Below are positions 1 to 64,000 of a stretch of DNA of 64,000 nucleotides, in pieces. This DNA is from an uncultured Caulobacterales bacterium (lineage in GTDB: Bacteria; Pseudomonadota; Alphaproteobacteria; Caulobacterales; CAYPOX01). Location of the stretch: NCBI GenBank assembly GCA_964412525.1, contig CAYPOX010000002.1, positions 27 to 64,026 of the forward strand, in the 5' to 3' direction. Numbering within the stretch: position 1 is the stretch's first letter; each line of letters opens with the position of its first letter. The notes beneath the pieces are model-generated. The model had not been told where the DNA came from. It searched no databases and was given only the letters and a program-made list of their open reading frames with translations. The translations under genes were made by a program, and so were the position numbers.

Positions 1-822
1 CGGGGGCGGGGCGGCGCGTCGGCCTTCAAAGCGGAAGCGGCCGCCGTCATCCGCTTCGGCTTGGAGCGCGGCGGCGTAGGCTTCCGCCACCTCTTTGGCG
101 GGGCCGTCCATGCGCACCCGTCCCCCGTCGATCCAGAGCGCGCGTCGGCACAGGGACAGCACCTGGTCGGGCGCATGGGAGACGAAGAGGAGGGCGCCAT
201 GGGCCTCGAAACTCCGCACATAGCGCATGCAGCGTTGGGCGAAGGCGGCGTCGCCCACGGCCAAGAGCTCGTCGACGATCAGGACGTCCGCCTCGGCGTG
301 GGCGGCGACGGCGAAGGCGAGGCGCGCCTGCATGCCGGCGGAATAGGTCTTGAGCGGCTGGTCGAAGAAATCGCCAAGGGCCGCGAAGGCCTCGATCTTG
401 GCCATGCGATCCTTCAGATCGCGTTCGTCGAGGCCCAGGGCGGCGGCTTGCAGGCGGGCGTTCTCCCGGCCGGTGAATTCGGGGTTGAAGGTGGCGCCCA
501 GATCCAGGAGCGGGGCGATCCGGCCATAGGACGCGACGTCGCCATGGCTTGGCGCGAGGGCGCCCGCCAGGATCTTCAAAAGGGTCGATTTGCCCGCGCC
601 GTTGCGGCCCAAAACGCCAACCGTCTCGCCCCGGCGGATGTCGAGATCGACGCCTTCCAGCGCCCAATAATCATGGTGCAGCTTGGCGCGCCGGAGGATC
701 ATCTGCCAGAGCCGATGCTCGGGCTTTTTGTAGATCCGATAGGCCTTGGCGAGCCCGCGCGCGCGGATCAGGAGATCCGGATCGGGCGCGGCCTTCATCT
801 GCGCAGGCGGGGCGGGGTTCAT
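1..822 (-). CDS. ABC transporter ATP-binding protein, polysaccharide/O-antigen exporter type (Wzt/KpsT/TagH-like); C-terminal part lies outside the window
   Basis: Absent from the ORF track because it has no stop inside the window. Hand translation of the minus strand from ATG 822-820 gives MNPAPPAQMKAAPDPDLLIRARGLAKAYRIYKKPEHRLWQ...RRGETVGVLGRNGAGKSTLLKILAG (Walker A), LKTYSAGMQARLAFAVAAH (signature-like) and ADVLIVDELLAVGD (Walker B). The frame stays open to nt 1 (274 codons). The 61..984 plus ORF is its antisense shadow. Confidence 0.85.
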   Translation of the reverse strand, partial: MNPAPPAQMKAAPDPDLLIRARGLAKAYRIYKKPEHRLWQMILRRAKLHHDYWALEGVDLDIRRGETVGVLGRNGAGKSTLLKILAGALAPSHGDVASYGRIAPLLDLGATFNPEFTGRENARLQAAALGLDERDLKDRMAKIEAFAALGDFFDQPLKTYSAGMQARLAFAVAAHAEADVLIVDELLAVGDAAFAQRCMRYVRSFEAHGALLFVSHAPDQVLSLCRRALWIDGGRVRMDGPAKEVAEAYAAALQAEADDGGRFRFEGRRAAPPP

Positions 823-837
823 GGACGCGCTTCTAGA

Positions 838-853
838 CCGGGGGCGCCCCCGG
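838..853. repeat. perfect 16-bp GC palindrome CCGGGGGCGCCCCCGG, 15 nt upstream of the ABC ATPase start codon
   Basis: Read directly; self-complementary. Lies in the gap between the WbqC-like stop (974) and the ATPase start (822). No U-tract on either side, so operator versus terminator cannot be decided. Confidence 0.5.
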
Positions 854-973
854 ACGGAAGGGCGGGGCGTATTCGGTCCTCCCAGCGTCGTATCAGCTTA
901 GAAACGCTTTCGACGCGGAGTCCGCCTCGAAGGCATGTGAGTGAGGATTCGAGTCCTAGGCGACGAACGCATC

Positions 974-1840
974 TCAATCTTTAAGCGGTTCAAAAGATGC
1001 GGCCCCAGACGACACCTTCGCCGGGTGATCGCGCACCGTTTTCAAGAAGTTGTGACCTGGGTGCGTAGACAAAAGATAGTTCAGCGCATCCCGTTCCGTC
1101 ATCAGTAGCAAATCGAGGGCTGAAACTTTTTCATGATAATCTTCAGATAACTGTCGGTAGCGTGGATAGCCTGTAAAATCCGCGACTCTCAATGTGATAC
1201 CTGCTTCCAGGAATTGCGCTTCGTCAAGGTATGTCAACGCCGCGGGCCCCGATACATAACGTGTTGCGCTCACCGCATGACACATTTCAATGAGTTGGTG
1301 ATTGCGTCGATATCGTTTTGCGACCGGGTCTTCATCTGTTTGCGGTGAATCGGTGGATTCGACACCAACGCGCCTTAAAATATCTCGAGATGAAATAAAC
1401 TCAACCGAGATATCTAGATTTTTCACTAAAAAATCAATAAATATGCGGTTGATCGAACTTAGCCTGTCCAAATTTGCTGCAGAATTGTATATGTCTTCGA
1501 TGTCATTTTTAATTCTACGGTACCCTTGTTCCTTTGAGTAATTTTGCTGAATGGCTCGAAAATGCTTTTTCGTCCACTGGGATCCATCAACTTCAGCTTG
1601 ATCTATCGTCTCTCCAAACCGGCGTTTGACAGGGATCGTCAGCCAGAAGGGGCCGTTGGGGCTCATGATTTTGTTACGGTTGCGCCAATCATTGCGCGTA
1701 TATTGAGCATGATCAAATAATACAAAAGTATCCGCAATGTTAGCTAAGTCAAGTACGCCGCGCCATGGCAAGTAGCTTGACTGTAAAATGACAGCGGTAC
1801 GATTATGTTCCATTGTTCGTTGGACGTAACGGATTCCCAT
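974..1840 (-). CDS. WbqC-family protein (unknown function, associated with amino-sugar O-antigen clusters)
   Basis: 288-aa ORF. AVILQSSYLPWRGVLDLANIADTFVLFDHAQYTRNDWRNRNKI...PFWLTIPV matches my memory of the WbqC-like signature (QPxYxPWxGY..D.FV..D...NRNxI...LTVPV). The AT-richer segment begins here. Confidence 0.75.
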   Translation of the reverse strand: MGIRYVQRTMEHNRTAVILQSSYLPWRGVLDLANIADTFVLFDHAQYTRNDWRNRNKIMSPNGPFWLTIPVKRRFGETIDQAEVDGSQWTKKHFRAIQQNYSKEQGYRRIKNDIEDIYNSAANLDRLSSINRIFIDFLVKNLDISVEFISSRDILRRVGVESTDSPQTDEDPVAKRYRRNHQLIEMCHAVSATRYVSGPAALTYLDEAQFLEAGITLRVADFTGYPRYRQLSEDYHEKVSALDLLLMTERDALNYLLSTHPGHNFLKTVRDHPAKVSSGAASFEPLKD

Positions 1841-2073
1841 TTAAGAGCTGCAGCGATCCACGCGATCGGCCATATGATAATCAGGCGAATCGATCAATCA
1901 AACAAAACATAAAATAATTCTGCATCATGATGAAAATAGAACGTGTTATCGCTGCGCAAATGAGCCAGCCATTGCGTTGACGCATACGTCGGCTGTACGG
2001 AGACTCCGTCGGCGCAGTTTACAGAGCCGATCACGATCGAACGTCAGTGAGTTTTAGCTTTGATGTTTTCCAC

Positions 2074-2676
2074 ATGAGGTCATTTGGTCAAAAAAAGCTT
2101 ATCATCTTGTCCGATGGAGAGCCGCCCTACGACGTAATCGCCGGCGCTTCCGACATATTCAACGAAGTGACGATGCGCCATGCGGACGATCTTTCGCCGA
2201 TTTCACCCGGTGGAGGCGAGGTTTTTGTCGGGATAGAAGATGCCGAGCTTCGCTGGAGCGTCTTAGATCGCCTGACGGGTGAGGGCGTCGCTTTCGCCCG
2301 GCTCATTCATCCCGGCGCGGTGATCGAGCCGGACGTGCGGCTCGCCTCGCACGCAGCGGTAGGCTTCGGCGCTCATGTCCAGCGTGGTGCGGAGTTAGAG
2401 GACGGCAGTTGGATGATGCCGTTTAGTTTTCTCGGTCATGAAGCCGTTCTTGGGCGGTGCAGCACCCTTGGCGTCGGCGCCCTGGTCAATGGGCGCTGTG
2501 TGATAGGAGCGCGTGTGCGGATTGGATCCAACGCCGTTGTTTTGCCGGACGTGACGATCGGGTCCGATTGCGTTCTTGATCCGGGTGTGGTGGTGACCAG
2601 CGACGTGCCGGACCGACACGATGTTCGGTCGCCGCCTTCACGCGTTATCGCGGCGCCGAGAGATTACTCCCTGTGA
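2074..2676 (+). CDS. left-handed beta-helix sugar acyltransferase (NeuD/PglD-like, degenerate N-terminal Rossmann motif)
   Basis: ORF 2047..2676. I prefer ATG 2074 (MRSFGQKKLIILSDG), the usual family N-terminus. Hexapeptide-repeat C-terminus GRCSTLGVGALVNGRCVIGARVRIGSNAVVLPDVTIGSDCVLDPGVVV. Its stop overlaps the next start (GTGA). Confidence 0.7.
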   Translation: MRSFGQKKLIILSDGEPPYDVIAGASDIFNEVTMRHADDLSPISPGGGEVFVGIEDAELRWSVLDRLTGEGVAFARLIHPGAVIEPDVRLASHAAVGFGAHVQRGAELEDGSWMMPFSFLGHEAVLGRCSTLGVGALVNGRCVIGARVRIGSNAVVLPDVTIGSDCVLDPGVVVTSDVPDRHDVRSPPSRVIAAPRDYSL

Positions 2677-3323
2677 CCGACGCCCATAAGCCGCTTTTGA
2701 TTTTTGGCGCGGGGGCGATGGCGGAATTTGTGTTTGACCTTTGCATTGCGGCCAAGCGCGCGGTCGCCGGCTTCGTTGTCGACACGCCCCGTGAGGTTGT
2801 GTTCCGAAGCCGTCCCGTAATCTCCGCAGCGGATGTGCTGCAGACCGCGCCGCCTTCAAACCATGAGATGTTCGTCGCCATCGGCTATTCGCGACGGCAC
2901 GTTGTGAGGCGGGATAAACGGTTGTGGGCGCAACAGCTTGGCTATGCGCAACCCTGGCTTGCCCACAAGAGCGCATGGATTGATCCGTCCGCAGATCTTG
3001 GCGCGAACGTCATGGTTCATGGCTTGGCCTATGTTGGCGCGGGCGCGCGCCTTGGCGCAGGCGCCACGCTTCTAGGCGGCCGCGTCATGCGGGATGCGCA
3101 AATCGGAGAGGACGCAATTTTGACGCATCGCTCCGTTGTCGACGCACATGCGGTCGTCCACGCGCGCGCGTTCCTCGGGAGCCTCAGTTACGTCGCGCCG
3201 ATGACTACGATCGGACACAGCGTCATTATGGCGTCCGGCGCGGTGGCGGCCGCTGATGTCGCTGAGGACTTCCTTGTTTCCCCGCGCCCATCTGCGCGCC
3301 AAACGCCGCGCGTCAACGTGTGA
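2673..3323 (+). CDS. NeuD/PglD-family sugar N-acyltransferase
   Basis: 216 aa. N-terminal PLLIFGAGAMAEFVFDL (GxGxxA Rossmann-like) followed by hexapeptide repeats (VGAGARLGAGATLLGGRVMRDAQIGEDAIL). Paralogous to, and translationally coupled with, the preceding gene. Confidence 0.8.
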   Translation: MTDAHKPLLIFGAGAMAEFVFDLCIAAKRAVAGFVVDTPREVVFRSRPVISAADVLQTAPPSNHEMFVAIGYSRRHVVRRDKRLWAQQLGYAQPWLAHKSAWIDPSADLGANVMVHGLAYVGAGARLGAGATLLGGRVMRDAQIGEDAILTHRSVVDAHAVVHARAFLGSLSYVAPMTTIGHSVIMASGAVAAADVAEDFLVSPRPSARQTPRVNV

Positions 3324-3528
3324 ACGCAATCCGCGCCCCACGACGCCGGGCCCTGGAGCGTTGACGATCGCGGCCATCCGTCGTCGAAGCGGATTTGAGA
3401 GTTTAAATTTGATCGAAAAGAAAATCCATGTAGGCCACGGTCTTGAAAGTCCTTGCGCGTGCGTACGCCGCGCAGCACCTGCACGTTTAAGGGCAAAAGT
3501 AAGTCACGAATACGCAGGAAAGCTTCAA

Positions 3529-3942
3529 ATGGAGAAAGATGATGCGCAGAGTTGGGTTGGGCGGCGCGCAGAATTCAACTTCGTCATCCGCTCCGAGGAC
3601 ATGACGTGGTTCCGTCAACTAAGCCAAGACACCAGCTTGATCCACACTGATCCCGCGTTTGCGCAGGCGCATTATTATGATGACGTCGTCGTATATGGCG
3701 GCTTACAGCTCGCACAATTATCCCGATTGCTCGGACGGCATTTGCCAGGCGCATGCGGCGTGTCCGCGGAATGGTCAATCGCCTATCGGGCGCCGCTCTA
3801 TGTCAACGAAGAAGCTTGCTTGACGGGAGAAGTCACACAACACGCCGTATCCGCCGGGGTTATTGAAATCTCGTTCGAAATATATAGCATAACACGCGGC
3901 TTATTGTCTAAAGGCAAAGCGCGATCTCGGATATTGGCGTAG
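3529..3942 (+). CDS. MaoC-like hot-dog fold (de)hydratase
   Basis: Track ORF 3256..3942. The internal ATG at 3529 is preceded by AGGAA and avoids overlap with the upstream gene. Motif SLIHTDPAFAQAHYYDDVVVYGGLQLAQLSRLLG resembles the MaoC dehydratase hydratase motif. Confidence 0.7.
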   Translation: MEKDDAQSWVGRRAEFNFVIRSEDMTWFRQLSQDTSLIHTDPAFAQAHYYDDVVVYGGLQLAQLSRLLGRHLPGACGVSAEWSIAYRAPLYVNEEACLTGEVTQHAVSAGVIEISFEIYSITRGLLSKGKARSRILA

Positions 3943-3962
3943 TTACATTGAGGCAGCGCTTC

Positions 3963-4907
3963 ATGTCAAAACAAGAAATACCCCACTTTCTCGAAAAAAT
4001 TGGCTCATATCCGTCTGTTCATAGAATATGTGAACACGTTCTTAATGTATTTCCGGAGCATATCGACGTTCTTTCCGCAAGCTTTGATTGCCCAGAGGAT
4101 CACCTGTTATTTGCAGAACTTCTTGCATCTCAGGTTCTTGCTATTGTTGGAGATTCTCTCGTCGATTATGCGAAAGGATACGCCTGGCTTTGTCGAACTG
4201 TTCTACATGAAGAGCTTCATTTTCGGAAGACGGGCGAATATCGACTAAGTTCTTTTGAGGATGCATGCTCTCAAGTATATCAAAATACTGAAATAATGAC
4301 CCCTTACATGCGCGGGTTACTTTTGTCGCAGGTGTTGTGGAGCAATCATAGGCAGGTTTTTCGTTTTTATCGAGATAATTTTTTGCATAATCATGCAGCT
4401 GATGTTCGGCATCTCGAGATAGGGCCTGGCCACGGATTATTTCTTTCATTTGCGGCGGCGAACAAACGCATTGGATCTCTTGAAGCATGGGACATCAGCG
4501 AATCCAGTCTTCGTGAAACGCGTTTGGCTTTGGACTGTCTTGGTGTGACGCGCCCCATTCATCTTTTGCGACAAGATATGTTTGATGCCGAGGAAAAATT
4601 TGGTGCATTCGACTCAATTGTTTTCTCGGAAGTTTTAGAACACCTTGATAGCCCTCGAGAGGCGCTGGATATTTTGCGTCGCATAGCCTCGAACAATGCA
4701 AAGTTATTTATTAACGCGCCGGCCAATTCACCAGCGCCAGACCACATTCATCTTTTCGCCGATCCCGCGGATGTCGGTGCAATGGTGCGTGAAGCCGGCT
4801 TCGCCGTAGAGATGGAAGCGCTCTTCCCAGCGACCGGAAGCACCTTGGAGCGGGCGCGCCGGCGGCGTATCGCAGTGTCGGCGTGCATCATCGCGCGACC
4901 GGCTTGA
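3963..4907 (+). CDS. class I SAM-dependent methyltransferase
   Basis: VRHLEIGPGHGLFLSF (motif I) and FDSIVFSEVLEHLDSPREALDILRRIASNNAKLFINAP (post-I/II motifs). ATG 3963 is preferred over TTG 3948. Confidence 0.8.
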   Translation: MSKQEIPHFLEKIGSYPSVHRICEHVLNVFPEHIDVLSASFDCPEDHLLFAELLASQVLAIVGDSLVDYAKGYAWLCRTVLHEELHFRKTGEYRLSSFEDACSQVYQNTEIMTPYMRGLLLSQVLWSNHRQVFRFYRDNFLHNHAADVRHLEIGPGHGLFLSFAAANKRIGSLEAWDISESSLRETRLALDCLGVTRPIHLLRQDMFDAEEKFGAFDSIVFSEVLEHLDSPREALDILRRIASNNAKLFINAPANSPAPDHIHLFADPADVGAMVREAGFAVEMEALFPATGSTLERARRRRIAVSACIIARPA

Positions 4908-4935
4908 TGAACGTTAAGGAGCGAGGGGCGAACCG

Positions 4936-6660
4936 ATGCAAGATGCACCGGCGCTGAATCTGGCGAAGATCCTCTCAGCGGAGCGCCGCGCGCGCGCTGA
5001 AGGCCCGAATGCCCGTGGTCGAATACGCGTTGCGTTCGGCGGCGATTGCACTCTTGATAATCTGGCGGCGGCCGCCTCCCACTTCGCACGTGCGCGCGCC
5101 ATTGAAATCGAGCCGGACATTCTTTCGTTCGATGGTTGGACCGCCGATGTTTTGAACCCGAACTTTGCGGCCGACCTTGCCGTCATCTGGGTGTCGGCGC
5201 TGGGATTGAGCGCCGGCGGGACGCGGCGTGAGGTCGATGACAAACTGGACGACATTGTCCTTGGGCTTAAGGCCCTAAACGACAAGGGCGTGAAGACGAT
5301 TCTCTTGACTCCAGAGCGCATGGCGGAGGAGGTCGAGCCGGGTTCGCCATGGGCCTCCTGGCGCAGGCGCGTCAAGGCGCGCCTAGAGCCGCTTGAAGGT
5401 CCACGTTTGACATTTCTGGATCCCGACATCTTCGCGCCCGAAGGCGGCTTCAAAGATTTTCGTTGGTGGACCCAAGCAAAAATAATCGGCGCGCCTGACG
5501 ACGTCATTCCCATCGCCCGCGCGCTGGCCGACACGTTGGCCAATCTTCGAAAGCACCCCGTAAAAGCGATTCTCGTCGACGCCGATGATACCCTATGGGG
5601 CGGCGTGCTGGGCGAAGTCGGCGTCGAAGGCGTGCTTCTTAACCCGGCAGGCGCGGGGGCCGCGTTCTTGCGGTTGCAACACTATCTAAAGGATGCGCTT
5701 CTCGACGGCGTGGCGCTTGGCGTCGCCTCCAAAAACGATCCGGGATCGGTGGCGGAAGTTCTCGATCGTCGCATGGAAATGGTGCTCAAGCGGTCCGATT
5801 TTCTGTTTATACGCGACGATTGGACCCCAAAATATCTCGCCGCCGTCGCATTCTGCGAACAATTGAATATCGGAACGGACGCTCTTGTTTTCTTGGACGA
5901 CAACCCTCACGAGCGTGCGGAGATGCGCGCGATGCTGCCGGACGTCATCGTGCCGGACCTTTCTGCTGATCCGCACGAGCGAGCAAGATTTCTTTCTAAT
6001 CTCAGCTTAATAAGAAAACCGACGCGATCACAAGAAGATCAGGCGCGAATTAGTTATTTTAAACAAGATATTGAGCGCGCGCATGCACAAAAGTCCGCGC
6101 AATCGAGAGATGACTACTTGCGTTCGCTAAATATCAATTTGAACATCGAACCAATCGACGGATCGAATCTGCCTCGCGTGACGGATCTTATTCACAAGAC
6201 AAATCAATTTAATCTGACGTGCCGCCGCCACAACCCGACGGAGCTGCAGCAATTCTTAGCGCCGCCGCATTACGCCCGCGCCTTCCACGTCACCGATCGA
6301 TTTGGCCCTGCGGGGCTGGTGGGCGTGATCCTCGCCGCCCGCAACGAAACCGTGCTCGAAATTGACACGTGGCTGTTATCTTGCCGAGTTCTTGGGCGCA
6401 CCGTCGAGGAGGGCATGTTGGCGCATTTGATTGATTGGGCGCGACACGAGAACGTCGCGACGCTGCGCGGACGTTTTGTCGCTCATAAACGCAACGCTCA
6501 AGTCGCGGACATCTATCCTCGCATGGGATTTCAGCTAAGCTCAAATCATGACATGGGAACAGGTCAAGTGTATGATGCCCAAATCAAACAACTGAACTTG
6601 CCAAAAACATTTGTTCGTTTTGTCGAGCCATCCAGCCACAAGGAGTTACTTGGTGACTGA
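4936..6660 (+). CDS. FkbH-like HAD-IIIC family protein (phosphatase/acyl-loading enzyme with C-terminal GNAT-like domain)
   Basis: 574 aa. HAD DxDxT motif in AILVDADDTLWGGVLGE, then GVASKNDPGSVAEVL and LVFLDDNPHERAEM (HAD motifs II/III). The C-terminal HKTNQFNLTCRRH region is typical of FkbH-like proteins as I remember them. Confidence 0.75.
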   Translation: MQDAPALNLAKILSAERRARAEGPNARGRIRVAFGGDCTLDNLAAAASHFARARAIEIEPDILSFDGWTADVLNPNFAADLAVIWVSALGLSAGGTRREVDDKLDDIVLGLKALNDKGVKTILLTPERMAEEVEPGSPWASWRRRVKARLEPLEGPRLTFLDPDIFAPEGGFKDFRWWTQAKIIGAPDDVIPIARALADTLANLRKHPVKAILVDADDTLWGGVLGEVGVEGVLLNPAGAGAAFLRLQHYLKDALLDGVALGVASKNDPGSVAEVLDRRMEMVLKRSDFLFIRDDWTPKYLAAVAFCEQLNIGTDALVFLDDNPHERAEMRAMLPDVIVPDLSADPHERARFLSNLSLIRKPTRSQEDQARISYFKQDIERAHAQKSAQSRDDYLRSLNINLNIEPIDGSNLPRVTDLIHKTNQFNLTCRRHNPTELQQFLAPPHYARAFHVTDRFGPAGLVGVILAARNETVLEIDTWLLSCRVLGRTVEEGMLAHLIDWARHENVATLRGRFVAHKRNAQVADIYPRMGFQLSSNHDMGTGQVYDAQIKQLNLPKTFVRFVEPSSHKELLGD

Positions 6661-6898
6661 AGATCAGATTCTTGTGCGAATGCAGGACACGTTCGCGGAG
6701 ATCCTTGAAATATCAAAAGATAAAGTCACTCTATTTCTTGGTAAAGACGACGTCGAAAATTGGGACTCGTTCGTAACCATATCAATGATTTCCGCTATCG
6801 AAAATGAGCTCGAGATTTCATTGGACTTGGAGGCTGCAATGTCTGCTAGAACCGTAGGAGCGCTGCTTGCGATCGCATGCGGCAAGCCGTCTCCATGA
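6653..6898 (+). CDS. acyl carrier protein
   Basis: Track ORF 6611..6898. In-frame GTG 6653 lies 7 nt after AGGAG (6641-6645) and overlaps the FkbH-like stop. About 81 aa with a phosphopantetheine-site-like motif, ENWDSFVTISMISAIENEL (DSx in helix II position). Confidence 0.7.
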   Translation: MTEDQILVRMQDTFAEILEISKDKVTLFLGKDDVENWDSFVTISMISAIENELEISLDLEAAMSARTVGALLAIACGKPSP

Positions 6899-6938
6899 TG
6901 TTTCCGCATTTTGATTGGGGGCGACGGCTGCTTTGAGT

Positions 6939-7877
6939 TTATTGAAAGCGATTGAATTCGTGGGTTTCGACCACATGGACCAACTCTTCGTCGAAACGGC
7001 GAGTCGGTCGCCAGCCCAATCGACGTAGTTTGGCGTCGTCGACGGAATAGCGCACGTCTTGACCGGCGCGATCACCTGAAAACACCCAGCCCTGCCCCTC
7101 CTTCGCGGGCACGCCCAAGAGCGCGCAAAGTTTGCGCGCGACATCAATATTGCGGTGCTGCTCATCACCAGACACGTTATAAATTGTCTGGCGTGCACCG
7201 TCTTCGATAATTCGGAACAATGCTTCCGCGGTGTCGTCGGCATGCAGCCATGTACGAATATATGATCCGTCACCATGCAATGGTATCGGCCGACCGCGCT
7301 TCAAGCGACCGATCGCCTTCGGAATAAGTTTTTCAGGATATTGATGGCATCCATAATTGTTTGTCGGGCGCGCAATGTTCCAAGGCAGGCCATATGTACG
7401 CCCCCAGCTCATCACAAGCATGTCGGCCGCCGCTTTTGTCGCCGAGTACGGATTCGAAGGCTTAAGGAGCGCGTTTTCGTCAAAGCTACCCTCGATGTTA
7501 TCGCCATAAACTTCATCGGTGGATATTTGTAAATATAATGGAGTATCTTGATAGGCTTTGCCTCGAATCAACTCGAGTAATTTTTGAGTCCCAACGATAT
7601 TCGAACGAACGAATTTCGCGTTAGAAGAAATGGAAGCATCTACGTGGCTTTCGGCGGCGAAGTGCACAACGACATCACACTCTGGAATAAATTCAAGGTC
7701 CACGACATCAGCATGAATGAGACGGTAGTTTGGATGACGTGTAAATTCATCGGAGATTTTTACGTCTGCTGCGTAATTGATGCAGTCTATGTTTTTGACA
7801 AAATGCCCTCTTTGCAAAGCGCATTGAATAAAATGCTTTCCAATAAAACCAAGGCCGCCAGTCACAAGAATTATCAT
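6939..7877 (-). CDS. dTDP-glucose 4,6-dehydratase-like NAD-dependent SDR
   Basis: MIILVTGGLGFIGKHF (GxxGxxG), ISTDEVYG, and PYSATKAAADMLV (YxxxK). These are classical RmlB-type motifs. Confidence 0.85.
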   Translation of the reverse strand: MIILVTGGLGFIGKHFIQCALQRGHFVKNIDCINYAADVKISDEFTRHPNYRLIHADVVDLEFIPECDVVVHFAAESHVDASISSNAKFVRSNIVGTQKLLELIRGKAYQDTPLYLQISTDEVYGDNIEGSFDENALLKPSNPYSATKAAADMLVMSWGRTYGLPWNIARPTNNYGCHQYPEKLIPKAIGRLKRGRPIPLHGDGSYIRTWLHADDTAEALFRIIEDGARQTIYNVSGDEQHRNIDVARKLCALLGVPAKEGQGWVFSGDRAGQDVRYSVDDAKLRRLGWRPTRRFDEELVHVVETHEFNRFQ

Positions 7878-7885
7878 AATAATAC

Positions 7886-9034
7886 CTAATTATTAATTTC
7901 GGACATAATGCGCCTGATTGACGCGGTCACATATTCCAGTTCTTTCATTGTCATTTTTGGAAAGAATGGAAGTGAAATTTGGCCGGCGCCCCATTCGACC
8001 GATTCCGGCGTTCGCTCGGCTGCGTCTGGATATTTGTCGCGATAATAGGTCAATGTTGGCACGGCCCGGTAGTTGACTGTGACGGCGACGCCGGCGGCGT
8101 TCAACTCGGCGATGATTGCGTCTCGCTGCACCGGCGGAACGTGCACAGGATACAGATGCCGCGCATGACGCACCCGTCCATCGATCGTTGGCCGTCTGAC
8201 CGGAACATCATCCAAAAGCGCGTCATATTTCGCCCAAAGAGCGTCGCGTGTGGCTAGACGATCTCGGATCGTCTCAATCTGCTTTGGTAGCAGCGCCGCG
8301 AGCAAATCGGGCAAATTTGCTTTCACGCCGAGCCGTTTCATGTCCCAATGGTTGTAGCGGCCGCCGCGAAAACGATCGGCCGCAATGGCGGACATGCCGT
8401 GGAGGCGGGTTTCACGGACGGCGGCTGCGAGATCGGCGTCACCCGTGATCACTGCGCCGCCCTCACCGCATGTTACATTTTTGGTGGCGTAAAACGAGAA
8501 CACCGCGCAATCGCCGTCCGATCCGGGCGGCCGATCGTCAAAGGCGCCTTCAAAGCAATGCGCCGCGTCCTCCAAGATTTTGACGTCTGAACGGCCATTG
8601 GCGTCCAACGCTTTGCGTATGGCCGCTACGTCGCACATTTGCCCATAAAGATGAACGGGAATGACTGCGCGGGTGCGCGAGGTCAATGCATCGACAACGT
8701 GTTCTGGCGTCACCAGCAACGTTTCCGGATCAACGTCCACGAACACCGGGTTTGCGCCTGTCAACGCAACCACATTGGCCGAGGCGATAAAGGTTTGCGC
8801 AGGCACGAGCACGTCGTCCGCCGGCCCGACTCCCCAAGCCAGAAGCACAGCGATCGCGCCATTGGTCCAAGAATTGACGAGGAAAGCGTGTCGAATGTCA
8901 AAAAATTCTTGGAGTTGCTCTTCGACCGCCCGGCCGACGGATCCTGACGTCAAAAAAGGCGAGTCCAACACCGCTCCGATCGACGCCGCAGAGCTGGAGT
9001 CCAGTTCATGTCGGTAGAATGGAACGTTCATCAC
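7886..9034 (-). CDS. DegT/DnrJ/EryC1/StrS-family sugar aminotransferase
   Basis: 382 aa. SFYATKNVTCGEGGAVIT contains the PLP-lysine motif of this family. Only an 8-nt gap to the dehydratase gene. Confidence 0.9.
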   Translation of the reverse strand: MMNVPFYRHELDSSSAASIGAVLDSPFLTSGSVGRAVEEQLQEFFDIRHAFLVNSWTNGAIAVLLAWGVGPADDVLVPAQTFIASANVVALTGANPVFVDVDPETLLVTPEHVVDALTSRTRAVIPVHLYGQMCDVAAIRKALDANGRSDVKILEDAAHCFEGAFDDRPPGSDGDCAVFSFYATKNVTCGEGGAVITGDADLAAAVRETRLHGMSAIAADRFRGGRYNHWDMKRLGVKANLPDLLAALLPKQIETIRDRLATRDALWAKYDALLDDVPVRRPTIDGRVRHARHLYPVHVPPVQRDAIIAELNAAGVAVTVNYRAVPTLTYYRDKYPDAAERTPESVEWGAGQISLPFFPKMTMKELEYVTASIRRIMSEINN

Positions 9035-9035
9035 G

Positions 9036-10142
9036 TCACCTCTTTATAAAATAATTCATATTGCCGATCATTGGTAAAGGGAGATTTGGTTTCACAAAGT
9101 AAAAGCCACACTTCTCAAATAACGCCCGCTCTTGACCGGAATATCTTCGATTCCGGACAAGATGCGACACCATTGGAAGTCCGAAAGAGCTAGAAAGAAA
9201 TAATACGCCGCCCGGACGAATACATTTATTCAAAGTTTCGAGAACGCCCTCAACGTCCAGCACATGCTCCAACACTTCGATGCAGACGCCGAAATCACAT
9301 GGGCCACCGATTTGCTCTAAAACAGCTTCCGGGTCATGATTACTACAGTAGCGGACATTAGAAATGCCAGCGATTTCGTCGCGCCAGCGAGCGAATGCAA
9401 GCGCCTGTGTCGATGGTTCTATCAACGTTACAGACGGAACGCCCGCTTGCGCCAAAGCCGAGGTGATCATGCCGACGTTACCACCAAGATCGAACGCTTT
9501 TTGCGCCTTAATTTCGCGCGCGATTGCGACGCTTGTGCCGCGAATCGCTGCGCCCAAAGCGTGCTCGGCGATTAAATGTAGATGGACGCCCATCGGAAAA
9601 GGAATTCCATCATAGAATTTGGTGAGCTGTTCTTCAGTCACATTTTCTTCGTCGGGAACGCAAGCACCCCAAAGGTCTTTGACTGTTTGTTCAGCGTTGT
9701 TCAATTTGTCTTCGACGTCACCAATGTCTTCACCAAGAAAATCCGCATAAAGCGCCAATGCGACGGTACGCCGATCGCGAAGCACGAAGTTGGGAAACCG
9801 GGTGCGTACGTGCTCAACAATAGGTGCGCCAAACAAAGCGTCATAGAGAAAGTAAGAGTATCTCTCAACTTGGATGGCGATTGATAGGTCGTTCAACCAC
9901 GTTTTCGCGCTATTTGTGTTCAATTTTTGAGTTTCGGACGCATAATACGCCGCCGCACGTGCAAATTCGGGCGCGGAAAAACCAAATATTTCGTGCCCAG
10001 CGCTATTTGTGAACTTTCTGGGCGGCCTCAATTGAGAGATTTTGTTTAAAACGGCGTCAAACTCATCCATAGGGCGAATGGTGCTCCTGTACAGTTGATT
10101 CGCGTCTTGTGGGCTTCGAAAGTCAGGCGACGCCGATGACAA
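9036..10142 (-). CDS. SAM-dependent methyltransferase with about 200-aa N-terminal domain of unknown function
   Basis: C-terminal half has AFDLGGNVGMITSALAQAG (motif I) and FGVCIEVLEHVLDVEGVLETLNKCIRPGGVLFLS. The track start is TTG with poor RBS spacing; the real start may be M25 (MDEFDAV). Confidence 0.7.
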   Translation of the reverse strand: MSSASPDFRSPQDANQLYRSTIRPMDEFDAVLNKISQLRPPRKFTNSAGHEIFGFSAPEFARAAAYYASETQKLNTNSAKTWLNDLSIAIQVERYSYFLYDALFGAPIVEHVRTRFPNFVLRDRRTVALALYADFLGEDIGDVEDKLNNAEQTVKDLWGACVPDEENVTEEQLTKFYDGIPFPMGVHLHLIAEHALGAAIRGTSVAIAREIKAQKAFDLGGNVGMITSALAQAGVPSVTLIEPSTQALAFARWRDEIAGISNVRYCSNHDPEAVLEQIGGPCDFGVCIEVLEHVLDVEGVLETLNKCIRPGGVLFLSSSFGLPMVSHLVRNRRYSGQERALFEKCGFYFVKPNLPLPMIGNMNYFIKR

Positions 10143-10185
10143 CCTCGTGGTTAGGTCGTTAACACAAGAAAAACTAAACGATCTT

Positions 10186-12312
10186 TTATAAGATGACCGT
10201 GTTTAGGTTTAACGTTTCCCGCCATACGGCTTGCGCCGCCTCCGGGCCGTAGCGGGCCGCCGCATGGGCGCGTCCGGCCGCCGCGATCCGGCCCCACAAG
10301 GCGGCGTCGCTCAAAAGGTCAGCGAGCGCTTCGGCGAAGGCCTGCGCGTCGCCGGCGATCCGGGCGGTCAGGCCGTCCGCAAGGGCGAGCCCTTCCGCCC
10401 CCATAGGCGTCGTCGCCACCGGCAGACCATGGACGAGGGCGTCGATCAGCTTGCCCTTGATGCCGGCGCCGTAACGCAGGGGCGCCGCCATGGCGCGGCA
10501 TTCCACAAACAGACTGCTGAGATCTTTAACCCAGCCGCGCGCCTCGATTCCCGGCAGGGCGCCAAGGTCGCGCAGTTCCGGCCCCATGGCCGCCCCCGCC
10601 AGGATCAGCCGGGCCTCGGGGATCCGGACGCGCGCCAAGGGCCAGATCTCCCGCGCAAGAAAGCGCGCCGCGTCCACATTGGGCGGATGGCGATAATTGC
10701 CGAGAAAGACCGCCTGGGGCGGCCGGGCGTCGAAGGGCGGGCCCGGATCGCGCAGGGTTTCGATCCAGGGCAGCACCGTGACCGGCGCCGCCTCCGGCCA
10801 GGACCGGATCAATTGGGCCTCGACGTCGGAATGCACCATCACATGATCGGCGGCCGCGCATAGCCGGCGTTCGCGCGCCTCATAGGCGCGGGCCGCGCGG
10901 GCCGCGGCTTTCGAGCCCGTGGCCTCGGCCTCCCGGGCGAGACGCAAATGGTGCAGGTCGGCCGGGTGAAAGACGATCGTCGCCTTGGGCGCGCGGCGCC
11001 GGATCCGGGCGAGCCGCCCCTCCGCGACGTCGGCGCGAAACAGCACCGCCGCGGCGAGGCCCGGCGCCTCGCGTTTCAGAAGCGCGCCGAAGGCCGGCGC
11101 ATAGGGCGCCGCATGGGCCTCCACGCCGGCGGCGCTCCACAAATCCTGGCGCGCCACAGCCCCCCTCGGCGCGCTTTCCGCCCAAAAGACCGGGCGCTGG
11201 CCGCAAGCCGTGATCGCCTGCATCAAAGCGAGCGTGAAGCGGGAGCCGGCGTCGCGGTCCGGATCGGGCGGATGTTGATCGACCACCAAGACGCGCGCCC
11301 GCCCGCGCGAGGGATCGGCCGGATCCCGGTCAGCCCCGGCGGCGAGATCGGCCCGTGGCGGCGGCGGCCCGAAGGGCGTGAGCACATCCCTATGCCGGCG
11401 CGCCAACAAGGCTTGGTGCTTCGGTTGATAGGCCTTCACCCCCTGGGCGACATCCCGGCCATTCGTTGCGCCTTCGATATGAACCAGTTCGCACAAAGGT
11501 TCATAGAGCGTCGTCCAGCCATCCCCCCGCGCCCTGAGGCACAGATCCGCGTCCTCCCCATAGGCGGGGGCGAAAGCGGGATCGAAGCCGTGGAGGGCGG
11601 CGAAAACCTCCCGGCGCACGGCCACGGCGGCGGCGGAGGCGTAATCGACCGGGCGGCGAAATTGATAGGCGGGCCGGTTCGGATCGTCGCCGCCGCCCCA
11701 ACGCCAGGCCGTTCCGTCTTCAAACAAGAGCGCGCCGGCCTCCTGCAACGTTCCGTCCGGGTTCAGGAGTTTCGCGCCGACCATGCCCGCTTGCGGCTCC
11801 GCCTTGAGCGCGGCGAGAAGCGCGGCGAGCGCGTTCGGCCGAAGGAAGGCGTCCGAATTCAGAAAAAACAGCACCGGAGCGCGGGCCGCCGCCGCGCCCG
11901 TATTGCAGGCCGCGCCGAAGCCTTGATTGGCCTCATGGCGGATCAGGCGCACCGGGCGGACGGCGCAGCCCTCGGCCAGGATCTGGGACTGCGGCATGGG
12001 GCTGGCGTCATCGACGACGAGCGTCTCATAGGCGACCCCCCCGCCATGGGCGGCGAGCCCGTCCAGCGCCGCCAAGGCCAGCTTGGCCTGGCCGTAGACC
12101 GGCATGATGACGGACATCTCCAAATCCGCCTCCGGCGTGCGCGGCCAGGGATCTTGCGGCGGCGGCAAGCCTTTCACGCGCCGGGACGGACCGCCCGGAA
12201 TTCGCCCGGCGACGCGCCACGCCATCGCGCGCGCCCGCGCTTTCCACAGGCTTGGCAAAGGCGCGGCCCGATAGAGCGCACGGGCGAAGCGAAAGGCGGC
12301 GGCGTCATCCAT
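10186..12312 (-). CDS. two-domain glycosyltransferase (N-terminal GT2, C-terminal GT-B/GT4-like)
   Basis: MSVIMPVYGQAKLALAALDGL...ETLVVDDASP and NQGFGAACN (GT2). C-terminus RYGAGIKGKLIDALVHGLPVATTPMGAEGL (GT4-like). Very GC-rich, unlike both neighbours. The last ~10 codons (ETLNLNTVIL) are AT-rich. Confidence 0.8.
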   Translation of the reverse strand: MDDAAAFRFARALYRAAPLPSLWKARARAMAWRVAGRIPGGPSRRVKGLPPPQDPWPRTPEADLEMSVIMPVYGQAKLALAALDGLAAHGGGVAYETLVVDDASPMPQSQILAEGCAVRPVRLIRHEANQGFGAACNTGAAAARAPVLFFLNSDAFLRPNALAALLAALKAEPQAGMVGAKLLNPDGTLQEAGALLFEDGTAWRWGGGDDPNRPAYQFRRPVDYASAAAVAVRREVFAALHGFDPAFAPAYGEDADLCLRARGDGWTTLYEPLCELVHIEGATNGRDVAQGVKAYQPKHQALLARRHRDVLTPFGPPPPRADLAAGADRDPADPSRGRARVLVVDQHPPDPDRDAGSRFTLALMQAITACGQRPVFWAESAPRGAVARQDLWSAAGVEAHAAPYAPAFGALLKREAPGLAAAVLFRADVAEGRLARIRRRAPKATIVFHPADLHHLRLAREAEATGSKAAARAARAYEARERRLCAAADHVMVHSDVEAQLIRSWPEAAPVTVLPWIETLRDPGPPFDARPPQAVFLGNYRHPPNVDAARFLAREIWPLARVRIPEARLILAGAAMGPELRDLGALPGIEARGWVKDLSSLFVECRAMAAPLRYGAGIKGKLIDALVHGLPVATTPMGAEGLALADGLTARIAGDAQAFAEALADLLSDAALWGRIAAAGRAHAAARYGPEAAQAVWRETLNLNTVIL

Positions 12313-12411
12313 GGCCCCGCCATTAACACAAGCGGGAAACGGTTCCGTCGCTGGATCTCACCTCAAGGGCGTTGCCCCGAACTGGCGACAACGTTGCTTA
12401 GGGCTTAAACC

Positions 12412-13959
12412 TTAACACAACCGAGCCCGGAATGCTGTCAGCATATCGCCGGCGACGGTCTGCAAACTTCGGCCTTCAGCGTAATAGATGCGCGCAAGTT
12501 CAGCGTGACGTCCGTAGAGATCGGGATCGGAGACATATGCTTGGACACGCTCCAGACAGGCCGCGTAGTCTCGAAGGCGGAAGTCGTGGGGACTGTTGCT
12601 GGCGACGTCGCCATAATCGACGGTGACGACCGGTGCGCCGCATCCCAACGCCTGACAGGCTGACGTGCCGCCGCCGCTGCGAGTGGGATTGAGAAAGATA
12701 TCGCAGATCGGGAACAAACCCATCAGATCGGCATAGCCGGCGTAGTGATAACGAGACCGTGGAATGCGCGCGACGTCGCAGTGTCTTTCGACGTTCTGAT
12801 ACTGGCCTGCGAAAACAAAATAGGCGTTGGGGACGGCCTCAAGAACATTGCGCAGAAGCGCCAAAAACTCAACAGAAATTTCCGCGTCTAATCGTGTGCC
12901 CACAACAGTAATCACAAAGTCCGTTGCTGAAGCGCCAAGGTCCGCAAGCGAATAAGCTTTTTGCGCCTGCGGCATTTCATAAGCCGGCGCCACGTGAAGA
13001 ACTCCATTCAAATCGTAGTTAAGCGCATCGCAGAGCGCACGATCTCGATCGGTTATGGATCGCGTCAAAACTGCGCCGGCGCATTGATAGGGGGCGAGTT
13101 CGCTTGAGGTGTTGAAAGCGAAGACCGTTGCGAACGCCGCGCATAGATCAGAAACATAGTTCGGCACGCCGTATGTCAGCACAAATTCGGGTTGAATACG
13201 CGCGATTTCGGTCAGAATCATCGCAAAGTCGGGTCCATTTGGCATCGGATTCTTCGCTTGCAAATAAGGAATCTGAAGGCCAGCGTAAGCAATGTTTCTG
13301 CACTCGTTCAGTTGACTGTTATGACTACTAATAAATGGTCGGAACAACGGTGCGGAAACAGTGCGCGGCAAGGTTGCCGTATTAATAATGAAGGGACGCA
13401 CATCGTGTGCCGCCATCATTGCCGTAGCGAGATCAAGAACACCTTTTGTCGGCGCATGCTGCAAACCTAAAAATTGACCGGTCACAAACACGACACTACC
13501 GTGCGTGCGGGGGAGAGGCATAGTCGGTGTCATATCCGACGTTGTTTCCATCAATTTTGCCAGGAAGGTCCTATAATATTCATGACATGAGATAGAAGCC
13601 TCCAAAGAAATAGCCTCGGAATTGACAAACATTTTTGACAAAATCTGTATCAAAACTTGCCATTTACCCGAAAAACTTAGGTGTGACTGATCAGCCACGC
13701 GCAGAAGCGTGGCGATCGTCGCCGGAGATGGCGACAATTGAAATGAAATAGAAGATAAAAATACTCGCTGGACTGACGTTAAGGGCTGTAAATCCTCAAT
13801 AAGATCTTGTGCAATTTGATATTTTTCTTGTTTATTAAGATCTTCCGTCGCCTTTATGTATTTTTCAATTTCTGCATGGCAGTTATTGAAATGAGCCGTA
13901 CTCGTTAAACTGAGAACGGTTTGTCGAATGGCGGATAGATGCTCGTTGTTCGATTCCAT
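12412..13959 (-). CDS. GT41-like (SPY/HMW1C-like) glycosyltransferase candidate with helical N-terminal domain
   Basis: 515 aa, AT-richer. C-terminal CDIFLNPTRSGGGTSACQALGCGAPVVTVDYGD resembles the GT41 signature D-I/L-x-L-D-x-x-P-x-x-G-x-T-T-x-x-x-A-L-x-x-G-x-P-V-V-T. The rest is unrecognised. Confidence 0.45.
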   Translation of the reverse strand: MESNNEHLSAIRQTVLSLTSTAHFNNCHAEIEKYIKATEDLNKQEKYQIAQDLIEDLQPLTSVQRVFLSSISFQLSPSPATIATLLRVADQSHLSFSGKWQVLIQILSKMFVNSEAISLEASISCHEYYRTFLAKLMETTSDMTPTMPLPRTHGSVVFVTGQFLGLQHAPTKGVLDLATAMMAAHDVRPFIINTATLPRTVSAPLFRPFISSHNSQLNECRNIAYAGLQIPYLQAKNPMPNGPDFAMILTEIARIQPEFVLTYGVPNYVSDLCAAFATVFAFNTSSELAPYQCAGAVLTRSITDRDRALCDALNYDLNGVLHVAPAYEMPQAQKAYSLADLGASATDFVITVVGTRLDAEISVEFLALLRNVLEAVPNAYFVFAGQYQNVERHCDVARIPRSRYHYAGYADLMGLFPICDIFLNPTRSGGGTSACQALGCGAPVVTVDYGDVASNSPHDFRLRDYAACLERVQAYVSDPDLYGRHAELARIYYAEGRSLQTVAGDMLTAFRARLC

Positions 13960-14471
13960 AAATGCTCTTGTGCAATTTGAACGGAGATCGGTGGAAGTTG
14001 ATATTGGCGCATCACTCTTGTGCGCTCGCCTAACGTGCGGCCTACGCGACGATACTTTGATGATCCGGATTCCGATTATGTGGCCTGTTGCGAGGGTGTC
14101 AAAGCATCGTTACGGATTCTCGGACTTGTCTTTGCTGCGAGAGCATCTTTCACGATAGCGGGAATGAGGTAATTTCTGCGTTCGAGGGATCGACGTAAAG
14201 CTAACATGTCAGCTACGAGCAAAAACCGAATGTGTATTTACCCGTATTGCGTCATCGGCCGTTCTGTTTCCCTTGATCACGGATTGTAAGGCCTATCACC
14301 GCCTCGGTTATCGAAACTTTACCACAAGCGGCCGCCGGAGGCCCGAGAACGGGTCCGAAGCGGCCAAGCGCGCGCACCGCGCCCCAGCGCCGCTTCGTCC
14401 TTTCTCTCTAGGGACAGGACGGCAGGCGCTGTGGTAATGTTACATATGATATTGGGCGGTTTTCCAACAAG

Positions 14472-14978
14472 GTGCATATGCCTATGATCTATCAGGTTTT
14501 TTTCTGCCCTCAGCGCGTTTCTGAAGATGATTTGATCGCCATTTCCGTGGATCACCGGGCGCGGATCGTTTTGATCGACGTCTTCGGCTGCATCTGGCCG
14601 TCCGGAGATCTCGTGACGAAGGGGTTGAGCGCGCTCGGCGACGCGATCGCCCGCCATGGGGACGATTACGCTTTCATCTTCGACTATACGGACTACCGTC
14701 TGGAGACGCTCACCGGCGAAGCGGTCGCCCAATTCCAGGCGGCCGCGGCGGCCTTGCAGGCCTTTCGGGTGCGAACCCTGATCCGCGTCATCCCCGCGCG
14801 TCTGCGCGACGCCTTCGCGCCGTTTCTGGCGGTGGCGCAGGCCGAGGCGCCGAACGGAATCAACGTTTTTGATCGGGAGGAAGCGCTCGGCGCCTTGCGG
14901 GCGCTTGCGGCGACGGAGGCGGAGGAGGAGAAGGCGGCGTTCCACGAGGCGTATGGCGACGGCGCGCTGCGGCGCTGA
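14472..14978 (+). CDS. hypothetical protein (possibly STAS/SpoIIAA-like)
   Basis: 168 aa. Strong third-position GC bias in this frame when read by eye. No motif recognised with confidence. The start could be ATG 14478 or 14484. Confidence 0.5.
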   Translation: MHMPMIYQVFFCPQRVSEDDLIAISVDHRARIVLIDVFGCIWPSGDLVTKGLSALGDAIARHGDDYAFIFDYTDYRLETLTGEAVAQFQAAAAALQAFRVRTLIRVIPARLRDAFAPFLAVAQAEAPNGINVFDREEALGALRALAATEAEEEKAAFHEAYGDGALRR

Positions 14979-15034
14979 TCCATCGGCCCGCCTTTGACGT
15001 AAATTGTCCATATCTCTGGCGACAAGGCGGCGGT

Positions 15035-15568
15035 TTGCGGATGACGCGGTTGTTTCTTGCGCTTGTCGTCATCGTGGCTGCGCTCGGCGCGCAGCGCGCG
15101 TCGGCCCATGGGGATGACGACAGCCTGCATATCGGCCTGCGCGTGCTGCGTTTCGCGCTCGGCGTGTCCGCCGGGTCCACCGTCGCCGTGCTCTATGACC
15201 CCGCCTCCGCGGCGAGCGCGGCGGAGGCGCGCATGATCGTGGCGGCCCATCCGGGCGGCCTGCGCGACCGAGACGAGGTCTTGCGGGTCGAGTCGGTGCG
15301 GATCGACGCGCTCGACCGCCTCGATCAGGCGCGGGTCGCCTATGTCACCCGAGAGCTGAACCGCGCCCAACATGCGGCGATCGCCGGGGCGGTCGAGAAC
15401 CGGGGGGTCGTCACCATCACCGCCGACGTCGCCTGCGTCCGGGCGGGGCTGTGCGTGCTGGGGGTCGAGACGGAGCCGCGGGTGGAGTTCTTCGTGTCCG
15501 AGGCGGCGTCGCGCCGCGCGGGCTTGTCCTGGACCAATATGTTTTTGATCACCGCCCGGGAGTTGTGA
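15035..15568 (+). CDS. YfiR-like / DUF4154 periplasmic protein
   Basis: Signal peptide MRMTRLFLALVVIVAALGAQRASAHG. C-terminal VVTITADVACVRAGLCVLGVETEPRVEFFVSEAASRRAGLSWTNMFLITAREL resembles the DUF4154 C-terminus (..LTvsd...Gg.i.f..e..rv.f.iN..aa...gl.is..lL.lA). Confidence 0.6.
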   Translation: MRMTRLFLALVVIVAALGAQRASAHGDDDSLHIGLRVLRFALGVSAGSTVAVLYDPASAASAAEARMIVAAHPGGLRDRDEVLRVESVRIDALDRLDQARVAYVTRELNRAQHAAIAGAVENRGVVTITADVACVRAGLCVLGVETEPRVEFFVSEAASRRAGLSWTNMFLITAREL

Positions 15569-15570
15569 GG

Positions 15571-17667
15571 ATGCGGAACGTCTGGCGGGCCGCGGCCGGC
15601 GCGGCGGCATTGGCGGGGGCGGCGCACGCCCAGAGCGTGGACTATGAAGGTCTCGCCTTCGCCTTTGGCGAGCCGGTGACGCTCGCCGCGACCGGGACGC
15701 CGAAACGGGCCTCGCAGACCCCGTCCAACGTCACCATCATCACCGCCGACGAAATCGCCCGCTCCGGCGCCCGCGACTTGCCGGATCTGTTGAACCGTTT
15801 TGTGGGGATTCAGAGCGTGACCGGCGCGGCGGACGCTCCGGAAGTGGCTGTGCGCGGCTACGTTCAGGGCCTTTCCCGCCAGCTTCTGGTGCTCGTGGAC
15901 GGGCGCGAGCACTACAACGCCTTCTTGCCGTCGGTCTATTGGAGCGCGCTTCCCGTCACGCTCGACGACATCCAGCAGATCGAGATCGTGCGCGGGCCGG
16001 CGGTCGCCCAATTCGGCCTCAACGCCGCTTCGGGCGCGGTCAACATCGTCACCAAAGCGCCCGGCGGCGCCCCGAGCGGCGCGGTCGCGGCGCGGGCCGG
16101 GGGCGCGGGCGTGCTTGAGACGTTCGGCGTCGCGCGCGGCGCCCTGGGCCGCCACGGCTTCAGCTTATCTGGCCGGGCGAGCCGGAGCGACGCCTTTGAC
16201 GACCGCGCCTTGCCGGAGGCCTTTCTGGATGAGGTCGAGGATCCGGATTCCGGTTTCGCCGCACTGCGCAGCGCCCATGACTTGACGCCGCGGCTGCGTC
16301 TGGAGACCGAGACGACGGTCGCGCGGCTCACCGAGACGCACACCTTCATCAACGGCAATTTCGGCGTCGACTATACCCGGTTCACGGCCAAGGCGGCGGC
16401 GACCTGGGAGGTCGGCCCCTTCGTGCTGTCCGCGGACGCGGTTTATGAGCGCGCCGAACAGGAGGCCCAGGCCACCGACGCGCCGGGGGCCGACGTCGCC
16501 ACGGTGTTCCGTTTCGACAATGACTATGTGCGCGGCCGTCTCGGCGGCATATGGAATTCCGATCGCTTCGGGGTCTGGCGCGGATCGCTCGAATATCGTC
16601 GTTCCGCCCAGCCCGCCTCCTTCAGCTTCGCTGCGGACACGGCGGCGGACACCTATTCGGCCGCCTTGTCCTGGGATCGGCGCTTGACGGAATGGGCGGC
16701 GCTCAATCTCGCCGGCCGGGCGGACGTGCGGCGCTTTTCCTATGAAGGCGACCTTCCGTTTCCGGTGCGCGGCAACGCCTCAGGCGAGCGGACCTTCGCC
16801 GTGTTCGCCGCCAATGCCGGCCTGATTCTGACCCCGACCGCCCAGGATACGGTCAAGCTTTTGTTCGGGCGCGGCCATGTGGCGCCTTCGCTCTACGATT
16901 CGGCGGCGGTGCAGGTTTTCTCGCCGGGCGTGCCAGGGTTCTTCCCGCCCACCGCGGCGTCCAGCAATCCCGAATTGGAGCCGACCCGGGTGCATTCGGT
17001 GGAAGCGAATTATGTCCGCGCGTTTCCGCCTTGGGATCTGACCGTGACCGCCGCCGCCTACGCCAAATTCTATGACCAAGTGATCGACGATGGCGGCCTG
17101 GACACGCCCGTGCGCACGACGCCCGAGGGCGTGGTCGTGACCACGGTGGAGAATATCGGGCGCTCGCGCGCTTACGGTCTTGAGGCGGAGGCGGTCGGCC
17201 GCCCGACCGCGTGGCTCTCTTGGCGGGTCAATTACGCCTATCTGATGATCGAGGATGATTTTCGCTCCACCGCCTTCGGCCAGGACATTCCGCGGACCAC
17301 GACCGATCCCGAAACCGGTGCGGAGATCCCCGCGGTCGACTCGCTCTTCTTTCAGGACGGCGCGCCGAAGCATGAAGTGAACGCCATATTGGAGGGGCGC
17401 TGGCGGCGGTTTTCGGGCAATCTCGTCGCCGCCTATCGCACCGAATATCGCCGACCCCGCAGCAACCGCTTCGCGGTGGCGCCGGAGGATTACCGCTTCG
17501 TCGCGATTGACGATCAGGCGGTGTTGGGCGGTCGTTTGGCCTATGAGCTGGTCGACGGGCTCGTCGCCTCGATCCAGGTCAATGAGGCGCTTGAGGATCG
17601 TCTTCCAGAGACCGGCGTTCAGCAGGCCGAGCGCCGATGGTTCGCCGAGCTGCGCTATGTCTGGTGA
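15571..17667 (+). CDS. TonB-dependent outer-membrane receptor
   Basis: Track ORF 15451..17667. ATG 15571 gives the signal peptide MRNVWRAAAGAAALAGAAHA. Plug motif TPSNVTIITADEIARSGARDLPDLLNRFVGIQ; C-terminal aromatic ...ELRYVW. Confidence 0.85.
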   Translation: MRNVWRAAAGAAALAGAAHAQSVDYEGLAFAFGEPVTLAATGTPKRASQTPSNVTIITADEIARSGARDLPDLLNRFVGIQSVTGAADAPEVAVRGYVQGLSRQLLVLVDGREHYNAFLPSVYWSALPVTLDDIQQIEIVRGPAVAQFGLNAASGAVNIVTKAPGGAPSGAVAARAGGAGVLETFGVARGALGRHGFSLSGRASRSDAFDDRALPEAFLDEVEDPDSGFAALRSAHDLTPRLRLETETTVARLTETHTFINGNFGVDYTRFTAKAAATWEVGPFVLSADAVYERAEQEAQATDAPGADVATVFRFDNDYVRGRLGGIWNSDRFGVWRGSLEYRRSAQPASFSFAADTAADTYSAALSWDRRLTEWAALNLAGRADVRRFSYEGDLPFPVRGNASGERTFAVFAANAGLILTPTAQDTVKLLFGRGHVAPSLYDSAAVQVFSPGVPGFFPPTAASSNPELEPTRVHSVEANYVRAFPPWDLTVTAAAYAKFYDQVIDDGGLDTPVRTTPEGVVVTTVENIGRSRAYGLEAEAVGRPTAWLSWRVNYAYLMIEDDFRSTAFGQDIPRTTTDPETGAEIPAVDSLFFQDGAPKHEVNAILEGRWRRFSGNLVAAYRTEYRRPRSNRFAVAPEDYRFVAIDDQAVLGGRLAYELVDGLVASIQVNEALEDRLPETGVQQAERRWFAELRYVW

Positions 17668-17688
17668 GCACGCCGATGCGGCGATATT

Positions 17689-17712
17689 TTGCGATAATCA
17701 GCATTATCGCAA
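17689..17712. terminator. 10-bp-stem hairpin TTGCGATAAT-cagc-ATTATCGCAA between convergent genes (possible bidirectional terminator or binding site)
   Basis: Perfect inverted repeat read directly, located between the TBDR stop (17667) and the doc stop (17760). No clear U-tract. Confidence 0.4.
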
Positions 17713-17759
17713 CTAACGCAGCCGCGACCCGTAGTGACGCGCATTGGACGTAAGCGTTA

Positions 17760-18173
17760 TCAACGCGAAGACCCTGTACCCATCCGCTCCCGGAACCAAG
17801 CCGCCAGCGCCGCCTCGGTCACGGCGCCGCTCGCGACGCGTTCCATGGTCCCGATCGCATCCAGCGGCTCGAAGCGGAGCCGGTAACCGTTATCGGCGAG
17901 GAACAGTCGCGCCGCGACCCACGCTGTGCGTTTGTTGCCGTCCACAAAACTGTGATTCTTCGCGATGCCAAACGCGTAGGCCGCCGCGAGATCGGCCGCG
18001 TCCGGGTCGCCGTACTTGGCGAGATGGATAGGCCGGGCAAGCGCGCTCTCGATACGGCCGGCGTCGCGGACGCCCTCGGCTCCGCCATGCTCGGCAAGCT
18101 GCCGATCATGCACGGCGGCGATGACAGCCGGATCAATCCAGCGCCAATTTTTGGATGTTCGGTCGGCGTTCAC
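17760..18173 (-). CDS. doc: Doc (death-on-curing) Fic-fold toxin
   Basis: 137 aa with the Fic/Doc motif HSFVDGNKRTA. 4-nt overlap with the upstream antitoxin gene. Confidence 0.9.
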   Translation of the reverse strand: MNADRTSKNWRWIDPAVIAAVHDRQLAEHGGAEGVRDAGRIESALARPIHLAKYGDPDAADLAAAYAFGIAKNHSFVDGNKRTAWVAARLFLADNGYRLRFEPLDAIGTMERVASGAVTEAALAAWFRERMGTGSSR

Positions 18174-18400
18174 TTCGCTAGAGCGCGCAGCACCTCGCGA
18201 TCATCATGCATGATATCATCGGCAAGCGCCATTTGACGCGCGAATTCCGGGTTGTAGGGCGTCAAGCGATAGCCGCCGTCGGCCGCCTCAGTCAGGTAGA
18301 GCGTGTCGCCTTTCTTGACCTTCAGATGGGCCATGATCTCCTTGGTCAGGATCACGCCGGACGAAGCCCCGACCGTCGTGATTTTCAGCGTTTTCATCAC
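18170..18400 (-). CDS. AbrB/MazE/SpoVT-type antitoxin
   Basis: 76 aa. ITTVGASSGVILTKEIMAHLKVKKGDTLYLTEAADGGYRLTP is a swapped-hairpin AbrB-like domain. Overlaps doc. Confidence 0.85.
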   Translation of the reverse strand: MMKTLKITTVGASSGVILTKEIMAHLKVKKGDTLYLTEAADGGYRLTPYNPEFARQMALADDIMHDDREVLRALAK

Positions 18401-18409
18401 GCGACCTCA

Positions 18410-18432
18410 ACTTATATAATAATACTTATATA
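18410..18432. promoter_or_regulatory. likely promoter/operator of the antitoxin-doc operon: direct repeat ACTTATATA x2, 14-bp spacing
   Basis: aACTTATATAataatACTTATATAg begins 10 nt upstream of the antitoxin start. AT-rich with TATAAT-like hexamers in an otherwise GC-rich region. Confidence 0.5.
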
Positions 18433-18832
18433 GCTCGAAGTGGAAGCGCCACGCAACTTTTCCCGACCCGCCTTGAGCGTGAATGGTTAGCGTCCAGTGA
18501 TCCACGCGGACCCGTCTCCCGCATCGCGAGACTCGATCGAGCCTAGGTTCGCTGCAAGGCGGTGCTGGTCGAGCGTTTACGTTGGTCGAGCTGATGATGT
18601 TGTTCGTCCAACGCGTTTCTGTCCAGGATAGCGCGGCTTAACAAGGCGTCGCCGCAGCGTTTGGTGCTTGGTTCGATCGCAGCACGATTTGCGATAATAT
18701 TCCTTATGCGGGTTGAGTCGCCACGCCCTAATGCGCGCAATCGAAGCGATTCTCTCCCTTCCTACCTGGCGATCAATAGAAAGCGATGGAGCTTCGCTTC
18801 GCCGCAAAGCGGCATCGGTCGCGCGCTTGCTC

Positions 18833-19264
18833 TCAAACGGCGCGCCATGGATTCTCCACGCTCAAGCCGACCTCGTCGAATTCACGCTCATTGCGTGTCA
18901 CCAGGATCATGTCGCGACATCGGGCGGTCGCAGCGATCATGGCGTCCGGCAGGTGTGCATCCATCGGCCGTCCGGATCGGCGCTTGCGCTCCATGATCTC
19001 CGCACAGGCCATTGCATCCGCCTGGTCCCAAGGAAGCACCCTGTCGCGGAACAATGAGGTCAAAAGCGTGTCGAAACGACTTCGAATATCGTCACGCCGC
19101 CGACCCGGATCCAGAAGCCGAACGCCGTTCTGGATTTCCCAACTCGTGATGACGGAAATCGCCAAGCCGTATTTTGCGTTTCGATCAAGATAGTCGCTGA
19201 CGCGTCGATCCGGTGTCGGCCGCATCATTTCAGAGATGACGTTGGTGTCGAGCAGAAACTTCAC
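18833..19264 (-). CDS. vapC: PIN-domain toxin VapC (FitB-like)
   Basis: MKFLLDTNVISEMM... and ...MILVTRNEREF are conserved PIN acidic-residue contexts. 5 nt downstream of its antitoxin. Confidence 0.9.
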   Translation of the reverse strand: MKFLLDTNVISEMMRPTPDRRVSDYLDRNAKYGLAISVITSWEIQNGVRLLDPGRRRDDIRSRFDTLLTSLFRDRVLPWDQADAMACAEIMERKRRSGRPMDAHLPDAMIAATARCRDMILVTRNEREFDEVGLSVENPWRAV

Positions 19265-19269
19265 TCAGG

Positions 19270-19530
19270 TCACGCCTCGCCGGGCGGGTCCGAGAAATCG
19301 AGCGGTCGATAAGCGGCATGAGACTCGAAGGGAAGATCGACGCCATGCTCAGGCCCGAACAACGCCGCGAACGTCGCCGACGGCGTTTCAGCGGCCTCGC
19401 GCTCGCGGCGCTTTTCGTGGACGAGGCGGCGAATGAAGGCCTCCATCGAAAGCCCAAGGCGCTTCGCCTCTTGTTCCACCCAAGCCTTGTCGGACGGATC
19501 GAGATTTCTCACCGTGATTGTCGTGCGCAT
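19270..19530 (-). CDS. RHH antitoxin (FitA/plasmid-stability-protein-like)
   Basis: Track ORF 19270..19560. M11 start gives MRTTITVRNLDPSDKAWVEQEAKRLGLSMEAFIRRLVHE, the typical Arc/MetJ-type N-terminus of FitA-like antitoxins. Confidence 0.75.
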   Translation of the reverse strand: MRTTITVRNLDPSDKAWVEQEAKRLGLSMEAFIRRLVHEKRREREAAETPSATFAALFGPEHGVDLPFESHAAYRPLDFSDPPGEA

Positions 19531-19563
19531 CGTCGAACCGCTCCGGTACAGCGCCAGCAATCC

Positions 19564-19596
19564 ATGCTAGCATCTTTCCCATAGGGATCACGTGAT
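19564..19596. promoter_or_regulatory. two perfect 10-bp palindromes (ATGCTAGCAT, ATCACGTGAT) upstream of the RHH antitoxin gene; candidate operators
   Basis: Read directly at 19564-19573 and 19587-19596, i.e. 34-66 nt upstream of the antitoxin start on the minus strand. Confidence 0.45.
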
Positions 19597-19886
19597 TGTG
19601 GCTCGACGAAGATCAATCATCTCGAAATTCGTTCTTTGCGTCAGCGATGGGACGAACGCCTTCCGGCCGGTTCGACGCGCCAAGATCGCGCGCGCCGCGA
19701 CGGCTCCGTCATTTTCAAGCGCCCGACTGATGGCGCACGCAGGATGCGAAGCTGGCCGCCTTCGGCTTCTTGGTGTCCGCGGTTTAGGCGCCAAGTCCCT
19801 GGCGCATGCATGATCTGGGAACATCTCAAGCAGCCACGGTCCGGGAGAGCCGGCCCGCCCGCCGACTCTCCCGGCCGTCATCCGCC

Positions 19887-20000
19887 TCACGCCAGGCCGA
19901 GGGTCGGCGCGAAGGCGTGGACGAAGCCGAGCGTGACGAGACCCGTCACGGCGAGGGCGGCGATTTGATCGACAAAACGGTTGATGGCGATGCGGTTCAT
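19887..20000 (-). CDS. unannotated 37-aa hydrophobic small protein
   Basis: Below the track's size cutoff. Hand translation gives MNRIAINRFVDQIAALAVTGLVTLGFVHAFAPTLGLA(stop). AAAGAGG lies 7 nt upstream of the ATG. Nearly every codon ends in G/C, as in bona fide genes here. A GC hairpin (CCGGGAGAG...CTCTCCCGG, ~19841-19874) follows the stop. Confidence 0.45.
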   Translation of the reverse strand: MNRIAINRFVDQIAALAVTGLVTLGFVHAFAPTLGLA

Positions 20001-20078
20001 GACGTACCTCTTTGGTGTTGACTGCCTCTTGTGAAGCCGGCCTGCCCGCCGTCTTCTCGATAAACAATAAGGCCTTAT

Positions 20079-20106
20079 CGAAAAACGTCAAGCGTTTTTC
20101 GTTTTT
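20079..20106 (+). terminator. rho-independent-terminator-like hairpin CGAAAAACG-tcaag-CGTTTTTCG followed by TTTTT
   Basis: Read directly. The U-tract is on the plus strand although both flanking genes are on the minus strand, so it may end an unrecognised plus-strand transcript or act bidirectionally after the CBS gene. Confidence 0.45.
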
Positions 20107-20189
20107 CGATATGGCTTTTTGGTTGGCTTCGCGCAAGCCATTGAATCCAAAGCATTTTTCAGTGCAATTTTTGAGCGCCGGTCCGGCGT

Positions 20190-20690
20190 TCAGAACGCGA
20201 TCAGCGCCATGATCATGGCGTAGACCACCGCCCCTGCTCCGATGAACACGAATTGGCGAAAGCGATTGGCGCGCGTCGCGTTCATCTTCAGGGCCATGGC
20301 GGCGGCGTCCGCGAGGGAGAAGGACACCACGTCCCGTTGGGACACGACCCCTTGATAGCGGCCGTCCGCGTGGACGATGGGCACGTGCCGAAAGCCGCCG
20401 GCCTGCATGATTTGGGCGACCTTGCTCAAATCATCCTCCGGGCGCGCGGTCTGCGGATCGGCGGTCATCGCCTCGCGCACGCGCACGCTGTTGGGGTCGA
20501 GGCCCTTTGCCACCACCCGATTCATCACGTCCCGCTCGGACACAACGCCGGCCAGCCGGTCGCCTTCGATCACCGGCAGAAAACCGATATTGGCCTCCGC
20601 CATGCGGGCGGCCGCTTCGGTCATGGTCATGTCCGGCGCGCCCAGAATGGTGCGGCGGTCGCGATAGCTCTCCAGATCTTCGACACGCAT
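20190..20690 (-). CDS. CBS-pair domain protein with C-terminal transmembrane helix
   Basis: Track ORF 20190..20948; internal start MRVEDLESYRDRR. Two CBS-like units (..IGFLPVIEGDRLAGVVSERDVMNRV.. and ..FRHVPIVHADGRYQGVVSQRDVV..), then hydrophobic FVFIGAGAVVYAMIMALIAF. Confidence 0.8.
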   Translation of the reverse strand: MRVEDLESYRDRRTILGAPDMTMTEAAARMAEANIGFLPVIEGDRLAGVVSERDVMNRVVAKGLDPNSVRVREAMTADPQTARPEDDLSKVAQIMQAGGFRHVPIVHADGRYQGVVSQRDVVSFSLADAAAMALKMNATRANRFRQFVFIGAGAVVYAMIMALIAF

Positions 20691-21361
20691 GGATGCGCTC
20701 CCCGTTCGGTTGTTATCTCCGGAGATACGTATGGCGGCCGCCCGAGGATGGGTCGGCGCATGCGCAAGGCGCGGCGCGATGATCGGCCGCCTCAAGGCGT
20801 TTTGAGAGAACGCCGTTTGACCGCAGTTAATGGAACGCCTGGAAAAGTCACGCCGACCCCGCTGCGAGCCCGGCCAGATGAGAACGGAAATTTCGGAATG
20901 AGCTTTCACCGTCCTGCCGACACGATGGTCGAGAACTTCATCACACAACCCTGATTACTTGGGAGCGAATTTTCGGTCGTTTTGCACCGGATTTGATAAC
21001 GCCGTGTAACGTTCCGAAGGTTGGCGAAAATGGGCGCAAGCATGTCGCACGAAAGCCTGTGCTTTACCGTTTTGCGATAAAATCCGTGGCACGCTGTCTT
21101 TCTATATTTCAATGACTTAGCGACTTTCCGGTAGCCTTCCGGTAAAAAGTAAACGCCGGCGACCTCGCTAAACCGTTGATCGCAAACGCTTCGGCCATTT
21201 TCCCTTCTTAGCGCTTTGTGCGTTACGTGTACTGCCGGAGGGCCAAGCTGGGGCGGGCTTGGCGTCGATTCCTTCTCTGATCGTCGCGAAACCGGCTAAG
21301 CTGCTGAAAAAACCAAGGAAACGGCACTACGGTCGAAGGATCGATCGGATGGCAATGCCGA

Positions 21362-21442
21362 TGTTAATGACATGCGCGCGATGTTAATTTGTGTTAATGA
21401 GAATGTTAATACATGTTAATGAAAATGCTAATATATGTTAAT
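21362..21442. repeat. array of seven direct TGTTAAT heptamers (one TGCTAAT) phased at alternating 10/12 bp; iteron- or centromere-like
   Basis: Heptamers start at 21362, 21382, 21392, 21404, 21414, 21426 and 21436. The last five form a 22-bp tandem unit (TGTTAATGAgAATGtTAATAcA / TGTTAATGAaAATGcTAATAtA). Confidence 0.85.
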
Positions 21443-21707
21443 GTCGCCCTGATTTTGCGGATCGACTGTTGACGATCGGCCAAAAAAACTCGCCAGATTG
21501 CGGGTTAGTTGGGGGCGTGGGGGAATTTTTTAGAAAAGAATACCGATGATGGTCAATGGTCTGAGGACGCGCGAACAAACAAGGACCCATTGCGTCGTCG
21601 GGTTGACTTCAATGACGGTTGTCATGTCCTTGGTCCTGGGGATACGGCTCCAAGGGGATCGCCCTTGGGTCCAGGTTCTTAGAGGTCCGCGCCTTGTTGG
21701 GCCGCAG

Positions 21708-21938
21708 TCATCGTGCGCCCGCGTCATAATGGAAGCGTCGCGCCCAGCGTCTGTAGGTTTGGAAAATGTCGCCGCCCGTTGGGCGGCGGTCGCCTGGCGT
21801 GATGATCGTCGCGTCCGTCCGCTGTATGTCGAGGTTCCCGGGGATGGCGCGAACCACCCTTGGCTCCTGTGTCGTGCGCGAATGCACGGCGGCGTTTTCC
21901 CGTTCGGTGACGCGCGCGTAGAGGACCTCTAAGTGCAT
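21708..21938 (-). CDS. hypothetical 76-aa protein
   Basis: Internal start of track ORF 21708..21998. GAGGAGG lies 5 nt before ATG 21938. High third-position GC by eye. Sequence MHLEVLYARVTERENAAVHSRTTQEPRVVRAIPGNLDIQ... is not recognised. Confidence 0.4.
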   Translation of the reverse strand: MHLEVLYARVTERENAAVHSRTTQEPRVVRAIPGNLDIQRTDATIITPGDRRPTGGDIFQTYRRWARRFHYDAGAR

Positions 21939-22071
21939 CCAATCCTCCTCAAAGGATCCGGGATCTCGAGCGTGGAATCCTCGCGACTGGCGATGCAATG
22001 GGTGATCCCGTCCAAGGCGTGAGACTGTTCAACAACACCAATGTGTCCGCTAACGCCTTGCGCTCCGTCGT

Positions 22072-22536
22072 TCAGATAGTCATTCCGTGTCGGTCGAGGG
22101 CCGCGTTTGCGGCTTCGTCGAACGGGTTGATGATTTCAACGCCGCCGATGACGGCGCGTGCGTCCATATCTTCCGTCACCAAAGCGGTGATTCCCCCTTT
22201 CGACAGCGTCGCGACAAGAAGCGCATCCCAATAGGAAAGGCGATCGCTATTCCACCAATTGAGCGCCAGATCGACCGCCCCTTTCGTTGCGGCCACGGTT
22301 TCGAAGGCCTGCAACCAGTCCTGCGCGGCGAGCGTGGCGTCCGATTTTGAAAGTACGCCCTTTCGCACGATTGCTGAGGCGAACTCACCGACCGTTTGAA
22401 GCGCCAAACTGCCGGATTTGGCATGCAACGCGTGACCAATGATGAGCCGGCACCGCGCTCGTTTCATCCCGTCACGATGGTCCATCGTGTAAAAAAGAAT
22501 GTTGGCGTCGAACGCGATCCGACTGGCGGCGGACAC
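22072..22536 (-). CDS. vapC: PIN-domain toxin VapC
   Basis: 154 aa. IAFDANILFY near the N-terminus and ALVTEDMD near the C-terminus (PIN acidic residues). 3 nt downstream of a Phd/YefM antitoxin gene. Confidence 0.85.
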   Translation of the reverse strand: MSAASRIAFDANILFYTMDHRDGMKRARCRLIIGHALHAKSGSLALQTVGEFASAIVRKGVLSKSDATLAAQDWLQAFETVAATKGAVDLALNWWNSDRLSYWDALLVATLSKGGITALVTEDMDARAVIGGVEIINPFDEAANAALDRHGMTI

Positions 22537-22539
22537 TTG

Positions 22540-22836
22540 TTAAAGCGACCGATCATGAAGAGCGTCGCGGTCGCCTCGGAAAGTCCATCCGTCGTGAGAG
22601 CATCGCTTTTGATCCATCATCGCTTCGAGGCGCTTGACGGCGGCTTCGCGACGCGTCTCTGCAATCTGCTCGTCGCTTTCGATGGGCGTTATCCGCGCGA
22701 TCGGGCGATTGTTCTTGGTCACGAGAAAGCGCGCCCCTTCCGCAACGCGGCCGATCAACTTCGAGAAATTTTGATTCGCCTCTCGAACGCTGATCTCTTG
22801 ATCGCTTTTCCGATCTTGTTCGACCGCCATGGCCAA
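22540..22836 (-). CDS. Phd/YefM-family antitoxin
   Basis: ISVREANQNFSKLIGRVAEGARFLVTKNNRPIARITPI is a typical Phd/YefM N-terminal domain. Confidence 0.85.
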   Translation of the reverse strand: MAMAVEQDRKSDQEISVREANQNFSKLIGRVAEGARFLVTKNNRPIARITPIESDEQIAETRREAAVKRLEAMMDQKRCSHDGWTFRGDRDALHDRSL

Positions 22837-22849
22837 AACCTTCTCTGAT

Positions 22850-22868
22850 GTAGCACGAAAGTAGCACG
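22850..22868. promoter_or_regulatory. direct repeat GTAGCACG x2 (11-bp spacing) upstream of the Phd/VapC operon; candidate operator
   Basis: Read directly; 14-32 nt upstream of the antitoxin start codon (22836). Confidence 0.45.
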
Positions 22869-23088
22869 CCGTCAGGAAACGCGCAAATCACCGATGGCGC
22901 GCTCCGAAAGCGAGCGTTCGCCGTCCTCACTTTCCTGGCCGTATGCTTTGGGAACCGACTGCGCGCAGCGCCGGGACGCGCATTGCGTATCGTAAAGTCA
23001 CGGAATTCTTTGAGAAGGCTCAGGGCATCCGCCTTTTGCGTCCGTCCGCCTTTTTGGCGCGAACGCCGGCGCTGCGGGCGGCGACCGC

Positions 23089-23514
23089 TTAGCGGCGATG
23101 GGGTGCGGCGCAGATCTCTTCGTCGGAGAGGCGCGCGCCGGCGAGGCCCGACGCGATATAGGCCCAGCCCGGCGCCAAGGCGCCGTCCGGGCCTTGAATG
23201 GCGACGCCCCAAGCGTCGCAAGCCTCGACGAAGGTCTTTTGCGTGACCGCGTAAACCCAGGCCTCGCCCCGGTCGGCGATCTCCGCACTCAAACGCACGC
23301 CGAGACGGTCGAGCACGTCCACCGCAGCCACCCATTCCGCGCGCGTGACGTCGCGTTCGTCCGGCGGCGATCCGTCCAAGCGGCGCACCTTGCCGAGTTC
23401 GCGCTGATAGGCCGCGACCACGTCCTCAAAGGCGATGCGGAAGCGCGGGCGGATCGGTTCGTAATTGATGGCGGCGAGATTCACCATGACCGACACTCTC
23501 TGGGGCGCCGTCAC
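23089..23514 (-). CDS. hypothetical protein
   Basis: 141-aa ORF with plausible codon bias. No motif recognised. The opposite-strand ORF 23098..23526 looks like its shadow, but I cannot exclude the reverse. Confidence 0.4.
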   Translation of the reverse strand: MTAPQRVSVMVNLAAINYEPIRPRFRIAFEDVVAAYQRELGKVRRLDGSPPDERDVTRAEWVAAVDVLDRLGVRLSAEIADRGEAWVYAVTQKTFVEACDAWGVAIQGPDGALAPGWAYIASGLAGARLSDEEICAAPHRR

Positions 23515-23601
23515 GCCGACGGCTGACGATTTCGTTTCTACCTCCGAAGTATGAACGATCCGTTGGGAAAGGATTGACCGCGCCTTAAGAGGCGGCCGCC
23601 C

Positions 23602-24315
23602 TCAATTGATCACCCGATAGTCCTTCAGCAGCCTGTCGATCGCGCCTTCGGCGCGCATGGCGGCGAGCGTGTCAGCCACCCGCGCGGCGAGCGCGTCACA
23701 GTTGCAGCTCTTCGCCCGAGCCAGGACCACCGGTTCCGTCCGCAATTCGAGCCAACCGCGCAACCGCACCCGGTTCTCACGCTCCGCCCAAGCCAGGCTC
23801 GCCATCGGGCCGGCGACGCCATCGAGCCTGCCGGCGGCGGCCGCCGGCATGAGTTCGGCGTAAGCCCCCTCCACCTTCTCGATCGCGTCCGCGGCGTCGA
23901 AGGCCGGTTCGTAGCGGCCGCCGGGCAGCACCCCGATGCGCTTGCCGTAAAGATCCGCCAATGTCGCGAAGCGGGCGCCCGGCGCGCCCCGCACGCCGAT
24001 GGAGAGTTCGAGCACCACCACCTCCCGCTCGGCGACGGCGGCCAAGCGATCGGACCAAAACAACAGGGCGAAGTCCGCCGCGCCCTCATCAAACGCCGCA
24101 AAAATTTCTGCAGGTGCGCCCGTCGTAATCTCCACCTGCGCCCCTGTGCGACGGCCGACTTCTTCAAACAACTGATCCGTGATGCACGGCGCCGCGCCGC
24201 AAGCCCCGCCCCATGGCGGCGCCGCCAAGGCGATGGCGCGAATGCGATCCTCCGCCTCCGCGCGGCCGAATCCGAGCGCGCACACCCATGCGACGATCAT
24301 CAGAAAACGCATCAC
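23602..24315 (-). CDS. periplasmic solute-binding protein (family-3/amino-acid-type fold, weak)
   Basis: Signal peptide MMRFLMIVAWVCALGFGRAEA. Size and segments (KRIGVLPGGRYEPAF, AEGAIDRLLKDY) are reminiscent of SBP_bac_3 proteins. Last gene of the minus-strand repeat-protein array. Confidence 0.6.
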   Translation of the reverse strand: MMRFLMIVAWVCALGFGRAEAEDRIRAIALAAPPWGGACGAAPCITDQLFEEVGRRTGAQVEITTGAPAEIFAAFDEGAADFALLFWSDRLAAVAEREVVVLELSIGVRGAPGARFATLADLYGKRIGVLPGGRYEPAFDAADAIEKVEGAYAELMPAAAAGRLDGVAGPMASLAWAERENRVRLRGWLELRTEPVVLARAKSCNCDALAARVADTLAAMRAEGAIDRLLKDYRVIN

Positions 24316-24445
24316 CCCACCCTTCCTCGTAAGCCCTGGCGGACACTAAAAGGCTGATCCGCAGGCGCCATCATCAATTCGTATAGGAAGGAAGGCGTCG
24401 CAGGGCGCCGGGGAATGTCAGGAACGCGCACGACTCTTGCGTCGC

Positions 24446-26341
24446 TTAGATCAAGGCGTCCGTTTCGGCATCGAGCGAACGCGCGCCCGCATCCGCCTCG
24501 GCGAGGCCCGGCCGGCCTTCGGCGAGACCCGATTCCAAGAAATGCTGGAGATAGGTGATCAGGCCGAGATTGGACTCAGGGCCGGCGTTCACGAAATCGG
24601 CGACGTCCGGATTCTCCGCGGCGTAGAAGACCGGATCAAAGCCGACGAGCCCGTCCGTCGTCCGGTCGCCCGCCAGAATCTCCGCCTCGCCGAATTGCAG
24701 ATAGTGGACGAACGGGTCGACCGGTTGGCCGTTCGTGTCCACGGCGGCGGCGATGTCCGGATTGGCGGCGCGGTAGGCCGCCGGGTCGAAAAAGGGATTG
24801 GGGTTGAACTGCCGGCCGCCCGAACCGTCCGGCGTGTCGAGGGCGGATCCTTCACGGACGTAGTGCTCGAGCGCGGTGTCGTAGGTGACGACGTCGAGGC
24901 TCGTTTGGGTCGAGGCGTCCTGCTCCAGATAAAAGGCCTCGTCGAACATCGCATCGACGGACAGAAGCGGCGAATATTCGCGCCCCTCCTCCAAGCCGAC
25001 ATCGAACCAATGGGCGAAGCCGTCCAGAGCCGTCGTCACCCCGGCCGCCGCAAGATCCGCGTTGCCGCCGCGGCCGAGATAGAACGCTTGATCGAAGAGG
25101 GCGACCTCGAATTCCCGCAGATCATCCGCTACGAACACCACCTGCTCCCAAGCACCCAACTCTTCCAAGAAGGTGATGCGAAGGCGCAGATCGCCTGCGG
25201 TCAGATCCGCGCCGCTCGGCATCAAGCCGCTCGGCACGTCGACGATCTGGTCCCAAGCATCGTCGCCATTAAGTTCGAAATAGAACCGAGGCGCCTGGCC
25301 GAGCCCGTCCGGCCCGGCCGCCGGATCGATCTCCACGATCGCAGCGTAAGGACTTGGCGCTTGCGCCGGATCGACGGTTCCGAGCGCCGTGGACGTCAAT
25401 GTCTGAGGCTCCTGATCGCTGCGCGCCAGAATCGCGTCCTCGGCGCCAAAATCAAACCAAGTCGCGATCCGATCGATCGCGGGCGCGTCTGTCGGGGTCA
25501 ACGCCCCGTCCACCAGCAAAAGATCCGGCCCCTCGTCGCCAAACAGGCTGAGCGGTCCGGCGAACCCCTCCAGACTGACCAGATCAAGCCCTTCCTGGGC
25601 GATCACCTGCACGCCCCCGAGCCCGGCGTCCGGGCCAAGCTGAACGAGGTCGTTGCCGCCCGTGCCGGTCAGACCGCCGGCGCGCAATCCGTCTTGGGCG
25701 ACGTCCGCGGTGGTGAGGACCGGCGCATTGTCGCCGGCGTTCAACACGCCTCCGGCCTGGGGCGCGAGCGCCAACACCAATTGGTAGGCGCCGCCTTGGG
25801 GATCGAAGAAAAGCTCGGCCTGCAAGGTCTCCGCCGTCACGTCCGCGCCCACCCGAAAGGGCTGATCCGGAAAGATCACGCGATAATCCCAGATCGTATC
25901 GCCCGTCGCCTCCACGAACAGAATGGACAAGGGCTCCGGATCGAGCTCCGGAAAGACGCCGCGGGCCACGCCGACGTCATAAGGCGCGGCCGCAGCGGTC
26001 TCCGACACGTCGACCGCGCGGAGATCGCCCGGCTCCGCCGGCAAGACCACGATCAACTCATCCAAGGCGCTGAAACTCGGCAACAGCGCGTCGCCCGCGC
26101 CGAACGTCCCGGACGCGCCGTCCAGAGGCGCATCGCCCACGCCCACGCCGAAGGTGTCCGCGCCGGGGCCGCCATAAGCGACCGTCGGGCTTTGCCCAAG
26201 GCCGACGATGAGATCGTCGCCGTCGCCGCCGATCAACTGATTGACCCCGGTTCCGAGCGGAGTGAAGTCAAACAAATCGTCGCCGCCGCCCCCGAGGGCG
26301 AATTCGGTCTCCGCGGCGTTTTGTTCGCTGAAAGATCGCAT
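24446..26341 (-). CDS. secreted repeat protein with N-terminal RTX-like Gly/Asp motifs and a C-terminal four-repeat 'FDxxxYLxxNPDV' module
   Basis: 631 aa; AAGGAG lies 7 nt before the ATG; no signal peptide. N-terminus GGGGDDLFDF...LIGGDGDDLIVGLG...YGGPGADTFGVG. C-terminus FDPAAYRAANPDIAAAV..HYLQFGEAE and FDPVFYAAENPDVADFV..LQHFLESGLAEGRPG. The 745-aa plus ORF is its shadow. Confidence 0.75.
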   Translation of the reverse strand: MRSFSEQNAAETEFALGGGGDDLFDFTPLGTGVNQLIGGDGDDLIVGLGQSPTVAYGGPGADTFGVGVGDAPLDGASGTFGAGDALLPSFSALDELIVVLPAEPGDLRAVDVSETAAAAPYDVGVARGVFPELDPEPLSILFVEATGDTIWDYRVIFPDQPFRVGADVTAETLQAELFFDPQGGAYQLVLALAPQAGGVLNAGDNAPVLTTADVAQDGLRAGGLTGTGGNDLVQLGPDAGLGGVQVIAQEGLDLVSLEGFAGPLSLFGDEGPDLLLVDGALTPTDAPAIDRIATWFDFGAEDAILARSDQEPQTLTSTALGTVDPAQAPSPYAAIVEIDPAAGPDGLGQAPRFYFELNGDDAWDQIVDVPSGLMPSGADLTAGDLRLRITFLEELGAWEQVVFVADDLREFEVALFDQAFYLGRGGNADLAAAGVTTALDGFAHWFDVGLEEGREYSPLLSVDAMFDEAFYLEQDASTQTSLDVVTYDTALEHYVREGSALDTPDGSGGRQFNPNPFFDPAAYRAANPDIAAAVDTNGQPVDPFVHYLQFGEAEILAGDRTTDGLVGFDPVFYAAENPDVADFVNAGPESNLGLITYLQHFLESGLAEGRPGLAEADAGARSLDAETDALI

Positions 26342-26505
26342 GGCTCCGGCTCCTTAAGGGCTTCGCGTGAAAGGGGTTCGGCTGTCGGGCTGTTGCGCGG
26401 CGGCCCTGCGATCGGCGCGGGCCGCGTCTTTGGTACAGTCAGTCGCTGTACTTCCTGTAAAGCACAATGCGCCGCGCGACGAAACCGGGGCGCCGGCTTT
26501 GCGCG

Positions 26506-27003
26506 TCAGCTCGAGAGCATGGGCGCGCGGGTCCAGACCTCCGCGCCCAAAGTGCGCCCTTTCACTGTCGACCAGGCGCCGGCCATGCGGTCGTCTCCCG
26601 TCACCTCGAACAGGGCCGCGCCGCCATTGAACGCGATCGCCAGCGCCTTGGCGGAGGCGACCCCCAAGCCTTGATAGCTTTGGCCCTTCATGGCGCCGCT
26701 CTCTATGCGCCAATGCACGGCGTAGACATGGCCGGCAGGCCGGATGTCCACGGCCCCGGCGTAACGGGCACCGTTGGGCGCGAAGCCTTCGATCCGCCAC
26801 CGGCCGATCAGATCGACCCGCGGCGCCGGTTCGGGCGCCGGCGCGGGGGTCGGGCGTTTGCGGAACCAGCCGGCGGCGCGCCGCCAGAGGTTATGGATCA
26901 GACGGAGCGGATCACGCGGGGCGGCCGCGGAGTCGCGGCGAAGGGTCGTCGTCGTCATGTCGTGTCGTCGTTCGGACGGATCAGGGGCGGCGCGCGGGAT
27001 CAT
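26506..27003 (-). CDS. hypothetical protein, translationally coupled to the cadherin-like gene
   Basis: 165 aa. Its ATG (27003-27001) overlaps the upstream TGA (27002-27000) as ATGA. The C-terminal ~100 aa look beta-rich (GRWRIEGFAPNGARYAGAVDIRPAGHVYAVHWRIESG...). No family recognised. Confidence 0.5.
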   Translation of the reverse strand: MIPRAAPDPSERRHDMTTTTLRRDSAAAPRDPLRLIHNLWRRAAGWFRKRPTPAPAPEPAPRVDLIGRWRIEGFAPNGARYAGAVDIRPAGHVYAVHWRIESGAMKGQSYQGLGVASAKALAIAFNGGAALFEVTGDDRMAGAWSTVKGRTLGAEVWTRAPMLSS

Positions 27004-30000
27004 GCGATCGCATCAATCGGCAGGCCGAAAAAGGCGACCCCATCGTCGGCGAGGCCGTCGGCGACGCCCGCATCCCGCGCCTCTTCGCCGGGCGCATAGG
27101 TCAGATCCCCGGTGATCGGATCGCGCAGCCGGAAGACCGGCACGGCCCCGGCCGTCTCCTCCAGAACGCCGCCAAAGCCGACGCCCTCAAACCGGGCTTG
27201 GCCGAACAACGCGTCGCGCTCATCGGGATCGTCGGTGAACACATAGCTGCCGGTAGTCGGATCGAAGAGACGAAAGACAGGCACGCTGTCTTCCAGGCCG
27301 ACGCGGTCGCTTGGGAACACTTGGATCGCGAAATCGGGATCGGCGAGGAAATCCGGCGAGGCGTCAAGCGCGGCCCGCTCGCTGGCGGTCGCGGTCAAGA
27401 GTTCGCCGCCGGCGGCGAGATTGTCAAAGGCGGTGAGCGTCACCGGCGCAGTGAGATCGAAGAGCGGCTCGCCCTCCACGTCATAGACGTAGAAGGCGAT
27501 CCCTTCGAAGCGGAAGGAGGCGGGATCGAAGAATTGCGAGGTGCCGACCGCGGCGGTGGTGTAGAAATGGGAGCCGCGATTGAGATCGAAAAAGCGCACA
27601 ATGGCCGTCGCGCCGTCAAAGGCCTCCGGGAAGGCGGAGAACACCGCCGCCTCGAATTGGAAGCGCGGATCGGCGATCACCGCGTCCCGCTCGACCGGAT
27701 CGATCGTGAAGAAATGGGTTCCGGTTTCAAGATTGACGAAGCGGAAGACGAGTTCGGAGCCGCCGAGGCCGGCGTCCGCGGCGTTCAGGGTCAACAGATC
27801 GAGGGGCTCGTCGTCGAAGGCCGGCGATGCGTCGAGCGCCGCTTGCTCCTCCGGGCTGACGGAGAACAGGAAGTCGCTCGCCGACGGATTGAAATAGCCC
27901 GGCACGATCACCGCCCGATCCTCCACCGTGCGCGGATCGGTTTCGTCTCCCACAAGGTCGAGAATTTCGATCGTCAGCGCGCGGCTGTCGCCGGTCACCG
28001 CGCCGTCCCGCGCCGCGACCGTGATCTCATAGAAATTGTCGCCATTCGCGTCCGCAGGCGCTTCGAAATCGGCGCGCGCGGCGAAGATCAGATCGCCGGT
28101 GAGCGGATCTACGAGAAAATCCGCCGCATCCGGCCCGCCCAAAATGACGAGGTCCGGATCATCGCCCGGATCGGGATCAAAGGCGGAGACCGCCGCCACG
28201 CCGCGGCTGTTTTCAAGCACGCGAATGATCCCGTCCTCGCCGGTCTGACCCAGTTCCGGATCGACGATCACGGTCGGCAGATCGTCCACGCCCGTGACCG
28301 TGACCTGAATCTCGGACTCCGCGACCCCGCCTCGGGCGTCCAGGACGGCGTAGGTCGCGACGTCGAGCGCGCTTTCGCCCGGCAGGAGCACGTCAAAGGC
28401 CCCGTTCGGGTCATAGGCGAAGAAGCCGTCATTGCCGACCGTGAGGATCGCGCCGGACGGCAAGATGAGAGGCGCGTCCACGGCCTCGGCGAGACCGTCC
28501 ACGGCGGTCACCACGAAGGGATCGCCGTTCGGATCGAAATCGTTGAAGAAGGCGTTGCCGTTCAAGACTTGGTCCGCCGGCGTCGTCACGTCGTCGACGC
28601 GCGCGGTCGGCGGATCGTTCTCCGCCACCTGGATCGTCACCGGGCCGGTGGAGAGGCCTTGGGGATCCTTCAACTCCACGTCGAAGCTGCCCATCCGCAT
28701 TTGCGGATTGGCGAGCACGAAGATGATCTCTCCCGCGGCGATCTCGGAGGAGGCGATCTCGATCGCGACCGCTTCGGGATCGGAGGTGCGCGCGAGAAAG
28801 CCGTTGGTGGCGTTCGAGACGAAGAAGATGAGCTCGTCCTGGGTCGCGTCCGGATCAACGCCGATCAGATCCTCGGCCGTGACCGGCACCACCGGCACGC
28901 TTTCGATCGTGACGGTGCGATCGCCTTCGATGACGGGGACGTCGTTCTCGCCTTCGATCGTCAGCGTCACACGGCCGAAGCTGATCCGATCGGTCGTGTC
29001 GATGATCGCGTATTGGAAGCTGTCTTCGGCGGTCTCTCCGTCAAGGAGGAAATCAAAGGCGTCGAGAGGATCGTAGAAAACGTCGCCGTCCTGGACGAGC
29101 TGCACGAAGGCGCCGGAATTCAGATCTGCGTCCAGGCGCAATTCCGGTTCGAACACCAGCGTGCCGATCCCATCCTTGAAGGGCCCGAACAGATCGACCC
29201 GGATGAAGTCGCCGTCGACGTCGAAATCGTTTTCAAGCACGTCGAGGGAGAGGATTTCATTCTCCCCCACCCGGCCGTCTTCGCCCACCTCGACCACATC
29301 GTCGATCGCCGTCGGATCGTCCTCCACCGGCGTCACGGTGAGATTGATCGTGATTTGGGCGGTCTCCTGATCGTCGGTGACCTCGACGATCAGGGAGTCG
29401 CTGCCGAAGAAATCCGGGTTCGGCGTGTAGAGGAGCTTCGTCGTCGGGGTGACGGGGTCGATCTCGGTCGTCGGCTCGAGCTTCGCCGCCTCAACAGTCT
29501 CCCGCACATTAAGAAAGAGATTGGTCTCGCCGTTTGCGGGCGCCGTCACGATCCGCCAGGACAAGCGGTCTCCGTCATCCGGATCGAACACCTCAAGCAA
29601 GGAGGTTAGATCGACATCGACGGAGTCCTCCGGGAGGGTTAGCGACGCCGTCGCGCCTTCCGTAAAGACCGGCGCGTCGTTCACCGGCAGGATGGTGACG
29701 TCGACTTTGAGGGTCGCGGTCAGCCCCGCGCTGTCCGTGGCGCGGATGACGAAAACGTCCGTCCCGGTCTCGTTCAAATTTGGTATATATTCGATGCCTG
29801 TCGGCGTGTTGCCGACTTTGTCGATGCTTGGAACGACGAAGGGGACCCCCTCCACCACGCCGCGGGTCGGGAGAAGATTCGCGTCGGTCTCGTCGAAATC
29901 CCAGCGGATATTTTCGCCAAGATCGCGATCGTCGACGAGCAGCAAGGCGTCAAGATCGAAGGGCGTGTCCTCCGTCACCTCGATCGCAATCTCCGTGCGT

Positions 30001-31370
30001 TCGTCGAAATCGGGCGGCGATCCGCCGACGGGCGGCGCATCCGCCACGCCGGCGATCTCGATGGTGACGACCGACGTGTCCTTGTCGCCAAAGGCGTCGA
30101 CGATCGTGACCTCAAAAGTGTCGATTCCAGGCGCGCCGCCCTCGACGAGGAAATCGAACTTCGCGTTCGGATCGTAGATGAGCGTTTGCGTGTCCTTGTC
30201 GAACAGAACCGCGCCTTTGGTTCCAGCCGTCGACACGCTGTCGATCACAAGATCGCCGCGCGGACCATCGATGTCGGAATCATTCCCAAGAATGGGCTCG
30301 TAAAGATTGTTCGTCCGTTCAATCTCCGAGCCGGCGAAGACATCATCAGCCGCCGTCGGCGCGTCGTTCTGGCCGGTGACGGTGACGAGCACCGCGCCGG
30401 TCGTTTGCTCGCCGTCGCCATTGCGCGCGGTGAAGGGAACACGGTCCGTCGCCGTTTGACCCTCCGCGAGGGTCTCGAAACCGCCGGCCGGATCGTAGCT
30501 CAAAATCCCCTTGTCAGCGTCGAAGATCGCCGTTCCCACCAAATTCGGCGCATCGAGCTCAAACTCAAAGATTTCATAGGATTCTGGAACGCCGTCAGGA
30601 TCCGAGACAACCGCAAGCACTTCATTCAACGTGATCGTCGCCGCAGGACCGTCTTCCTTGGCGCTGAGCGGCGCCTCGCCCGCCACCAGCGGATCGTTGA
30701 CGCCGATCAAGCGTATGACGCTGGTGACCTCGCTGACGCCGCCGACGCCGTCGGAGATCTCGACCGTGACGGAGTCGAAGAATTCGTCGCCCACGCGGAC
30801 GAAGTTGAACTGATCGTTCGGGTCGTAAACATAGGTCCCGTCAGCCTGGACGGTGACGAGGGCGCCGGACGCGAGCGTCGTCTCCACGCCCACCGCGGCC
30901 GCCGATCCCTCCACCTTGCTGACAAAGATGATCTCGCCGTCGGCGTCGAAAGCGTCTTCGAGGAGTTCGCTCGCGACGGGCGGGCCGTCTTCAGTGGTCG
31001 AGACCTCCTCGTCCGGCGCAAAGGGCGCGTCGTTCTGGCCAGTGATGGTGACGACCACCAAGGCGGTCGCTTGGTTCCCGTCTTCATCCTCAATCGTGTA
31101 AGCGAAGGAGTCCGTCGCCGTTTCACCCTCGGCCAGGAACTCGAATAGGCCACGTCCGTCATAAACGACCGTGTCGGCGTCCGGATCATAAACGGCCGTT
31201 CCGATCGTGTCGGAATCGTCCACCCCGACAATGACCAGCGGGGAGCCTTCGGCGTCGCTGTCGTTCAAGATCAGCGTTTTCGAGCCGATGGTGAGGCGGG
31301 CGTTGTCCTCAAGCAGGCTCGCGGCGTCGTCCAAAGCGATCGGCGGCGTCGTCATAAAGGCATCCGTCAT
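27000..31370 (-). CDS. 1456-aa cadherin-like/VCBS-repeat surface protein with C-terminal DUF5648-like repeats
   Basis: About ten ~100-aa units end in the cadherin-like/VCBS signature (VVVTITGQNDAPFA, VLVTVTGQNDAPTA, VDVTILPVNDAPVF, IQVTVTGVDDLPTV...). The last ~250 aa carry four repeats such as VPVFRLFDPTTGSYVFTDDPDERDALF. No Sec signal (MTDAFMTTPPIALDD). Confidence 0.8.
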   Translation of the reverse strand: MTDAFMTTPPIALDDAASLLEDNARLTIGSKTLILNDSDAEGSPLVIVGVDDSDTIGTAVYDPDADTVVYDGRGLFEFLAEGETATDSFAYTIEDEDGNQATALVVVTITGQNDAPFAPDEEVSTTEDGPPVASELLEDAFDADGEIIFVSKVEGSAAAVGVETTLASGALVTVQADGTYVYDPNDQFNFVRVGDEFFDSVTVEISDGVGGVSEVTSVIRLIGVNDPLVAGEAPLSAKEDGPAATITLNEVLAVVSDPDGVPESYEIFEFELDAPNLVGTAIFDADKGILSYDPAGGFETLAEGQTATDRVPFTARNGDGEQTTGAVLVTVTGQNDAPTAADDVFAGSEIERTNNLYEPILGNDSDIDGPRGDLVIDSVSTAGTKGAVLFDKDTQTLIYDPNAKFDFLVEGGAPGIDTFEVTIVDAFGDKDTSVVTIEIAGVADAPPVGGSPPDFDERTEIAIEVTEDTPFDLDALLLVDDRDLGENIRWDFDETDANLLPTRGVVEGVPFVVPSIDKVGNTPTGIEYIPNLNETGTDVFVIRATDSAGLTATLKVDVTILPVNDAPVFTEGATASLTLPEDSVDVDLTSLLEVFDPDDGDRLSWRIVTAPANGETNLFLNVRETVEAAKLEPTTEIDPVTPTTKLLYTPNPDFFGSDSLIVEVTDDQETAQITINLTVTPVEDDPTAIDDVVEVGEDGRVGENEILSLDVLENDFDVDGDFIRVDLFGPFKDGIGTLVFEPELRLDADLNSGAFVQLVQDGDVFYDPLDAFDFLLDGETAEDSFQYAIIDTTDRISFGRVTLTIEGENDVPVIEGDRTVTIESVPVVPVTAEDLIGVDPDATQDELIFFVSNATNGFLARTSDPEAVAIEIASSEIAAGEIIFVLANPQMRMGSFDVELKDPQGLSTGPVTIQVAENDPPTARVDDVTTPADQVLNGNAFFNDFDPNGDPFVVTAVDGLAEAVDAPLILPSGAILTVGNDGFFAYDPNGAFDVLLPGESALDVATYAVLDARGGVAESEIQVTVTGVDDLPTVIVDPELGQTGEDGIIRVLENSRGVAAVSAFDPDPGDDPDLVILGGPDAADFLVDPLTGDLIFAARADFEAPADANGDNFYEITVAARDGAVTGDSRALTIEILDLVGDETDPRTVEDRAVIVPGYFNPSASDFLFSVSPEEQAALDASPAFDDEPLDLLTLNAADAGLGGSELVFRFVNLETGTHFFTIDPVERDAVIADPRFQFEAAVFSAFPEAFDGATAIVRFFDLNRGSHFYTTAAVGTSQFFDPASFRFEGIAFYVYDVEGEPLFDLTAPVTLTAFDNLAAGGELLTATASERAALDASPDFLADPDFAIQVFPSDRVGLEDSVPVFRLFDPTTGSYVFTDDPDERDALFGQARFEGVGFGGVLEETAGAVPVFRLRDPITGDLTYAPGEEARDAGVADGLADDGVAFFGLPIDAIA

Positions 31371-31426
31371 GGCGAGCGGGGCGACCTTCGGTATAAACCG
31401 TCCGTCGCCCGCGCCCTAGCCTTGGA

Positions 31427-32965
31427 TCACTCCGTGAAGGCGGTCTCCAAAGGCAAACCGAACGCCTTCATCGCCGGTGCGGTGTTGACGAGGAAGCGAT
31501 CGGCCTGCTTGCGCAACTCGGCCTTCGCCGCGTCGTCATTCTCAGCAGGCTTGCCTTCAATCATCACATTGCGTCCTTTGGATCTCAGATCCGCCAACAC
31601 GCGATCGACGATGCCGTCCGCCGACCCGTCGCCGAAATGCTTGGCGTAGATCTGATCCATGGCGCTCATCGCGAACCCGGCGCCCAAGCCGGAGGCGAGC
31701 ACGTGGACGGTGCGTTCCGTCAAAGTGCGGTCCAAGACCTCGCGGTTGAACGGCTTCGGCGGCGCGCCATCCTTCCGCATCACCGGCGACGCCTGGCCAG
31801 AGATCAAAAGCGCTTCGACGGCGCTGTAAGCCTTCTCAAAGGTGTCGGCCCCGGATGCGGCATGGAGTTCGCGGATCGTCTTCGGGCCGTCCGCCAGGGC
31901 CTCGACCGCGGCGCGCACGACCGGCGTGTCGAATTTGGCCTGCCGTCCCATGAGCTGGGCTTCGAACTTAATCCCCTCGCCGCCGACCCGTAGCGCGATC
32001 ACGCTGTCGGCGAGAACGTCCCGCTGTTCATTGCGGCTCAATCGGCGACCGCCGCGGGTGTAAATGTCGCGCCGGAACTGGGCGTTGGTGCAGTAATCGC
32101 GCGCCAGCTCCCGCAACTCCATAGTGGGCAGCTCGTTGACAAGTTGGAGCTGATCCTGTGTCAACGTGTATCGGAAATTGTTTTCCGCAAACGTCGCCGA
32201 CGCCGCGAAGGTGAGCTTCGCCTCCCCCATCTCCGCCATCGCTTGGGTGACGTAGAGCGGATACCAGGCCTGATTGAGATACTCCTGGGCGAGATAATTC
32301 ACGGGCTTTTTCTCGAGCCCTTCCATCATCTTCGACATGCGCGCATTGGTGGCGAAAGCGACGGCCTTGGCGTCCTTCAGCTTCTCGCCGAATTGGATCG
32401 CCTGGCGCACCTTATGGGTGGATTGGCCCGGCACGATCGCCGCATATTCGGAAAACAGCCGCTGGAGCGGCGCGATCGTCGCCCAACCCGGCAGGGTGTT
32501 GTAGCTCACATAAACGAGCCCCCCCGGCGCCAAGAACTTCCGGATGAACTCCACCATCTCCCGGCGGTTCTCCGGCGTGATCCAGGAATAGACGCCATGG
32601 GTCACGATATAGTCGAACTGCGGAAAATCCGCATCGACCGCATCGGCGAAGGCCATTTCGTGAAACGCGACATTGCCGATATCGCCCTCCCGCGCGAGCC
32701 GTCGCGCATTGGAGATGTGCACGGGCATGAAATCGATCCCATGCACCTCCGCCTCCGGATTGGCCGCGGCGAAGACATTGGTGGACAGGCCGTTGCCGCA
32801 ACCAAGTTCGCAATAGCGAAAGCGCGCGCCGTCATGCTCCGGCGGCGCGACGCCGCGCGTGACGGCGGCGAAGTTCAAATGCGCCGGGCCGAGCTCTTGG
32901 AAAAATTGGGTCGTGTATTCCTGATCGACAACATACCCGTCTGACCAATCGGACATGGGTGACAT
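31427..32965 (-). CDS. SAM-dependent methyltransferase of the 'methyltransferase regulatory domain' (PKMT-like) family
   Basis: Track ORF 31427..33007; ATG 32965 follows AGGAAAGGA. RYCELGCGNGLSTNVF (motif I) and FDYIVTHGVYSWITPENRREMVEFIRKFLAPGGLVYVSYNTLPGW, which I recognise as the hallmark of this ~520-560-aa family. Confidence 0.8.
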   Translation of the reverse strand: MSPMSDWSDGYVVDQEYTTQFFQELGPAHLNFAAVTRGVAPPEHDGARFRYCELGCGNGLSTNVFAAANPEAEVHGIDFMPVHISNARRLAREGDIGNVAFHEMAFADAVDADFPQFDYIVTHGVYSWITPENRREMVEFIRKFLAPGGLVYVSYNTLPGWATIAPLQRLFSEYAAIVPGQSTHKVRQAIQFGEKLKDAKAVAFATNARMSKMMEGLEKKPVNYLAQEYLNQAWYPLYVTQAMAEMGEAKLTFAASATFAENNFRYTLTQDQLQLVNELPTMELRELARDYCTNAQFRRDIYTRGGRRLSRNEQRDVLADSVIALRVGGEGIKFEAQLMGRQAKFDTPVVRAAVEALADGPKTIRELHAASGADTFEKAYSAVEALLISGQASPVMRKDGAPPKPFNREVLDRTLTERTVHVLASGLGAGFAMSAMDQIYAKHFGDGSADGIVDRVLADLRSKGRNVMIEGKPAENDDAAKAELRKQADRFLVNTAPAMKAFGLPLETAFTE

Positions 32966-33133
32966 TCCTTTCCTTAAAGGCGAACGCGCGGGCGCGCCGA
33001 CGCGCACGAGCTTTCGTCTCGCTTGAACCAGGCTTGCGCGCGCCGCGCAACACCCCTCGCCGCCGGACGGCGGCCCAAAAGAAAAGGGCGGGGCCGAAGC
33101 CCCGCCCTGAAGGCGTGATCCGACTGGATCCGA

Positions 33134-36100
33134 TTAGAAGATGAAATCGGCCGTCGAGAAGCCGAGCGACGTCTCTGTAGAATTCAAATCGCCGTCGACC
33201 ACGATATCGAACGCCAAGTCCGCGGCATCGAGATTGCCATCATTATTGACGTCGACAAAAACGCGGAAGACGTCGTCCAGCGTGGCGTCGCCAACAAAGT
33301 CCGCAACCGCGTCGTTGAATTCGACCTTGACGCCATCATCCGTGCCGCCGTCATCGAAGAAGTTAGCTCCCCCAGCGGCCGCCGTGAAAACGCCAACCGA
33401 CGCGACCGTCCCGTTCACCGTCTGATTGGTGAGGCTCAAATTCGACAAATTGATCCGGTCGGACCCATCTTCGAAGTTGATAATCACGTCGCCCGTGCCG
33501 CCGGTGGCATTGGCTTCCGTCGACAAGATCGTGCCTGCGCCATCGTCGAAGAAGAACGTGTCCGCCGACGCGCCGCCGTCCAACACGTTCTGCGTGCCAG
33601 CCGCGCCAGAGCTGATCGTGTCCGCGAAGCCCGTGCCGATCACGTCGACAAAGCCCTCAAGACCGTCATCGTCCGCGCCGCCAACGAAGCCGTCAGTGTC
33701 GCCGAAGCCGCCGCCGGAAATGACAAGCTTCGTGTCGTCGCCGGACGTATCGTTGAACAGGTTCACCGTCACGCTCGTGGTGCCCAGCGAAAGGTCGAGA
33801 ACCTCATCGCCCGTACCCGAAGCCTTATCCTGCTCGCCGTCCGGAGAGACGCGGAACGTGTCAACACCGCCAGCCGTGAGGGTGATGATGTCTTCACCAC
33901 CGCCGTCGACAACAATGTTGTCGTCCGTTGAGTCAGCGACCTTATCGTCGCCGTCGCCGAGAATGATATTCTCGAGTTTGTTCGCTCCGAACGCCAGATT
34001 GCCCGCCGCTTCGATGTCGGTCGCGCCCGCCACCGTGCCGGCCGCGAGGTCGACGGTCAGATCCTCATTGTCTGCGGAAAGATCCGCCGTATCGCCGAGA
34101 ACCTCATTGCCTTCCGCATCCGCCGACAGATCGACCGACGTTTCGTCCACGCCGTCATCCGACAGAATGATCAGATCATCGCCGTCGCCGCCAAGGATCG
34201 TGTCCGCACCGTCACCATCACGGATCGTGTCCTCGCCAGCGCCGCCATCAATCGTGTCATCGCCGGCGCCGCCCTCGATAATGTCATCTCCGGCGAGGCC
34301 CGTCAGCGTGTCGCCTCCTTCGCCGCCATAGAGTTCATCGTCTTGGAGGCCGCCGGTGAGCACGTCGTCGCCCTTCAGACCAAAGAAGATCTGCGGGGCG
34401 GACCCGCCAACGAACGTGTCGACTTGCGTCGCGTCGTCCGAACCGACGATGACCTCAATGTTGAGGATCGAGCCGTCGTCGATCGTAAACGCTCCTGAGA
34501 AATCCGTGTCGAAGTTGTCGGAGGAACCCACCGACAAATCGATCAGCAGGGCCTTGCCGACGACATCTCGAAGATCGAGGACGTCGAAATTGCCCGCGTT
34601 GCCGTTGAACACGTCGTCGCCGCCCAGATCATCGGTGAAGACCAGGAAGATGTCGTTCCCATCGCCGCCATTCGCCTGATCTTCGCCTTTGCCGCCAACA
34701 AGAACGTCGATCCCCTCGCCGCCAAACAACACGTCGTCTTCATCGTCGCCGATCAAAACGTCGTTTCCAGCGCCGCCGTCCAACGTGTCCGTGCCCGTGC
34801 CAGTGGTCAAAAGCTGGACCTTGTTTGAGCCGGTCGTCGGAAGACCAAGATCCACGACCAAATCGACATCGAACGGATCCGGATTGCCGTCGCGGTCCAG
34901 GTCAATCGTCGTCGTGGAAAGCACCCGGTCGCCCGTCTTCAGATCGATCGCGCTTAGGGCCAAAGCGACCTCGGCGTCGTCGATCTGCAGGCGGTTACCG
35001 CCAATCAAGATGTCGTCGCCGCCGCCGCCCGTAAACGAGTCGTTGCCGCCATCGCCGAGGAACAGGTTCTCGCCGGCAGTGCCCGCTTCCGTGTCGCCGT
35101 TCACCGTGCCGACGAAAATGATGTCGCCGATCGGCTCGAACTGAATCTCGCCAAGTTGGCCGCCATAATCGACGCGCAAACCGTTGGTGAAGAGATCCGC
35201 TTCGTTGAGATCGAATGCGAGATCCGTGTCTTCGTCAAAATCACCGTTACGGTCGAGGTCGACGAAAATCCGGAAATTGTTGATATCGCCGATCTCTGTG
35301 CCACCGAGCTGCTCCGCCACTATGACGACATCGCCGCCAAAGATTGTGGAGTTGAAGAAGTCGGCCTTGCTGTCCGTGGTGCCGGTCGTCGAACTGACGC
35401 GGACATCAAGAACCTGAAGGGCGTCATCAATGCCGTCGCCATTCTCCGCGCCCTTGCCGCCATCAAAGGCGGCGTCATCGTCGCCCGGCGATTCATTGCC
35501 TTTAACGCCATCGCCATCGACGTCGAAGATCGCGTCGCCACCGGTGTTCTCAAGGCCGCCAGCCTTGTTCTCGATCGAAAAATCGGAAATGTCGATCAGA
35601 TCGTTGCCCGCAGTAAAGCCGACGATCGTGTCGATGCCTTCCGTCGTCGAGTCGAGCGCACCGCCCGGGTTGTTGTCGTCGAACACCAACTCCGCACGAC
35701 CGTCATTAAACTCGAGATCGACCAGCGGGTCGACCGAGTCGGTGAACTCGATCCGGATCACCAAGTCCCGAGCCGAAATCGTGCCGGCGACGTCGTTGAG
35801 CTCCGAAACGAGCACCAAGGTGTCACCGGAGTCGATCGCCCCATTATTGTTGGTGTTTTCATAGTAGAAGATACCGACATCGTTGTCGCTATCTTTGACA
35901 ACCAAGAAGATATCATCGCCATTATCAAGATCAGAGATCACGCCGAACTTGGCTGCAGCATCCCCAAGATCAAAATCTTCAATCTTAATGCCGATATTGT
36001 CTTCCAAGAAGAACACGCCGCCTTCATCAACATCAAAGCTGTTGATCGAACCGGCGTTGATCACGCCATTCGTGGTCAACACGTTCGTCAGTCCGCCCGA

Positions 36101-39100
36101 GAACACCACAAAGTCTTCCGAAGTCGTGAAGTTCGAAACCGAGTCCGCCGAACCCGTGCCGACTGAAAGGCCGCCACCGGTCGGAACCGTGTTGCCGTCC
36201 GACACAGACGTGTAGATCACCCGATCGACCAGCTCGCCCGCAGGCGCGCCACTATTGGCAAGGTCGATGACGTCGCCGCCTGCTTGGCCGGTGATCTCGT
36301 CCTCGCCTTGGCCAGCCACGATCGTGTCCGCACCGTCGCCGCCGAGCACAACGTCGTCGCCCTCGAAGGCGTTGATAACGTTCACTGCCGACGAGCCGGT
36401 GATCACGTCGTTATATTTTGTGGCGTTGACGTCCTCGAAGCTGACGAACGTCGTGGTGTCGAGATTGCCGTCTTGGACGACGCCAGTGACCAAGTTGATG
36501 AAAATTTCTTCGACGCCGTCATCGTCGAAGGTGTCGTCGTCGGTCGCGCTGTCCTTGAACGGATCGATGTTGAACGACAGGTCCGCGCCGCCATTACGAA
36601 GATCGATCAAGTCCGACTTACCCGTACCGATGAAGGTGATGTCGCCTTCATTCGCCACGTAATCAACGCCGCCGAGATTGCCGGTCGTGATCTTCGCGTA
36701 TTGCTCGGCGTTCGTGTCGAAATCATTGACAAACCGACCAAGCGGATCGGCGTCGTCATTCGAGTTGCCGGTTAGATCGCCCGCGCCGTCGGATTCTTGG
36801 AATTCGCCCAAGAAAACCGTAATCGGCGCGCCGTCATTGGTGTTGTCGCCATCGTCCGAAAAGGTGTTGCCGGAGTAGTCGAGCACGTTCGCGCCGCCAT
36901 TCAGGAAGAAGTCCTGATTACGGTCCGCCTCATTGTTAGTGAGACGGATCGTGTTGGCGAAATCGGAGCCGATCACGCGATCGAATTCGAAGTTGCCGCT
37001 GTCCTCGATGAACGTAACAAACAGCGTGTCGTCAGCGCCCGTACCCTCTTTAACCGTGACGGTCTCGAAGGACGTGTCCGCACTGTCCTCCTCGCCGTTT
37101 TCGTCCGCGACGTCGCCCGCATTGAACTGAACGGTCAGATTCTCGTCCGTGGACGAAAGGTCGATCGTGTTGACGCCGGTGCCGCCAACATACTGCTCAG
37201 CTCCGCCATCCTTGAAGAGATCCACACGATCCTTCGCGCTGCCGTTCAAGTTGTTATCGTCACCTTCATCAACGAGCACCCAATCGACGTCGGCGATAAA
37301 GTCCGCCTCTTCATCTACCGAGGTGATCACGAAGTTCAGATCCGAGCCCTCATTACGATAATCGCCGATATCCGTGCCGCCGGCCAGAGAGAATTGAAGC
37401 AGCACGACATTGTTCGCCGCCACTTCGCCGGCCACGTCGATCTTGCCGTCGCCGTCGTCGGCGATGCCGAACTCGGTCGTGAAGCCCAAAGCGGCTTCAA
37501 GGAAGCCAACCTTCAGACCCGCATCGTCGTCTTGGTTCACCTGATTGTCCGCCAAGATGACGCGGTCGTTGCCGGACGAACCCGTGACGCGCTCGAACTG
37601 AGTGATGCCGTCGATTTCAACGGTCTCATTGCCGAGGGTCGAGTCGTTCACCGTCACGCCGCCGGCCTCGAGAGTGTTGCCCTCCAGGATCGTCAGCGAG
37701 CTGACCGCGCCGTCCACGCCGCCCTTGGTGTCATCCAAGGCGACCGGGCCGCCGAAGTTGACCACCGCGCCGCCGAGATTGGAGACGTCAAGGACGTCTT
37801 GCCCAAAACGAACGTCCGCATCGTCGTCGTCGTCTAGATCAGTGAAGTCGATGCCGGTCGCCGCCAAGGTGGCGTCAAAGCGCTCGACATCCACCAACGT
37901 ATCGTCGGACCCGCCAGCGTAGCTGATCACATCCGTTTCCGTCGCCGTTTCAACGGTGAAGGTGATCGTCGGCCGCACCGAAAGATCGTCTTCCGCGTCG
38001 CCCGCGACGCCGTCGCCGTCATTGTCCGCCGTGGACGTCACGTTGGAGTGGTCGACGGTGACCTTGTCGTCGTTCTCATTGCGGCCCGTGATGTCGCCGT
38101 CCGTCTGATCGCCGAGGGACAGCGTGTTGGCCACGCCGAGCTGCGACTGGTCGAGATAAACAAGATCGTTGGCTTTGCCGGTGATGATGTTTTCCGCACC
38201 GAGCACAAGCACCAGTCCGCCCAGGTCGACTTCATCCTTATCCGTAAAGATGTCGTCATTGGTCAGCGCGTCGTTGTCGTTGACGTCCTTGTCATAGGTG
38301 ACGCCCGCATCGCCGGCGCCGTTGGTCTCCGTCGTCAGGCGGATGTTCAGACCTTCGAAGTCCGGTTGGTTGTCGCCGCCCGCGTTCACATTGTCGTCCG
38401 GACCGATGACGTTGTCGCCCGCACGGTCCGCCACGATGTCGTCGGACACCGCCGACAGATCGTAGGTGTCGTTCTTCGTGTTGGACAGCGTACGCAACGT
38501 CTCAACGTTGAGGAGGTTCGTCCGGTACTCGATCTCCGCATCCGCATCGACATTCACGTTCACCACGGTCGTTTGATCAGCCGCCAAGAGGCCCGGCGCG
38601 ACGATCGTGAACTCCGCGAAGTCGCCGAACAGCTGCTCGTCGAACACGACATAGTCGTCGTCGCCGCCGCCGTCGATCGTGTCGGCGCCAATCAAGAGAA
38701 CGGACTTCGTGCCGTAAATAAGGTCGTCGCCCGATCCGGCGTTGATGACGTCGTCAACGTCCGAACCGACGATCAGATCGTCGCCGTTCTTGCCGTTGGT
38801 GTTCTCGTCAAAGCCCGTGATCGTGCCTTTGAACAGCGAACCGTCCGCACGGTCTACAAGAATGCCGGCCACGGAGTCTTCGTCCTCGAACGTGTCGTTC
38901 GTGCCCGCGCCCACGAAGAGAATGTCCTCTTTCGTGAAACCGCCATCCGGATCGTTGCGCACGTCGAAGCCGAACAAATCGACCGCCACGCCGACCGCAT
39001 CGTCCTGACCCGTATTGTCGAAGATCTTGACGAACTGCTCGCTCGCCGAGTCCACGTCGAGGAAGGCGACGTGACGGTTGGCGCCGCCGAACTGCGCGTC

Positions 39101-42100
39101 CGCCTGCGTCTCCAGACGGAATGCCAACTCGTCATTCGACTTGTCTTCGTCAAAGTCGAGCGTCGTCGCGCCGAGGCGCACGTCGATATTGGCCGCCTGT
39201 GAGTTCGGGTCACGGGATTCATCGGCGATCGAGTTGATAAACGTGTTGACGAAGAGTTCAAAGTCCGCAACGCCATTGTCGTTGTTGCCATCGGCCCCTC
39301 CTCCAGGGGCCCCCGTATTGTCCACAAACACCGTGCCGGCATAAGCCGCGCTTTCGAATTCGACGCCGTTGAGGGTGAGCTTCAACGTGTCGCCGACCGC
39401 AATCGTCGTTAGGTCGATGACGAACTCCACGATTTGGTCATTGGCGAGCGTCGTGCCGGTGTCGAGAACCCCATCCGCATCGAAATCGGACTGCACGGCG
39501 TCATTGCCGCCAAAGCGCTGCGCGCCGAAATCAATGACGAAGTCCGCGCCCTGGATGTCCAGATCGTTCGTCGTCTCATCGACGCGCGTATTGGTGTTCC
39601 GCGCGCTGTAGTCGACGAAAATCAGGCGGTCGCCGAGCAGAACCTCATCTAGGGTCGTAACGGCTTGAACGTCGAGCGGATCGTCGTCGATGTTGCCGGA
39701 GACCGAAGCGTTCTTGAAGGTGCGGCCAGCCGCATCCGTGATCGTGATGGTGGTCGCGCCGGCGACCGCCGTGATGTCCGGATCCGTGTTGGCTTCGTTG
39801 AACTCCGCCGCCAGCTCAGTCAGCGTCGTGGCGCCGCCCTCCAAGTCATTGATGCCGACATTGACGAGTTCGAAGCCGTCTTCGTCACTACCGATTTGGT
39901 AGCTGAAGAAGGTGATGTCGGGAATGTCGTCTTCGCCGCCGTCGACCGCATCGAAATTGAGGAATTGGTAGATGATCTGAGATTCCGCGTCGAGCTGGGC
40001 GCCGATGCGGTAATCCTTGGTGAACAGAAGCTCGCCAGTCGTCGGATCAACGTCTTGGAAGCCGTCACCGTTCAGATCGGCCTGGCGCCAGATCAGGTCG
40101 GCGTCATCGCTGACGGAGAACAGGAAGTCGTCCTTACCGTCATTGCCCGACAACAGGTCATCGCCTTCGCGGCCTTCCAGGACGTCGTCCCGGCCATTCG
40201 CATAGAGAGCGTTTTCGTTCGTGTCACCGCGCAGATCGAAGGGCTGGTTGATGCCGCCCAGATTGGCGCGCTCCGGAAGCACCTCAGCGTTACCGTCGCC
40301 GATGATGTTGTAATCAAAGCCGCCAAGGCCCGTCGTGATGACGTTTTCGAAGTTATCGATCTCAACCACGCCGCCGACCGCAAGCTCGGGCGCGACCGTC
40401 GATTGGAACGCCGTGCCGCCGACTTCAGAGTTGCCGTAATTGCGGAACGCCGCCAGGCCGGAGCCGACATTGCCGTCTCCGATGCCGTCTAAATTCGCGT
40501 CGCCGCCGGAACCGTTCTGGTTGCCGAGGTCGAAACGGATCGTGTTGTCCGAAAGACCCGCGCCAAGAGCGCCGCCGGACACGCCCGTCGTGCCGACGGT
40601 CGTGCCGACCGCCGCGCCGAGCGAGAACTCGGTGAGGAACAAGGTGTCGCCGTCATCAACCGGGTCGGCGTCATCGCGAATTTGGATCGAACCCAAATTG
40701 GTCGTGTCGTCGACGTTGCCGTCCGCCAAGCGGTCGGAAAGGTCGAACATTACGAAGTCATCGTCGGCGCCCGCATCGATCGAGTCCAACCCGTCGTCAA
40801 GAATCTTGCCGTCGGTGTCGTTGGCCGTCACGCGCACGGCGCCGAGCGTCGCCGCCGTTTCGAGGTCGCCTTGATCAAGCAGGTTCGAGTTGTTGCCGTT
40901 GCGGATCAAGAATTCGAGGTCGCCGCCGAGGATGACGTCATCCCCGTCGCCGGAACGGATCCGGTCATTGTCGTAGCCGCCGATGATGACGTTGCCCACC
41001 GGCGTGCCCTCAACAACGAGCTGCGCCGTGGAGCCCCGACCAAACGGCAGGAATGCGTCGCTCAAATCCCCGTCCTTATTGGGATCGGTCGCCGCGAGCG
41101 CGATATAGGTCTCGTCCGTGTCGCGCAGACCGCCAAGCTTCAGGCCCGCTTCAAAGAATTGCGCGCCGACCTCGGCGTCGAACACGCCGTAGAGGTTGCC
41201 CGAGGCGTCGAAGCTTTCGACGTCGATCAGGTCCGCCACCGTGACGCCCGACGAGTCCGTCACGTCCGCCGTGCCGGCGCCAGTGAACTGGCTGCCCGCG
41301 CCGCCTTCGTCGAGACGGACCGTGAACGGCTCTTCATCGTCCGTACCTTCGAAGAGCAAGAAGTCATTGTCCTGCAGCAGGGTGACTTCGTCGTCGCCGA
41401 TGATGCGCTCGTCGTCGACCGTCGAGCCGCCGTCGATCACCGTGAAGCCTTGGTTGCCGATGACGTTCTGATCCGGGATCGAGCCTTCAATGAAGATGAA
41501 GTCCGTGTTCCGACCCGTTTGAACCCGGTCGCCGCCGCCATTGACGCTATTGCCCTGAGCGCCGTTGACGAAACCGCCCGGCGCGATGAAGTCGTTGCCG
41601 ATGCCGGTCAGGATGTTGTCGCCGCCGAGACCGCCAAGGACCACGTTGCCGTCCGTCGCCGTGCCGTCGCCGCCGAAACCTTCGCCGCGGAAGTTCAACG
41701 ACCCGATGAAGTTGTTGGTCGCGTCGAACGCGCCGCCATTCACGTTGCGCGGCGCGGCGTCGAACAGCTTGAAGTTCGTGACGTTCAGGATCTCGCGGGC
41801 GTTGAACTCAGCCTGGGTGTCGAACACGCCGTCGCCGTCAAGGTCGATCTGCTCGATCTGCTCGCCCGTGTCCGTGATGTCGACGGAGAGATTGGCGTCG
41901 CCCGTAACGCGCAGCAGCGCCAGATCGCCCTCGCCGGTGAGGTCGATTTCACCGTTGCCGTCCAGGTCGCCCTGCTCGGGGCGAAGCGGGTTTTGGCCGC
42001 CATTGGTGTTGACCGTGAAGGTGACGATCTCGCCGGACAGATCCGTGAAGCCTTGGGAAACCTCGCCGCCGGACGGGATGCCAGGCCGACCCTCAGAGAA

Positions 42101-42778
42101 GCCGATCTGAATGAAGTGCTGCAGGCCGGTTTGCAGGCCGAGCGTGCCGAATTCCGGCGCCGCGTCGACGAAAGCCGCCACGTCCGGGTTGTTGTTCAAA
42201 TAGAAGACCGGATCAAAGCCTGGCGTGAAGCGCGCGTCGACACCCGGGGTGAAGACGTTGTCGCCGTTATTGTCCAGGAACGCCGGGCGCAGGCCTTGGC
42301 GGATTTCGCTCTCGCCGAATTCGAAATAGTGCAGATAGGCGTTGACGCCGGCCGCTGCGACATCCGGGTTCGCGGCGAGATAGGCCGCGGTGTCGAAGAA
42401 CTGGTTCGGGTCGGCTTGCGGATCGGAACCGTCAAGGGCTTGCTGATCGTCGAGGGAGTCGAGGTCGTTGCCGAAGCGCACATAGTGTTCAAAGGCCGAG
42501 CCCACTTGGCCGGCGTCGATGGCGTCTTGCGCCGCCGGGTTGTTCGCCAGGTAGCTCGCGTCGTCGAACAGATCGTCGTTCGCCGGCTCCAGGAACGGCG
42601 AGAAGGGACGGCCTTCGTCATTGCCGAAAGCGATGAAGTGATCGAAGGCGTCGATGCGCACCTCTTCGACCGTCGTGCCGGGCTCCGCGTTTACGAAGAA
42701 CGTTTCGCGGAGATCCGCGTTCGGGCCGACCGAGAGATAAAAGGTCGAGTCGAAGATCAAGATGTCGAAGTCAGTCAT
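33134..42778 (-). CDS. giant (3214-aa) acidic RTX-type repeat protein, probable T1SS adhesin
   Basis: Track ORF 33134..42847; ATG 42778 follows AGAGGGGA. No signal peptide. N-terminal four-repeat FDxxxYLxxNPDV module. Scattered and dense GGxGxD nonapeptides ([78 protein letters not shown]). Ends ...[19 protein letters not shown]. Confidence 0.9.
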   Translation of the reverse strand: [3214 protein letters not shown]

Positions 42779-43067
42779 CGGGTGTCCCCTCTTTGCAAAC
42801 CGATCAGCGAGCACAGCGCGCGCGCACGGACGCCGCACGCGCCGCACACTTGCCTACTCGGGTTGCGTAACTAACAAACACCCGTGAGTCTTCCAACCCG
42901 CCCAAGGCGCGATTGTGAATCTTTCTTTAGATTTTTTTTAACCAGATCCGCCCGGAACGGCGGCCTTGCTGAATTTGGATTCTAGCGCGATGGTTAGGAA
43001 GTTGCTATATAAGGACGGATGGCGACGCGGTCGCGGCCGCGCGCGGAGGCATTAGGACGAATCGCTC

Positions 43068-43394
43068 ATGTATACGCATCCCCAACATGGCGCGGCCCAG
43101 CAGGCCCATGATTTGCGCCGCCGAGCCGGGCAGTGGCTGAAGCGCCTGCGCACGGAACAAGGCCTTTCTCAAAGGGAGCTCGCGCGGAAGCTCGACCTCG
43201 AGGCCTACACCTTCATCTCGCAACTGGAATCCGGCCGCGGTCGGATCCCCCCCGATCGGATGGAGCGTTGGGCGGCGGCTCTCGGCCAGGAGCCGGGCGA
43301 TTTCGCCGCCGCGCTGATGCGCTTCTACGATCCCATCACCTTCCAACTTCTCTCACGCACCGGAAAATTGCAGGCGCCAGATCTCGACGTTTAA
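43068..43394 (+). CDS. XRE-family helix-turn-helix transcriptional regulator
   Basis: 108 aa; LKRLRTEQGLSQRELARKLDLEAYTFISQLESGRGRIP is a canonical HTH_XRE. Divergent from the giant RTX gene and upstream of the T1SS operon. Confidence 0.85.
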   Translation: MYTHPQHGAAQQAHDLRRRAGQWLKRLRTEQGLSQRELARKLDLEAYTFISQLESGRGRIPPDRMERWAAALGQEPGDFAAALMRFYDPITFQLLSRTGKLQAPDLDV

Positions 43395-43486
43395 GTCGAG
43401 CCCGGATTAAACAGAACCCGAGTTCGGGGGGACGCGAATCATATGGCCTGCAGGCAGGCGATATATAAAGAGACGGAGCGCGCATC

Positions 43487-45118
43487 ATGAGCGCCGCGCT
43501 GTTGGCCTTTCCGCAAGGCCCCGCGCCCTGGTCCAACCAGGAGCGCGCCGACGTTTATCGCGCCTTTCGTCTCCTGACCCAACAAGGCGCGGCGATCGAA
43601 CTGGTCGAAGGCGCCGCCGAAGACGGCGCGCCCTGGTTCGCCTTCGTGGATGCGGAAACGGGCGAGTCCATCCTTCATCTTGGCCGGGAAGGCGCCGGCG
43701 TGACCGCAGTCGACCGCTTGGGCCGGGTGCTGGCCCGCGGCCGCGACATGCGCCAGGTGATCGACCAAGCCGCCGGCGCGCGGCTGGCGCCGGTCTCGCC
43801 CTTTGGCGGCGCCGGCGAGGTGTTCGCCCATCCCGCGACCGGGCTGGCCGCCCTCGTCATCTCGCTCGCCGTGGTGGCGGAGACCGAGGCCTATGCGCAA
43901 TTGGCGCGCTTGGCGATCGACGCGGATGAGGCGGATCTCATTTCGGACGATCGGATGATCGTCGCCTCCGCGACGACGACCGTTGCGGCCGCTGCGCCTG
44001 ACGCGGGTTCCGACGCCGCCCCGAAGACGACGCCGACGCCGGCCGAAGCGGCGCAGGCCGCGGTCGCGGCGGCCCTGCCTGCACCGGGCGCGGCGTCGAT
44101 CGACATGGATTTGGCCGCGGTCTTGGCGTCCGCGATCGACGCGGCGCTGGCGGCGGCGACGTCCGCAGAGAGCTTGGCGCCCCTTCCCGCCCCCGAAACC
44201 GTGGCGGCGACGATCGATGCGGCGCGGCTGGAGCTCGACGGGCTTCGCGCGACGGCGGACGCCTTGCGCGCCGCCGCCGACGACGGATCGAGCGCCATTC
44301 TCGCGCAACGCCTTTTGGATGCCGCCGACATGGTCGATGCGCGCGTCGCGGCGGCGGAGGACCGGCTCGCCGAGGCGGAGGCGGCCTTGGAGACCGCCCT
44401 CGCCGAGGGCGAGACGACGGCGGCGCTTGAGAACGGCTCGGCGGTCCTGGGCGGCGACGGCGACGACGTGATCGCGGCCGGCGACGGCGACGACGTCATC
44501 TTGTCGGGCGCCGGCGCCGATTTGATCGACGCGGGCGACGGCGACGACGTGGTGTTCGCCGGCGTCGGAAGCGACGTGGTTCTGGGCGGCGACGGCGATG
44601 ATCTGATTTCGGCCGGCGACGGCGACGACGTGGTGGACGGCGGCGACGGGAACGACGTGATCCAAGGCGGTGCGGGCGACGACGTGATCGCCACCGGCGC
44701 GGGGGATGACGTGGTGGACGCCGGAGACGGCGACGACGTGCTGTTCGTCGGCGACGGCCACAATGTCGTGGACGGCGGCGACGGACGCGACCTCTTCGTG
44801 CATGACGCGACGAACGGCGTCGCGGTCCTGCGCGGCGGCGAAGGCATCAACGAGTTCGTCGCGGAAAGCGGCGACGGCGTCTATGTCCTCACGCCCGGCG
44901 ACATCGACGCCATCTATCTTCGAGGCGAAGAAGGCCATCTTGTCGTCGAGAACTTCGTCGTCGGCGAAGACTGGATCTATGTCGCCGATTCTCGGCTCGC
45001 CGACGTTTCTGTCGAATGGACCCATGGCGGCATTCGCATCGCTTTCAGCGAGGACGCCAGCCTGACCCTCGCCGGCTATGACGCCCTTCCGACGGCGCTC
45101 GACGATCTGTTGATCTGA
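43487..45118 (+). CDS. 543-aa RTX (hemolysin-type calcium-binding) protein, T1SS substrate candidate
   Basis: No signal peptide. Unrecognised N-terminal ~130 aa, an Ala-rich helical middle, then about 12 consecutive nonapeptides ([38 protein letters not shown]...). Located immediately upstream of the ABC/MFP genes. Confidence 0.85.
   Translation: [543 protein letters not shown]
44447..44797 (+). repeat. tandem 27-nt RTX nonapeptide-coding repeats (GGCGACGGCGACGACGTG-type)
   Basis: aa 321-437 of the 543-aa protein. The DNA-level repetition is visible as recurring ggcgacggcgacgacgt(g/c). Confidence 0.85.
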
Positions 45119-45237
45119 ATAGGGTGCGGCGTCTTTGACGGGCGCGCATGGATGCGCGTATGGCTGGCGCCGTCCGCGGAGCCGGCCCGGAGCGACCCGC
45201 GCCGAACGACGGAACGACCATTGAGGAACGAATTCTG

Positions 45238-47010
45238 ATGTCGCGATCCCCTGCGCCCGTGGCGGCGCTGTTGAAAGAGGCTTTGTCCCAGGTCCGCCGC
45301 GCCCTGGTGATCGTCGGCGCCTTCAGCTTGGCCTTGAACCTGCTGATGCTGACGGCGCCGCTCTATATGTTCCAAGTTTTCGACCGGGTGCTCGGCTCCG
45401 GCCGGGTCGAGACGCTGTTGCTGCTCACCCTGATCGCGGGCTTCGCGCTGATGACCTATGGCGCGCTGGAAGCGATCCGCCAGCGCCTGCTCGCCCGGGT
45501 GTCGACCTGGCTGTCGCTCGCCGCCTCGGACGATCTGATCGACCGCTCCGTGCGCGCGGCGACCCGCGGCGCGCGCTTTGGCGGCCAGCCTTTGCGCGAC
45601 CTGGCCACCATTCGCAGCTTTCTCGGCGGCCAGGGCGTGACGCCGCTCTTCGACGCCCCCTGGATGCCGATCTTTCTGGGCGTTCTCTTCCTGATGCACC
45701 CGATTCTGGGCATGCTGGCCGTGGGTGCGGCGATCATCCTGTTCTGCCTGGCGGTCCTGAACGAAGTTCTGACCCGCAAGCCCTTGGGCGAAGCCTCCGG
45801 CCTCCAGTCGACGCTTCTCAACCAGACCGACGCGGCGGTGGCCAACGCCGAAGTGCTCGAGGCCATGGGCATGACCAAGGGCCTGGTGAAGCGCTGGATG
45901 CGCCAGAACGCCGAAGTGCTGACCCGCCAGCAGGCCGCCGCCGATCGGTCGGGCATGCTGCTCGGAGCCACGAAATTCACCCGCCTGTTCGTGCAGGTCG
46001 GCATTCTGGGCGCCGGCGCCTATCTCGTCCTGCAAGGCCAGCTCACCTCCGGCGCGATGATCGCGGGCTCGGTGTTGATGAGCCGGGCGCTCGCCCCGGT
46101 GGAGCAGGCGATCGGCGCCTGGCGCCAGCTTGTCGCCGCCCGCACCGCCTATGATCGTCTGAAAAAGGTGATCGCCGCCCTGCCAGACCGAGAGCCGTCC
46201 ATCGAGCTGCCCGAGCCCAAGGGCAAGCTTGAGGTGCAAGGCGTGGTCTACGCTCCGCCCGGCGCGGCGAAGCCGATCCTGAAAGGCGTCTCCTTCGCTT
46301 TGGCCCCCGGCGAGGCCATGGGCATGATCGGCCCGTCGGCTTCCGGCAAATCCACCTTGTGCCGGCTTCTGGTCGGCGCGGCGCCGCCTTCCTCCGGCTC
46401 GGTGCGCCTTGACGGAGCGGAGATGAGCCAATGGGACGCCGAAGCGCGCGGCCCCTATATCGGCTATCTCCCCCAAGACGTGGAGCTGTTCCAAGGCACG
46501 GTGCGCGACAACATCGCCCGGCTGCAGTCGGACGCGTCCGACGCGGACGTGGTCGACGCCGCCCAACGGGCGGGCGTGCATGAGATGATCCTGCATCTGC
46601 CCAAAGGCTATGACACGGAAATCGGGCCGCGCGGCGCCCAGCTCTCCGGCGGCCAGCGCCAGCGACTGGGCCTCGCCCGCGCCTTGTTCGGCGCGCCCAA
46701 ACTGATCGTGCTCGACGAACCCAACGCCAGTCTCGACCAGGCCGGCGAGGCGGCGCTGCAGGACTCGATCTTAAAGGCCAAGGAAACCGGCGCCACGGTC
46801 ATTCTCGTCGCCCACCGCCCGGCCATGATGAAGCATGTGGACAAGGTTCTGCTCATGCGGGACGGCCAGGTGGAGGCGTTCGGGCCGCGGGATCAGGTGC
46901 TCGCCAAGGTGATGCGCCCCGCCCCCGTGCCGACGCCCAAGGCGGGCGGCGGCCAAAGCGGTCCGGCCGGCTCGGACATGGTGACCATCACGGACATGGC
47001 GGGCGGCTGA
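45238..47010 (+). CDS. type I secretion system ABC transporter (PrtD/AprD/HasD-type, no C39 peptidase domain)
   Basis: Track ORF 45148..47010; ATG 45238 follows GAGGAA. TMD start LNLLMLTAPLYMFQVFDRVLGSGRVETLLLLT is typical of PrtD-type transporters. Walker A GPSASGKSTL, signature LSGGQRQRLGLARAL, Walker B LIVLDEPNASLD. Confidence 0.9.
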   Translation: MSRSPAPVAALLKEALSQVRRALVIVGAFSLALNLLMLTAPLYMFQVFDRVLGSGRVETLLLLTLIAGFALMTYGALEAIRQRLLARVSTWLSLAASDDLIDRSVRAATRGARFGGQPLRDLATIRSFLGGQGVTPLFDAPWMPIFLGVLFLMHPILGMLAVGAAIILFCLAVLNEVLTRKPLGEASGLQSTLLNQTDAAVANAEVLEAMGMTKGLVKRWMRQNAEVLTRQQAAADRSGMLLGATKFTRLFVQVGILGAGAYLVLQGQLTSGAMIAGSVLMSRALAPVEQAIGAWRQLVAARTAYDRLKKVIAALPDREPSIELPEPKGKLEVQGVVYAPPGAAKPILKGVSFALAPGEAMGMIGPSASGKSTLCRLLVGAAPPSSGSVRLDGAEMSQWDAEARGPYIGYLPQDVELFQGTVRDNIARLQSDASDADVVDAAQRAGVHEMILHLPKGYDTEIGPRGAQLSGGQRQRLGLARALFGAPKLIVLDEPNASLDQAGEAALQDSILKAKETGATVILVAHRPAMMKHVDKVLLMRDGQVEAFGPRDQVLAKVMRPAPVPTPKAGGGQSGPAGSDMVTITDMAGG

Positions 47011-47089
47011 CGATTCGCCCGCCCCGCATCTTTTGCGAGACGCCTGACCTTCCCATCTATCCCGCGACCGCAAGGGAGTTCGCGAGACC

Positions 47090-48544
47090 ATGAAACCGCC
47101 CTTCACCCTCACCGGATGGATTCCGAAAGGCGCGCCGTTCAGCCGCCGCGCCAAGAAAGAGGCCGACGCGCCGAATCTCGAGGCGATCGAGGACGCCGAA
47201 GCGCCGCCGCCGATGCCGGAAGGCCCTTCCCCCTTTGCGGAGAAGCCGCAACTCATCAGCCTGTCGAAATCCACCATCGCCGCCGGCGCGGTGGTGGTCG
47301 GCGTGTTCTTCGTCGGCTTTGGCGGCTGGGCGATGACCGCGCCGCTCTCCTCCGCCGCGATCGCGCCGGGCGTGATTTCGCCCAATGGCTATCGCCGGAC
47401 GGTGCAGCATCTGGAAGGCGGCATCATCGCGGACATCCTTGTCGAGGACGGCGACACGGTGCGGGCGGGCGACCCGCTGGTCGTGCTCGACGACGTGCGC
47501 GCCCAGGCGAATTACGAAGTCATCCGGAACCAAACCTTCACCAATCTCGCCATCCAGGCGCGCCTGCTCGCCGAGCTGGCGGGCGACGTCGAGATTGGTT
47601 TTCCCGCCCAGGTCCGCGCCGCCATGAACCGCCCCCAGGTGGCCGACGTGGTGACCGCCCAAAGCAATCTCTTCGACGCCCGGCGCGAGTCCCGCACGAA
47701 GCAGATCGAGATCCTCCAGGCGCGCATCCGCCAATTGGACGAGCAAATCATCGGCTTTGAGGAGGAGATCGCCTCCCAGGATCGGCAGATCTCCATTTTG
47801 GACGAACAGATCGCCGACCAGCAGCAGCTCTGCGACAAAGAGCTTTGCCTGAAGTCCAATCTGCTCGGCCTGCAGCGCCTGCAAGCGGAGGTTGAAGGCG
47901 AACGCGCCCGCAACCGCGCCGCCATCGCCCAGGCCCGCCAATCGATCGGCGAGACCGAACTCCAGATCGCCGCGGTCGACACCGAGCGGCTGGACGAAAT
48001 CAACACGCAGCTGACCCAGGTCCGCGGCGAACTCGCCGAGCTTGAGGAACGCCTGATCGTCGGCGAGGACACGGTGAAGCGCACCATCATCGCCGCCCCG
48101 ATCGACGGCACGGTGGTCAATCTGCGCTACAAGACCTTGGGCGGCGTGATCCGCGCCGGTGAGCCGATCGTGGACGTGGTGCCCGACGACGAAGAGTTGT
48201 TGATCGACGCGCGGGTCTCGCCCGTGGACATCGACAACGTTAAGCCGGGCCTCAAAGCCTCGGTCGTGTTCTCCGCCTTCAAGCAGCGCAATATCGGCCG
48301 CATCGAAGGCGTGGTGCGCACGGTCTCCGCGGATGCGCTGGTCGACGAGAACACCGGCATGAGCTATTTCGCCGCCCGCATCGAGGTCGACGACGAGGTG
48401 GTGAAGCGCCAGCTTCCGCCCGATGCGGAGCTGACCCCGGGCATGCCGGCCGAGGCCTTCATCATGACCGGCGACGGCACCGTCTTCAGCTATCTCATGG
48501 ATCCGGTGACCGGCACGCTGCGCCGGGCGATGCGGGAGTTCTAA
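47090..48544 (+). CDS. HlyD-family type I secretion membrane fusion protein
   Basis: 484 aa with a single N-terminal TM (AAGAVVVGVFFVGFGGWAM). TVQHLEGGIIADILVEDGDTVRAGDPLVVLDD (lipoyl-like motif), a long coiled coil, and C-terminal ...GMPAEAFIMTGDGTVFSYL. Confidence 0.9.
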   Translation: MKPPFTLTGWIPKGAPFSRRAKKEADAPNLEAIEDAEAPPPMPEGPSPFAEKPQLISLSKSTIAAGAVVVGVFFVGFGGWAMTAPLSSAAIAPGVISPNGYRRTVQHLEGGIIADILVEDGDTVRAGDPLVVLDDVRAQANYEVIRNQTFTNLAIQARLLAELAGDVEIGFPAQVRAAMNRPQVADVVTAQSNLFDARRESRTKQIEILQARIRQLDEQIIGFEEEIASQDRQISILDEQIADQQQLCDKELCLKSNLLGLQRLQAEVEGERARNRAAIAQARQSIGETELQIAAVDTERLDEINTQLTQVRGELAELEERLIVGEDTVKRTIIAAPIDGTVVNLRYKTLGGVIRAGEPIVDVVPDDEELLIDARVSPVDIDNVKPGLKASVVFSAFKQRNIGRIEGVVRTVSADALVDENTGMSYFAARIEVDDEVVKRQLPPDAELTPGMPAEAFIMTGDGTVFSYLMDPVTGTLRRAMREF

Positions 48545-48600
48545 GCGCCCGTCTGGACGCGCCGACCGCCCCCCGTCTAGGACCCTGGGCGGGGGATTTC

Positions 48601-49566
48601 ATGACCATTTGGCCGCTCGGATTCCGTCTCGACGACGGCGCGCTCGACAAGGCGCGCGCCGAGCCGGCCCGCATCCTGCGGGTCGAGGGCTGGGCCGCCG
48701 GACCGCCGCCGCGCGTGCGGTTGCGGCCGGCCGCCGAGGCGCTTGCTCTGTCGCCGACCCTCGCCCTCAAGACCTGCCGGCCAGACGTGGCGCGCGACCA
48801 TGAGGGGCTCGATTCCTGGTGCGGCGTGGCGCTTGAATGGCGCCGGCCGCCGCCGCTCGCCGACGGCGCGGCTCTCGTGCTTCCGGACGGCCGGCAGGCG
48901 CCTTTGCCGCCCGGCGCGCGCGCCGTGCTGAACGGTCCGGATCTTCCTTATGCGGGCCTGCTGGACGATCCCGCGCCATGGGGCCGGGACCAGCTTTACG
49001 GCCAGGGACCGCCAGATCCCGGCGTGGCGTCGGACTTCATCGATCTTGCGCGCAAGCTCACGCCGCCGGTGCTCGACGTGGGATGCGGCGCGGGACCTCT
49101 GGTGGCGGCGCTCCGCGCGGCCGGCGTCGACGCCTATGGGGTCGAGTTGGATCAGCCGCGGATCCGCGAGGCGCTTCTGCCCGAGGCGCGCCCCTATGTG
49201 ACCCTGATCGATCCGGATCGGCCCCTGCCCTTCGCCGACAAGACCTTTGGCGGCGTTCTCGCCTTCGAGGTCTTGGAGCATGTGCCCGATTGGCGGCGGT
49301 TGGTCACGGAGATGCTGCGGCTGGCGCGCCGCGCCGTCGCCGTATCCGTACCGGATATGAGCGCGGTGCCCCGCGGCCATCCCCATGGCGCCGTGCCCTG
49401 GCATATTTTAGACAGCGACCATGTGCATTTTTTCACGCCCCCCGCCCTTGCGGCGCCGTTTCGCGCGCAGGGTTGCGCGCTCGAATGGCGGGCTTTGAAT
49501 GCGGAACGACTGGAAGGCGGCGTTTGGCCGGGCAGTCTCGGTCTTTTGGCGCGTTTGCCCGGTTGA
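48601..49566 (+). CDS. class I SAM methyltransferase with ~150-aa N-terminal beta-rich domain (paralog 1)
   Basis: PPVLDVGCGAGPLVAALRAAGVDAYGVELD (motif I), FGGVLAFEVLEHVPDW. The N-terminal LRVEGWAAG...CRPDVARDH...ALEWRRPPP domain is shared with 49968..50984. Confidence 0.75.
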   Translation: MTIWPLGFRLDDGALDKARAEPARILRVEGWAAGPPPRVRLRPAAEALALSPTLALKTCRPDVARDHEGLDSWCGVALEWRRPPPLADGAALVLPDGRQAPLPPGARAVLNGPDLPYAGLLDDPAPWGRDQLYGQGPPDPGVASDFIDLARKLTPPVLDVGCGAGPLVAALRAAGVDAYGVELDQPRIREALLPEARPYVTLIDPDRPLPFADKTFGGVLAFEVLEHVPDWRRLVTEMLRLARRAVAVSVPDMSAVPRGHPHGAVPWHILDSDHVHFFTPPALAAPFRAQGCALEWRALNAERLEGGVWPGSLGLLARLPG

Positions 49567-49625
49567 ACTGAAGGCGTTTGACGATCGATACTGCCACGCG
49601 CAGCGAGCAACGGCGGAGGAACGGC

Positions 49626-49913
49626 ATGGCGTCGCCGGAAGAACGTGCGAAAGCGGACATCGGCGGCGCGCCGGCCGGAAAACCGGGGGAATTCTCGGCG
49701 GATTTCGACGAGTTTTCGCCGGAACAGATGCGCGCCTATCTGGACGCCGTCGTCGCGGAGGCCAAGGCGGCCGGCCGGGAGGTGACCTCGATCTGCATGC
49801 CGCCGGATTTCGACGCCTTTCTGAAATCCGCGGGCGCCAGCTATCCCGGCGCAGAGCTGACGGTGGCGGCGGATTATGAAGGCATGGTCTACGGCGTCGC
49901 CTCGCCCGCTTGA
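49626..49913 (+). CDS. hypothetical small protein
   Basis: Internal ATG of track ORF 49578..49913 (MASPEERAKADIGG...). Lies between the two paralogous methyltransferase genes. No motif recognised. Confidence 0.35.
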   Translation: MASPEERAKADIGGAPAGKPGEFSADFDEFSPEQMRAYLDAVVAEAKAAGREVTSICMPPDFDAFLKSAGASYPGAELTVAADYEGMVYGVASPA

Positions 49914-49967
49914 TCTGATGCGCGCCGGCGCTGCGGCGCGCCGGGACGCCGTAACGACGGAGTTTTC

Positions 49968-50984
49968 ATGACCCTTTCTCCAGGGCTGGGCGGCCGCGCC
50001 GTCCGGCTCGACCTTGGCCTATCCGGCGAGTCCGGAACCCTCGACGCTGTCGTGATCGAACCGACCGGCGTGTTGCGCGCGCTCGGCTGGAGCGCCGATC
50101 GGGCCGGCCCGCCCGAAGCGCGGCTGCAGATCGATGCGGCGAGCCTTCCGCCCGACGCGGTTTATCGCACCCCGCGCCCGGACGTGCGCGCCACGCGTCC
50201 GGCCCTGCCCCTGTTCTCGGGCTTTGCGCTCGAATGGATCCGACCGCCGGCCGGCGGCCGGGGCGCGCTCGCCCTTGGGGTCGATCTGGTCGCCCGCCTG
50301 CCTGCGGAGGTGCTTGCGGCGCTGGACCGGCCGGCGCCCCATTATCCAGAGCTTCTCGACGCCGATGGGGTGTGGAGCCGGGACGACATCTACGCCTCCG
50401 GACCGCCGGATCCCTTCGTCCAGCCGGAGGTGCTGGAGCTCGCCCTCGGCCTGCCCGCGCCGATCCTTGATGTGGGCTGCGGGACGGGCGCGCTTGTGGC
50501 GGCGTTACGGCGTCGCGGCGTTGCGGCGTTCGGTTTGGAGCTCGACCGCCCGGAGATCGCCGCCGCTTTGGATCCCCAGGCGCGCGGCGCGGTCGCGTTT
50601 TATGACGGCGGCCGCATGCCCTTCGCCGACGAGGCGTTTGAAAGCGTGTTCGCGACGGAAGTGCTGGAGCATGTGCCCGCCTTCATGCCTCTGATCGACG
50701 AAATGGCCCGGATCGCCCGGCGCGGCCTTGGACTGACGGTTCCGGACATGAGCGCCGTGCCGGCCGGCGCCGCCGCGGGGATCGTCCCCTGGCATCTCTT
50801 GGAATCGACCCATGTGAATTTCTTCACCTGGCGGAGCTTGAAGGCGACGCTCGCGCGCCGGTTTCCGGACGTGACCCTGTTCCAGATTGGAGCGCGGCCC
50901 GTCGAAGGCGCGCATATGCCCGGCAGCCTCGGCGCCCTCGCCTTTAAACCGGGCGGACGTCCGCTCTTTCCGCAAGATCGCTGA
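49968..50984 (+). CDS. class I SAM methyltransferase with N-terminal beta-rich domain (paralog 2)
   Basis: APILDVGCGTGALVAALRRRGVAAFGLELD, FESVFATEVLEHVPAF, LTVPDMSAVPAGAAAGIVPWHLLESTHVNFFT. Collinear with paralog 1 (VSVPDMSAVPRGHPHGAVPWHILDSDHVHFFT). Confidence 0.75.
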   Translation: MTLSPGLGGRAVRLDLGLSGESGTLDAVVIEPTGVLRALGWSADRAGPPEARLQIDAASLPPDAVYRTPRPDVRATRPALPLFSGFALEWIRPPAGGRGALALGVDLVARLPAEVLAALDRPAPHYPELLDADGVWSRDDIYASGPPDPFVQPEVLELALGLPAPILDVGCGTGALVAALRRRGVAAFGLELDRPEIAAALDPQARGAVAFYDGGRMPFADEAFESVFATEVLEHVPAFMPLIDEMARIARRGLGLTVPDMSAVPAGAAAGIVPWHLLESTHVNFFTWRSLKATLARRFPDVTLFQIGARPVEGAHMPGSLGALAFKPGGRPLFPQDR

Positions 50985-50996
50985 CCGCCGCAATCC

Positions 50997-51269
50997 CGTA
51001 ATGACGGGGCACCGGCGCCCTGGATCATTGCTCGCGCCGAACAGCGAAGTGCCGTAACAACGGCGCGCCGTAATTGTTGTACTACAGTGTTACGATGTTA
51101 CGTGGCGACGTGACGCCAGATTTCCGGTGTTGCGGACTGGCCGTGGCCTTTTCTTCTGTTTACGCTTGGGTCTCATGGTGATTCGCCTGCAAGGCAGGTA
51201 TTCCTGTTTTCCGTAACATCGGTGTTACGGTGTTACGCAGTTGCGGATCACCTTTGTTACGTCATTACG
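50997..51269. repeat. about 11 copies of the heptamer TGTTACG / CGTAACA (both orientations) upstream of parA; candidate centromere/operator
   Basis: Copies read at 50997, 51053, 51069, 51088, 51096, 51157 (TGTTTACG), 51212, 51223, 51231, 51255 and 51263 (CATTACG). The array ends 10 nt before the parA start. Confidence 0.65.
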
Positions 51270-51279
51270 GAGCGCTGTC

Positions 51280-51978
51280 ATGCCAGTCGTGTCCTTCGCC
51301 TCCGCCAAGGGCGGAGTCGCCAAGACCACCACCGCCATGCTGTTGGGATCCGAGCTCGCCCGGCTCGGCGCCTCGGTCGTGTTCCTGGACGCCGACGCCA
51401 ACCAGCCTCTTTCACGCTGGTGGGCGAAACGCTGGCGCGCCCTCGGCCCCGGGGCCGACTATCCGAACCTTCTTTGCGAGGCCGATGTCAGCCGCGAGCG
51501 CATGCTGCCTTTGATCAAGCAGCATCGCGACGCGGATCCCGCCCGTTGGATTTTGATCGACCTACCCGGCGAAAGCTCCCAGACGGTCACCTACGCCATG
51601 TCCCGCTCGGACATCGTGATCGTGCCCGCCCAAACCTCCGAAATGGACGCGAAAGAAGCCCACCGCGCCATCGCCTTTCTGCGGGAGGCGGAGGAGCTGT
51701 TCGGCCGCACGGTCTTTCACCGAGTCCTGTTCACCAAGGTTCACCCGTTCAAGACGCGGATCGGCGAGCATATGGAGGCCGAGTTCGAAAAGGCGGGCGT
51801 TCCGGTGTTCAACACCCGGATCGTCGAGCGGGTCGCCTTCCGTGAGATGACCTTGGACGGCGTGCCGCCCAGCTTCCGCAACCCCAAATCTTCGGCGGCG
51901 AAGAATGTCCGGGCCCTGTTCGACGAGTTGGTCAGCCTGCTCGAATCCGAACCGGCCGCGGCCCAAGCGGCCGAGTGA
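51280..51978 (+). CDS. parA: ParA/Soj-family partition ATPase (small, type-Ib-like)
   Basis: Track ORF 51241..51978; ATG 51280 follows GGAG. MPVVSFASAKGGVAKTT deviant Walker A; LIDLPG Walker B-like. About 232 aa with no N-terminal HTH extension. Confidence 0.9.
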   Translation: MPVVSFASAKGGVAKTTTAMLLGSELARLGASVVFLDADANQPLSRWWAKRWRALGPGADYPNLLCEADVSRERMLPLIKQHRDADPARWILIDLPGESSQTVTYAMSRSDIVIVPAQTSEMDAKEAHRAIAFLREAEELFGRTVFHRVLFTKVHPFKTRIGEHMEAEFEKAGVPVFNTRIVERVAFREMTLDGVPPSFRNPKSSAAKNVRALFDELVSLLESEPAAAQAAE

Positions 51979-52045
51979 GAGATCGGCCGTTCCGCGCCGC
52001 GCCGCGCGCCTTTTTCACGCCGGCCCGGTGCGGGCCTCTGATGAG

Positions 52046-52492
52046 ATGTCCATGACCAAAACCAAGAAAACGACCAAGCCCGACCTGCCGCCTGCGCTCC
52101 CCGACGATGACGAGGACGACGCCCGCTTCCGCTCCAAGCTCGAAGCGCTGTCCGCGCGATTCGGCTACGGCGCTGCGGAACCCCGGAATGACGGCGCGCC
52201 GTCGTCTGAGCCGTCCCCGGAGCCCCTCATGGCGGCTGAGCCGGAGCCCCGCCCAACGCCCGCGCCGCCGCCGCGCGCGCCAAAGGCGTCCGGCGGACCC
52301 GGGGAGGGGCGGCCCGCCCACCGCCAACGCAAGGTCACCTTCGAGGTCTCCGACGATCTTCTGCATCTGCTGGAGATGGAGGCCGCGCGCCGGCGCGTCT
52401 CCCAACGGCTCTTGCTGGTCGAGGGGCTCGCCGCCCTGGGCCTCGCCGTACCGGAGATCGACCGGCGCGATTGGCGCCGTCGCAGGCGGTGA
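52046..52492 (+). CDS. partition adaptor candidate (ParG-like: disordered Pro/Ala-rich N-terminus, RHH-like C-terminus)
   Basis: Track ORF 51905..52492; start MSMTKTKKTT. The C-terminal QRKVTFEVSDDLLHLLEMEAARRRVSQRLLLVEGLAAL looks like a strand-helix-helix. Position is immediately after parA. Confidence 0.55.
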   Translation: MSMTKTKKTTKPDLPPALPDDDEDDARFRSKLEALSARFGYGAAEPRNDGAPSSEPSPEPLMAAEPEPRPTPAPPPRAPKASGGPGEGRPAHRQRKVTFEVSDDLLHLLEMEAARRRVSQRLLLVEGLAALGLAVPEIDRRDWRRRRR

Positions 52493-52533
52493 GGCGCTGG
52501 CGACGGCTCTCTTCAACCGCTATCATCCTCATC

Positions 52534-52926
52534 ATGACGCTGATGATCGACACGCTCGCTTTCACCAAAGAATTGGAGGCTGCGGGCGTGCCGCGCGCCC
52601 AGGCGGAGGCGCACGCCAGCGCGCTCAACCGCGTCGCCGCGGATCAGCTGACGACGAAATCAGACATCGCCGCACTCCGGCAACGAATCGATCAGGTCGA
52701 AACGCGTCTGTCCGGTGAGATCGCCCAAGTTCAAGGCGAGGTCGCACAAGTCCGGGGCGAGATCACGCAAGTCCGAGGCGAGATCACGCAAGTCCGAGGC
52801 GAGATCACGCAAGTCCGAGGCGACATGACGAAAATCGAAGGTCGGTTGATGATCCGGATTGGCGCATTGGCGGGCGGGATCGCTGCGCTCGCCGTTTTGG
52901 CCTCGCGCTTTCTGCCATCGCCATAA
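52534..52926 (+). CDS. DUF1640-like coiled-coil protein with C-terminal TM helix
   Basis: Track ORF 52471..52926; start MTLMIDTLAFTKELEAAGVPRAQAEAHASAL (DUF1640-type opening as I recall it). Heptad run GEIAQVQGEVAQVRGEITQVR..., ending in IGALAGGIAALAVLA. Confidence 0.55.
   Translation: MTLMIDTLAFTKELEAAGVPRAQAEAHASALNRVAADQLTTKSDIAALRQRIDQVETRLSGEIAQVQGEVAQVRGEITQVRGEITQVRGEITQVRGDMTKIEGRLMIRIGALAGGIAALAVLASRFLPSP
52714..52839 (+). repeat. in-frame 21-bp tandem repeat (6 units, 3 perfect: GGCGAGATCACGCAAGTCCGA) encoding GEITQVR heptads
   Basis: Perfect units at 52756-52776, 52777-52797 and 52798-52818. Degenerate units at 52714, 52735 and 52819. Confidence 0.9.
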
Positions 52927-53141
52927 GGTTCGGCGCGCCGTAACGTCGCACCTCTTGCCGCCACGACGCTCCGCTGTCGGAAGGCTGGGGATGATCGCTC
53001 AATGTTTCGCAAAAGTTTCACGGAAGGCTGCTAGCTCCCGGCCATCAGGGGACACGGGTCCGTGGGTTGGCCACGACCCTCCGCGCGCCATCCGTCGACG
53101 GGTCATGCGGCGCGCGCCAAGGTTCAAAGGGGAGAACATCC

Positions 53142-55724
53142 ATGTCGTTCCAGCTGCAGCTTTTGCACGCCTCCGACCTCGAAGGCGGCGTCGACGCAAT
53201 CCAAAACGCGCCGAACTTCGCGGCCATCGCGAACTATTTCGAGACGACCTTCACGCCGGATGACGGCAACACCGGCGGCACGCTGATCATCTCGGCCGGC
53301 GACAACTACATCCCGGGCCCGTTCTTCGGCGCCGGCGCGGAGATCCGCAGCGAACAGCAAGACGTGTTCGAACGCTTCTACGGCCTTGAAGCCGGCACGC
53401 TCTCCCAACTCGAGGCCGACTCCGGCCGGGTCGACATCGGCATCATGAACATTATCGGGTTCGACGCCTCCGCGGTCGGCAACCACGAATTCGACGCCGG
53501 CACGAGCCTGTTCGAGCCGGGCAACTCATCCGCCACGGTTTCGCCGGAATTCGATTTCGGCAATTTCGACGGCGGCAACGGCCCGGGCCTCGGCGCGGAT
53601 CCGATCAACGGCTTTGAGTGGTTCGGCGCCAACTTCCCCTATCTTTCGGTCAATCTCGACTGGTCGGCGGACGAAGCCGCGGGCGTCTTCACCGACGAGA
53701 TCCGCCCGGTCGAGGCCTACATCACCAACCCGTCCGACCAGACCTTCATCGACAACGCGGTGAACACGCCGGAGAAAGTCGCGCCGTCCAGCTTTGCCGT
53801 CGTGGACGGCAATTTGGTCGGCATCATCGGCCTGACGACGCCGGCGGTGGAGAGCATCTCCTCCACGGGCCTCGTCGACGTGATCGATCCAGAGACGACG
53901 GATCAAAGCCTGATCCCGACAATCCTGCCGGGCGTCGCTGACCTCATCAACGCGGAAGTCGCACGTCACCGCGCGCTGGGCGTCGAGACGATCATCCTCA
54001 CGAGCCACCTCCAGCAATTTGGTTTTGAAGAAGAACTCGCGCCGTTGCTCAACGGCGTCGACGTCATCATCGCCGGCGGCTCGGACACGATCCTGCTCGA
54101 CGAAAACGACGTGGCGCGCGGCGGCGACACGGCCGATCGCAACGAGTATCCGGTGCTGACGACGAACGCCGAAGGCAATCCGGTCGCCATCGTCTCCACC
54201 AATGGCGAATACACCTATGTGGGCCGCCTCGTCGTGGAGTTCGACGAAAACGGCAACCTCGTCGCCGATTCGATCGATGCGGTGGAATCCGGGTCCTATG
54301 AGACGACGAATGACGGCGTGCTGCGCGTCGTCACCGACGGCTCGGCCACCGTGGATGGCGACTCGATCTCCTTTACGGAAAACTCCGTCGCCGACCTCGT
54401 TCAAGATCTCGCCGGCGCGGTCGAAGCGGTCGTCATCGAACGCGACGCGCTGATCCTGGCGGAATCGGACGTGTTCCTGGAAGGCCGCCGGACTCAGGTC
54501 CGCACGGAAGAGACCAACCTGTCCAACGCCATCGGCGACGGCCAGATCTTTTACGCCCAGCAGTTCGACCCGACTGTTCAAATCTCCATCCAGAACGGCG
54601 GCGGCATCCGCGCAGAGATCGGCTCGATCGAGAACGATCCGGACACGGGCGTCACGACGCTCGGCCCGACCGAGGCGAACCCGCTTTCGGGCAAAGAGGC
54701 CGGAGAAGTCTCCGCCCTCGACGTGGAGAACACGCTGCGCTTCGACAACGCGCTGACCTTGCTCACGCTGACTGCCGAGGAAATCCTCCAAGTGGTCGAG
54801 CACGGCGTGTCGTCCAGCTCGGAAGTCTTCGGCGAAGCGACGCCGGGCCAGTTCATCCAGGTCTCCGGCCTGACCTTCTCCTTCGACCCAAGCCTGCCGG
54901 CCAATGAGCGCGTCGGTTTCCTGGCGGTGACCGATGAAGACGGAAACATCATCGACGTGCTCGCCAACAATGGCGAAATCGTCGGCGACGCGAACCGCAC
55001 TTATCGGATCGTGACGAACAGCTTCATCGCCGACGGCGGCGACGGCTATCCCTTTGCAGACTTCGCGGCGGCCGATCCGAGCCGGGTTAATGTCGTCGGC
55101 CTGCGCGACGAGGGCGTCGATCCGGCGACCTTCGATCCGGGCCGCGTCGAAGTCACGGAGACGGGCGGTCAACGCGACGCGTTCGCCGAATATCTCGCCT
55201 TCTTGTCCGAGCAGGGCACGACCTTCGACACGGCTGAAACGCCCGTCACCGAAGACCTGCGCATTCAGAACCTCACCCAGCGCGATTTCGCCTCGATCGA
55301 TACGGACGCGGTGGTGACGGCGGTGGTCGGCGCCAATGGAGCCCCGACCTATGTCGCCGGCGCGGATACGGCGGACGGCACGGTCGCCGGTTCGTTCCAG
55401 GCGCTGCCGGACGACGCCGACCAAGGCGTCGACGTGTTCCGCTTCGTGAATGCTGCGAATGGCGACACGGTGCTGACGACCAGCACGGTTGAAGCTGACG
55501 CCATCCGTAGCGCCGGCCTTCTGACCGATGACGGCTCCGTGTTCAACGCCTTCGCGACTGACCAGGGCGACGCCACGATCCCGGTGTTCCGCGTCTTCTC
55601 GACCGGCCTCGGCCACGTCTACACGGCCGATGAAGCCGAACGCGACGCTTTCCTCGCCGACGGCTTCCTCGATGAGGGCGTCGCCTTCTTCGTCTTCGGC
55701 TCGGACGTCGATCTCATCGGCTAG
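53142..55724 (+). CDS. metallophosphoesterase / 5'-nucleotidase-family phosphatase with C-terminal DUF5648-like repeats, leaderless
   Basis: Track ORF 53067..55724; ATG 53142 follows AAAGGGGAG. LQLLHASDLEG, ISAGDNYIPG and VGNHEFDAG (calcineurin-like motifs), then a 5'-nucleotidase-C-like middle. C-terminus VDVFRFVNAANGDTVLTT... and IPVFRVFSTGLGHVYTADEAERDAF. Confidence 0.75.
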   Translation: MSFQLQLLHASDLEGGVDAIQNAPNFAAIANYFETTFTPDDGNTGGTLIISAGDNYIPGPFFGAGAEIRSEQQDVFERFYGLEAGTLSQLEADSGRVDIGIMNIIGFDASAVGNHEFDAGTSLFEPGNSSATVSPEFDFGNFDGGNGPGLGADPINGFEWFGANFPYLSVNLDWSADEAAGVFTDEIRPVEAYITNPSDQTFIDNAVNTPEKVAPSSFAVVDGNLVGIIGLTTPAVESISSTGLVDVIDPETTDQSLIPTILPGVADLINAEVARHRALGVETIILTSHLQQFGFEEELAPLLNGVDVIIAGGSDTILLDENDVARGGDTADRNEYPVLTTNAEGNPVAIVSTNGEYTYVGRLVVEFDENGNLVADSIDAVESGSYETTNDGVLRVVTDGSATVDGDSISFTENSVADLVQDLAGAVEAVVIERDALILAESDVFLEGRRTQVRTEETNLSNAIGDGQIFYAQQFDPTVQISIQNGGGIRAEIGSIENDPDTGVTTLGPTEANPLSGKEAGEVSALDVENTLRFDNALTLLTLTAEEILQVVEHGVSSSSEVFGEATPGQFIQVSGLTFSFDPSLPANERVGFLAVTDEDGNIIDVLANNGEIVGDANRTYRIVTNSFIADGGDGYPFADFAAADPSRVNVVGLRDEGVDPATFDPGRVEVTETGGQRDAFAEYLAFLSEQGTTFDTAETPVTEDLRIQNLTQRDFASIDTDAVVTAVVGANGAPTYVAGADTADGTVAGSFQALPDDADQGVDVFRFVNAANGDTVLTTSTVEADAIRSAGLLTDDGSVFNAFATDQGDATIPVFRVFSTGLGHVYTADEAERDAFLADGFLDEGVAFFVFGSDVDLIG

Positions 55725-55765
55725 GTCTCAGCCGCACAGTTTCCCGGCTACGGGGAAATGGGGGG

Positions 55766-55800
55766 AGGGGGCGCGTCTTCGGGCGCGCCCTCTTTTTTTT
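55766..55800 (+). terminator. rho-independent terminator after the phosphatase gene
   Basis: GC stem GGGCGCG (55769-55775) / CGCGCCC (55784-55790), extendable to ~10 bp, followed by T8 (55793-55800). Confidence 0.8.
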
Positions 55801-55935
55801 CGCTTTATCACGCAGTTGCGCGACTTGAGAGGTTTTTGCGCGCAACCCTGCGGCGTGCGCCGGCCTTGCGCTCTGGCCTCAACCGCCACGGCGCGCTAGG
55901 ACCGGCGCTTTCCGATTCATGAAAAGGACCACGAG

Positions 55936-56211
55936 ATGAGCGACAAATTCGCTTTGAACCCGGAGAGCGACCGCGGCGCCCGCGTGATCGAGATCCGCGA
56001 CCAGATCGCCCGCCCGGCGTTGCAGCAGACGCTTAAAACGGCGAAAGACAAAGGCCATGACGAAAAGGACATTCTGAACGGCGTGTCCGCAGCCTATCAG
56101 CAAATGCTGATCGCCGTGCTCGGCCCGAAGGGCGCCGCCGCGCTCATGAAAGGCCATGCGGAGTTTCTGGCCGAGGCCGCGGAAAAGGCCGAAGCCGCGA
56201 CCAAGAACTGA
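55936..56211 (+). CDS. hypothetical 91-aa helical protein
   Basis: AAAAGGA lies 8 nt before the ATG. No recognised motif. Convergent with repA. Confidence 0.4.
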   Translation: MSDKFALNPESDRGARVIEIRDQIARPALQQTLKTAKDKGHDEKDILNGVSAAYQQMLIAVLGPKGAAALMKGHAEFLAEAAEKAEAATKN

Positions 56212-56218
56212 GCGGCGA

Positions 56219-57157
56219 TCAGCCGGCTTGGCGGCGGTTGAAGCCCAAGGGCGCAAGACGGCGCTCGGGCACCGCCGGGCGCGACGGGTGGAGGCGCAAA
56301 CCGCGTTCCTCCACATCCACCCGCGCGTCCGGATAAACGGCGAGGGCGAGCTTCAGGGCGTTCAAGAATTGCGGTTTGAAGTGGTGCACGGATTTATAGG
56401 CGCCGAACTGCTTCATCAGCGCGAGCCAGGACACGGAGATCGGCGCGTCGAGCGACCGCAATCGATAGGCGAGCCAAATATAAATATCGATCGCCAAGGA
56501 TTTGCCCGAAATCCGCTTCAACGCCTCTTCCCAGATCGGCACTGGATGCGCTTTCAAGCTTTCAAAAAACGTCTCGGACAGCTCCACCACATCTGACCAT
56601 AGTTCGCCTTGGGCTAGATCACGATCCGATTTCACTTGGATCGCGGAGGTGACGATTGGGTCTTGGCGGCGCGCCTTCACCCGATCGTCCTCCCAGAAAA
56701 AGGTGATCGAGCAGGCTGAAATCCGGTCCGCCTGATCGCGCACTTGGGCGTAGGTGTTGCCGCCGATCGAAAGTCCCATTCGGGTCAGCCAATCATGCAT
56801 GGATCGGCCCAACTCCACTTTGCGGGAATTGGTCTGAAGCGAACGCGTCTGCAAATAAAGCAGGATCATGCGCGCCTTCGAACCATAGGGCACGCCTACC
56901 AAACTCTCATTTCGATCGACGCCGGACTGCACGATGAGCGTGATCTTATGGCCGTCGCGCTTCCATGTGGGCTCATTGATCTTCTTGTGAGGCAAGCCTG
57001 TCATGCAAAAGCCAGAGTAGGTGATGCCCAATCTCTGGCTTTCTTCAGCCAACACTTCGGCCGCCACGTCGATCGCCAAGCGATCATGGGCGGTTTTCGC
57101 TTCGGCGCGCGCTGCTGCGAGACCCTTTTCTAAGATGAGGTCATGAATTTCGGCCAT
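56219..57157 (-). CDS. repA: plasmid replication initiator protein A (RepA, RPA family)
   Basis: 312 aa. GLPHKK...LVGVPYGSKARMILLYLQTRSLQTNSRKVELGRSMHDWLTRMGLSIGGNTYAQVRDQADRISACSITFFW matches the 'replication initiator protein A' family pattern. Iterons lie immediately upstream. Confidence 0.85.
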   Translation of the reverse strand: MAEIHDLILEKGLAAARAEAKTAHDRLAIDVAAEVLAEESQRLGITYSGFCMTGLPHKKINEPTWKRDGHKITLIVQSGVDRNESLVGVPYGSKARMILLYLQTRSLQTNSRKVELGRSMHDWLTRMGLSIGGNTYAQVRDQADRISACSITFFWEDDRVKARRQDPIVTSAIQVKSDRDLAQGELWSDVVELSETFFESLKAHPVPIWEEALKRISGKSLAIDIYIWLAYRLRSLDAPISVSWLALMKQFGAYKSVHHFKPQFLNALKLALAVYPDARVDVEERGLRLHPSRPAVPERRLAPLGFNRRQAG

Positions 57158-57422
57158 AAGGCGAAGTCCTTGCCGGAGAGGCGTTGCTTTGAGCGGCTTC
57201 TTTGAGTCGTGTGACAGCTAAAACCGTGCAGGCGTCGGAGTCGATTTGGATTCTACCGTTTGGACTCTTCCGGGCGTTCAATAGGAATTTTGTAGGAATC
57301 TTATCTATTAGATTCCTCGGTAGAGTCCTGGGGACAACCTCATGAATCCGCGCTGGAGTCCAAATTTGTCTCGGCGCAATCCAAATTGACTCGGCAGAGT
57401 CCTGGGGACGACTCGGGTGATC

Positions 57423-57431
57423 TGTGGATAA
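57423..57431 (-). promoter_or_regulatory. DnaA box (perfect TTATCCACA on minus strand)
   Basis: The plus strand reads TGTGGATAA, embedded in the 13-bp repeat ATCTGTGGATAAC. Confidence 0.7.
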
Positions 57432-57478
57432 CTTTCTCAACCCCGTGCGGCGGAGTCCTGGGGACAAGTCGGAGCATC

Positions 57479-57487
57479 TGTGGATAA
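57479..57487 (-). promoter_or_regulatory. DnaA box (perfect TTATCCACA on minus strand)
   Basis: Second copy of ATCTGTGGATAAC, 56 bp from the first. Confidence 0.7.
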
Positions 57488-57739
57488 CCATATATGTCTG
57501 CGCGCGAGGCGAGGGGGCCGAACCGGAACGGCGCCGATCCTCATCCGATTCTGAACCGGCTGTGACCCGATCGAAAACCCGCTTTCCGACCGTTTGGACT
57601 CTACCGCGCGAGTCCGGGCGCCCATAGGCCGTGGGGGGCGGCCTTTCCGCCGGTCCAATTCCCGCTCGGTAGAATCCAAACGCATTGTCGACGGGTCGAC
57701 GAGCCTGCGCTAACTGCGCGTTGTTGGAGAAGATCGGGA

Positions 57740-58933
57740 GTGCACACGATTCAAGGGTTCCTCCATATAGGCCTCGGCAAATGCGCGAGCAGCTATCTGC
57801 AGACAGTGTGGGATCGTGACGCTGGGCATCACTCGTTCAACTTCCTCAAAGTCGCAAACGTCGTTCGAGAGTTGGTTGAGAAACGGGAGAACAGGCCGCT
57901 GTCATTCAATCTCCCGGTTTCGCCAGGAACCACGCGTGTCGCCACCTGTGAAGGCTTAACCTGGGGTTGGATCAATCAGTCGGCGCGGCACGATTTGATT
58001 CCTGAACTCCACCGTATGGGCGCGTCTTTGTTGGGACGCGCCGGCGCGCCGAAAACGGTTCTTCTGATGGTGCGCGATCCGATCGATTGGATCCGGGCCG
58101 CCCATGAGCAAAGCTTGAAGGAGGGGGGCGTTGACGCCCGCAGCGCCTTTCTCGTTTCCCACGATCGCTTCATTCGTCACGTGCTGAATCTTGAGAGCTT
58201 GGGCGCGGCCTATGAGGCTTGTGGCTTTCGGATCGTGATTCTCTCGGCCGACGAGTTGCGCGCGGACCCGGATGCGTTTTGGGCGCGTTATGAGGACCGC
58301 CTCGACGCACCGATTCCGAACGCTGCAATCCGTACGGAGGTCGGCGCAGACTCTATGCTGAGCAATACTGGTTTCGGTGCGCTCGCGCCGGCGCTCGCGG
58401 ACATGAACCGCTTGTTCGACGCGCTGTTCCATTTCTTCGAAACACAAGGCAGCGCCGCCCAACAAGCGCAAAGCGTCCGCTTGCGACCGATCATGCGGCC
58501 CTTCGGCGCGGCCATGCTTCGTCGGCTGTCTGGTGCGGACGCCAATGCATTGCGCGCGCAGATCCGCGCCTTGGCCGCGGAGACGTCGTCCGTTGAATGG
58601 GCGCAAGCTTGCACCGCCGCGCTTGAAACTATGATGTCGGCCTGTGAAGCGAGCGGCGATCCGCGCGATGTCGCCTTTGTCGACGCGCTGCGCAATGCGT
58701 TCGGTCTTGTTGGTCCAACGGCTCTTTCTGTGCGCGGCGCGGAGGCTTTGGAGGCGGTGCAGGCGCGCTTGCCCGAGGCCGGTCCTCCGGATGACGAAGC
58801 GTTTTTCGAAGGTTCGCCGTCGCCCGATTTGCGCGATCATTTGAAGGCGCGCTTTCTTGCGCCGCTTCGCGCGAAGGCGGACATTCCGTCGGACATTTTG
58901 GATCGTTATTCGGCCGCGCTTGACGGGGCTTAG
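57740..58933 (+). CDS. sulfotransferase-like protein (tentative)
   Basis: GTG start preceded by GGAGAAG. FLHIGLGKCASSYLQ resembles the 5'-PSB loop (hIPKtGgTsl). LLMVRDPIDWIRAAHEQ resembles the 3'-PB motif (vRdPvdRl.S). The C-terminal half is Ala-rich and unrecognised. Its stop overlaps the convergent GT2 stop (TTAG). Confidence 0.45.
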   Translation: MHTIQGFLHIGLGKCASSYLQTVWDRDAGHHSFNFLKVANVVRELVEKRENRPLSFNLPVSPGTTRVATCEGLTWGWINQSARHDLIPELHRMGASLLGRAGAPKTVLLMVRDPIDWIRAAHEQSLKEGGVDARSAFLVSHDRFIRHVLNLESLGAAYEACGFRIVILSADELRADPDAFWARYEDRLDAPIPNAAIRTEVGADSMLSNTGFGALAPALADMNRLFDALFHFFETQGSAAQQAQSVRLRPIMRPFGAAMLRRLSGADANALRAQIRALAAETSSVEWAQACTAALETMMSACEASGDPRDVAFVDALRNAFGLVGPTALSVRGAEALEAVQARLPEAGPPDDEAFFEGSPSPDLRDHLKARFLAPLRAKADIPSDILDRYSAALDGA

Positions 58934-61182
58934 GCGCCGCGCCGCCAGGGTTTGTCGACACGGGGCGGGAAAGCTGGCCGGAAGATGAGGCCCGCCCGCG
59001 CCATGTTCGGGGAGTAATAGGGATCTTCCTCAACCCAAGATCCCCAGCGCGCCTTCATCACGGCGGCCTCTCGATCAAGGCGGGCGGCCTTCTCGGCGTC
59101 CATCATGTCGAGGCCGCGGCTTGCGGATTCATGGTGGATCAACAGGGCGCGCGGCTCGTAGATCACGTTCAGGCCCGCCTTGCGCACCTTCAGGCAGTAA
59201 TCGATGTCGTTGAAGGCGACCTTCAAATGGTCCGCATCGAGCCCGCCCAGCCGGTCATAGACCGCCTTGCGGGTGAGCAGGCACGCGCCCGTCACCGCGC
59301 CGATCTCCTGGGCGAGATCCGCACGTCGAAAATAAGAATCGTCGCCGTTTTTCAGGCCGCAAAAGGCGTGGGAGCCGATCCCCCCCAGGCCCATCACCAC
59401 GCCGGCATGCTGAATGCGCCGATCCGGATAGAGCAGCTTGGCGCCGACCGCCCCCACCTCCGGACGCATCGCTTGGGCGACGAGGGCGTCGAGCCAATGG
59501 GGCTCGACCATTTCGATGTCGTTGTTCAGAAGCAGCACGAGATCGCCGGACGCGGCGGCCGCCGCCCGGTTGTTGAGGGCGGAGAAGTTGAACGGGCCCG
59601 GCGCGTCGAGCACCCGCACCCGGTCGTCTTCGAGGATCTCCCGAAAATAGGCGCGGCTTTTCGCTTCGACCGAACCGTTGTCGATCACGATCACCTCAAG
59701 GTCCGGATAGGCGGTCTTCGAAAGGGCGCCGCTCACCGCCATGCGCAAAAGATCGACCCGATCCCGGGTCGGAATCAGAATGGACACTTTGGGGGCCGGA
59801 TCCGGCCGCTCCCGCACGATCCGATGATAATCCGCCGGGCCGGGCTCGATCCGCGCCCGGATCCCGCAGGCGTCGAAATGGTCCGCGAGCGCGCGCCGGG
59901 CGGAGGCGGCCGTCGCCGCGCGCTTGCGGGTGGAATAGGTCGCCGCCCCATCGCCGATGCGCCAGTGATAGAGGACATGGGGGACGTGGCGGATCGCCTT
60001 CGAACCGACCCGGGCGAGGCAGCGCAACGCCAGGTCGTGATCCTGGCTGCCCTCATAGCCCTCCCGGAAGCCGCCCGCGGCCCGGGCCAGGCTCATCCGG
60101 TAGACGCCCAGATGGTTGATCAGGTTCTGCCCGTAAAACAGCTCCTCATTAAAGATCGGCTTGAAATGGGGCTGGCGGCGGCGACCTTGGGAGTCGAGGG
60201 CGTCTTCATCCGAATAGAGAATGTCCGGCTCCGGCTCCCCCTGCATGGCGCCGGCCATCACGGCCAGGGCGTGAGGCGCCAGAAGATCGTCATGGTCGAG
60301 AAGGGCCAGATAATCGCCCGTCGCCGCGGCGAGCCCGTCATTGGAGGCCGCCGAGATGTTGCCGTTGACGGGCCGATAGAGCGCGCGGATGCGCGGATCG
60401 CGGGCCTCGGCGGCGCGCAGGATCCGCCGGGGCGCGTCGGAGGGGGAGGCGTCGTCCACCAGGATCAGCTCCCAATCCGGGTAGAGCTGGGTCTCCACGC
60501 TGGCGATCGCCGCCTCCAAATGGGCGGGGTTTGACGCGTAGACCGGAACCAGGACGGAGAAGCGCGGCCGACGGCGAAAGCCGGCGATCCAGGTGCGGAT
60601 CTGGGCTTCGTCCTCCGCCGTCAGCGTGTCGAATTCGACGATCCAACGGGCGTAATCGACCGCCTGCTCCGGGGCGGCGAGCGCTGTCATCAAACGGCCC
60701 AGGCCCGCTTTGGGGCCGCGCCGCAAGGCGAGGCCGAGCGCCGCGCGCGCCTCGCCGGGCCGGGCGCGCATCGCGTGGGCGAGCACCGCCGGCCAGGTGG
60801 TCTCGACCGCCTCCACATGACGAAACCGCGGCGTGGGGCCGGGCCGGTCATGGGGCAGGAGGTGAAGCGGCCGGCCGGCCGGCAGATGAACGAGCCGGCG
60901 ATAGCGGCCGCCGCCGAGCCCGGGCAGGGGGATCGGATCGGCGCCTTCGGGCGCAAGATGCATATGCAGCGGCGGATCGTCGGGCTCGGTCGCCACCGTC
61001 ACCCAGGTCCAACCCTCGGGCGGATGGTCGGCGGTCGCCAAGCGCAGGCGCGAGGCCCGCGCCTCGACCGCGATCCGCCCGTCGGGCTGGAGCCGCGTGC
61101 CCACATCCGGGCAGACGCGAAGCGCCACCCGGCGCGTGCGGAGAAGTTTCGATGCGCGGCTGCGAAGCATGGCGGGGCTCAA
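58930..61182 (-). CDS. tandem GT2-GT2 glycosyltransferase (O-antigen polymerising type) with ~200-aa N-terminal domain
   Basis: FSVLVPVYASNPAHLEAAIASVETQLYPDWELILVDDASP and VSILIPTRDRVDLLRMAVSGALSKTAYPDLEVIVIDNGS give two GT2 DxD-type domains. Confidence 0.85.
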   Translation of the reverse strand: MSPAMLRSRASKLLRTRRVALRVCPDVGTRLQPDGRIAVEARASRLRLATADHPPEGWTWVTVATEPDDPPLHMHLAPEGADPIPLPGLGGGRYRRLVHLPAGRPLHLLPHDRPGPTPRFRHVEAVETTWPAVLAHAMRARPGEARAALGLALRRGPKAGLGRLMTALAAPEQAVDYARWIVEFDTLTAEDEAQIRTWIAGFRRRPRFSVLVPVYASNPAHLEAAIASVETQLYPDWELILVDDASPSDAPRRILRAAEARDPRIRALYRPVNGNISAASNDGLAAATGDYLALLDHDDLLAPHALAVMAGAMQGEPEPDILYSDEDALDSQGRRRQPHFKPIFNEELFYGQNLINHLGVYRMSLARAAGGFREGYEGSQDHDLALRCLARVGSKAIRHVPHVLYHWRIGDGAATYSTRKRAATAASARRALADHFDACGIRARIEPGPADYHRIVRERPDPAPKVSILIPTRDRVDLLRMAVSGALSKTAYPDLEVIVIDNGSVEAKSRAYFREILEDDRVRVLDAPGPFNFSALNNRAAAAASGDLVLLLNNDIEMVEPHWLDALVAQAMRPEVGAVGAKLLYPDRRIQHAGVVMGLGGIGSHAFCGLKNGDDSYFRRADLAQEIGAVTGACLLTRKAVYDRLGGLDADHLKVAFNDIDYCLKVRKAGLNVIYEPRALLIHHESASRGLDMMDAEKAARLDREAAVMKARWGSWVEEDPYYSPNMARAGLIFRPAFPPRVDKPWRRGA

Positions 61183-61264
61183 TGTTCTCTTAAGGACGGG
61201 GCTTGGGCGGCTCGTTCCGCCGTCCGGGTCGACGCGCGTTCGAGCTGATCACGGCGCGGCGCCT

Positions 61265-62149
61265 TCACAACACGTCCGCGAAGGCTTTGCGGGTTTTGGC
61301 GAAAAGGAAATAGCCGATCCAGCAGCAGAGAAGGCCGATCCCGGCATGGCCGGCGGTGCGGGCGAGATCCGGGACGGCGCCGAAGAGGAGAGCGTCGCGC
61401 AGCCCGTCCACGCTCGGGGCGATGGGATTGATCGCCAGGAAAGGCCGCGCCGGCCCCGGCGCAAGTTCGGCCGGATAGAAGACCGGGCTCAAAAACAAGA
61501 CGCCGGTGAGGATCGGAGGAAGGATCTGCTGCAGATCTCTGAGAAAGACGCCCAGCGCCCCTAGCGCGAAGGTGAGACCAAGCGCGATCAGGATGAGCGG
61601 CGCAAGGGCCAGGAGGGCCAAGGGCGCCGTCCAGGGCGGCGCGCCGGTCGTGATCACGACCGCGGCGAGGAGGATCAGGATTTGCGGCGCGGCGTTCATC
61701 AATCCGGCCGCCACGCTCGCCCAGGGCAGGATGTCCAAGGGAAAATTCGGTTGGGCGGCCAAGGTTCGATGTTTCAGCACAAGGACCGGCGCCCGGATCG
61801 CCGCATCGGCGAAGAGATTGAACACGATCAGGCCGGAGAACAGGATCACCACGGTCGGAACGCCGGTCTCCGCGCCGGGGGCCGGGGCGCCCCACCGGGC
61901 TTGAAACACTGCGCCGAACACGAAGGCGTAGACCCCCAGCATGAGAAGCGGCGTGATCAGGCCCCAGGCCGCGCCGAGCAAGGTTCCGCGCCGGGCCTCC
62001 GCCGCCTCCCGCACGGCGAAACGGCCGATCAAAGCGGGCCGGCGCAGGAGCGGGAAAAGAAAGGCCCAGGGCGCGCGGGCGGCGCGCTCATAGGCGCGCA
62101 CCCGGTCATGATAGCTTGCGGACGCCGCCGCTTCGGTCGAAGCGGTCAC
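61265..62149 (-). CDS. wzm: ABC-2 type polysaccharide/O-antigen export permease
   Basis: Track ORF 61265..62236. In-frame GTG 62149 overlaps the upstream TGA (GTGA). Opening ...LIGRFAVREAAEARRGTLLGAAWGLITPLLMLGVYAFVFGAVFQ is typical of Wzm/KpsM-type permeases; multiple TM segments follow. Confidence 0.8.
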   Translation of the reverse strand: MTASTEAAASASYHDRVRAYERAARAPWAFLFPLLRRPALIGRFAVREAAEARRGTLLGAAWGLITPLLMLGVYAFVFGAVFQARWGAPAPGAETGVPTVVILFSGLIVFNLFADAAIRAPVLVLKHRTLAAQPNFPLDILPWASVAAGLMNAAPQILILLAAVVITTGAPPWTAPLALLALAPLILIALGLTFALGALGVFLRDLQQILPPILTGVLFLSPVFYPAELAPGPARPFLAINPIAPSVDGLRDALLFGAVPDLARTAGHAGIGLLCCWIGYFLFAKTRKAFADVL

Positions 62150-63657
62150 CGCCGTCGGACCAGCTTGCGCACGGGCTCGGGCGTGACCCGGCGCGCGAGC
62201 CGGCCGAGGCCGCGCAGGGGCGCGGCGAGTTTCCAAGAGCGCGACCGATAGACCGCCCCCAGCCGGGTTTCGAGGGCGCCGAGCCGGGCCTTGAGGGCGG
62301 CGTGCTGTTGGGCCTCCGCCCGGGCGACGTCATGGGCGTGGTCGCAGGCGCGTTGAAGCTTGTCGCGTTCATGAACGAGCGCCGAAAGTTCCGTTGCGTA
62401 ATCCGCGTCGCGCGTTTCCCGCTCCAGAGCGAAGGCGAGCCGCTCCGCGTCGAGCGCCGCCTCGGTTTCGCGGATGGCGTGATCGAAGGCGGCGCGGGAC
62501 TCCGCCCATTGGGCGCGTTCCTGCTCGAAAGCCGCGCGTTCCTGCTCAAAACCCGCCCGTTCCGTCTCGAGCCGGGCCCGCCATTCGGCGAAGCGGGCCT
62601 CGAGCCCGGCGCGGGCCGCGCGTTCGCCTTCAAGCGCCGCGGCGGCGATCTCGGCGCGGCCGATATGGCGTTGGGCGTCCGCCTGGGCGGCGCGGATGGC
62701 GTCCTGGGCCTCCGCCCGCGCCTTCTGGGCGAGCGCCTCCGCGTCCGCGCGCGCCTGGGCGATGGCGCGGCCGGCCTCGTGATGCGCGGCCTCCGCATGG
62801 CGTTCCGCGCCCCGGACCGCCTCCGCCGCATCGGCGTGCGCTTTTTCGACGGCGGCGCGCAGACCGTCCCGCGCGGCCTTCTCCGCGGCGCGGGCGCGGC
62901 CCATGGCGCGCACCCCTTCGCCCAGACGGCCGAACAGCGCTCGGATTTGGTCCGCCTCCTCGGCCGGCGCGTCGAACAGGGGCGCGAGCGCTTTCGGGGC
63001 CTTTCCGGGGGCCAGCACGCCGAGGCCGTGCTCGTGACGGAAGGCGAAGGCGCGGCCGGGATGGGATTTTTCGAGATCGTCCCAGAGCGCCCAGACGCCG
63101 AAGCCGCGCTCGCGCACGTCGATGTCGTGGAACAGGACGACCCCTTCGGCGGTCAGCTTGGGCGTCCAGCTTTCAAGATCTCGGCGCACGGACTCCGCGT
63201 CATGGGCGCCGTCTATATGCAGAACATCGATCGTTCCGTCTTCAAAATGTTTCAGCGCCTCGTCGAAATCCGCGCGCACCAGGCGGGAGCGGGCGCCGTG
63301 GCGCGGCTCGTGAACGGCTTTCAGATCCTGATAGACGTCCTCGTCATAGAAGCCCGCATGGGCGTCGCCGCGCCAATGGTCGACGCCATAGACCCGGCTT
63401 CCGGAGAGGCCGAAGCGCTCCAGCGCCTCGCAAAAGGCGGTGAGCGAAAAGCCGTTATGGACGCCGAGCTCGACGATCCTTTTGGGTCTCAAAACGCCCG
63501 TCAGCCAAACCGCGAAGGGTCCGTGACCGAGCCAAGAGGAGTCCGGCAGGCGTTCAGGGGTCCAGAGCACGGCTTCGGGGAAGACCGGGCCGAGCCTGGC
63601 GAGGGCGCGCGGCGTGGGGCCGTCTGCGGAACCGCCCGTCGGGGCGTCCGGCGTCAC
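62146..63657 (-). CDS. SAM methyltransferase (class I, Methyltransf_24-like) fused to a long Ala/Glu/Arg coiled coil; WbdD-like chain terminator/ruler candidate
   Basis: Track ORF 62146..63789. In-frame GTG 63657 overlaps the Wzt-like TGA (GTGA). RIVELGVHNGFSLTAF, IDVLHIDGAHDAESV and GVVLFHDI, then ~250 aa of AEAAHHEAGRAIAQARADAEALAQKARAEAQDAIRAAQADAQ... Confidence 0.75.
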   Translation of the reverse strand: MTPDAPTGGSADGPTPRALARLGPVFPEAVLWTPERLPDSSWLGHGPFAVWLTGVLRPKRIVELGVHNGFSLTAFCEALERFGLSGSRVYGVDHWRGDAHAGFYDEDVYQDLKAVHEPRHGARSRLVRADFDEALKHFEDGTIDVLHIDGAHDAESVRRDLESWTPKLTAEGVVLFHDIDVRERGFGVWALWDDLEKSHPGRAFAFRHEHGLGVLAPGKAPKALAPLFDAPAEEADQIRALFGRLGEGVRAMGRARAAEKAARDGLRAAVEKAHADAAEAVRGAERHAEAAHHEAGRAIAQARADAEALAQKARAEAQDAIRAAQADAQRHIGRAEIAAAALEGERAARAGLEARFAEWRARLETERAGFEQERAAFEQERAQWAESRAAFDHAIRETEAALDAERLAFALERETRDADYATELSALVHERDKLQRACDHAHDVARAEAQQHAALKARLGALETRLGAVYRSRSWKLAAPLRGLGRLARRVTPEPVRKLVRRR

Positions 63658-64000
63658 GCGGCCGCGTTTCGGGGCGCTCCGGCTTTTTGAGGAAGGGGTT
63701 CGAGAACGATCGCCTCCATCGGCGCTCCCACCAGCCCGCGGGCCACGTGGCTCGACAGCACGCGTAGAAATAAGCAGTCCTCCATCCACACGCAGATGCG
63801 GTGGTTTTCCTGGGCGCCGTCGGCGACGGCCGCCGCCACCGCGTAATCCCCGGTCTTGAGATAAGGCAAGCGAAAGCGGAAGCGCGCTTCGAAGGCTTGA
63901 CCTTCCGCCACCGCCGGCGCGGCGTCCTGATAGGTGAGCCAGGTGTTGTCGCCGAACAATTCCTGGCCCAGCGAGTCGCGCAGAAAGAAGCCGACGATCG
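63654..64000 (-). CDS. wzt: C-terminal glycan-binding-type domain of a Wzt-like ABC ATPase (5' part outside the window)
   Basis: The frame is open from nt 64000: ..IVGFFLRDSLGQELFGDNTWLTYQDAAPAVAEGQAFEARFRFRLPYLKTGDYAVAAAVADGAQENHRICVWMEDCLFLRV... This resembles the beta-sandwich Wzt C-terminal domain. The track lists only the part from TTG 63959. Confidence 0.65.
   Translation of the reverse strand, partial: IVGFFLRDSLGQELFGDNTWLTYQDAAPAVAEGQAFEARFRFRLPYLKTGDYAVAAAVADGAQENHRICVWMEDCLFLRVLSSHVARGLVGAPMEAIVLEPLPQKAGAPRNAAA

What the first reader, a model, noticed from the sequence alone, without database searches (positions are those of the whole stretch)
2074..6898. FkbH-like enzyme, ACP and hot-dog dehydratase embedded in a dideoxy-aminosugar cassette: an unusual N-acyl decoration
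Seen: on the plus strand, two NeuD/PglD-like acyltransferases, a MaoC-like hot-dog protein, a SAM MTase, an FkbH-like HAD-IIIC protein (DADDT motif) and an ACP (GTG start overlapping the FkbH stop). This block is convergent with the 4,6-dehydratase, DegT aminotransferase and a second MTase. Known: FkbH-type enzymes load a glycolytic C3 unit onto an ACP as glyceryl-ACP. NeuD/PglD/VioB-type enzymes N-acylate 4-amino-4,6-dideoxy sugars. Inference: the sugar is probably N-acylated with an ACP-derived, possibly dehydrated and/or O-methylated, C3 acid (glyceroyl, methoxy-type or acryloyl-type) rather than acetate. No rmlA-type nucleotidyltransferase is present in the window.
Basis: partly seen in the sequence, partly recalled or inferred. 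Interest (0 to 1): 0.6.

Follow-up and report, generated by a model that had tools for sequence, protein, structure and literature searches.

The report
Glycerate-loading acyl module in sugar cluster
A plasmid-borne surface-polysaccharide gene cluster carries a four-gene module (FkbH loader, carrier protein, methyltransferase, hot-dog dehydratase) that most likely builds a modified three-carbon glycerate acyl group and attaches it to an amino sugar, which gives a testable genetic origin for the "glyceroyl" decorations already known on bacterial sugars.

Summary
The FkbH-like protein scores 266 bits against TIGR01686 (cutoff 147). It has the DxDxT motif, an invariant Cys483 and a GNAT-fold C-terminal domain, so it is not a bare phosphatase. 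The ACP keeps its Ser in a conserved WDS motif, and its GTG start overlaps the FkbH stop. The MaoC protein keeps the Asp/His dyad.

The quartet MaoC + methyltransferase + FkbH + ACP is a conserved portable module. It is present beside all five nearest FkbH homologues examined and in nine loci overall. In the eight other loci it lies among nonulosonic-acid or CMP-sugar genes and is paired with varying N-acyltransferase families.

In this window the module is joined to an RmlB-type 4,6-dehydratase, an aminotransferase and a pair of LbH transferases. One of that pair lacks the catalytic His. The surrounding locus is an ABC-transporter polysaccharide cluster on a roughly 64 kb plasmid.

The closest chemical precedents are di-O-methylglyceroyl-pseudaminic acid in C. 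jejuni 11168, whose locus includes an fkbH-domain gene, and N-glyceroyl sugars.

I classify this as a new variant of a known kind, of moderate interest.

The parts
2047..2676 (+). AT1: LbH (hexapeptide) transferase of the NeuD/PglD/PerB type. It keeps the catalytic His but has a degenerate N-terminal domain. An alternative ATG lies at 2074.
   Evidence: PerB (4EA7) matches at E 4e-14. The His of 'FLGHEAVLG' aligns with PerB His141.
2673..3323 (+). AT2: a second LbH paralogue. It has a PglD_N domain but carries Arg at the catalytic His position, so it is probably a non-catalytic or partner subunit.
   Evidence: Its start overlaps the AT1 stop by 4 nt.
3529..3942 (+). MaoC-type single hot-dog (R)-hydratase/dehydratase with an intact Asp/His dyad.
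   Evidence: PhaJ (1IQ6) E 1.6e-11 and HTD2 (3IR3) E 8.7e-10. Asp and His are conserved in 9 of 9 module MaoCs.
3948..4907 (+). MT1: class I SAM methyltransferase belonging to the module.
   Evidence: Homologues sit beside FkbH in L002, L003, L010, L011, L019, L034, L043, L051, L059, L060 and L061.
4936..6660 (+). FkbH-type loader with three parts: an N-terminal domain, a HAD-IIIC phosphatase domain (D215-x-D217-x-T219) and a GNAT-fold domain carrying Cys483.
6653..6898 (+). Dedicated acyl carrier protein. The Ser lies in a WDS motif, and the GTG start overlaps the FkbH stop.
6939..7877 (-). NDP-glucose 4,6-dehydratase of the RmlB type.
   Evidence: 2HUN matches at E 1.9e-74.
7886..9034 (-). 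DegT-family sugar aminotransferase. The best solved relatives are ArnB and perosamine synthase, both C4 aminotransferases.
9036..10142 (-). MT2: a second SAM methyltransferase with an N-terminal half of unknown function. It might methylate the sugar or add a second methyl to the acyl group.
10186..12312 (-). Two-domain glycosyltransferase (GT2 plus GT1).
12412..13959 (-). GT1-like glycosyltransferase.
974..1840 (-). WbqC-family protein of unknown function. It is also found near FkbH plus an LbH transferase in L020 and L051.
   Evidence: No solved relative and no functional literature.
1..822 (-). Wzt ABC-transporter ATPase, N-terminal part. The gene runs off the left end of the window.
63654..64000 (-). 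Wzt C-terminal glycan-binding domain. This is the same gene, continuing across the ends of the circular replicon.
   Evidence: (Wzt_C 69.8 bits).
62146..63657 (-). Methyltransf_24 domain followed by an Ala/Glu/Arg-rich tail that looks like a long coiled coil by eye. A candidate chain terminator.
   Evidence: The coiled coil was not tested with a predictor.
61265..62236 (-). Wzm ABC-2 permease.
58930..61182 (-). Glycosyltransferase with two GT2 domains.

Best explanation
**Role of the block.** The plus-strand block is an acyl-donor and acyl-transfer operon for a surface polysaccharide.

**Step 1, loading.** FkbH takes a phosphorylated C3 glycolytic intermediate. By analogy with characterised FkbH enzymes this is 1,3-bisphosphoglycerate. 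FkbH removes the phosphate in its HAD domain, holds the glyceryl group on Cys483 of its GNAT-fold domain, and passes it to the phosphopantetheine arm of the dedicated ACP, giving glyceryl-S-ACP.

**Step 2, tailoring.** The methyltransferase MT1 and the MaoC hydratase/dehydratase modify the carrier-bound unit. My preferred route is as follows.
- MaoC dehydrates glyceryl-ACP to the enol (2-hydroxyacryloyl) form.
- MT1 methylates the enol oxygen, giving 2-methoxyacryloyl-ACP.
- MaoC may then re-hydrate this intermediate, and a second methylation may follow.
- The end product would be a 2-O-methyl- or 2,3-di-O-methyl-glyceroyl group. If re-hydration does not occur, the product is the 2-methoxyacryloyl group itself.

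**Step 3, transfer.** The LbH transferase AT1, probably together with the His-less paralogue AT2, moves the acyl group onto the 4-amino group of an NDP-4-amino-4,6-dideoxyhexose. That sugar is made by the convergent RmlB-type dehydratase and DegT aminotransferase.

**Step 4, assembly and export.** The neighbouring glycosyltransferases polymerise the sugar, a methyltransferase with a probable coiled-coil tail caps the chain, and Wzm/Wzt export it.

**Shown versus inferred.**
- Shown: the genes, motifs, folds and conserved gene neighbourhood.
- Inferred: the substrates, the order of tailoring steps, use of acyl-ACP by an LbH enzyme, and the final structure.
For: **FkbH**
- TIGR01686 scores 266 bits against a cutoff of 147.
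- D215, D217, N267, D321, the NQFN core (423-426) and S482-C483-R484 are invariant in 70 homologues; T219, S265, K266, D322 and K421-T422 are conserved in at least 90%.
- The model has pLDDT 93.3. It matches 3SLR over the N-terminal plus HAD part and GNAT acetyltransferases over the C-terminal part.

**ACP**
- The Ser is conserved and the gene is translationally coupled to FkbH.
- An ACP-like ORF lies beside FkbH in 38 of 53 genome loci.

**MaoC**
- The Asp/His dyad aligns with PhaJ and is conserved in 9 of 9 module MaoCs.

**The quartet as a module**
- MaoC + MT1 + FkbH + ACP is present beside all five nearest FkbH homologues examined (L002, L003, L059, L060, L061) and also in L011, L019 and L043.
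- Each locus has a different candidate N-acyltransferase: AAC(3)-like, a 362-aa GNAT-like protein, or LbH.
- In L060 the MaoC domain is fused to an SDR domain.

**Pathways excluded in the window**
- No NeuB, Cj1295-type, AAC(3)-type or GNAT-X homologue is present, so the LbH pair is the only recognisable acyltransferase family in the window apart from FkbH's own GNAT domain.

**Literature**
- C. jejuni 11168 carries Pse5(2,3-di-O-methylglyceroyl)7Ac (PMC3068675).
- Strains with a broken fkbH-domain gene cj1302, or lacking cj1301, lack that sugar (PMC7099621).
- A DH-MT-FkbH-ACP loading module exists in the polyketide synthase OocJ (PMC4552970).
- The P. syringae viosamine island uses vioB (LbH), acp, vioS, vioR and vioM to N-acylate and O-methylate viosamine (PMC3927599).
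Against: - There are no biochemical or glycan-structure data for this organism.
- Both LbH proteins score below the curated NeuD-family cutoff (100.5 and 93.5 bits against 160.8). Solved members of that family such as PerB and PglD are acetyltransferases that, to my knowledge, use acyl-CoA rather than acyl-ACP.
- AT2 lacks the catalytic His.
- The role of MaoC in making a saturated di-O-methylglyceroyl group is not obvious. My dehydrate, methylate, re-hydrate route is speculation.
- Direct homology to C. jejuni Cj1299-Cj1302 could not be checked, because two protein searches failed to retrieve Campylobacter sequences.
- The nucleotide carrier of the sugar, and whether it has gluco or galacto configuration, cannot be read from sequence.
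- All other copies of the full quartet sit among nonulosonic-acid or CMP-sugar genes, not hexosamine genes.
Confidence: 0.6

Rival explanations
1. The module makes the same carrier-bound C3 acid, but the acid is attached somewhere other than the 4-amino group. It could be an O-ester on a sugar hydroxyl or a non-reducing-end cap that Wzt_C reads. In that case the amino sugar is simply N-acetylated from acetyl-CoA by AT1.
For: - LbH enzymes include many O-acyltransferases, seen among the hits.
- The locus has a Wzt_C domain and a terminator-like methyltransferase, so some terminal cap is expected.
- WbqC, of unknown function, recurs with FkbH and could be the true transferase.
Against: - AT1's best solved relatives are N-acetyltransferases of 4-amino sugars: PerB, PglD and PglB.
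- AT1 and AT2 are in the same operon, directly upstream of the module.
- In related loci the module always travels with an N-acyltransferase-type gene next to amino-sugar genes.
Confidence: 0.15
2. The transferred group is a dehydrated product with no precedent in glycans. It would be N-pyruvoyl (the keto tautomer formed after MaoC dehydration), or N-2-methoxyacryloyl as the final group rather than an intermediate, and not a methylated glycerate.
For: - MaoC is catalytically intact and conserved in the module.
- The order DH-MT-FkbH-ACP matches a PKS loading module (PMC4552970).
- The MaoC-SDR fusion in L060 suggests a dehydration then reduction logic.
- MaoC-only and MT-only versions of the module exist, which suggests the two tailoring steps are independent.
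Against: - No glycan with such an acyl group turned up in the literature searched.
- The known products in this chemical family are glyceroyl and di-O-methylglyceroyl.
- There is no reductase in the window.
Confidence: 0.25
3. The FkbH-like protein acts only as a phosphatase, or transfers glycerate or phosphoglycerate directly, and the small ORF is not a functional carrier protein. The block would then be unrelated to acylation of the sugar.
For: - The ACP Pfam score is only just above cutoff (21.5 against 20.8 bits).
- Pfam itself gave no hit for the FkbH protein.
Against: - NCBIfam FkbH scores 266 bits.
- A GNAT-fold domain carries the invariant Cys483.
- The ACP family has a conserved Ser in 7 of 7 members, the gene is translationally coupled to FkbH, and an ACP-like ORF lies beside FkbH in 38 of 53 loci.
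Confidence: 0.05

Closest known systems
[quoted passage not shown]
   Same: - The sugar carries an N-linked, O-methylated glycerate group (PMC3068675).
- The locus contains an fkbH-domain gene, cj1302, and strains in which cj1302 is a pseudogene or cj1301 is absent lack the sugar (PMC7099621).
- From my memory of the genome annotation, the locus also holds an ACP (cj1299) and a SAM methyltransferase (cj1300).
- The metagenomic loci nearest to the window's FkbH carry a Cj1295-family gene (DUF2172/DUF4910) next to the quartet.
   Different: - The acceptor there is a nonulosonic acid (pseudaminic acid) on flagellin. Here it is an RmlB/DegT-derived 6-deoxy-amino-hexose in an ABC-transporter polysaccharide.
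- The window has no Cj1295-type, AAC(3)-type or NeuB gene and uses LbH transferases instead.
- Sequence homology to the Campylobacter proteins was not verified here.
Pseudomonas syringae pv. tabaci viosamine island (vioA, vioB, vioS, vioR, acp, vioM, vioT)
   Same: - A 4-amino-4,6-dideoxyglucose is N-acylated with a carrier-protein-derived hydroxy-acyl group.
- An LbH VioB-type transferase does the transfer.
- A methyltransferase adds an O-methyl group (PMC3927599).
   Different: - There the acyl group is a C4 unit (3-hydroxybutanoyl) made by a KAS III and a ketoreductase. Here there is no ketosynthase, and the acyl group comes from a glycolytic C3 unit through FkbH.
- The target there is flagellin, not an exported polymer.
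FkbH/FkbJ-type glyceryl-ACP formation in methoxymalonyl-ACP and tetronate biosynthesis
   Same: - An FkbH domain with the same motifs works with a standalone ACP.
- Glyceryl-ACP is formed from 1,3-bisphosphoglycerate (PMC7489565).
   Different: - The window has no FkbI or FkbK dehydrogenases, no FkbG-type O-methyltransferase, and no PKS or FabH-like partner.
- The product feeds a glycan rather than a polyketide.
PKS loading modules that combine DH, MT, FkbH and ACP domains (OocJ of oocydin A)
   Same: The same four functions occur in the same order as the window's MaoC-MT1-FkbH-ACP (PMC4552970).
   Different: - There they are fused domains of a trans-AT PKS with PKS-type DH and MT domains, which that paper regarded as possibly inactive.
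- Here they are four separate proteins, the dehydratase is a MaoC-type hot-dog, and there is no PKS.
N-glyceroyl amino sugars known only as structures: Pse5Am7Gra of Tannerella forsythia, Pse7Gra in Vibrio vulnificus LPS, and QuiNAc4N(D-glyceroyl) in the Pragia fontium O-antigen
   Same: - A glycerate group is amide-linked to an amino sugar.
- In Pragia it sits on the 4-amino group of a 6-deoxyhexose (PMC5378307, PMC10609480).
   Different: - The genes responsible were stated to be unidentified (PMC5378307).
- No methylation or dehydration is reported for those structures.

Membership tests
FkbH family (glyceryl-ACP-forming HAD-IIIC enzymes, TIGR01686) | Score above the curated family cutoff | tested here: met
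   266.1 bits against a cutoff of 146.65. HAD-SF-IIIC scores 45.2 against 35.75.
FkbH family (glyceryl-ACP-forming HAD-IIIC enzymes, TIGR01686) | HAD phosphatase motifs: DxDx(T/V), S/T-K-N and the DD motif | tested here: met
   D215, D217, N267 and D321 are invariant in 70 sequences. T219, S265, K266 and D322 are conserved in at least 90%.
FkbH family (glyceryl-ACP-forming HAD-IIIC enzymes, TIGR01686) | C-terminal acyl-transfer domain with a conserved Cys that carries the glyceryl group (the role of this Cys is from my own knowledge of OzmB/FkbH studies) | tested here: met
   S482-C483-R484 is invariant. The C-terminal ~170 residues match GNAT folds with TM-scores of 0.7-0.77 normalised to the target.
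FkbH family (glyceryl-ACP-forming HAD-IIIC enzymes, TIGR01686) | A dedicated carrier protein with a phosphopantetheine-attachment Ser | tested here: met
   The ACP at 6653-6898 has its Ser in a WDS motif conserved in 7 of 7 module ACPs, and it overlaps the FkbH stop.
FkbH family (glyceryl-ACP-forming HAD-IIIC enzymes, TIGR01686) | Converts 1,3-bisphosphoglycerate to glyceryl-S-ACP | not testable with these tools
   This needs an enzyme assay with intact-protein MS.
Methoxymalonyl-ACP pathway (FkbG, H, I, J, K) | Two dehydrogenases (FkbK- and FkbI-like) and an FkbG-type O-methyltransferase beside FkbH and ACP | tested here: not met
   No acyl-CoA dehydrogenase or 3-hydroxyacyl-CoA dehydrogenase domain appears among the window ORFs scanned. 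MT1 belongs to the Methyltransf_23/11/12 type.
NeuD/PglB/VioB LbH sugar N-acyltransferases (TIGR03570) | Score above the curated family cutoff | tested here: not met
   AT1 scores 100.5 bits and AT2 93.5 bits against a cutoff of 160.8. Both are divergent relatives.
NeuD/PglB/VioB LbH sugar N-acyltransferases (TIGR03570) | Catalytic His (PerB His141, and the equivalent His in PglD) | tested here: inconclusive
   AT1 has the His. AT2 has Arg at that position.
NeuD/PglB/VioB LbH sugar N-acyltransferases (TIGR03570) | N-terminal nucleotide-sugar-binding domain (PglD_N) | tested here: inconclusive
   AT2 scores 24.6 bits against a cutoff of 23.4. AT1 has no hit and lacks the GAGGHAK-like motif.
MaoC-like (R)-specific hydratase/dehydratase | Pfam MaoC domain above cutoff, plus the Asp/His catalytic dyad | tested here: met
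   31 bits against a cutoff of 27. The motif 'LSQDTSLIH' aligns with 'LSEDFNPLH' of PhaJ 1IQ6.
Nonulosonic-acid (Pse/Leg) pathway with a glyceroyl-type N-acyl group, C. jejuni type | NeuB-type synthase, CMP-transferase and a Cj1295-family protein in the locus | tested here: not met
   HMMs built from related loci find no NeuB, DUF2172, AAC(3)-like or GNAT-X homologue in the window. Pfam scans of the larger ORFs found no cytidylyltransferase domain. The SDR scores 310 bits against RmlB and 104 bits against LegB.
ABC-transporter-dependent polysaccharide with terminal capping (E. coli O8/O9a type) | Wzm, Wzt with a C-terminal binding domain, and a terminator methyltransferase with a coiled coil | tested here: met
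   ABC2_membrane 66 bits, Wzt_C 69.8 bits, ABC_tran 76.9 bits and Methyltransf_24 97.9 bits. The Ala/Glu/Arg-rich tail of the methyltransferase looks like a coiled coil by eye; no predictor was run. That it actually terminates chains is not testable here.

The most novel reading that the evidence does not exclude
**A general, unrecognised machine for C3 N-acyl groups.** The MaoC-MT-FkbH-ACP quartet would be the general route by which bacteria make glycerate-derived N-acyl groups on surface sugars. It would work by an enol-trapping mechanism: dehydration, O-methylation of the enol, then optional re-hydration.

**What this plasmid would add.**
- The module delivers an acyl-ACP, not an acyl-CoA, to a heteromeric LbH transferase. 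AT1 would be the catalytic subunit and AT2 a His-less sugar-binding or ACP-binding subunit.
- The result is a polymer of N-(2-methoxyacryloyl)- or N-(O-methylglyceroyl)-4-amino-4,6-dideoxyhexose, a decoration not yet described on hexosamines.
Probability: 0.2. Interest if true: 0.75.

Novelty: new variant of a known kind. Interest (0 to 1): 0.55.

Why it matters
N-glyceroyl and di-O-methylglyceroyl groups on bacterial surface sugars are known structures. They occur on Campylobacter flagellin, on the Tannerella S-layer glycan, in Vibrio vulnificus LPS and in the Pragia O-antigen. A 2017 paper states that the responsible genes had not been identified (PMC5378307). In the library searched, only one paper mentions FkbH together with glycans.

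A conserved four-gene module therefore gives a concrete hypothesis that can be tested directly. The module couples a glycolytic C3 unit to amino sugars through a carrier protein.

This window adds a further point. The module is portable between sugar scaffolds, from nonulosonic acids to 6-deoxyhexosamines, and between transferase families. It can also travel on a plasmid together with a complete export system. That matters for antigenic diversification, phage-receptor variation and glycoengineering.

Tried and rejected
**Identifying the source organism**
- The genome-contig scan found no match better than 40% identity.
- Megablast against plasmids gave only short hits at 74-92% identity to Azospirillum, Skermanella and Sinorhizobium.
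- The organism is probably an alphaproteobacterium but remains unnamed.

**Retrieving the C. jejuni cj1295-cj1302 locus for direct comparison**
- Protein searches seeded with an AT-rich FkbH and with a Cj1295-family protein returned no Campylobacter entries among the 120 listed hits.
- The link to C. jejuni therefore rests on literature and on memory of the annotation.

**Pathways rejected**
- Methoxymalonyl-ACP pathway: no FkbI, FkbK or FkbG homologues.
- Nonulosonic-acid pathway in this window: no NeuB, cytidylyltransferase or Cj1295-type gene.
- PKS or fatty-acid extension of the C3 unit: no ketosynthase domain among the window ORFs scanned.

**Searches that led nowhere**
- Literature on glyceroyl groups on Qui4N, perosamine or viosamine gave no genetic data.
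- A loosely specified FkbH search was uninformative.
- WbqC has no solved relative and no functional literature.
- MT1 has only weak solved relatives, so whether it methylates oxygen or carbon could not be decided.
- Promoter and terminator scans showed no clear enrichment (7 promoter-like sites against 3.3 ± 1.6 expected; terminator-like sites below expectation), and I did not use them.

Full report
**Observation**

On the plus strand:
- AT1 (2047-2676; alternative ATG at 2074) and AT2 (2673-3323, overlapping AT1 by 4 nt) are hexapeptide-repeat proteins. Their best NCBIfam match is NeuD/PglB/VioB, at 100.5 and 93.5 bits, both below the curated 160.8.
- The MaoC hot-dog ORF is listed from 3256, but the real start is the ATG at 3529.
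- MT1 (3948-4907) is a class I SAM methyltransferase.
- The 574-aa protein at 4936-6660 scores 266 bits on the FkbH model (cutoff 146.65) and carries VDADDTLWGG.
- The ACP starts at the GTG at 6653, which overlaps the FkbH TGA at 6658-6660 and has AAGGAG 7 nt upstream. An independent gene call on another assembly used the same start.

Convergent with this block on the minus strand are an RmlB-type 4,6-dehydratase (6939-7877), a DegT aminotransferase (7886-9034) and MT2 (9036-10142). These are followed by a GT2+GT1 glycosyltransferase and a GT1-like protein. No nucleotidyltransferase or NeuB is detectable in the window.

**Is the FkbH-like protein more than a phosphatase, and is the ACP functional?**

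- In alignments of 14 and of 70 homologues, one of which a source names FkbH, D215, D217, N267, D321, the NQFN core (423-426) and S482-C483-R484 are invariant. T219, S265, K266, D322 and K421-T422 are conserved in at least 90%.
- An AlphaFold model built on the 70-sequence alignment has mean pLDDT 93.3.
- Foldseek matches residues ~1-380 to the N-terminal plus phosphatase fragment of BF1531 (3SLR). It matches the C-terminal ~170 residues to GNAT acetyltransferases such as RimI, with TM-scores of 0.7-0.77 normalised to the target.
- From its position in the model's secondary structure and a GNAT motif-A-like sequence, which I did not map residue by residue, the invariant Cys appears to sit where GNAT enzymes bind the pantetheine arm. 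That placement fits an acyl-S-enzyme intermediate passed to a carrier protein.
- The ACP belongs to a small family with a conserved V-x-x-W-D-S motif (7 of 7 members).
- An ACP-like ORF lies immediately beside the FkbH gene in 38 of 53 loci recovered from genomes.

**The hot-dog protein**

- It matches the (R)-specific enoyl-CoA hydratase PhaJ (1IQ6, E 1.6e-11) and human 3-hydroxyacyl-thioester dehydratase 2.
- The catalytic Asp and His align (LSQDTSLIH against LSEDFNPLH) and are conserved in all nine module homologues.

**A conserved module**

The window's FkbH has no close relative; the best match is 41% identical. All five nearest homologues whose contigs I examined (L002, L003, L059, L060, L061) carry MaoC, an MT1 homologue, FkbH and an ~80-aa ACP side by side. 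The same quartet occurs in L011 (Bacteriovoracaceae), L019 and L043 (Sulfuricella).

In these loci the surrounding genes are for nonulosonic or other CMP-activated sugars, including NeuB (six of the eight), CMP-transferase and LegB/LegC-like genes. The adjacent candidate N-acyltransferase differs between loci:
- an AAC(3)-like protein plus a DUF2172/DUF4910 protein in L002, L003, L059 and L060;
- a 362-aa weakly GNAT-like protein in L011, L019, L020 and L043.

Across the 53 loci, MaoC occurs in 13, MT1 in 9 and ACP in 38. FkbH+ACP is therefore the core, and MaoC and MT1 are tailoring add-ons that usually travel together. In L060 the MaoC domain is fused to a short-chain dehydrogenase.

**What is different in this window**

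- HMMs built from the related loci find no NeuB, DUF2172, AAC(3)-like or GNAT-X gene here.
- The SDR is RmlB-like (310 bits, against 104 for LegB; best PDB hit 2HUN at E 1.9e-74).
- The aminotransferase is closest to the C4 aminotransferases ArnB and perosamine synthase.
- No 3,4-ketoisomerase is present, so the sugar is most simply an NDP-4-amino-4,6-dideoxyhexose.
- The only recognisable acyltransferase family in the window apart from FkbH's own GNAT domain is the LbH pair that opens the operon.
- The nearest analogue of this hexose-type arrangement is L051, a Polyangiaceae MAG. It has an NTP-transferase, WbqC, DegT, MT1, FkbH, ACP and an LbH transferase, but no MaoC.

**The LbH pair**

- AT1 aligns with Caulobacter perosamine N-acetyltransferase PerB (E 4e-14) and keeps the His equivalent to His141, but it has no recognisable PglD_N domain.
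- AT2 has the PglD_N domain but carries Arg at the catalytic His position.
- The two look complementary. Whether they form a mixed trimer is untested.

**Wider context**

- The window is almost a complete ~64.3 kb replicon. The contig carrying the identical FkbH is 64,293 bp, and RepA and ParA genes are present.
- The wzt gene is split across the window ends. Its ABC domain lies at 822..1 and its Wzt_C domain at 64000..63654.
- The glycan locus therefore runs from 58930 through the origin of the window to 13959. It includes a double-GT2 enzyme, Wzm, and a Methyltransf_24 protein whose Ala/Glu/Arg-rich tail looks like a long coiled coil and whose GTG overlaps the wzt stop. This is the layout of an ABC-transporter polysaccharide with terminal capping.
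- The sugar genes have 49-58% GC against 63-70% for most of the plasmid.

**Comparison with what is known**

[quoted passage not shown] The dehydrogenases and FkbG-type methyltransferase of those pathways are absent here.
- C. jejuni 11168 flagellin carries Pse5(2,3-di-O-methylglyceroyl)7Ac, which depends on Cj1295 (PMC3068675).
- Two strains that lack this sugar have the fkbH-domain gene cj1302 as a pseudogene or lack cj1301 (PMC7099621).
- N-glyceroyl groups are known on Pse in Tannerella and V. vulnificus, with the genes stated to be unidentified (PMC5378307), and on QuiNAc4N in Pragia fontium (PMC10609480).
- The P. syringae viosamine island shows an ACP-dependent N-acylation of viosamine by an LbH VioB together with an O-methyltransferase (PMC3927599).
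- The polyketide synthase OocJ has a DH-MT-FkbH-ACP loading module (PMC4552970). These are the same four functions in the same order as MaoC-MT1-FkbH-ACP here.

**Mechanism proposed**

1. FkbH loads glyceryl onto the ACP.
2. MaoC and MT1 tailor the carrier-bound unit.
3. AT1, with AT2, transfers it to the 4-amino group.
4. The glycosyltransferases polymerise the sugar, the chain is capped, and Wzm/Wzt export it.

For the tailoring step I suggest, as inference only, that MaoC dehydrates glyceryl-ACP to the enol, MT1 methylates the enol oxygen (chemically easier than methylating a secondary alcohol), and MaoC may then re-hydrate the product. This route reconciles an intact hydratase with a methylated glycerate product of the C. 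jejuni type. If re-hydration does not occur, the product is a 2-methoxyacryloyl group, which would be new for glycans.

**Verdict**

The system is a new variant of known kinds: FkbH/ACP glyceryl loading, and ACP-dependent N-acylation of 4-amino-6-deoxy sugars. Interest is moderate. Its value lies in making the origin of glycerate-type N-acyl decorations directly testable.

Noticed in passing
window 1-822 (-) and 63654-64000 (-); also 51241-51978 and 56219-57157: The window is nearly a whole circular replicon of about 64.3 kb. The wzt gene is split across the window ends, with the ABC domain on the left and the Wzt_C domain on the right. RepA_C and ParA/VirC1 genes are present. The polysaccharide locus therefore wraps around the window ends, from 58930 to 13959.
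   Followed up: yes
window 2047-3323: The two LbH transferases look complementary. AT1 keeps the catalytic His but has no recognisable PglD_N domain. AT2 has PglD_N but carries Arg at the His position. They may form a heteromeric enzyme, or AT2 may be a pseudo-enzyme partner.
   Followed up: partly
window 62146-63657 (-): A Methyltransf_24 domain is followed by an Ala/Glu/Arg-rich tail that looks like a long coiled coil by eye (no predictor run). Its GTG start overlaps the wzt stop codon. With the Wzt_C domain, this resembles a WbdD-like chain-length terminator.
   Followed up: partly
window 27000-48544: The same plasmid carries a 3237-aa RTX protein (33134-42847), a 1456-aa cadherin/Big_9/DUF5648 protein (27000-31370), a 526-aa methyltransferase between them, a 543-aa RTX protein, and a type I secretion ABC/HlyD pair. 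This may be a secreted adhesin or S-layer set travelling with its own surface glycan.
   Followed up: no
window 974-1840 (-); L020 341-1039; L051 4963-6084: A WbqC-family protein of unknown function recurs near FkbH plus an LbH transferase in the non-nonulosonate loci. It has no solved relative and no functional literature. It may belong to the pathway.
   Followed up: partly
L060 6560-8029: In one related locus the module's MaoC domain is fused to a short-chain dehydrogenase domain (489 aa). This suggests a dehydratase-reductase pair acting on the carrier-bound C3 unit.
   Followed up: partly
window 974-10142 and 12412-13959 compared with 10186-12312: GC content is mosaic. Most sugar genes are 49-58% GC, while the GT2+GT1 gene embedded among them is 69%, like the rest of the plasmid. 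This suggests the locus was assembled from foreign and resident parts.
   Followed up: no
window 17760-18173, 18833-19264 and 22072-22536 (all -): A Fic/DOC-domain gene and two PIN-domain genes lie between the glycan locus and the adhesin genes. They are likely toxin-antitoxin addiction modules of the plasmid.
   Followed up: no
window 48601-50984 (+): Two paralogous methyltransferases of the MetW/Methyltransf_11 type (321 and 338 aa) lie directly downstream of the type I secretion genes. Their function is unknown.
   Followed up: no

Follow-up and report, generated by a model that had tools for sequence, protein, structure and literature searches.

The window, that is, the whole stretch of 64,000 nucleotides from an uncultured Caulobacterales bacterium that we analysed, contains the following genes and features:

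974..13959: second glycan block, with WbqC, hexapeptide acyltransferases, epimerase/dehydratase, DegT aminotransferase, GT2+GT1 and GT1, and two class I methyltransferases (3948-4907 and 9036-10142)
24446..26341, minus strand: leaderless acidic protein of 631 aa (0 Lys, 0 Cys, ending ...TDALI), with a C-terminal module homologous to the giant
26506..27003, minus strand: orphan ORF of 165 aa (GC3 0.83), in ATGA overlap with the cadherin-like gene
27000..31370, minus strand: leaderless cadherin-like/Big_9 repeat protein of 1456 aa (Big_9 E = 5.7e-66, Cadherin_4 E = 9.3e-63, DUF5648 E = 9.8e-30)
31427..32965, minus strand: OM-PKMT-family protein-lysine methyltransferase homologue of 512 aa, no leader (Methyltransf_12 and MethyTransf_Reg PF10119)
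33085..33108, minus strand: intrinsic-terminator-like hairpin (10-bp stem, 9 G-C pairs, then TTTCTTTT)
33134..42778, minus strand: giant leaderless RTX protein, 3214 aa from ATG (HemolysinCabind E = 7.8e-18, 7 stretches)
43068..43394, plus strand: XRE-family HTH regulator, transcribed divergently from the gene for the giant (HTH_3 E = 2.9e-11)
43487..45118, plus strand: RTX protein of 543 aa (HemolysinCabind E = 1.3e-20, C-terminus ...LDDLLI)
45148..47010, plus strand: T1SS ABC permease/ATPase, PrtD type (ABC_membrane and ABC_tran; TIGR01842 717.5 bits, cutoff 510)
47090..48544, plus strand: T1SS MFP, HlyD-family adaptor (HlyD_3; TIGR01843 385 bits, cutoff 208.65)
48601..49566, plus strand: mt321, N-terminal all-beta domain and class I SAM methyltransferase domain (Methyltransf_23/11)
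49626..49913, plus strand: ORF of 95 aa (p95) between mt321 and mt338
49968..50984, plus strand: mt338, paralogue of mt321 sharing its two-domain architecture
51241-51978: ParA
53067..55724, plus strand: protein of 885 aa (5'-nucleotidase C-terminal domain and DUF5648, Pfam)
56219-57157: RepA_C
58930..63959, minus strand: ABC-transporter-dependent glycan pathway genes, namely a double GT2 (58930-61182), a Wzm-like ABC-2 protein (61265-62236), Methyltransf_24 (62146-63789) and a Wzt C-terminal domain (63654-63959)

Every ORF named in the preliminary description, which had placed a secretion gene array at 24446-50984, was found where it had been placed, with a coding-type GC3 of 0.78-0.87; the plus-strand order (XRE regulator, 543-aa RTX protein, ABC, MFP, methyltransferase, small ORF, methyltransferase) is as given there, and the ATGA coupling of the 165-aa ORF to the cadherin-like gene can be read directly in the sequence. 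The array is real, but the island is wider and likely includes a fifth cargo gene at 53067-55724, and of the four methyltransferases that had been counted within the range we find three, a further three being present only in the flanking glycan clusters (3948-4907, 9036-10142 and 62146-63789). Glycan genes occupy about 19 kb of the window. The entire 64-kb contig is probably a single plasmid (RepA_C and ParA), and the window is best explained as the larger part of a plasmid dedicated to the cell surface, on which a PrtD-type T1SS and no fewer than five cargo proteins are combined with an O-antigen-like glycan pathway.

The assignment to the PrtD type follows from the scores of the ABC protein and the MFP, both of which exceed the NCBIfam cutoffs; the ABC protein has neither a C39 nor a CLD N-terminal domain. 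Pfam scans of ORFs spanning 91% of the window detected no OEP/TolC, HlyC, Peptidase_C93 (LapG) or LapD, and the best tblastn match of two OEP proteins to the window had an E value of only 0.22. Although the absence of a TolC-like outer-membrane protein, HlyC and LapG/LapD that had been noted is thus confirmed for the window, the lack of HlyC and LapG/LapD says little because neither belongs to T1SSs in general: HlyC is the partner of pore-forming toxins, and LapG/LapD are partners of LapA-type adhesins. An unlinked outer-membrane component has precedents in E. coli TolC and Caulobacter RsaF, and a plasmid stretch of R. rubrum (NC_007641) likewise has no outer-membrane component annotated.

The candidate cargos are leaderless, essentially Cys-free and highly acidic, and an Asp followed by three hydrophobic or small residues closes the C-terminus of all five of them vs. 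0 of the 30 other window genes. By inspection, the N-termini of the four large proteins carry no basic or hydrophobic leader, in agreement with the earlier statement that none has a Sec leader. The ABC and MFP families, the cargo tails and the leaderless N-termini support the view, also put forward at the outset, that the T1SS serves several leaderless repeat-protein cargos. The giant is 15.6% D, contains 46 Lys (1.4%) and no Cys, and carries a net charge of about -541. Its N-terminus bears an 'FDxxFYLxxNPD' module, RTX blocks are scattered through the sequence, and it ends in ...STADFIF; it is predicted from sequence to be T1SS cargo and the main substrate of the adjacent PKMT. The cadherin-like protein, with Big_9/Cadherin_4 units repeated eight times, two C-terminal DUF5648 units, a tandem-95 repeat, 14 Lys (1.0%), 0 Cys and the C-terminus ...IDAIA, is a predicted adhesin-like T1SS cargo and the second candidate PKMT substrate. 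The 631-aa protein had been read as an inverted RTX protein; its RTX identity is unsupported, with no significant RTX or other match in Pfam/NCBIfam and only degenerate GGxGxD-like motifs at the N-terminus, but the inverted layout is real, given that the C-terminal 206 aa match the N-terminal module of the giant (aa 1-234; 42% identity, E = 1e-45). It is a probable T1SS cargo and, having no lysine, not a possible target of lysine methylation. Another probable cargo, the fifth, is the 885-aa DUF5648 protein (3 Lys, C-terminus ...VDLIG). Because three of the putative cargos have just 0-3 lysines each, these are not meaningful lysine targets. The 165-aa ORF has no Pfam match (LIC10280_fam is sub-threshold, 36 bits vs. 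a cutoff of 100), and a search among 5.8 billion proteins returned only the ORF itself.

The 543-aa protein consists of a conserved N-domain (aa ~10-136) whose family comprises 1013 cluster representatives, a hydrophobic helix (~113-132), an Ala-rich linker, and the RTX repeats with the C-terminus. Its gene and the XRE gene form a conserved pair: XRE homologues (E = 1e-31 to 1e-35) adjoin genes with the same N-domain at loci L029, L044 and L082, and an XRE homologue occurs alone at L058. The 543-aa protein would act either as T1SS cargo or as partner of the regulator.

The 512-aa methyltransferase, described beforehand as PKMT-like on the basis of sequence, is a member of the OM-PKMT family (Rickettsia PKMT1/2, Acinetobacter KmtA). 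In addition to its two Pfam domains, it matches PKMT1 (5dnk, E = 5.6e-28) and PKMT2 (5doo, E = 3.7e-25) in sequence, and its AF2 model (pLDDT 87.7) matches PKMT1/2 over the full length in Foldseek (E = 5e-24, TM 0.61-0.63), followed by another protein-lysine methyltransferase (8e-11) and then by generic methyltransferases (about 1e-7). The invariant D78 and H123 correspond in alignment to the Asp and His through which RpPKMT1 contacts AdoMet. Proteins are the substrates in both branches of the family that have been characterised: OmpB is methylated by PKMT1/2, and AtaA by KmtA, which modifies over 130 of its lysines without following a consensus motif (PMC8232902, PMC11784438). The hairpin, a strong terminator that begins 26 nt past the stop codon of the giant and lies upstream of the RBS and ATG of the PKMT gene, separates the two genes and counts against the explanation favoured below.

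Comparison of PKMT neighbourhoods in other genomes shows that, in about 86 loci with homologues, RTX genes concentrate within 2 kb of the PKMT gene, often directly upstream. An ORF with at least 3 RTX motifs was found within 10 kb in 27 of the 83 loci surveyed (stop-to-stop ORFs searched with a regular expression, with a Pfam check on 17 ORFs only), and 14 such ORFs were located within 1 kb, compared to 1.9 expected from the density at 4-10 kb (P = 1.6e-8, an optimistic value because the loci are phylogenetically non-independent). HemolysinCabind was present in 8 of 10 tested ORFs upstream of PKMT genes, including an S-layer protein with RsaA_NTD and cadherin/Big_9 adhesins; T1SS ABC and MFP genes were also present in 12 of 80 genome loci; and the RTX-linked cases fall into 10 or more subclades of the family tree. 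In many lineages, the PKMT gene is located directly downstream of, and on the same strand as, cargo genes of unrelated families (RsaA-like, cadherin/Big_9, DUF4214, giants), and cadherin/Big_9+RTX proteins are found upstream at L051 and L073. Two closer relatives (PKMT homologues at 45-47%) show the order giant RTX, PKMT, ABC, MFP, OEP (TolC-like). At L001, an 82%-identical PKMT again follows a giant (>3144 aa) and precedes a cadherin-like gene homologous to that of the window, with the giant drifted to 44.5% identity; giants homologous at 29-31% precede PKMT genes at L167 and L168. Thus, in the neighbourhood check called for in the preliminary description, linkage to T1SS cargo genes recurs in many other genomes for the PKMT-like enzyme. 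About 70% of the surveyed homologues do not adjoin RTX genes, among them a clade adjacent to clpB, another beside HSP90, cyanobacterial members, and loci L002 and L166.

The neighbourhoods of mt321 and mt338, which are 46% identical to each other, are different. Among 80 metagenome loci of the mt321 family, 29 contain homologues of the glycan genes of the window, whereas MFPs and homologues of its cargo proteins are absent from all 80, and just one ORF has at least 3 RTX motifs; the neighbours of full-length relatives vary, with glycan genes in 6 of 16 loci of at least 6 kb. The fold matches of the mt321 model (pLDDT 77.7) are solely to generic or sugar methyltransferases. The 95-aa ORF, for which the independent assemblies L084 and L085 also carry a gene call, has no Pfam/NCBIfam family and no homologue among the 80 loci. 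These counts speak against the proposed tie of mt321/mt338 to T1SS cargo, and they moderately support a role in glycan O-methylation within the plasmid's O-antigen-like pathway, mt321 probably being a glycan or small-molecule O-methyltransferase; the methylated glycan receptor envisaged as an alternative in the preliminary description may be the product of these two enzymes. In this window, the gaps between the MFP gene, mt321, p95 and mt338 are 57, 59 and 54 bp, terminator-like sites are lacking from the MFP gene through mt338 (the first is at 51129-51199), and the two methyltransferase genes appear to be co-transcribed with the T1SS genes.

The explanation that we favour, with a probability of roughly 0.55, is that the PKMT methylates lysines of T1SS cargo prior to export, whereas the small methyltransferases act on glycan. 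Under this scheme, the T1SS would export at least five leaderless, Cys-free, acidic repeat proteins via C-terminal signals, and the cytoplasmic PKMT would mono- or multi-methylate lysines of the giant and the cadherin-like protein before these are threaded unfolded through the T1SS, in parallel to the action of HlyC on pro-HlyA lysines. As reported for KmtA/AtaA and PKMT/OmpB, methylation would likely affect how adhesive the proteins are, their amount at the surface or their sensitivity to proteases; mt321 and mt338 would most likely methylate not proteins but the glycan from the flanking clusters, possibly the anchor of the coat. In the literature searched we found no description either of lysine methylation of T1SS cargo before export or of the pairing of such a methyltransferase gene with T1SS cargo genes; the preliminary description likewise knew of no such combination. 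Taken as a whole, the original interpretation is partly supported.

The main competitor, which we consider unlikely, is that the PKMT-like enzyme methylates another envelope or housekeeping protein (such as a porin, an autotransporter or the client of a chaperone) and adjoins RTX genes through shared mobile surface islands. Rickettsial PKMTs do methylate several outer-membrane proteins, the candidate cargo is lysine-poor, and the RTX-free majority of the family, with its clpB and HSP90 neighbours, fits such a role; however, shared islands would not readily account for the position immediately downstream of unrelated cargo genes on the same strand in many lineages, the substrate-PKMT-ABC-MFP-OEP strings, the concentration of RTX ORFs within 2 kb, or the conservation of the PKMT at L001 next to a far more divergent giant.

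Alternatively, the PKMT-like enzyme and the other two methyltransferases in the range could all serve the plasmid's glycan pathway, leaving the proteins unmethylated. The extent of the glycan genes with their three additional methyltransferases is compatible with this possibility, as are the co-occurrence of mt321-family relatives with GT genes and the Azospirillum plasmids on which a PKMT-like gene lies inside an LPS-type glycan cluster and overlaps a GT4 gene. Nevertheless, we regard it as improbable: over all four domains, the PKMT-like protein fits protein-lysine methyltransferases far better than sugar or small-molecule methyltransferases, the characterised branches target proteins, and the RTX/T1SS link holds at loci such as L167 with no glycan genes beside it according to Pfam calls and a homology screen. 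Slightly less probable still is the fuller version of the original proposal, in which every methyltransferase of the cluster modifies T1SS cargo as part of a multi-enzyme protein-methylation system. The tight, terminator-free trail of mt321, p95 and mt338 behind the MFP gene and a weak mt321-like ORF beside the XRE/partner pair at L029 speak for it, but the absence of MFP and cargo homologues from the mt321-family loci, in contrast to the glycan genes, and the fold matches speak against it.

Among known systems, LapA/LapG/LapD-type adhesins share with the window a giant, repetitive, adhesin-like T1SS cargo, whereas the window has no LapG (Peptidase_C93) or LapD, and its ABC protein is of the PrtD type rather than of the LapB/HlyB type with an N-terminal CLD. 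The Caulobacter RsaA system comprises rsaA, rsaD, rsaE and O-antigen genes, with RsaF unlinked, and we know of no methyltransferase described for RsaA. This S-layer system resembles the window in its PrtD-type ABC and MFP, acidic Cys-free RTX cargo, outer-membrane component encoded elsewhere and adjacent O-antigen-type glycan genes (PMC3034196), but the window encodes several cargos, giants and cadherin-like proteins among them. RsaA_NTD has no Pfam match among the window proteins; a PKMT-linked cargo at L056 carries this domain.

The HlyC/HlyA system (hlyCABD) resembles the proposed scheme in that a cytoplasmic enzyme from the T1SS locus modifies internal cargo lysines before export, and the hly operon has a terminator after the structural gene, as the window does 3' of the giant gene. 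The modification by HlyC, however, is fatty acylation, not methylation, the window has no HlyC-family gene, and HlyA-type cargos are pore-forming toxins, whereas those of the window are adhesin- or coat-like giants. The 53.7-kb plasmid of Rhodospirillum rubrum ATCC 11170 (NC_007641), for which gene annotation consists of PGAP names only, shares with the window the T1SS ABC (46% identity) and MFP (40%), the XRE regulator (53%) with a partner, RTX proteins with the FYL-NPD module, a PKMT-like methyltransferase (37%) followed by an RTX protein, RepA, a GT, a Doc-family toxin and a Wzm homologue (32% identity) beside an ABC ATP-binding gene; it differs in gene order and lacks a giant or cadherin-like cargo and the mt321/mt338 pair.

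The closest enzymes, the OM PKMTs PKMT1 and PKMT2 of Rickettsia and KmtA of Acinetobacter sp. Tol 5, share with the window enzyme a class I methyltransferase domain with PF10119, a full-length fold match (5dnk and 5dpl) and the conserved AdoMet-contacting Asp and His, although it shares little identity with PKMT1 (about 27% in local and 18% in structural alignment). They are likewise cytoplasmic and leaderless and act at many sites, with no consensus motif, on a very large repetitive surface protein, which is here the predicted target. The 2024 KmtA paper left open the targets of OM PKMTs in species without trimeric autotransporters. The known substrates are type V autotransporters exported via Sec, whereas the PKMT gene is accompanied by genes for T1SS cargo and T1SS components in the window and in roughly one quarter of the loci with homologues.

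An ORF list combined with a codon-position GC screen recovered every gene named in the preliminary description, at the same coordinates:

24446-26341, minus strand: 631-aa protein (p631), without Pfam or NCBIfam match
26506-27003, minus strand: 165-aa ORF (p165), with an ATGA overlap with the stop codon of the 1456-aa gene
27000-31370, minus strand: 1456-aa cadherin-like protein, with eight Big_9/Cadherin_4 repeats and two DUF5648 units
31427-32965, minus strand: 512-aa methyltransferase, with Methyltransf_12 and PF10119
33134-42778, minus strand: giant RTX protein, 3214 aa from its ATG, with seven HemolysinCabind stretches (Pfam)
43068-43394, plus strand: XRE regulator
43487-45118, plus strand: 543-aa RTX protein (rtx543)
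45148-47010, plus strand, after rtx543: T1SS ABC gene
47090-48544, plus strand: T1SS MFP gene
48601-49566, after the MFP gene: methyltransferase mt321
49626-49913, after mt321: 95-aa ORF (p95)
49968-50984, after p95: methyltransferase mt338

Four methyltransferases had been counted between 24446 and 50984; we find three, with three further ones in the flanking glycan clusters. The two that lie on either side of p95, mt321 and mt338, are paralogous (46% identical). The island, previously placed at 24446-50984, reaches further and takes in, at the least, an 885-aa DUF5648 protein (p885, 53067-55724). For p631, earlier called an RTX protein, the label has nothing but degenerate N-terminal motifs in its favor.

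Pfam scans, with ORFs covering 91% of the window, identified a plasmid backbone (ParA, 51241-51978; RepA_C, 56219-57157). Glycan genes are found at either end of the window, with WbqC, acyltransferases, an epimerase, DegT, GT2/GT1 genes and two methyltransferases on the left (1-13959), and a double GT2, Wzm, Methyltransf_24 and Wzt_C on the right (58930-64000). The source contig, of 64,293 bp and carrying RepA and ParA, is probably a near-complete circular plasmid with a glycan cluster spanning the junction. The C-terminal domains of Wzt proteins recognise glycan chain-end modification, and the Wzt_C match suggests a modification of that kind here, which would explain part of the extra methyltransferases. 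A megablast search of 43000-52000 against PLSDB found no close relative, only short matches to T1SS genes (Skermanella, 79% over 174 bp). Both p165, coupled to the cadherin-like gene, and p95 have coding-type GC3 and no detectable relatives: p165 has zero homologues among 5.8 billion proteins, and p95 zero in 80 loci of the mt321 family.

The ABC permease/ATPase scored 717.5 bits against TIGR01842 (cutoff 510.15), which assigns it to a PrtD-type T1SS, and the MFP, an HlyD-family periplasmic adaptor, scored 385 bits against TIGR01843 (cutoff 208.65). As first described, no TolC-like outer-membrane protein, HlyC or LapG/LapD is present among the Pfam families of the window: the scans contained no TolC-like outer-membrane component (OEP; 91% of the window covered), no HlyC-family acyltransferase gene and no Peptidase_C93 or LapD_MoxY_N match, and the best tblastn match to two OEP queries had E = 0.22. 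The absence of HlyC and LapG/LapD is unremarkable because these are parts of particular T1SS subtypes. The gene for the TolC-family component may lie in a part of the genome outside the window; outer-membrane components unlinked to their T1SS have precedents, and a linked OEP is present at L167 and L168, the loci of two homologues of the 512-aa methyltransferase.

The giant protein and rtx543 carry RTX repeats (HemolysinCabind), and no leader-like sequence was seen at the N-terminus of any of the large proteins, in agreement with the earlier claim that they lack a Sec leader. All five candidate cargos end in D followed by three hydrophobic or small residues, as against 0 of 30 other window genes. 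All are very acidic, and four contain no cysteine and p885 contains one. The assignment of the T1SS and its cargo is well supported, with secretion itself predicted from sequence. No window protein matched RsaA_NTD, the N-terminal, O-antigen-binding domain of RsaA. Lysines number 46 in the giant protein and 14 in the cadherin-like protein, the two proteins whose genes flank that of the 512-aa methyltransferase; the other putative secreted proteins are nearly free of lysine (none in the 631 residues of p631, one in the 543 of rtx543 and three in the 885 of p885). With 0-3 lysines each, p631, rtx543 and p885 cannot be meaningful lysine targets. Avoidance of lysine and its methylation might be alternative responses to one pressure.

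The last 206 residues of p631 resemble the N-terminal module of the giant protein at 42% identity (E = 1 × 10−45). This repeat module (FDxxFYLxxNPDxxAA...HY...G..EGR), which has no Pfam match, is encoded at 42077-42778 in the giant gene and at 24446-25120 in the p631 gene; it also occurs at the N-terminus of the giant protein of L168 (~2060-2476) and in two RTX proteins of the Rhodospirillum rubrum plasmid NC_007641.1 (L169; 9255-9527 and 16635-17111), and may be surface-anchoring. A strong intrinsic-terminator-like hairpin (33085-33108, minus strand; 9 G-C pairs and a T-run) begins 26 nt past the stop codon of the giant gene and precedes the methyltransferase gene's own RBS. This arrangement suggests that the giant gene is highly expressed and that read-through into the accessory genes is attenuated.

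The 512-aa methyltransferase contains Methyltransf_12 (E = 1.4 × 10−16) followed by MethyTransf_Reg (the PF10119 dimerisation/middle region, E = 1.6 × 10−20) and matches Rickettsia PKMT1 (E = 5.6 × 10−28) and PKMT2 (E = 3.7 × 10−25) in sequence. Its AlphaFold model (pLDDT 87.7) matches both enzymes over ~520 columns (E = 5 × 10−24; for 5dnk_A, E = 5.2 × 10−24, 525 columns, TM 0.61/0.62), with the next structural match, the protein-lysine methyltransferase Rv2067c, at 8 × 10−11 and generic methyltransferases at ~1 × 10−7. To our knowledge, bacterial outer-surface lysine methyltransferases have only two known substrate classes, OmpB of Rickettsia and AtaA of Acinetobacter, both of type V. RpPKMT1 contacts AdoMet through Asp102 and His146 (PMC11784438); their counterparts in the alignment, D78 and H123, do not vary across 24 homologues. 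A charged motif (R285...D290...FRRD 297-300), together with relatives in cyanobacteria and Rhodobacterales, hints at subfamily A (KmtA-like) rather than subfamily R (Rickettsia-like) of the outer-membrane protein-lysine methyltransferases (OM PKMTs). The OM PKMT family is known to methylate OmpB (PMC8232902) and the trimeric autotransporter AtaA; in the latter, >130 lysines carry the modification, without a consensus motif (PMC11784438). Most species with an OM PKMT have no such adhesins, and the 2024 KmtA paper left the targets there open (PMC11784438).

Conservation of the methyltransferase, RTX and T1SS neighbourhood, suggested as a check in the preliminary description, was found for this PKMT homologue at multiple other loci. 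An 82%-identical homologue lies between a giant protein gene (>3144 aa, only 44.5% identical to that of the window) and a cadherin-like gene. Of four 45-47% identical homologues that we looked up, two occur in the order giant RTX, PKMT, ABC, MFP, OEP, and two in housekeeping contexts. At L168, two PKMT-like genes stand in tandem (10001-13089) after a 2606-aa RTX giant and are followed by MazE/Fic, ABC, MFP and OEP genes. Fic/Doc-family and PIN toxin-type genes accompany three of the islands: at 17760-18173 and 22072-22536 in the window, as MazE and Fic between PKMT and ABC at L168 (13456-14197), and as a Doc toxin and regulator on the R. rubrum plasmid (13077-13687).

A scan of one genome per species yielded 80 loci with homologues of 32-44% identity, and these, together with three earlier loci, were surveyed for RTX motifs in six frames. 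An ORF with at least 3 RTX motifs was present within 10 kb at 27 of the 83 loci; of these ORFs, 14 are found at up to 1 kb from the PKMT gene and another six at up to 2 kb. The density at 4-10 kb predicts 1.9 within 1 kb and 3.7 within 2 kb (p = 1.6 × 10−8 and p = 2.6 × 10−9, respectively; both values are optimistic because the surveyed loci are non-independent). Among ten directly upstream, same-strand ORFs checked by Pfam, eight contain HemolysinCabind, and the ten include one RsaA_NTD S-layer protein, two cadherin/Big_9 and three DUF4214 proteins; four further nearby ORFs are likewise RTX proteins. An Azospirillum RTX ORF at a distance of 1.2 kb, considered as a possible high-GC alternative-frame artefact, proved genuine: it encodes a serralysin-type RTX protease with HEIGHALGLKH. 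Homologues of the T1SS ABC and MFP are also present at 12 of the 80 loci, and the PKMT-family gene often has the cargo gene on one side and the pump genes on the other. In a neighbour-joining tree, RTX-linked cases fall in at least 10 subclades; among the clades without such linkage are an alphaproteobacterial group next to clpB, cyanobacteria, Microvirga and Methylobacterium. At six loci of one alphaproteobacterial clade (L035, L038, L042, L043, L046 and L081), a similar ORF of ~910 aa (~11600-14600) comes after the PKMT homologue; Pfam, on two of them (L035 and L042), gives a ClpB-type AAA+ chaperone. No RTX genes lie nearby, so at least one more stable context exists for the family.

The mt321 family, to which the two small methyltransferases belong, proved rare in a word-indexed protein search; a metagenome scan gave 211 relatives, and 80 of their loci, 552 kb in all, were retained. 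The preliminary description had proposed that methyltransferases of the cluster modify T1SS cargo or its glycan receptor, and had taken co-occurrence with glycan rather than RTX/T1SS genes to speak against this. Homologues of the window's glycan genes are present at 29 of the 80 mt321-family loci and homologues of the MFP or the window's cargo at 0 of 80, with a single ORF carrying at least 3 RTX motifs across all of them; modification of cargo is therefore not supported for mt321 and mt338. At loci of at least 6 kb, glycan-gene neighbours accompany 6 of 16 full-length and 12 of 17 C-terminal-only relatives, and other neighbours vary. A structural model (pLDDT 77.7) comprises an N-terminal beta domain and a Rossmann fold and matches only generic or sugar methyltransferases. 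In the window, no terminator-like site separates the MFP gene from the small methyltransferases. That mt321 and mt338 are paralogues of the window's glycan-cluster methyltransferases was rejected: a weak methyltransferase-domain match was found to 3948-4907 (29%, 123 aa) and none to the others. Service in a glycan pathway is the more likely role of mt321 and mt338, which leaves room for the methylated glycan receptor first envisaged.

The XRE gene and the gene encoding the rtx543 N-terminal domain form a conserved adjacent pair in four other T1SS/PKMT islands: the pair spans 43068-45118 in the window, 3436-5748 at L029, 16727-18734 at L044, 17537-19526 at L082 and 3395-4595 on the R. rubrum plasmid. 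In the partner proteins the shared N-domain (W..Q.LAE.YR...SDEG.PWF) is followed by a hydrophobic helix, an Ala/Pro-rich linker of variable sequence and a C-terminal region that is again conserved. The N-domain family comprises 1013 cluster representatives at 50% identity, a typical member having ~550 aa. RTX repeats occur in the window copy only among the five islands, and also in P0177 among 17 family sequences. The pair could be a regulator and anti-regulator, perhaps coupled to secretion.

Judged from its family and neighbourhood, the PKMT homologue would act in the cytoplasm on lysines of the adjacent cargo, methylating them ahead of export. The cargo methylation originally proposed remains a candidate activity of this enzyme, which neighbourhood links to T1SS cargo, and not of mt321 and mt338, more likely glycan-pathway enzymes. 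Against it stand the lysine-poor cargo, the RTX-unlinked majority of family members and the Azospirillum plasmids, in which the PKMT-like gene lies within an LPS-type cluster with RTX genes nearby. We give a probability of roughly 40% to the reading that operon-encoded lysine methylation of the OM-PKMT type is a widespread, undescribed maturation step of T1SS cargo (giant RTX adhesins and RTX S-layers) in Alpha- and Betaproteobacteria, a second accessory class beside HlyC acylation, with XRE and the rtx543-type protein as the regulatory arm of the module. In the literature searched, in which subscription journals were thinly covered, no paper was found that connects T1SS or RTX cargo with methyltransferases or with methylation of lysines, and a term search of a 2010 RTX review found methyltransferases and methylation unmentioned. 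The enzyme family and the secretion system are both known; their conserved pairing was not found described.

The pattern names T1SS cargo as a testable class of OM-PKMT targets, and culturable organisms would be on offer in R. rubrum ATCC 11170, Azospirillum (A. brasilense) and Novosphingobium (sp. JCM 18896). The annotated 53.7-kb R. rubrum plasmid, a practical choice, has the same parts list as the window: T1SS, XRE with its partner, RTX proteins, the PKMT-like gene RRU_RS19755 with an RTX protein gene after it, a Wzm homologue next to a gene for an ABC ATP-binding protein, GT, rfbC, RepA and Doc toxin. The tandem PKMT-like genes of L168 recall the PKMT1/PKMT2 pair of Rickettsia, and RsaA_NTD, known from the RsaA-type RTX S-layer, occurs in the PKMT-linked cargo of another locus (L056) but not in that of the window. 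If confirmed, methylation would bear on the stickiness, surface load or protease resistance of giant adhesins and RTX S-layers, and would join acylation by HlyC-type enzymes, the classical cargo-modifying partners, as a modification of T1SS cargo.

Follow-up and report, generated by a model that had tools for sequence, protein, structure and literature searches.

The window (the whole stretch of DNA analyzed, 64,000 nucleotides of a contig from an uncultured Caulobacterales bacterium) encodes two unrelated leaderless proteins, a cadherin-like adhesin and a phosphatase, each carrying DUF5648 at its C-terminus, as had been predicted from the sequence at the outset. The T1SS that had been invoked as a possible exporter is also present, with a PrtD-subfamily ABC transporter and an HlyD adaptor encoded between the two cargo genes, and three neighboring genes encode further likely substrates. 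The features are as follows.

24446 to 26341, minus strand: acidic 631-aa protein, leaderless, carrying three GGxGxD motifs and ending in ...TDALI; likely T1SS substrate
27000 to 31370, minus strand: adhesin-like gene; leaderless ORF of 1456 aa with Pfam and NCBIfam repeats and two DUF5648 domains
27003 to 27020, minus strand: last residues of the adhesin, PIDAIA, in which Asp is followed by three small or hydrophobic residues; candidate T1SS recognition motif
27021 to 27443, minus strand: DUF5648 domain B of the adhesin (aa 1310-1450; the second Pfam stretch), with degenerate blade 3 and blades 4 and 5
27483 to 27911, minus strand: DUF5648 domain A of the adhesin (aa 1154-1296), comprising blade 0 (degenerate) and blades 1 and 2 (canonical)
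33134 to 42847, minus strand: giant RTX protein of about 3214 aa with HemolysinCabind matches and 11 GGxGxD motifs, ending in ...ADFIF; likely T1SS substrate
43487 to 45118, plus strand: RTX protein of 543 aa with HemolysinCabind matches, ending in ...DDLLI; likely T1SS substrate without DUF5648
45148 to 47010, plus strand: T1SS ABC transporter of the PrtD/AprD subfamily (ABC_membrane, ABC_tran; TIGR01842, 717.5 bits against a cut-off of 510)
47090 to 48544, plus strand: T1SS periplasmic adaptor of the HlyD family (HlyD_3; TIGR01843, 385 bits against a cut-off of 209)
53142 to 55724, plus strand: phosphatase gene; leaderless protein of 860 aa, 5'-nucleotidase/UshA-like metallophosphoesterase family, with C-terminal DUF5648
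55308 to 55697, plus strand: DUF5648 domain of the phosphatase, with degenerate blade 1 (55308-55406) and intact blades 2 (55428-55553) and 3 (55578-55697)
55698 to 55721, plus strand: extreme C-terminus of the phosphatase, GSDVDLIG, containing Asp-Leu-Ile-Gly; candidate T1SS recognition motif

The adhesin consists of about eight tandem-95, Big_9 or cadherin-like repeats followed by the two DUF5648 domains. Its Pfam matches were to Big_9 and Cadherin_4 (eight stretches each), Cadherin_5 and DUF5648, and its NCBIfam matches were to tandem-95 (seven stretches), VCBS and, weakly, a BapA-type model; the repeat types are shared with its tandem-95 and cadherin-like homologues. There was no HemolysinCabind match in Pfam, and a motif scan found no canonical GGxGxD (RTX) motif, with a single match to the looser G[GAS]xGxD. 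The name "retention module-containing protein" is given to some homologues but not to the window adhesin, and the latter matched none of the NCBIfam retention-module models, so that some other form of tethering would be needed.

The longest ORF of the phosphatase runs from 53067 to 55724, and the Met at 53142 is its probable start; homologues begin at the same Met, and P0162, of 860 aa, is identical to the phosphatase query region. Pfam matched 5_nucleotid_C and DUF5648, while the NCBIfam 5'-nucleotidase-family matches all fell below their curated cut-offs. The protein opens directly with the catalytic core (MSFQLQLLHASDLEGG), as do its homologues, "alkaline phosphatases" that share the leaderless core at 45-50% identity and start M..LQLLHASDLEGG. 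Neither a HemolysinCabind match in Pfam nor a GGxGxD motif in the motif scan was found in the phosphatase.

A Pfam-A profile search (gathering cut-off, 25 bits) matched PF18885 (DUF5648) in both proteins, confirming the family to which the repeats had been assigned at the outset. The adhesin scored 104 bits (E = 9.8e-30) in two stretches, the better aligning aa 1160-1295 with positions 6-133 of the 134-position profile, and the phosphatase scored 57.2 bits (E = 2.8e-15) over aa 779-876 against positions 39-133; relative to the cut-off, both matches are far beyond chance. The peptides quoted in the original prediction occur in the sequence where it had placed them. A DUF5648 domain comprises three blades, each of strand-strand-helix-strand, that form a (beta3-alpha)3 propeller (PMC11299179; JBC 2025). 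The conserved blade motif, [VI][YF]RF.N..TG.HFYT....ERD......[FY].[FY]EG.A[FY], was recognizable in six of the nine window blades (1, 2, 4 and 5 of the adhesin and 2 and 3 of the phosphatase), some of them lacking the His or the Glu-Arg-Asp, and the other three blades are degenerate, with nearly all conserved residues gone. Two of these, at aa 1154-1195 (27786-27911) and aa 1310-1352 (27315-27443), had been overlooked when four repeats were counted in the adhesin, which has instead six blades, apparently arranged as two three-blade domains; with them, its DUF5648 feature spans 27003-27911. The phosphatase has three blade positions by register alignment, the first shortened and degenerate.

AlphaFold2 predicted blades 1 and 2 of adhesin domain A with a pLDDT of 80-97 (blade 0 mostly below 50), blades 4 and 5 of domain B with a pLDDT of about 73-88, and phosphatase blades 2 and 3, as strand-strand-helix-strand, with a pLDDT above 90 (blade 1 region below 50). 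The register alignment and the model also led us to reject the idea that the tails are a separate conserved motif. They are mostly the third strand of the last blade (DGVAFFGL in the adhesin, EGVAFFVF in the phosphatase), and only the six to eight residues of PIDAIA (27003-27020) and GSDVDLIG (55698-55721) lie outside the domain. The final residue block of the phosphatase, including GSDVDLIG, averaged about 56 in pLDDT and was assigned no secondary structure, suggesting that it is flexible.

Pairwise identity among the three DUF5648 domains of the window is 31-34%, and an unrelated canonical domain is just as close to them (30-42%). They therefore share a family rather than being a recently copied cassette, and the idea that the two tags are recent copies of one another was rejected. 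Between the phosphatase and its closest homologue, P0163, the DUF5648 region is only 30.5% identical, against 67.8% for the catalytic core. Fast divergence is typical of specificity-determining binding modules, but the rate seen here is equally compatible with weak constraint. DUF5648 is widespread, with 5,195 cluster representatives at E <= 0.001, yet it is without a solved structure by our PDB sequence and Foldseek searches, and its function is still putative: a C-terminal stretch of 316 aa matched no PDB chain at E <= 1, and with both AlphaFold models the best Foldseek match in the PDB had an E value of only 0.18. Against a viral library, Foldseek returned three matches, one at E = 2e-4 and the others weaker; the matched proteins were unnamed or uncharacterized, and one came from a cyanophage.

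The T1SS genes are some 14 kb away from the gene for the adhesin and some 5 kb from that for the phosphatase, and the ABC transporter has no N-terminal C39 or CLD domain. The gene for the 543-aa RTX protein (pI 4.05, no Cys) is directly upstream of the ABC gene. The giant RTX protein (probable start at 42778, pI 4.05) has no DUF5648; nor does the 631-aa protein, for which no Pfam or NCBIfam family was matched. A non-exhaustive scan of window ORFs recognized no gene for a TolC-like or other outer-membrane component.

The two cargo proteins and these three RTX-type neighbors lack signal peptides and Cys residues, have a pI of about 4.05 and contain 17-20% Asp plus Glu (adhesin: pI 4.05, 0 Cys, 20.0%; phosphatase: pI 4.05, 0 Cys, 16.7%). 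Sequence reading and a crude hydrophobicity count showed that the longest-ORF N-termini of the adhesin and the phosphatase are acidic and nonhydrophobic. All five likely substrates end in Asp followed by three residues from [AILVFMG], an ending present in only 6 of the 181 window ORFs of at least 90 aa, and both cargo proteins thereby carry the extreme C-terminal acidic and hydrophobic motif of PrtD/AprD-class substrates. AprA-type substrates have Asp plus three hydrophobic residues at the end, and exposure of this motif at the C-terminus is required (PMC2642768). The window proteins resemble AprA, PrtG and serralysin-type substrates in having no signal peptide, in being acidic and cysteine-poor, and in ending much like these proteins, whose uncleaved C-terminal signal finishes, at its free end, with Asp and then three hydrophobic residues; moreover, the exporters of AprA-type substrates are PrtD/AprD-family ABC proteins, the subfamily encoded near the window genes. 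They differ in that serralysins carry GGxGxD beta-roll repeats just upstream of the signal, where the window proteins have DUF5648 blades.

The DUF5648 repeats themselves had originally been suggested as a possible retention or secretion tag. The secretion half of this suggestion was not supported: the three other likely window substrates carry the same terminal motif without DUF5648, the domain is common in signal-peptide, Gram-positive and Bacteroidales proteins, and in Roseibium/Labrenzia proteins it is N-terminal while the RTX repeats and T1SS-type end stay C-terminal. At Roseibium loci L037, L052 and L065, for example, it occupies the extreme N-terminus of leaderless RTX proteins that have a normal T1SS-type C-terminus. 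Many of the surveyed proteins likewise have DUF5648 after a signal peptide or at the N-terminus, and in such proteins it is separable from the secretion signal. The four-residue C-terminal motif is a likelier export signal than DUF5648. With a tail of only six to eight residues beyond the last strand, a signal would have to overlap the folded blade. In native AprA/PrtG/serralysin-type structures the signal is part of a folded C-terminal cap.

What DUF5648 does may be approached through better-studied proteins. It is the C-terminal domain of BSAP-2 and BSAP-3, killing by BSAP-2 requires a specific O-antigen, and the literature assigns DUF5648 to the receptor-binding domains at the C-termini of O-antigen-targeting toxins. 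This placement and target led us to read DUF5648 as a lectin-like targeting or retention module, a reading that for the BSAPs draws on genetics and analogy; in the literature searched, we found no demonstration of direct glycan binding by any DUF5648 domain, and the proposed glycan or receptor binding is no part of how Pfam defines the family. It is also an auxiliary domain, with surface aromatic grooves, of GH70 glucan enzymes, and a study of its fusion to a GH25 endolysin domain treated it as putatively cell-wall-binding. Grooves of this kind, on a small pseudo-symmetric propeller, are characteristic of lectins. Similarities of the BSAP and GH70 proteins to the window proteins lie in Pfam family, in blades predicted as strand-strand-helix-strand with probably three per domain, and in having DUF5648 C-terminal to an unrelated functional domain, with a proposed role in binding a target. 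They differ in having Sec signal peptides, whereas the window proteins are leaderless and T1SS linked, with blades that are partly degenerate, a last blade with an acidic-hydrophobic ending and, in the adhesin, tandem domains. By analogy, then, DUF5648 probably decides what the cargo sticks to after export, and a retention role is plausible; the degenerate window blades could reflect a loss of binding.

Taken together, these comparisons make it, in our judgment, somewhat better than an even bet that both proteins are substrates of the contig's T1SS and that their C-terminal block has two separable parts, an end signal and a lectin-like DUF5648. The signal for the PrtD-type ABC transporter would be the last strand of the last blade plus the flexible Asp and three small or hydrophobic residues, and the three further window substrates would bear the same terminal signal without DUF5648. 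The DUF5648 domains would be small three-bladed strand/helix propellers acting as lectin-like binding modules, which would fold outside the cell after export (in a T1SS, C-terminus first) and then tether their cargo to polysaccharide. In this way the phosphatase might stay at the cell surface, and the adhesin, lacking an N-terminal retention module, might be fixed to its ligand. We infer that export would be through the contig's T1SS, that DUF5648 would bind glycan and that the candidate ligand would be either LPS or capsule of the cell itself or a glycan borne by a partner surface. Points against this model are the degenerate blades, the short tails, which would force the signal to overlap a folded blade, the lack of an identified TolC-like gene in the non-exhaustive scan, the rarity across genomes of T1SS genes near DUF5648 genes, and the absence from both proteins of RTX repeats, on which large T1SS passengers usually depend (PMC6891781).

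Giant RTX adhesins are T1SS exported and have long runs of Ig- or cadherin-like calcium-binding extenders, with ligand-binding domains near the C-terminal end. Rap proteins of Rhizobium leguminosarum are cadherin-like, calcium-dependent lectins that are secreted by the PrsDE T1SS and retained on the cell through its own acidic polysaccharide. They are thus an alphaproteobacterial precedent for glycan-mediated retention of T1SS cargo, but unlike in our proposal, the cadherin-like domains themselves are the lectin, and DUF5648 is not involved. The architecture of the giant adhesins is also described in PMC6891781. Tandem Ig/cadherin-like extender repeats are common to them and to the window adhesin, which is much shorter, matches no retention-module model and has no RTX repeats, whereas proteins of the LapA, SiiE and MpIBP type are anchored by an N-terminal retention module and end in RTX plus signal.

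The best-surviving alternative, which we nonetheless consider rather unlikely, is that DUF5648 is mainly a secretion and folding module, the terminal blade and tail replacing RTX repeats plus signal, with ligand binding secondary or lost. DUF5648 would then emerge first, fold outside and serve RTX-less cargo as its folding nucleus or ratchet. In serralysins the signal lies within the folded C-cap and extracellular folding drives a ratchet (PMC6891781), in keeping with such a role. RTX was the most frequent C-terminal module among the leaderless relatives of both cargo families. Of the 120 homologues listed for each, about 36 for the phosphatase and about 30 for the adhesin had RTX repeats, to which a serralysin-type C-terminal domain was sometimes added; Bacteroidota homologues paired a signal peptide with a T9SS sorting domain. 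The window proteins are RTX-less and have DUF5648 at the C-terminus instead, a domain present in 3 of the 120 listed for the phosphatase and in 1 of the 120 listed for the adhesin, the window adhesin itself. In proteins like P0003, L003 and L008 the RTX repeats are found well upstream, the final ~145 residues being taken up by DUF5648, so that the signal must overlap the last blade. The sequence [VIAL][DE] followed the last strand in 51 of 97 (53%) terminal blades of leaderless proteins, but in 2 of 25 where the protein had a signal peptide and in 4 of 391 (1%) internal blades, class sizes in this and our other surveys being approximate because signal peptides were called by a crude hydrophobic-window count. 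Finally, blades of the phosphatase lineage have lost conserved residues while keeping the predicted fold. Against this alternative, DUF5648 is widespread in proteins that are Sec-dependent or belong to Gram-positive bacteria or Bacteroidales, and it also occurs N-terminally, which means that its ancestral role was not T1SS export; the three window substrates without it are presumably exported all the same. P0163, moreover, has about 65 residues between its last blade and its ...DDVLI end, so the signal can be separate from DUF5648.

The survey did reveal something new, in that alphaproteobacterial and cyanobacterial leaderless proteins have terminal DUF5648 blades with a Val-Asp/Glu and hydrophobic ending. 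A broader proposal, which we hold with less assurance still, is that in these groups such a blade and ending form an unrecognized structured T1SS secretion domain that replaces RTX plus signal, one propeller being at once export signal, first-out folding nucleus and glycan anchor.

It is improbable, in our view, that DUF5648 binds something other than polysaccharide, such as a protein receptor or peptidoglycan peptide, or self-associates into a surface layer or matrix. The ligand is only putative for every DUF5648 domain, the five very acidic secreted proteins of this one locus could co-assemble, and the survey of cargo domains that the original prediction had called for found fusions to peptidases M10, M23, S8 and C10. 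The same survey found fusions to GH16 and GH5, which join GH70 and GH25 as glycan-active partners; the lectin-typical build of small grooved propellers also favors a glycan, and the only available receptor genetics point to the O-antigen.

Least probable of all is that the neighboring T1SS does not export the two proteins, which would take another route or stay intracellular, their location and ending being coincidental: the missing RTX repeats, the outer-membrane component not identified in the non-exhaustive window scan and the rarity of T1SS genes beside DUF5648 genes would fit, but the Asp-plus-three ending is almost confined to five proteins of the window, all large, leaderless and acidic, whose composition is what T1SS substrates typically have, leaderless phosphatase homologues mostly carry RTX, RTX occurred in 14 of 46 leaderless proteins with C-terminal DUF5648 and was outside the 25 commonest families in 49 signal-peptide DUF5648 proteins (approximate classes), and an adhesin and a 5'-nucleotidase-type phosphatase would have no obvious cytoplasmic role. 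As to that rarity, only 2 of 80 genomic loci (L036 and L045) had a convincing ABC transporter or adaptor of a T1SS no more than 10 kb from the DUF5648 gene, the loci being found with an alignment of canonical domains from which the divergent window sequences were excluded; this is roughly chance level by our estimate and therefore counts neither for nor against.

If the two-part model is true, it would explain the export of enzymes and adhesins that have no RTX repeats, their retention near the producing cell, where released phosphate would be kept from diffusing away, and the use of a portable "address label" on varied cargo. A rule for the T1SS secretome of marine alphaproteobacteria and cyanobacteria (leaderless protein, terminal DUF5648 blade, Val-Asp/Glu plus a few hydrophobic residues) could improve prediction, and in practice the gain would be a tag for protein display that combines secretion with anchoring. 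The window is a compact natural test system on a single small replicon, with a PrtD-type T1SS, five likely substrates (two with DUF5648 and three with RTX-type ends) and glycan-synthesis genes. The contig's glycan genes encode GT2 and GT1 glycosyltransferases, an ABC-2 exporter permease, a PglD-like acetyltransferase and several methyltransferases. A megablast search with 24 kb of the sequence matched no plasmid, and by RepA and ABC transporter similarity the source was placed as a Rhodospirillales-like alphaproteobacterium. The contig is plasmid-like, and its RepA is 54-56% identical to Azospirillum plasmid RepA.

The original prediction, made from the sequence alone, held that a cadherin-like adhesin (1456 aa) and a phosphatase (860 aa) share a C-terminal DUF5648-like repeat, and all of the peptides that it quoted were found where it had placed them. 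A Pfam-A search (gathering cut-off, 25 bits) bore this out, assigning to DUF5648 (PF18885) the C terminus of the adhesin, in two stretches (104 bits, E = 9.8e-30), and that of the phosphatase (57 bits, E = 2.8e-15). By Pfam and NCBIfam models, the rest of the adhesin consists of tandem-95, Big_9, and cadherin-like repeats, and the rest of the phosphatase belongs to the 5'-nucleotidase/UshA-like phosphoesterase family. The genes and domains lie as follows:

27000-31370, minus strand: adhesin ORF (1456 aa), with DUF5648 at its 3' end
27483-27911, minus strand: first adhesin DUF5648 domain (aa 1154-1296), in blade register
27021-27443, minus strand: second adhesin DUF5648 domain (aa 1310-1450), in blade register
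53067-55724, plus strand (probable start, 53142): phosphatase ORF, with DUF5648 at its 3' end
55308-55697, plus strand: phosphatase DUF5648 domain; three blade positions, the first shortened and degenerate

The 134-position DUF5648 profile spans three repeats, or blades, of ~45 residues, each of which is strand-strand-helix-strand, as in published GH70 auxiliary domains and BSAP toxins. Read in this three-blade register, the adhesin has six blades and thus two domains; the four repeats first recognized in it are real blades, but in each domain a degenerate first blade had been overlooked. The separate "tails" had been misread, as DGVAFFGL and EGVAFFVF form strand three of the last blade, and only PIDAIA (adhesin) and GSDVDLIG (phosphatase) lie beyond it. 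AlphaFold2 models were consistent with this anatomy where the sequence is canonical, with pLDDT values of >90 and the expected topology for phosphatase blades 2 and 3, 80 to 97 for adhesin blades 1 and 2, and ~73 to 88 for adhesin blades 4 and 5. Degenerate blades were modeled with low confidence, both in the adhesin and in the phosphatase, where pLDDT was <50 in the first-blade region and averaged ~56 in the final block. The three domains share 31 to 34% identity, no more than they share with an unrelated canonical domain; this rules out a recent common copy of the tag and leaves only a shared family. That family is large (5195 cluster representatives at E <= 0.001 in an exhaustive profile-free search), and neither sequence search nor Foldseek comparison of the AlphaFold models with the PDB found a solved structure resembling its fold.

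A type I secretion system (T1SS) operon sits between the adhesin and phosphatase genes. Its members and two associated genes are as follows:

43068-43394, plus strand: small HTH_3 (XRE-type) protein, a candidate secretion-locus regulator encoded directly upstream of the RTX, ABC, and adaptor genes
43487-45118, plus strand: RTX (GGxGxD repeat) protein, operon member
45148-47010, plus strand: ABC transporter, PrtD subfamily (TIGR01842, 717 bits against a cut-off of 510)
47090-48544, plus strand: HlyD-family adaptor (TIGR01843)
24446-26341, minus strand: 631-aa glycine-rich acidic protein, one of three RTX-type neighbors

On the opposite strand, the order is a giant RTX gene (33134-42847), a methyltransferase gene, the adhesin gene, a small ORF, and the gene for the 631-aa protein. 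The adhesin, the phosphatase, and the three RTX-type neighbors are alike in having a pI of ~4.05, no cysteine, 17 to 21% Asp plus Glu, and no signal peptide. Furthermore, a terminal motif of Asp followed by three residues from [AILVFMG] ends 6 of the 181 ORFs of at least 90 aa in all six frames, and 5 of these 6 are the same five proteins. This is the motif of AprA/PrtG-type substrates of PrtD-family transporters, for which, according to the passage of PMC2642768 citing Ghigo and Wandersman 1994, free exposure at the C terminus is required. Operon, composition, and motif together give good sequence support to the T1SS route that had been proposed for both proteins. The secretion feature held in common is the terminal motif, three of its five carriers having no DUF5648. 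No outer-membrane channel gene was identified among the window ORFs scanned, and T1SS genes were not enriched within 10 kb of DUF5648 genes at 80 loci in other genomes.

Several smaller features accompany these genes. Three class I SAM-dependent methyltransferases, one with a "methyltransferase regulatory domain," are scattered among the T1SS and substrate genes (31427-33007, minus strand; 48601-49566 and 49968-50984, plus strand); their substrate could be a glycan or a secreted protein. The small ORF after the adhesin gene (165 aa; 26506-27003, minus strand) is coding-like (GC3, 0.83) and matches no Pfam family; the overlap of its ATG with the adhesin stop codon (GCATGATCC) points to possible translational coupling. 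For the 631-aa protein, neither Pfam nor NCBIfam gave a family. At aa 416 and 518 it carries the motif F-D-x-x-x-Y-L-x-x-N-P-D-[VI]-A-A-A, seen again at aa 128 and 188 of the giant RTX protein, near the N terminus (~42180-42400, minus strand); in a phosphatase homologue, P0174, this motif makes up the C-terminal module.

The suggested survey of tagged cargo, carried out on the best 150 of the 5195 matches plus 12 further proteins, found DUF5648 on many cargo types, in Sec-dependent and T1SS contexts alike; it was C-terminal in 105. An acidic-hydrophobic ending (Asp/Glu plus two to five uncharged residues, at least two of them hydrophobic) was present in 28 of 64 leaderless proteins with C-terminal DUF5648 but in only 1 of 23 with signal peptides, called here and in the comparisons below by a crude hydrophobicity count (Fisher p = 5e-4), and RTX-like motifs were present in 21 and 1, respectively; metagenomic proteins in the set may be truncated. 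Among the leaderless proteins scanned with Pfam (Met-initiated only, n = 46), the partners were RTX (14), FG-GAP (6), serralysin-type M10 peptidase (5), Calx-beta (4), and subtilase (2), with GH16 and tyrosinase in single examples. The 25 commonest families in 49 signal-peptide proteins include Lcl_C, LRR, DUF1800, C10, M23, and GH5; RTX is not among them.

Species-representative genomes were surveyed in the same way, with ORFs cut by a contig end left out. Those of alphaproteobacteria (Roseibium/Labrenzia, Aureimonas, Microvirga, Rhodospira) gave 24 proteins with C-terminal DUF5648, of which 23 lack a leader and 21 have an Asp/Glu-plus-hydrophobic ending, such as YYVDIA, YVDVA, or YWVDPVMG. 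All 18 cyanobacterial examples (Pleurocapsa, Waterburya, Myxosarcina) are leaderless with an acidic residue within the last eight, e.g., YYALPIDTES. Betaproteobacterial proteins (Hydrogenophaga, Acidovorax) mostly have a signal or lipoprotein leader, DUF5648 near the N terminus, and no acidic-hydrophobic ending. Betaproteobacteria encode many paralogous ~600-aa lipoprotein-like proteins, at least eight in one Hydrogenophaga genome, with N-proximal DUF5648 and a C-terminal domain ending ...VRLVR (Hydrogenophaga L014, L015, L022, L031, L046, L047, and L053, among other loci).

It had been proposed that DUF5648 may itself be a retention or secretion tag. The secretion part is not supported, given the terminal-motif carriers that lack it and, decisively, leaderless proteins at Roseibium loci L037, L052, and L065 in which DUF5648 directly follows the initiator Met while RTX repeats and an ordinary T1SS-type C terminus (...GDFILL, ...GEFTLA) are retained. 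DUF5648 is thus a portable passenger module, occurring with signal peptides as well as at the N terminus of RTX proteins. When no other domain follows it in a T1SS-type protein, DUF5648 has gained the acidic-hydrophobic ending on its final blade. Terminal blades of leaderless proteins have [VIAL][DE] immediately after the last strand in 51 of 97 cases, those of signal-peptide proteins in 2 of 25, and internal blades in 4 of 391.

In both cargo families, DUF5648 stands at the usual position of RTX. Among the 120 phosphatase homologues listed, ~36 have RTX repeats, 14 have a T9SS sorting domain (mostly alongside a signal peptide, in Bacteroidota), and only 3 have DUF5648, two of these being the window protein and P0163, a relative with 67% identity. 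Among the 120 tandem-95/cadherin-like adhesin homologues listed, ~30 have RTX or a serralysin C-terminal domain, and only the window protein has DUF5648. Phosphatase-core homologues are 45 to 50% identical, and the leaderless members begin M..LQLLHASDLEGG. By lineage, the leaderless core (P0164-P0281) is joined to RTX, a T9SS sorting domain, choice-of-anchor I, DUF4114, LTD, or DUF5648, a clear case of one enzyme given different export or anchoring modules. P0163 and the window phosphatase are 67.8% identical in the core but only 30.5% identical in the DUF5648 region, and in P0163 ~65 residues separate the last blade from the ...DDVLI end, so that signal and DUF5648 are separable.

An alternative is that DUF5648 serves mainly in the stead of RTX, as a first-out folding nucleus and signal-bearing cap. 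The absence of RTX repeats from both proteins, the specific adaptation of the terminal blade ([VIAL][DE] ending), and the degeneration of blades in the phosphatase lineage favor this idea; as a primary role, however, it seems unlikely to us, given how widespread DUF5648 is outside T1SS and its N-terminal placement in Roseibium. The two roles, binding passenger and secretion or folding element, are compatible rather than exclusive.

On balance we lean toward T1SS export via the terminal motif followed by polysaccharide binding by DUF5648 outside the cell. The PrtD-type T1SS would export both proteins C terminus first, recognizing their exposed Asp-hydrophobic terminal motif; the last strand or blade next to this motif would belong to the signal, and the DUF5648 domains would fold extracellularly and then bind polysaccharide. 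The serralysin signal likewise lies within a folded C-terminal cap (PMC6891781). Polysaccharide binding is supported by BSAP genetics, DUF5648 serving as the C-terminal domain in BSAP-2 as well as in BSAP-3, and BSAP-2 killing needing a specific O antigen; by the aromatic surface grooves of DUF5648 in GH70 enzymes; and by repeated fusion of DUF5648 to cell-wall- and glycan-active enzymes. The C-terminal domain of BSAP-1, from a different structural cluster, was demonstrated to be its receptor-binding part. The adhesin matched none of the NCBIfam retention-module models, so a C-terminal lectin would supply something to hold; the phosphatase would benefit from proximity to the cell. A nonglycan ligand, or self-assembly, is improbable beside these lines of evidence. 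That neither protein is exported by a T1SS is very improbable, as the leaderless, acidic, Cys-free composition and AprA/PrtG-type terminal motif support that route well.

The DUF5648 family and the PrtD-type T1SS class are both already known. Their combination, namely, leaderless alphaproteobacterial and cyanobacterial proteins ending in a DUF5648 propeller whose last blade has an AprA-type acidic-hydrophobic terminus, in place of RTX on otherwise RTX-using cargo families, could not be found in the searchable literature, where no paper listed or read that names DUF5648 or PF18885 deals with T1SS; it could be tested directly on this small replicon.

The contig also carries polysaccharide-type genes:

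2673-3323, plus strand: PglD-like hexapeptide acetyltransferase
10186-12312, minus strand: GT2+GT1 fusion
58930-61182, minus strand: double GT2
61265-62236, minus strand: ABC-2 (Wzm-like) exporter permease
62146-63789, minus strand: Methyltransf_24 protein

Speculatively, these could specify a surface glycan, possibly the DUF5648 ligand, so that a plasmid-specified ligand is conceivable. Plasmid identity is supported by a ParA/VirC1-like ATPase and RepA (51241-51978, plus strand, and 56219-57157, minus strand), the RepA being 54 to 56% identical to Azospirillum plasmid RepA, on a source contig of 64,293 nt; these features favor a Rhodospirillales-like alphaproteobacterial host. A search of the plasmid collection gave no near-identical record. 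At 22072-22836 and 17760-18173 (both minus strand), there are an adjacent small ORF pair, PIN-type toxin/antitoxin-like by eye, and a Fic/DOC-domain protein (Pfam E = 7e-18); such genes are typical plasmid accessory genes. Within an ORF (52471-52926) for a small CCDC90-like/DUF1664-like coiled-coil protein with a hydrophobic C terminus, a 21-bp tandem repeat (52717-52830, plus strand; 5.4 copies, 88% matches) specifies the heptad GEITQVR. Window positions 1 to 8000 have a G+C content of 52 to 57%, against 60 to 70% elsewhere, and few ORFs with a high-GC3 signature; this first ~8 kb may be a foreign or noncoding segment.
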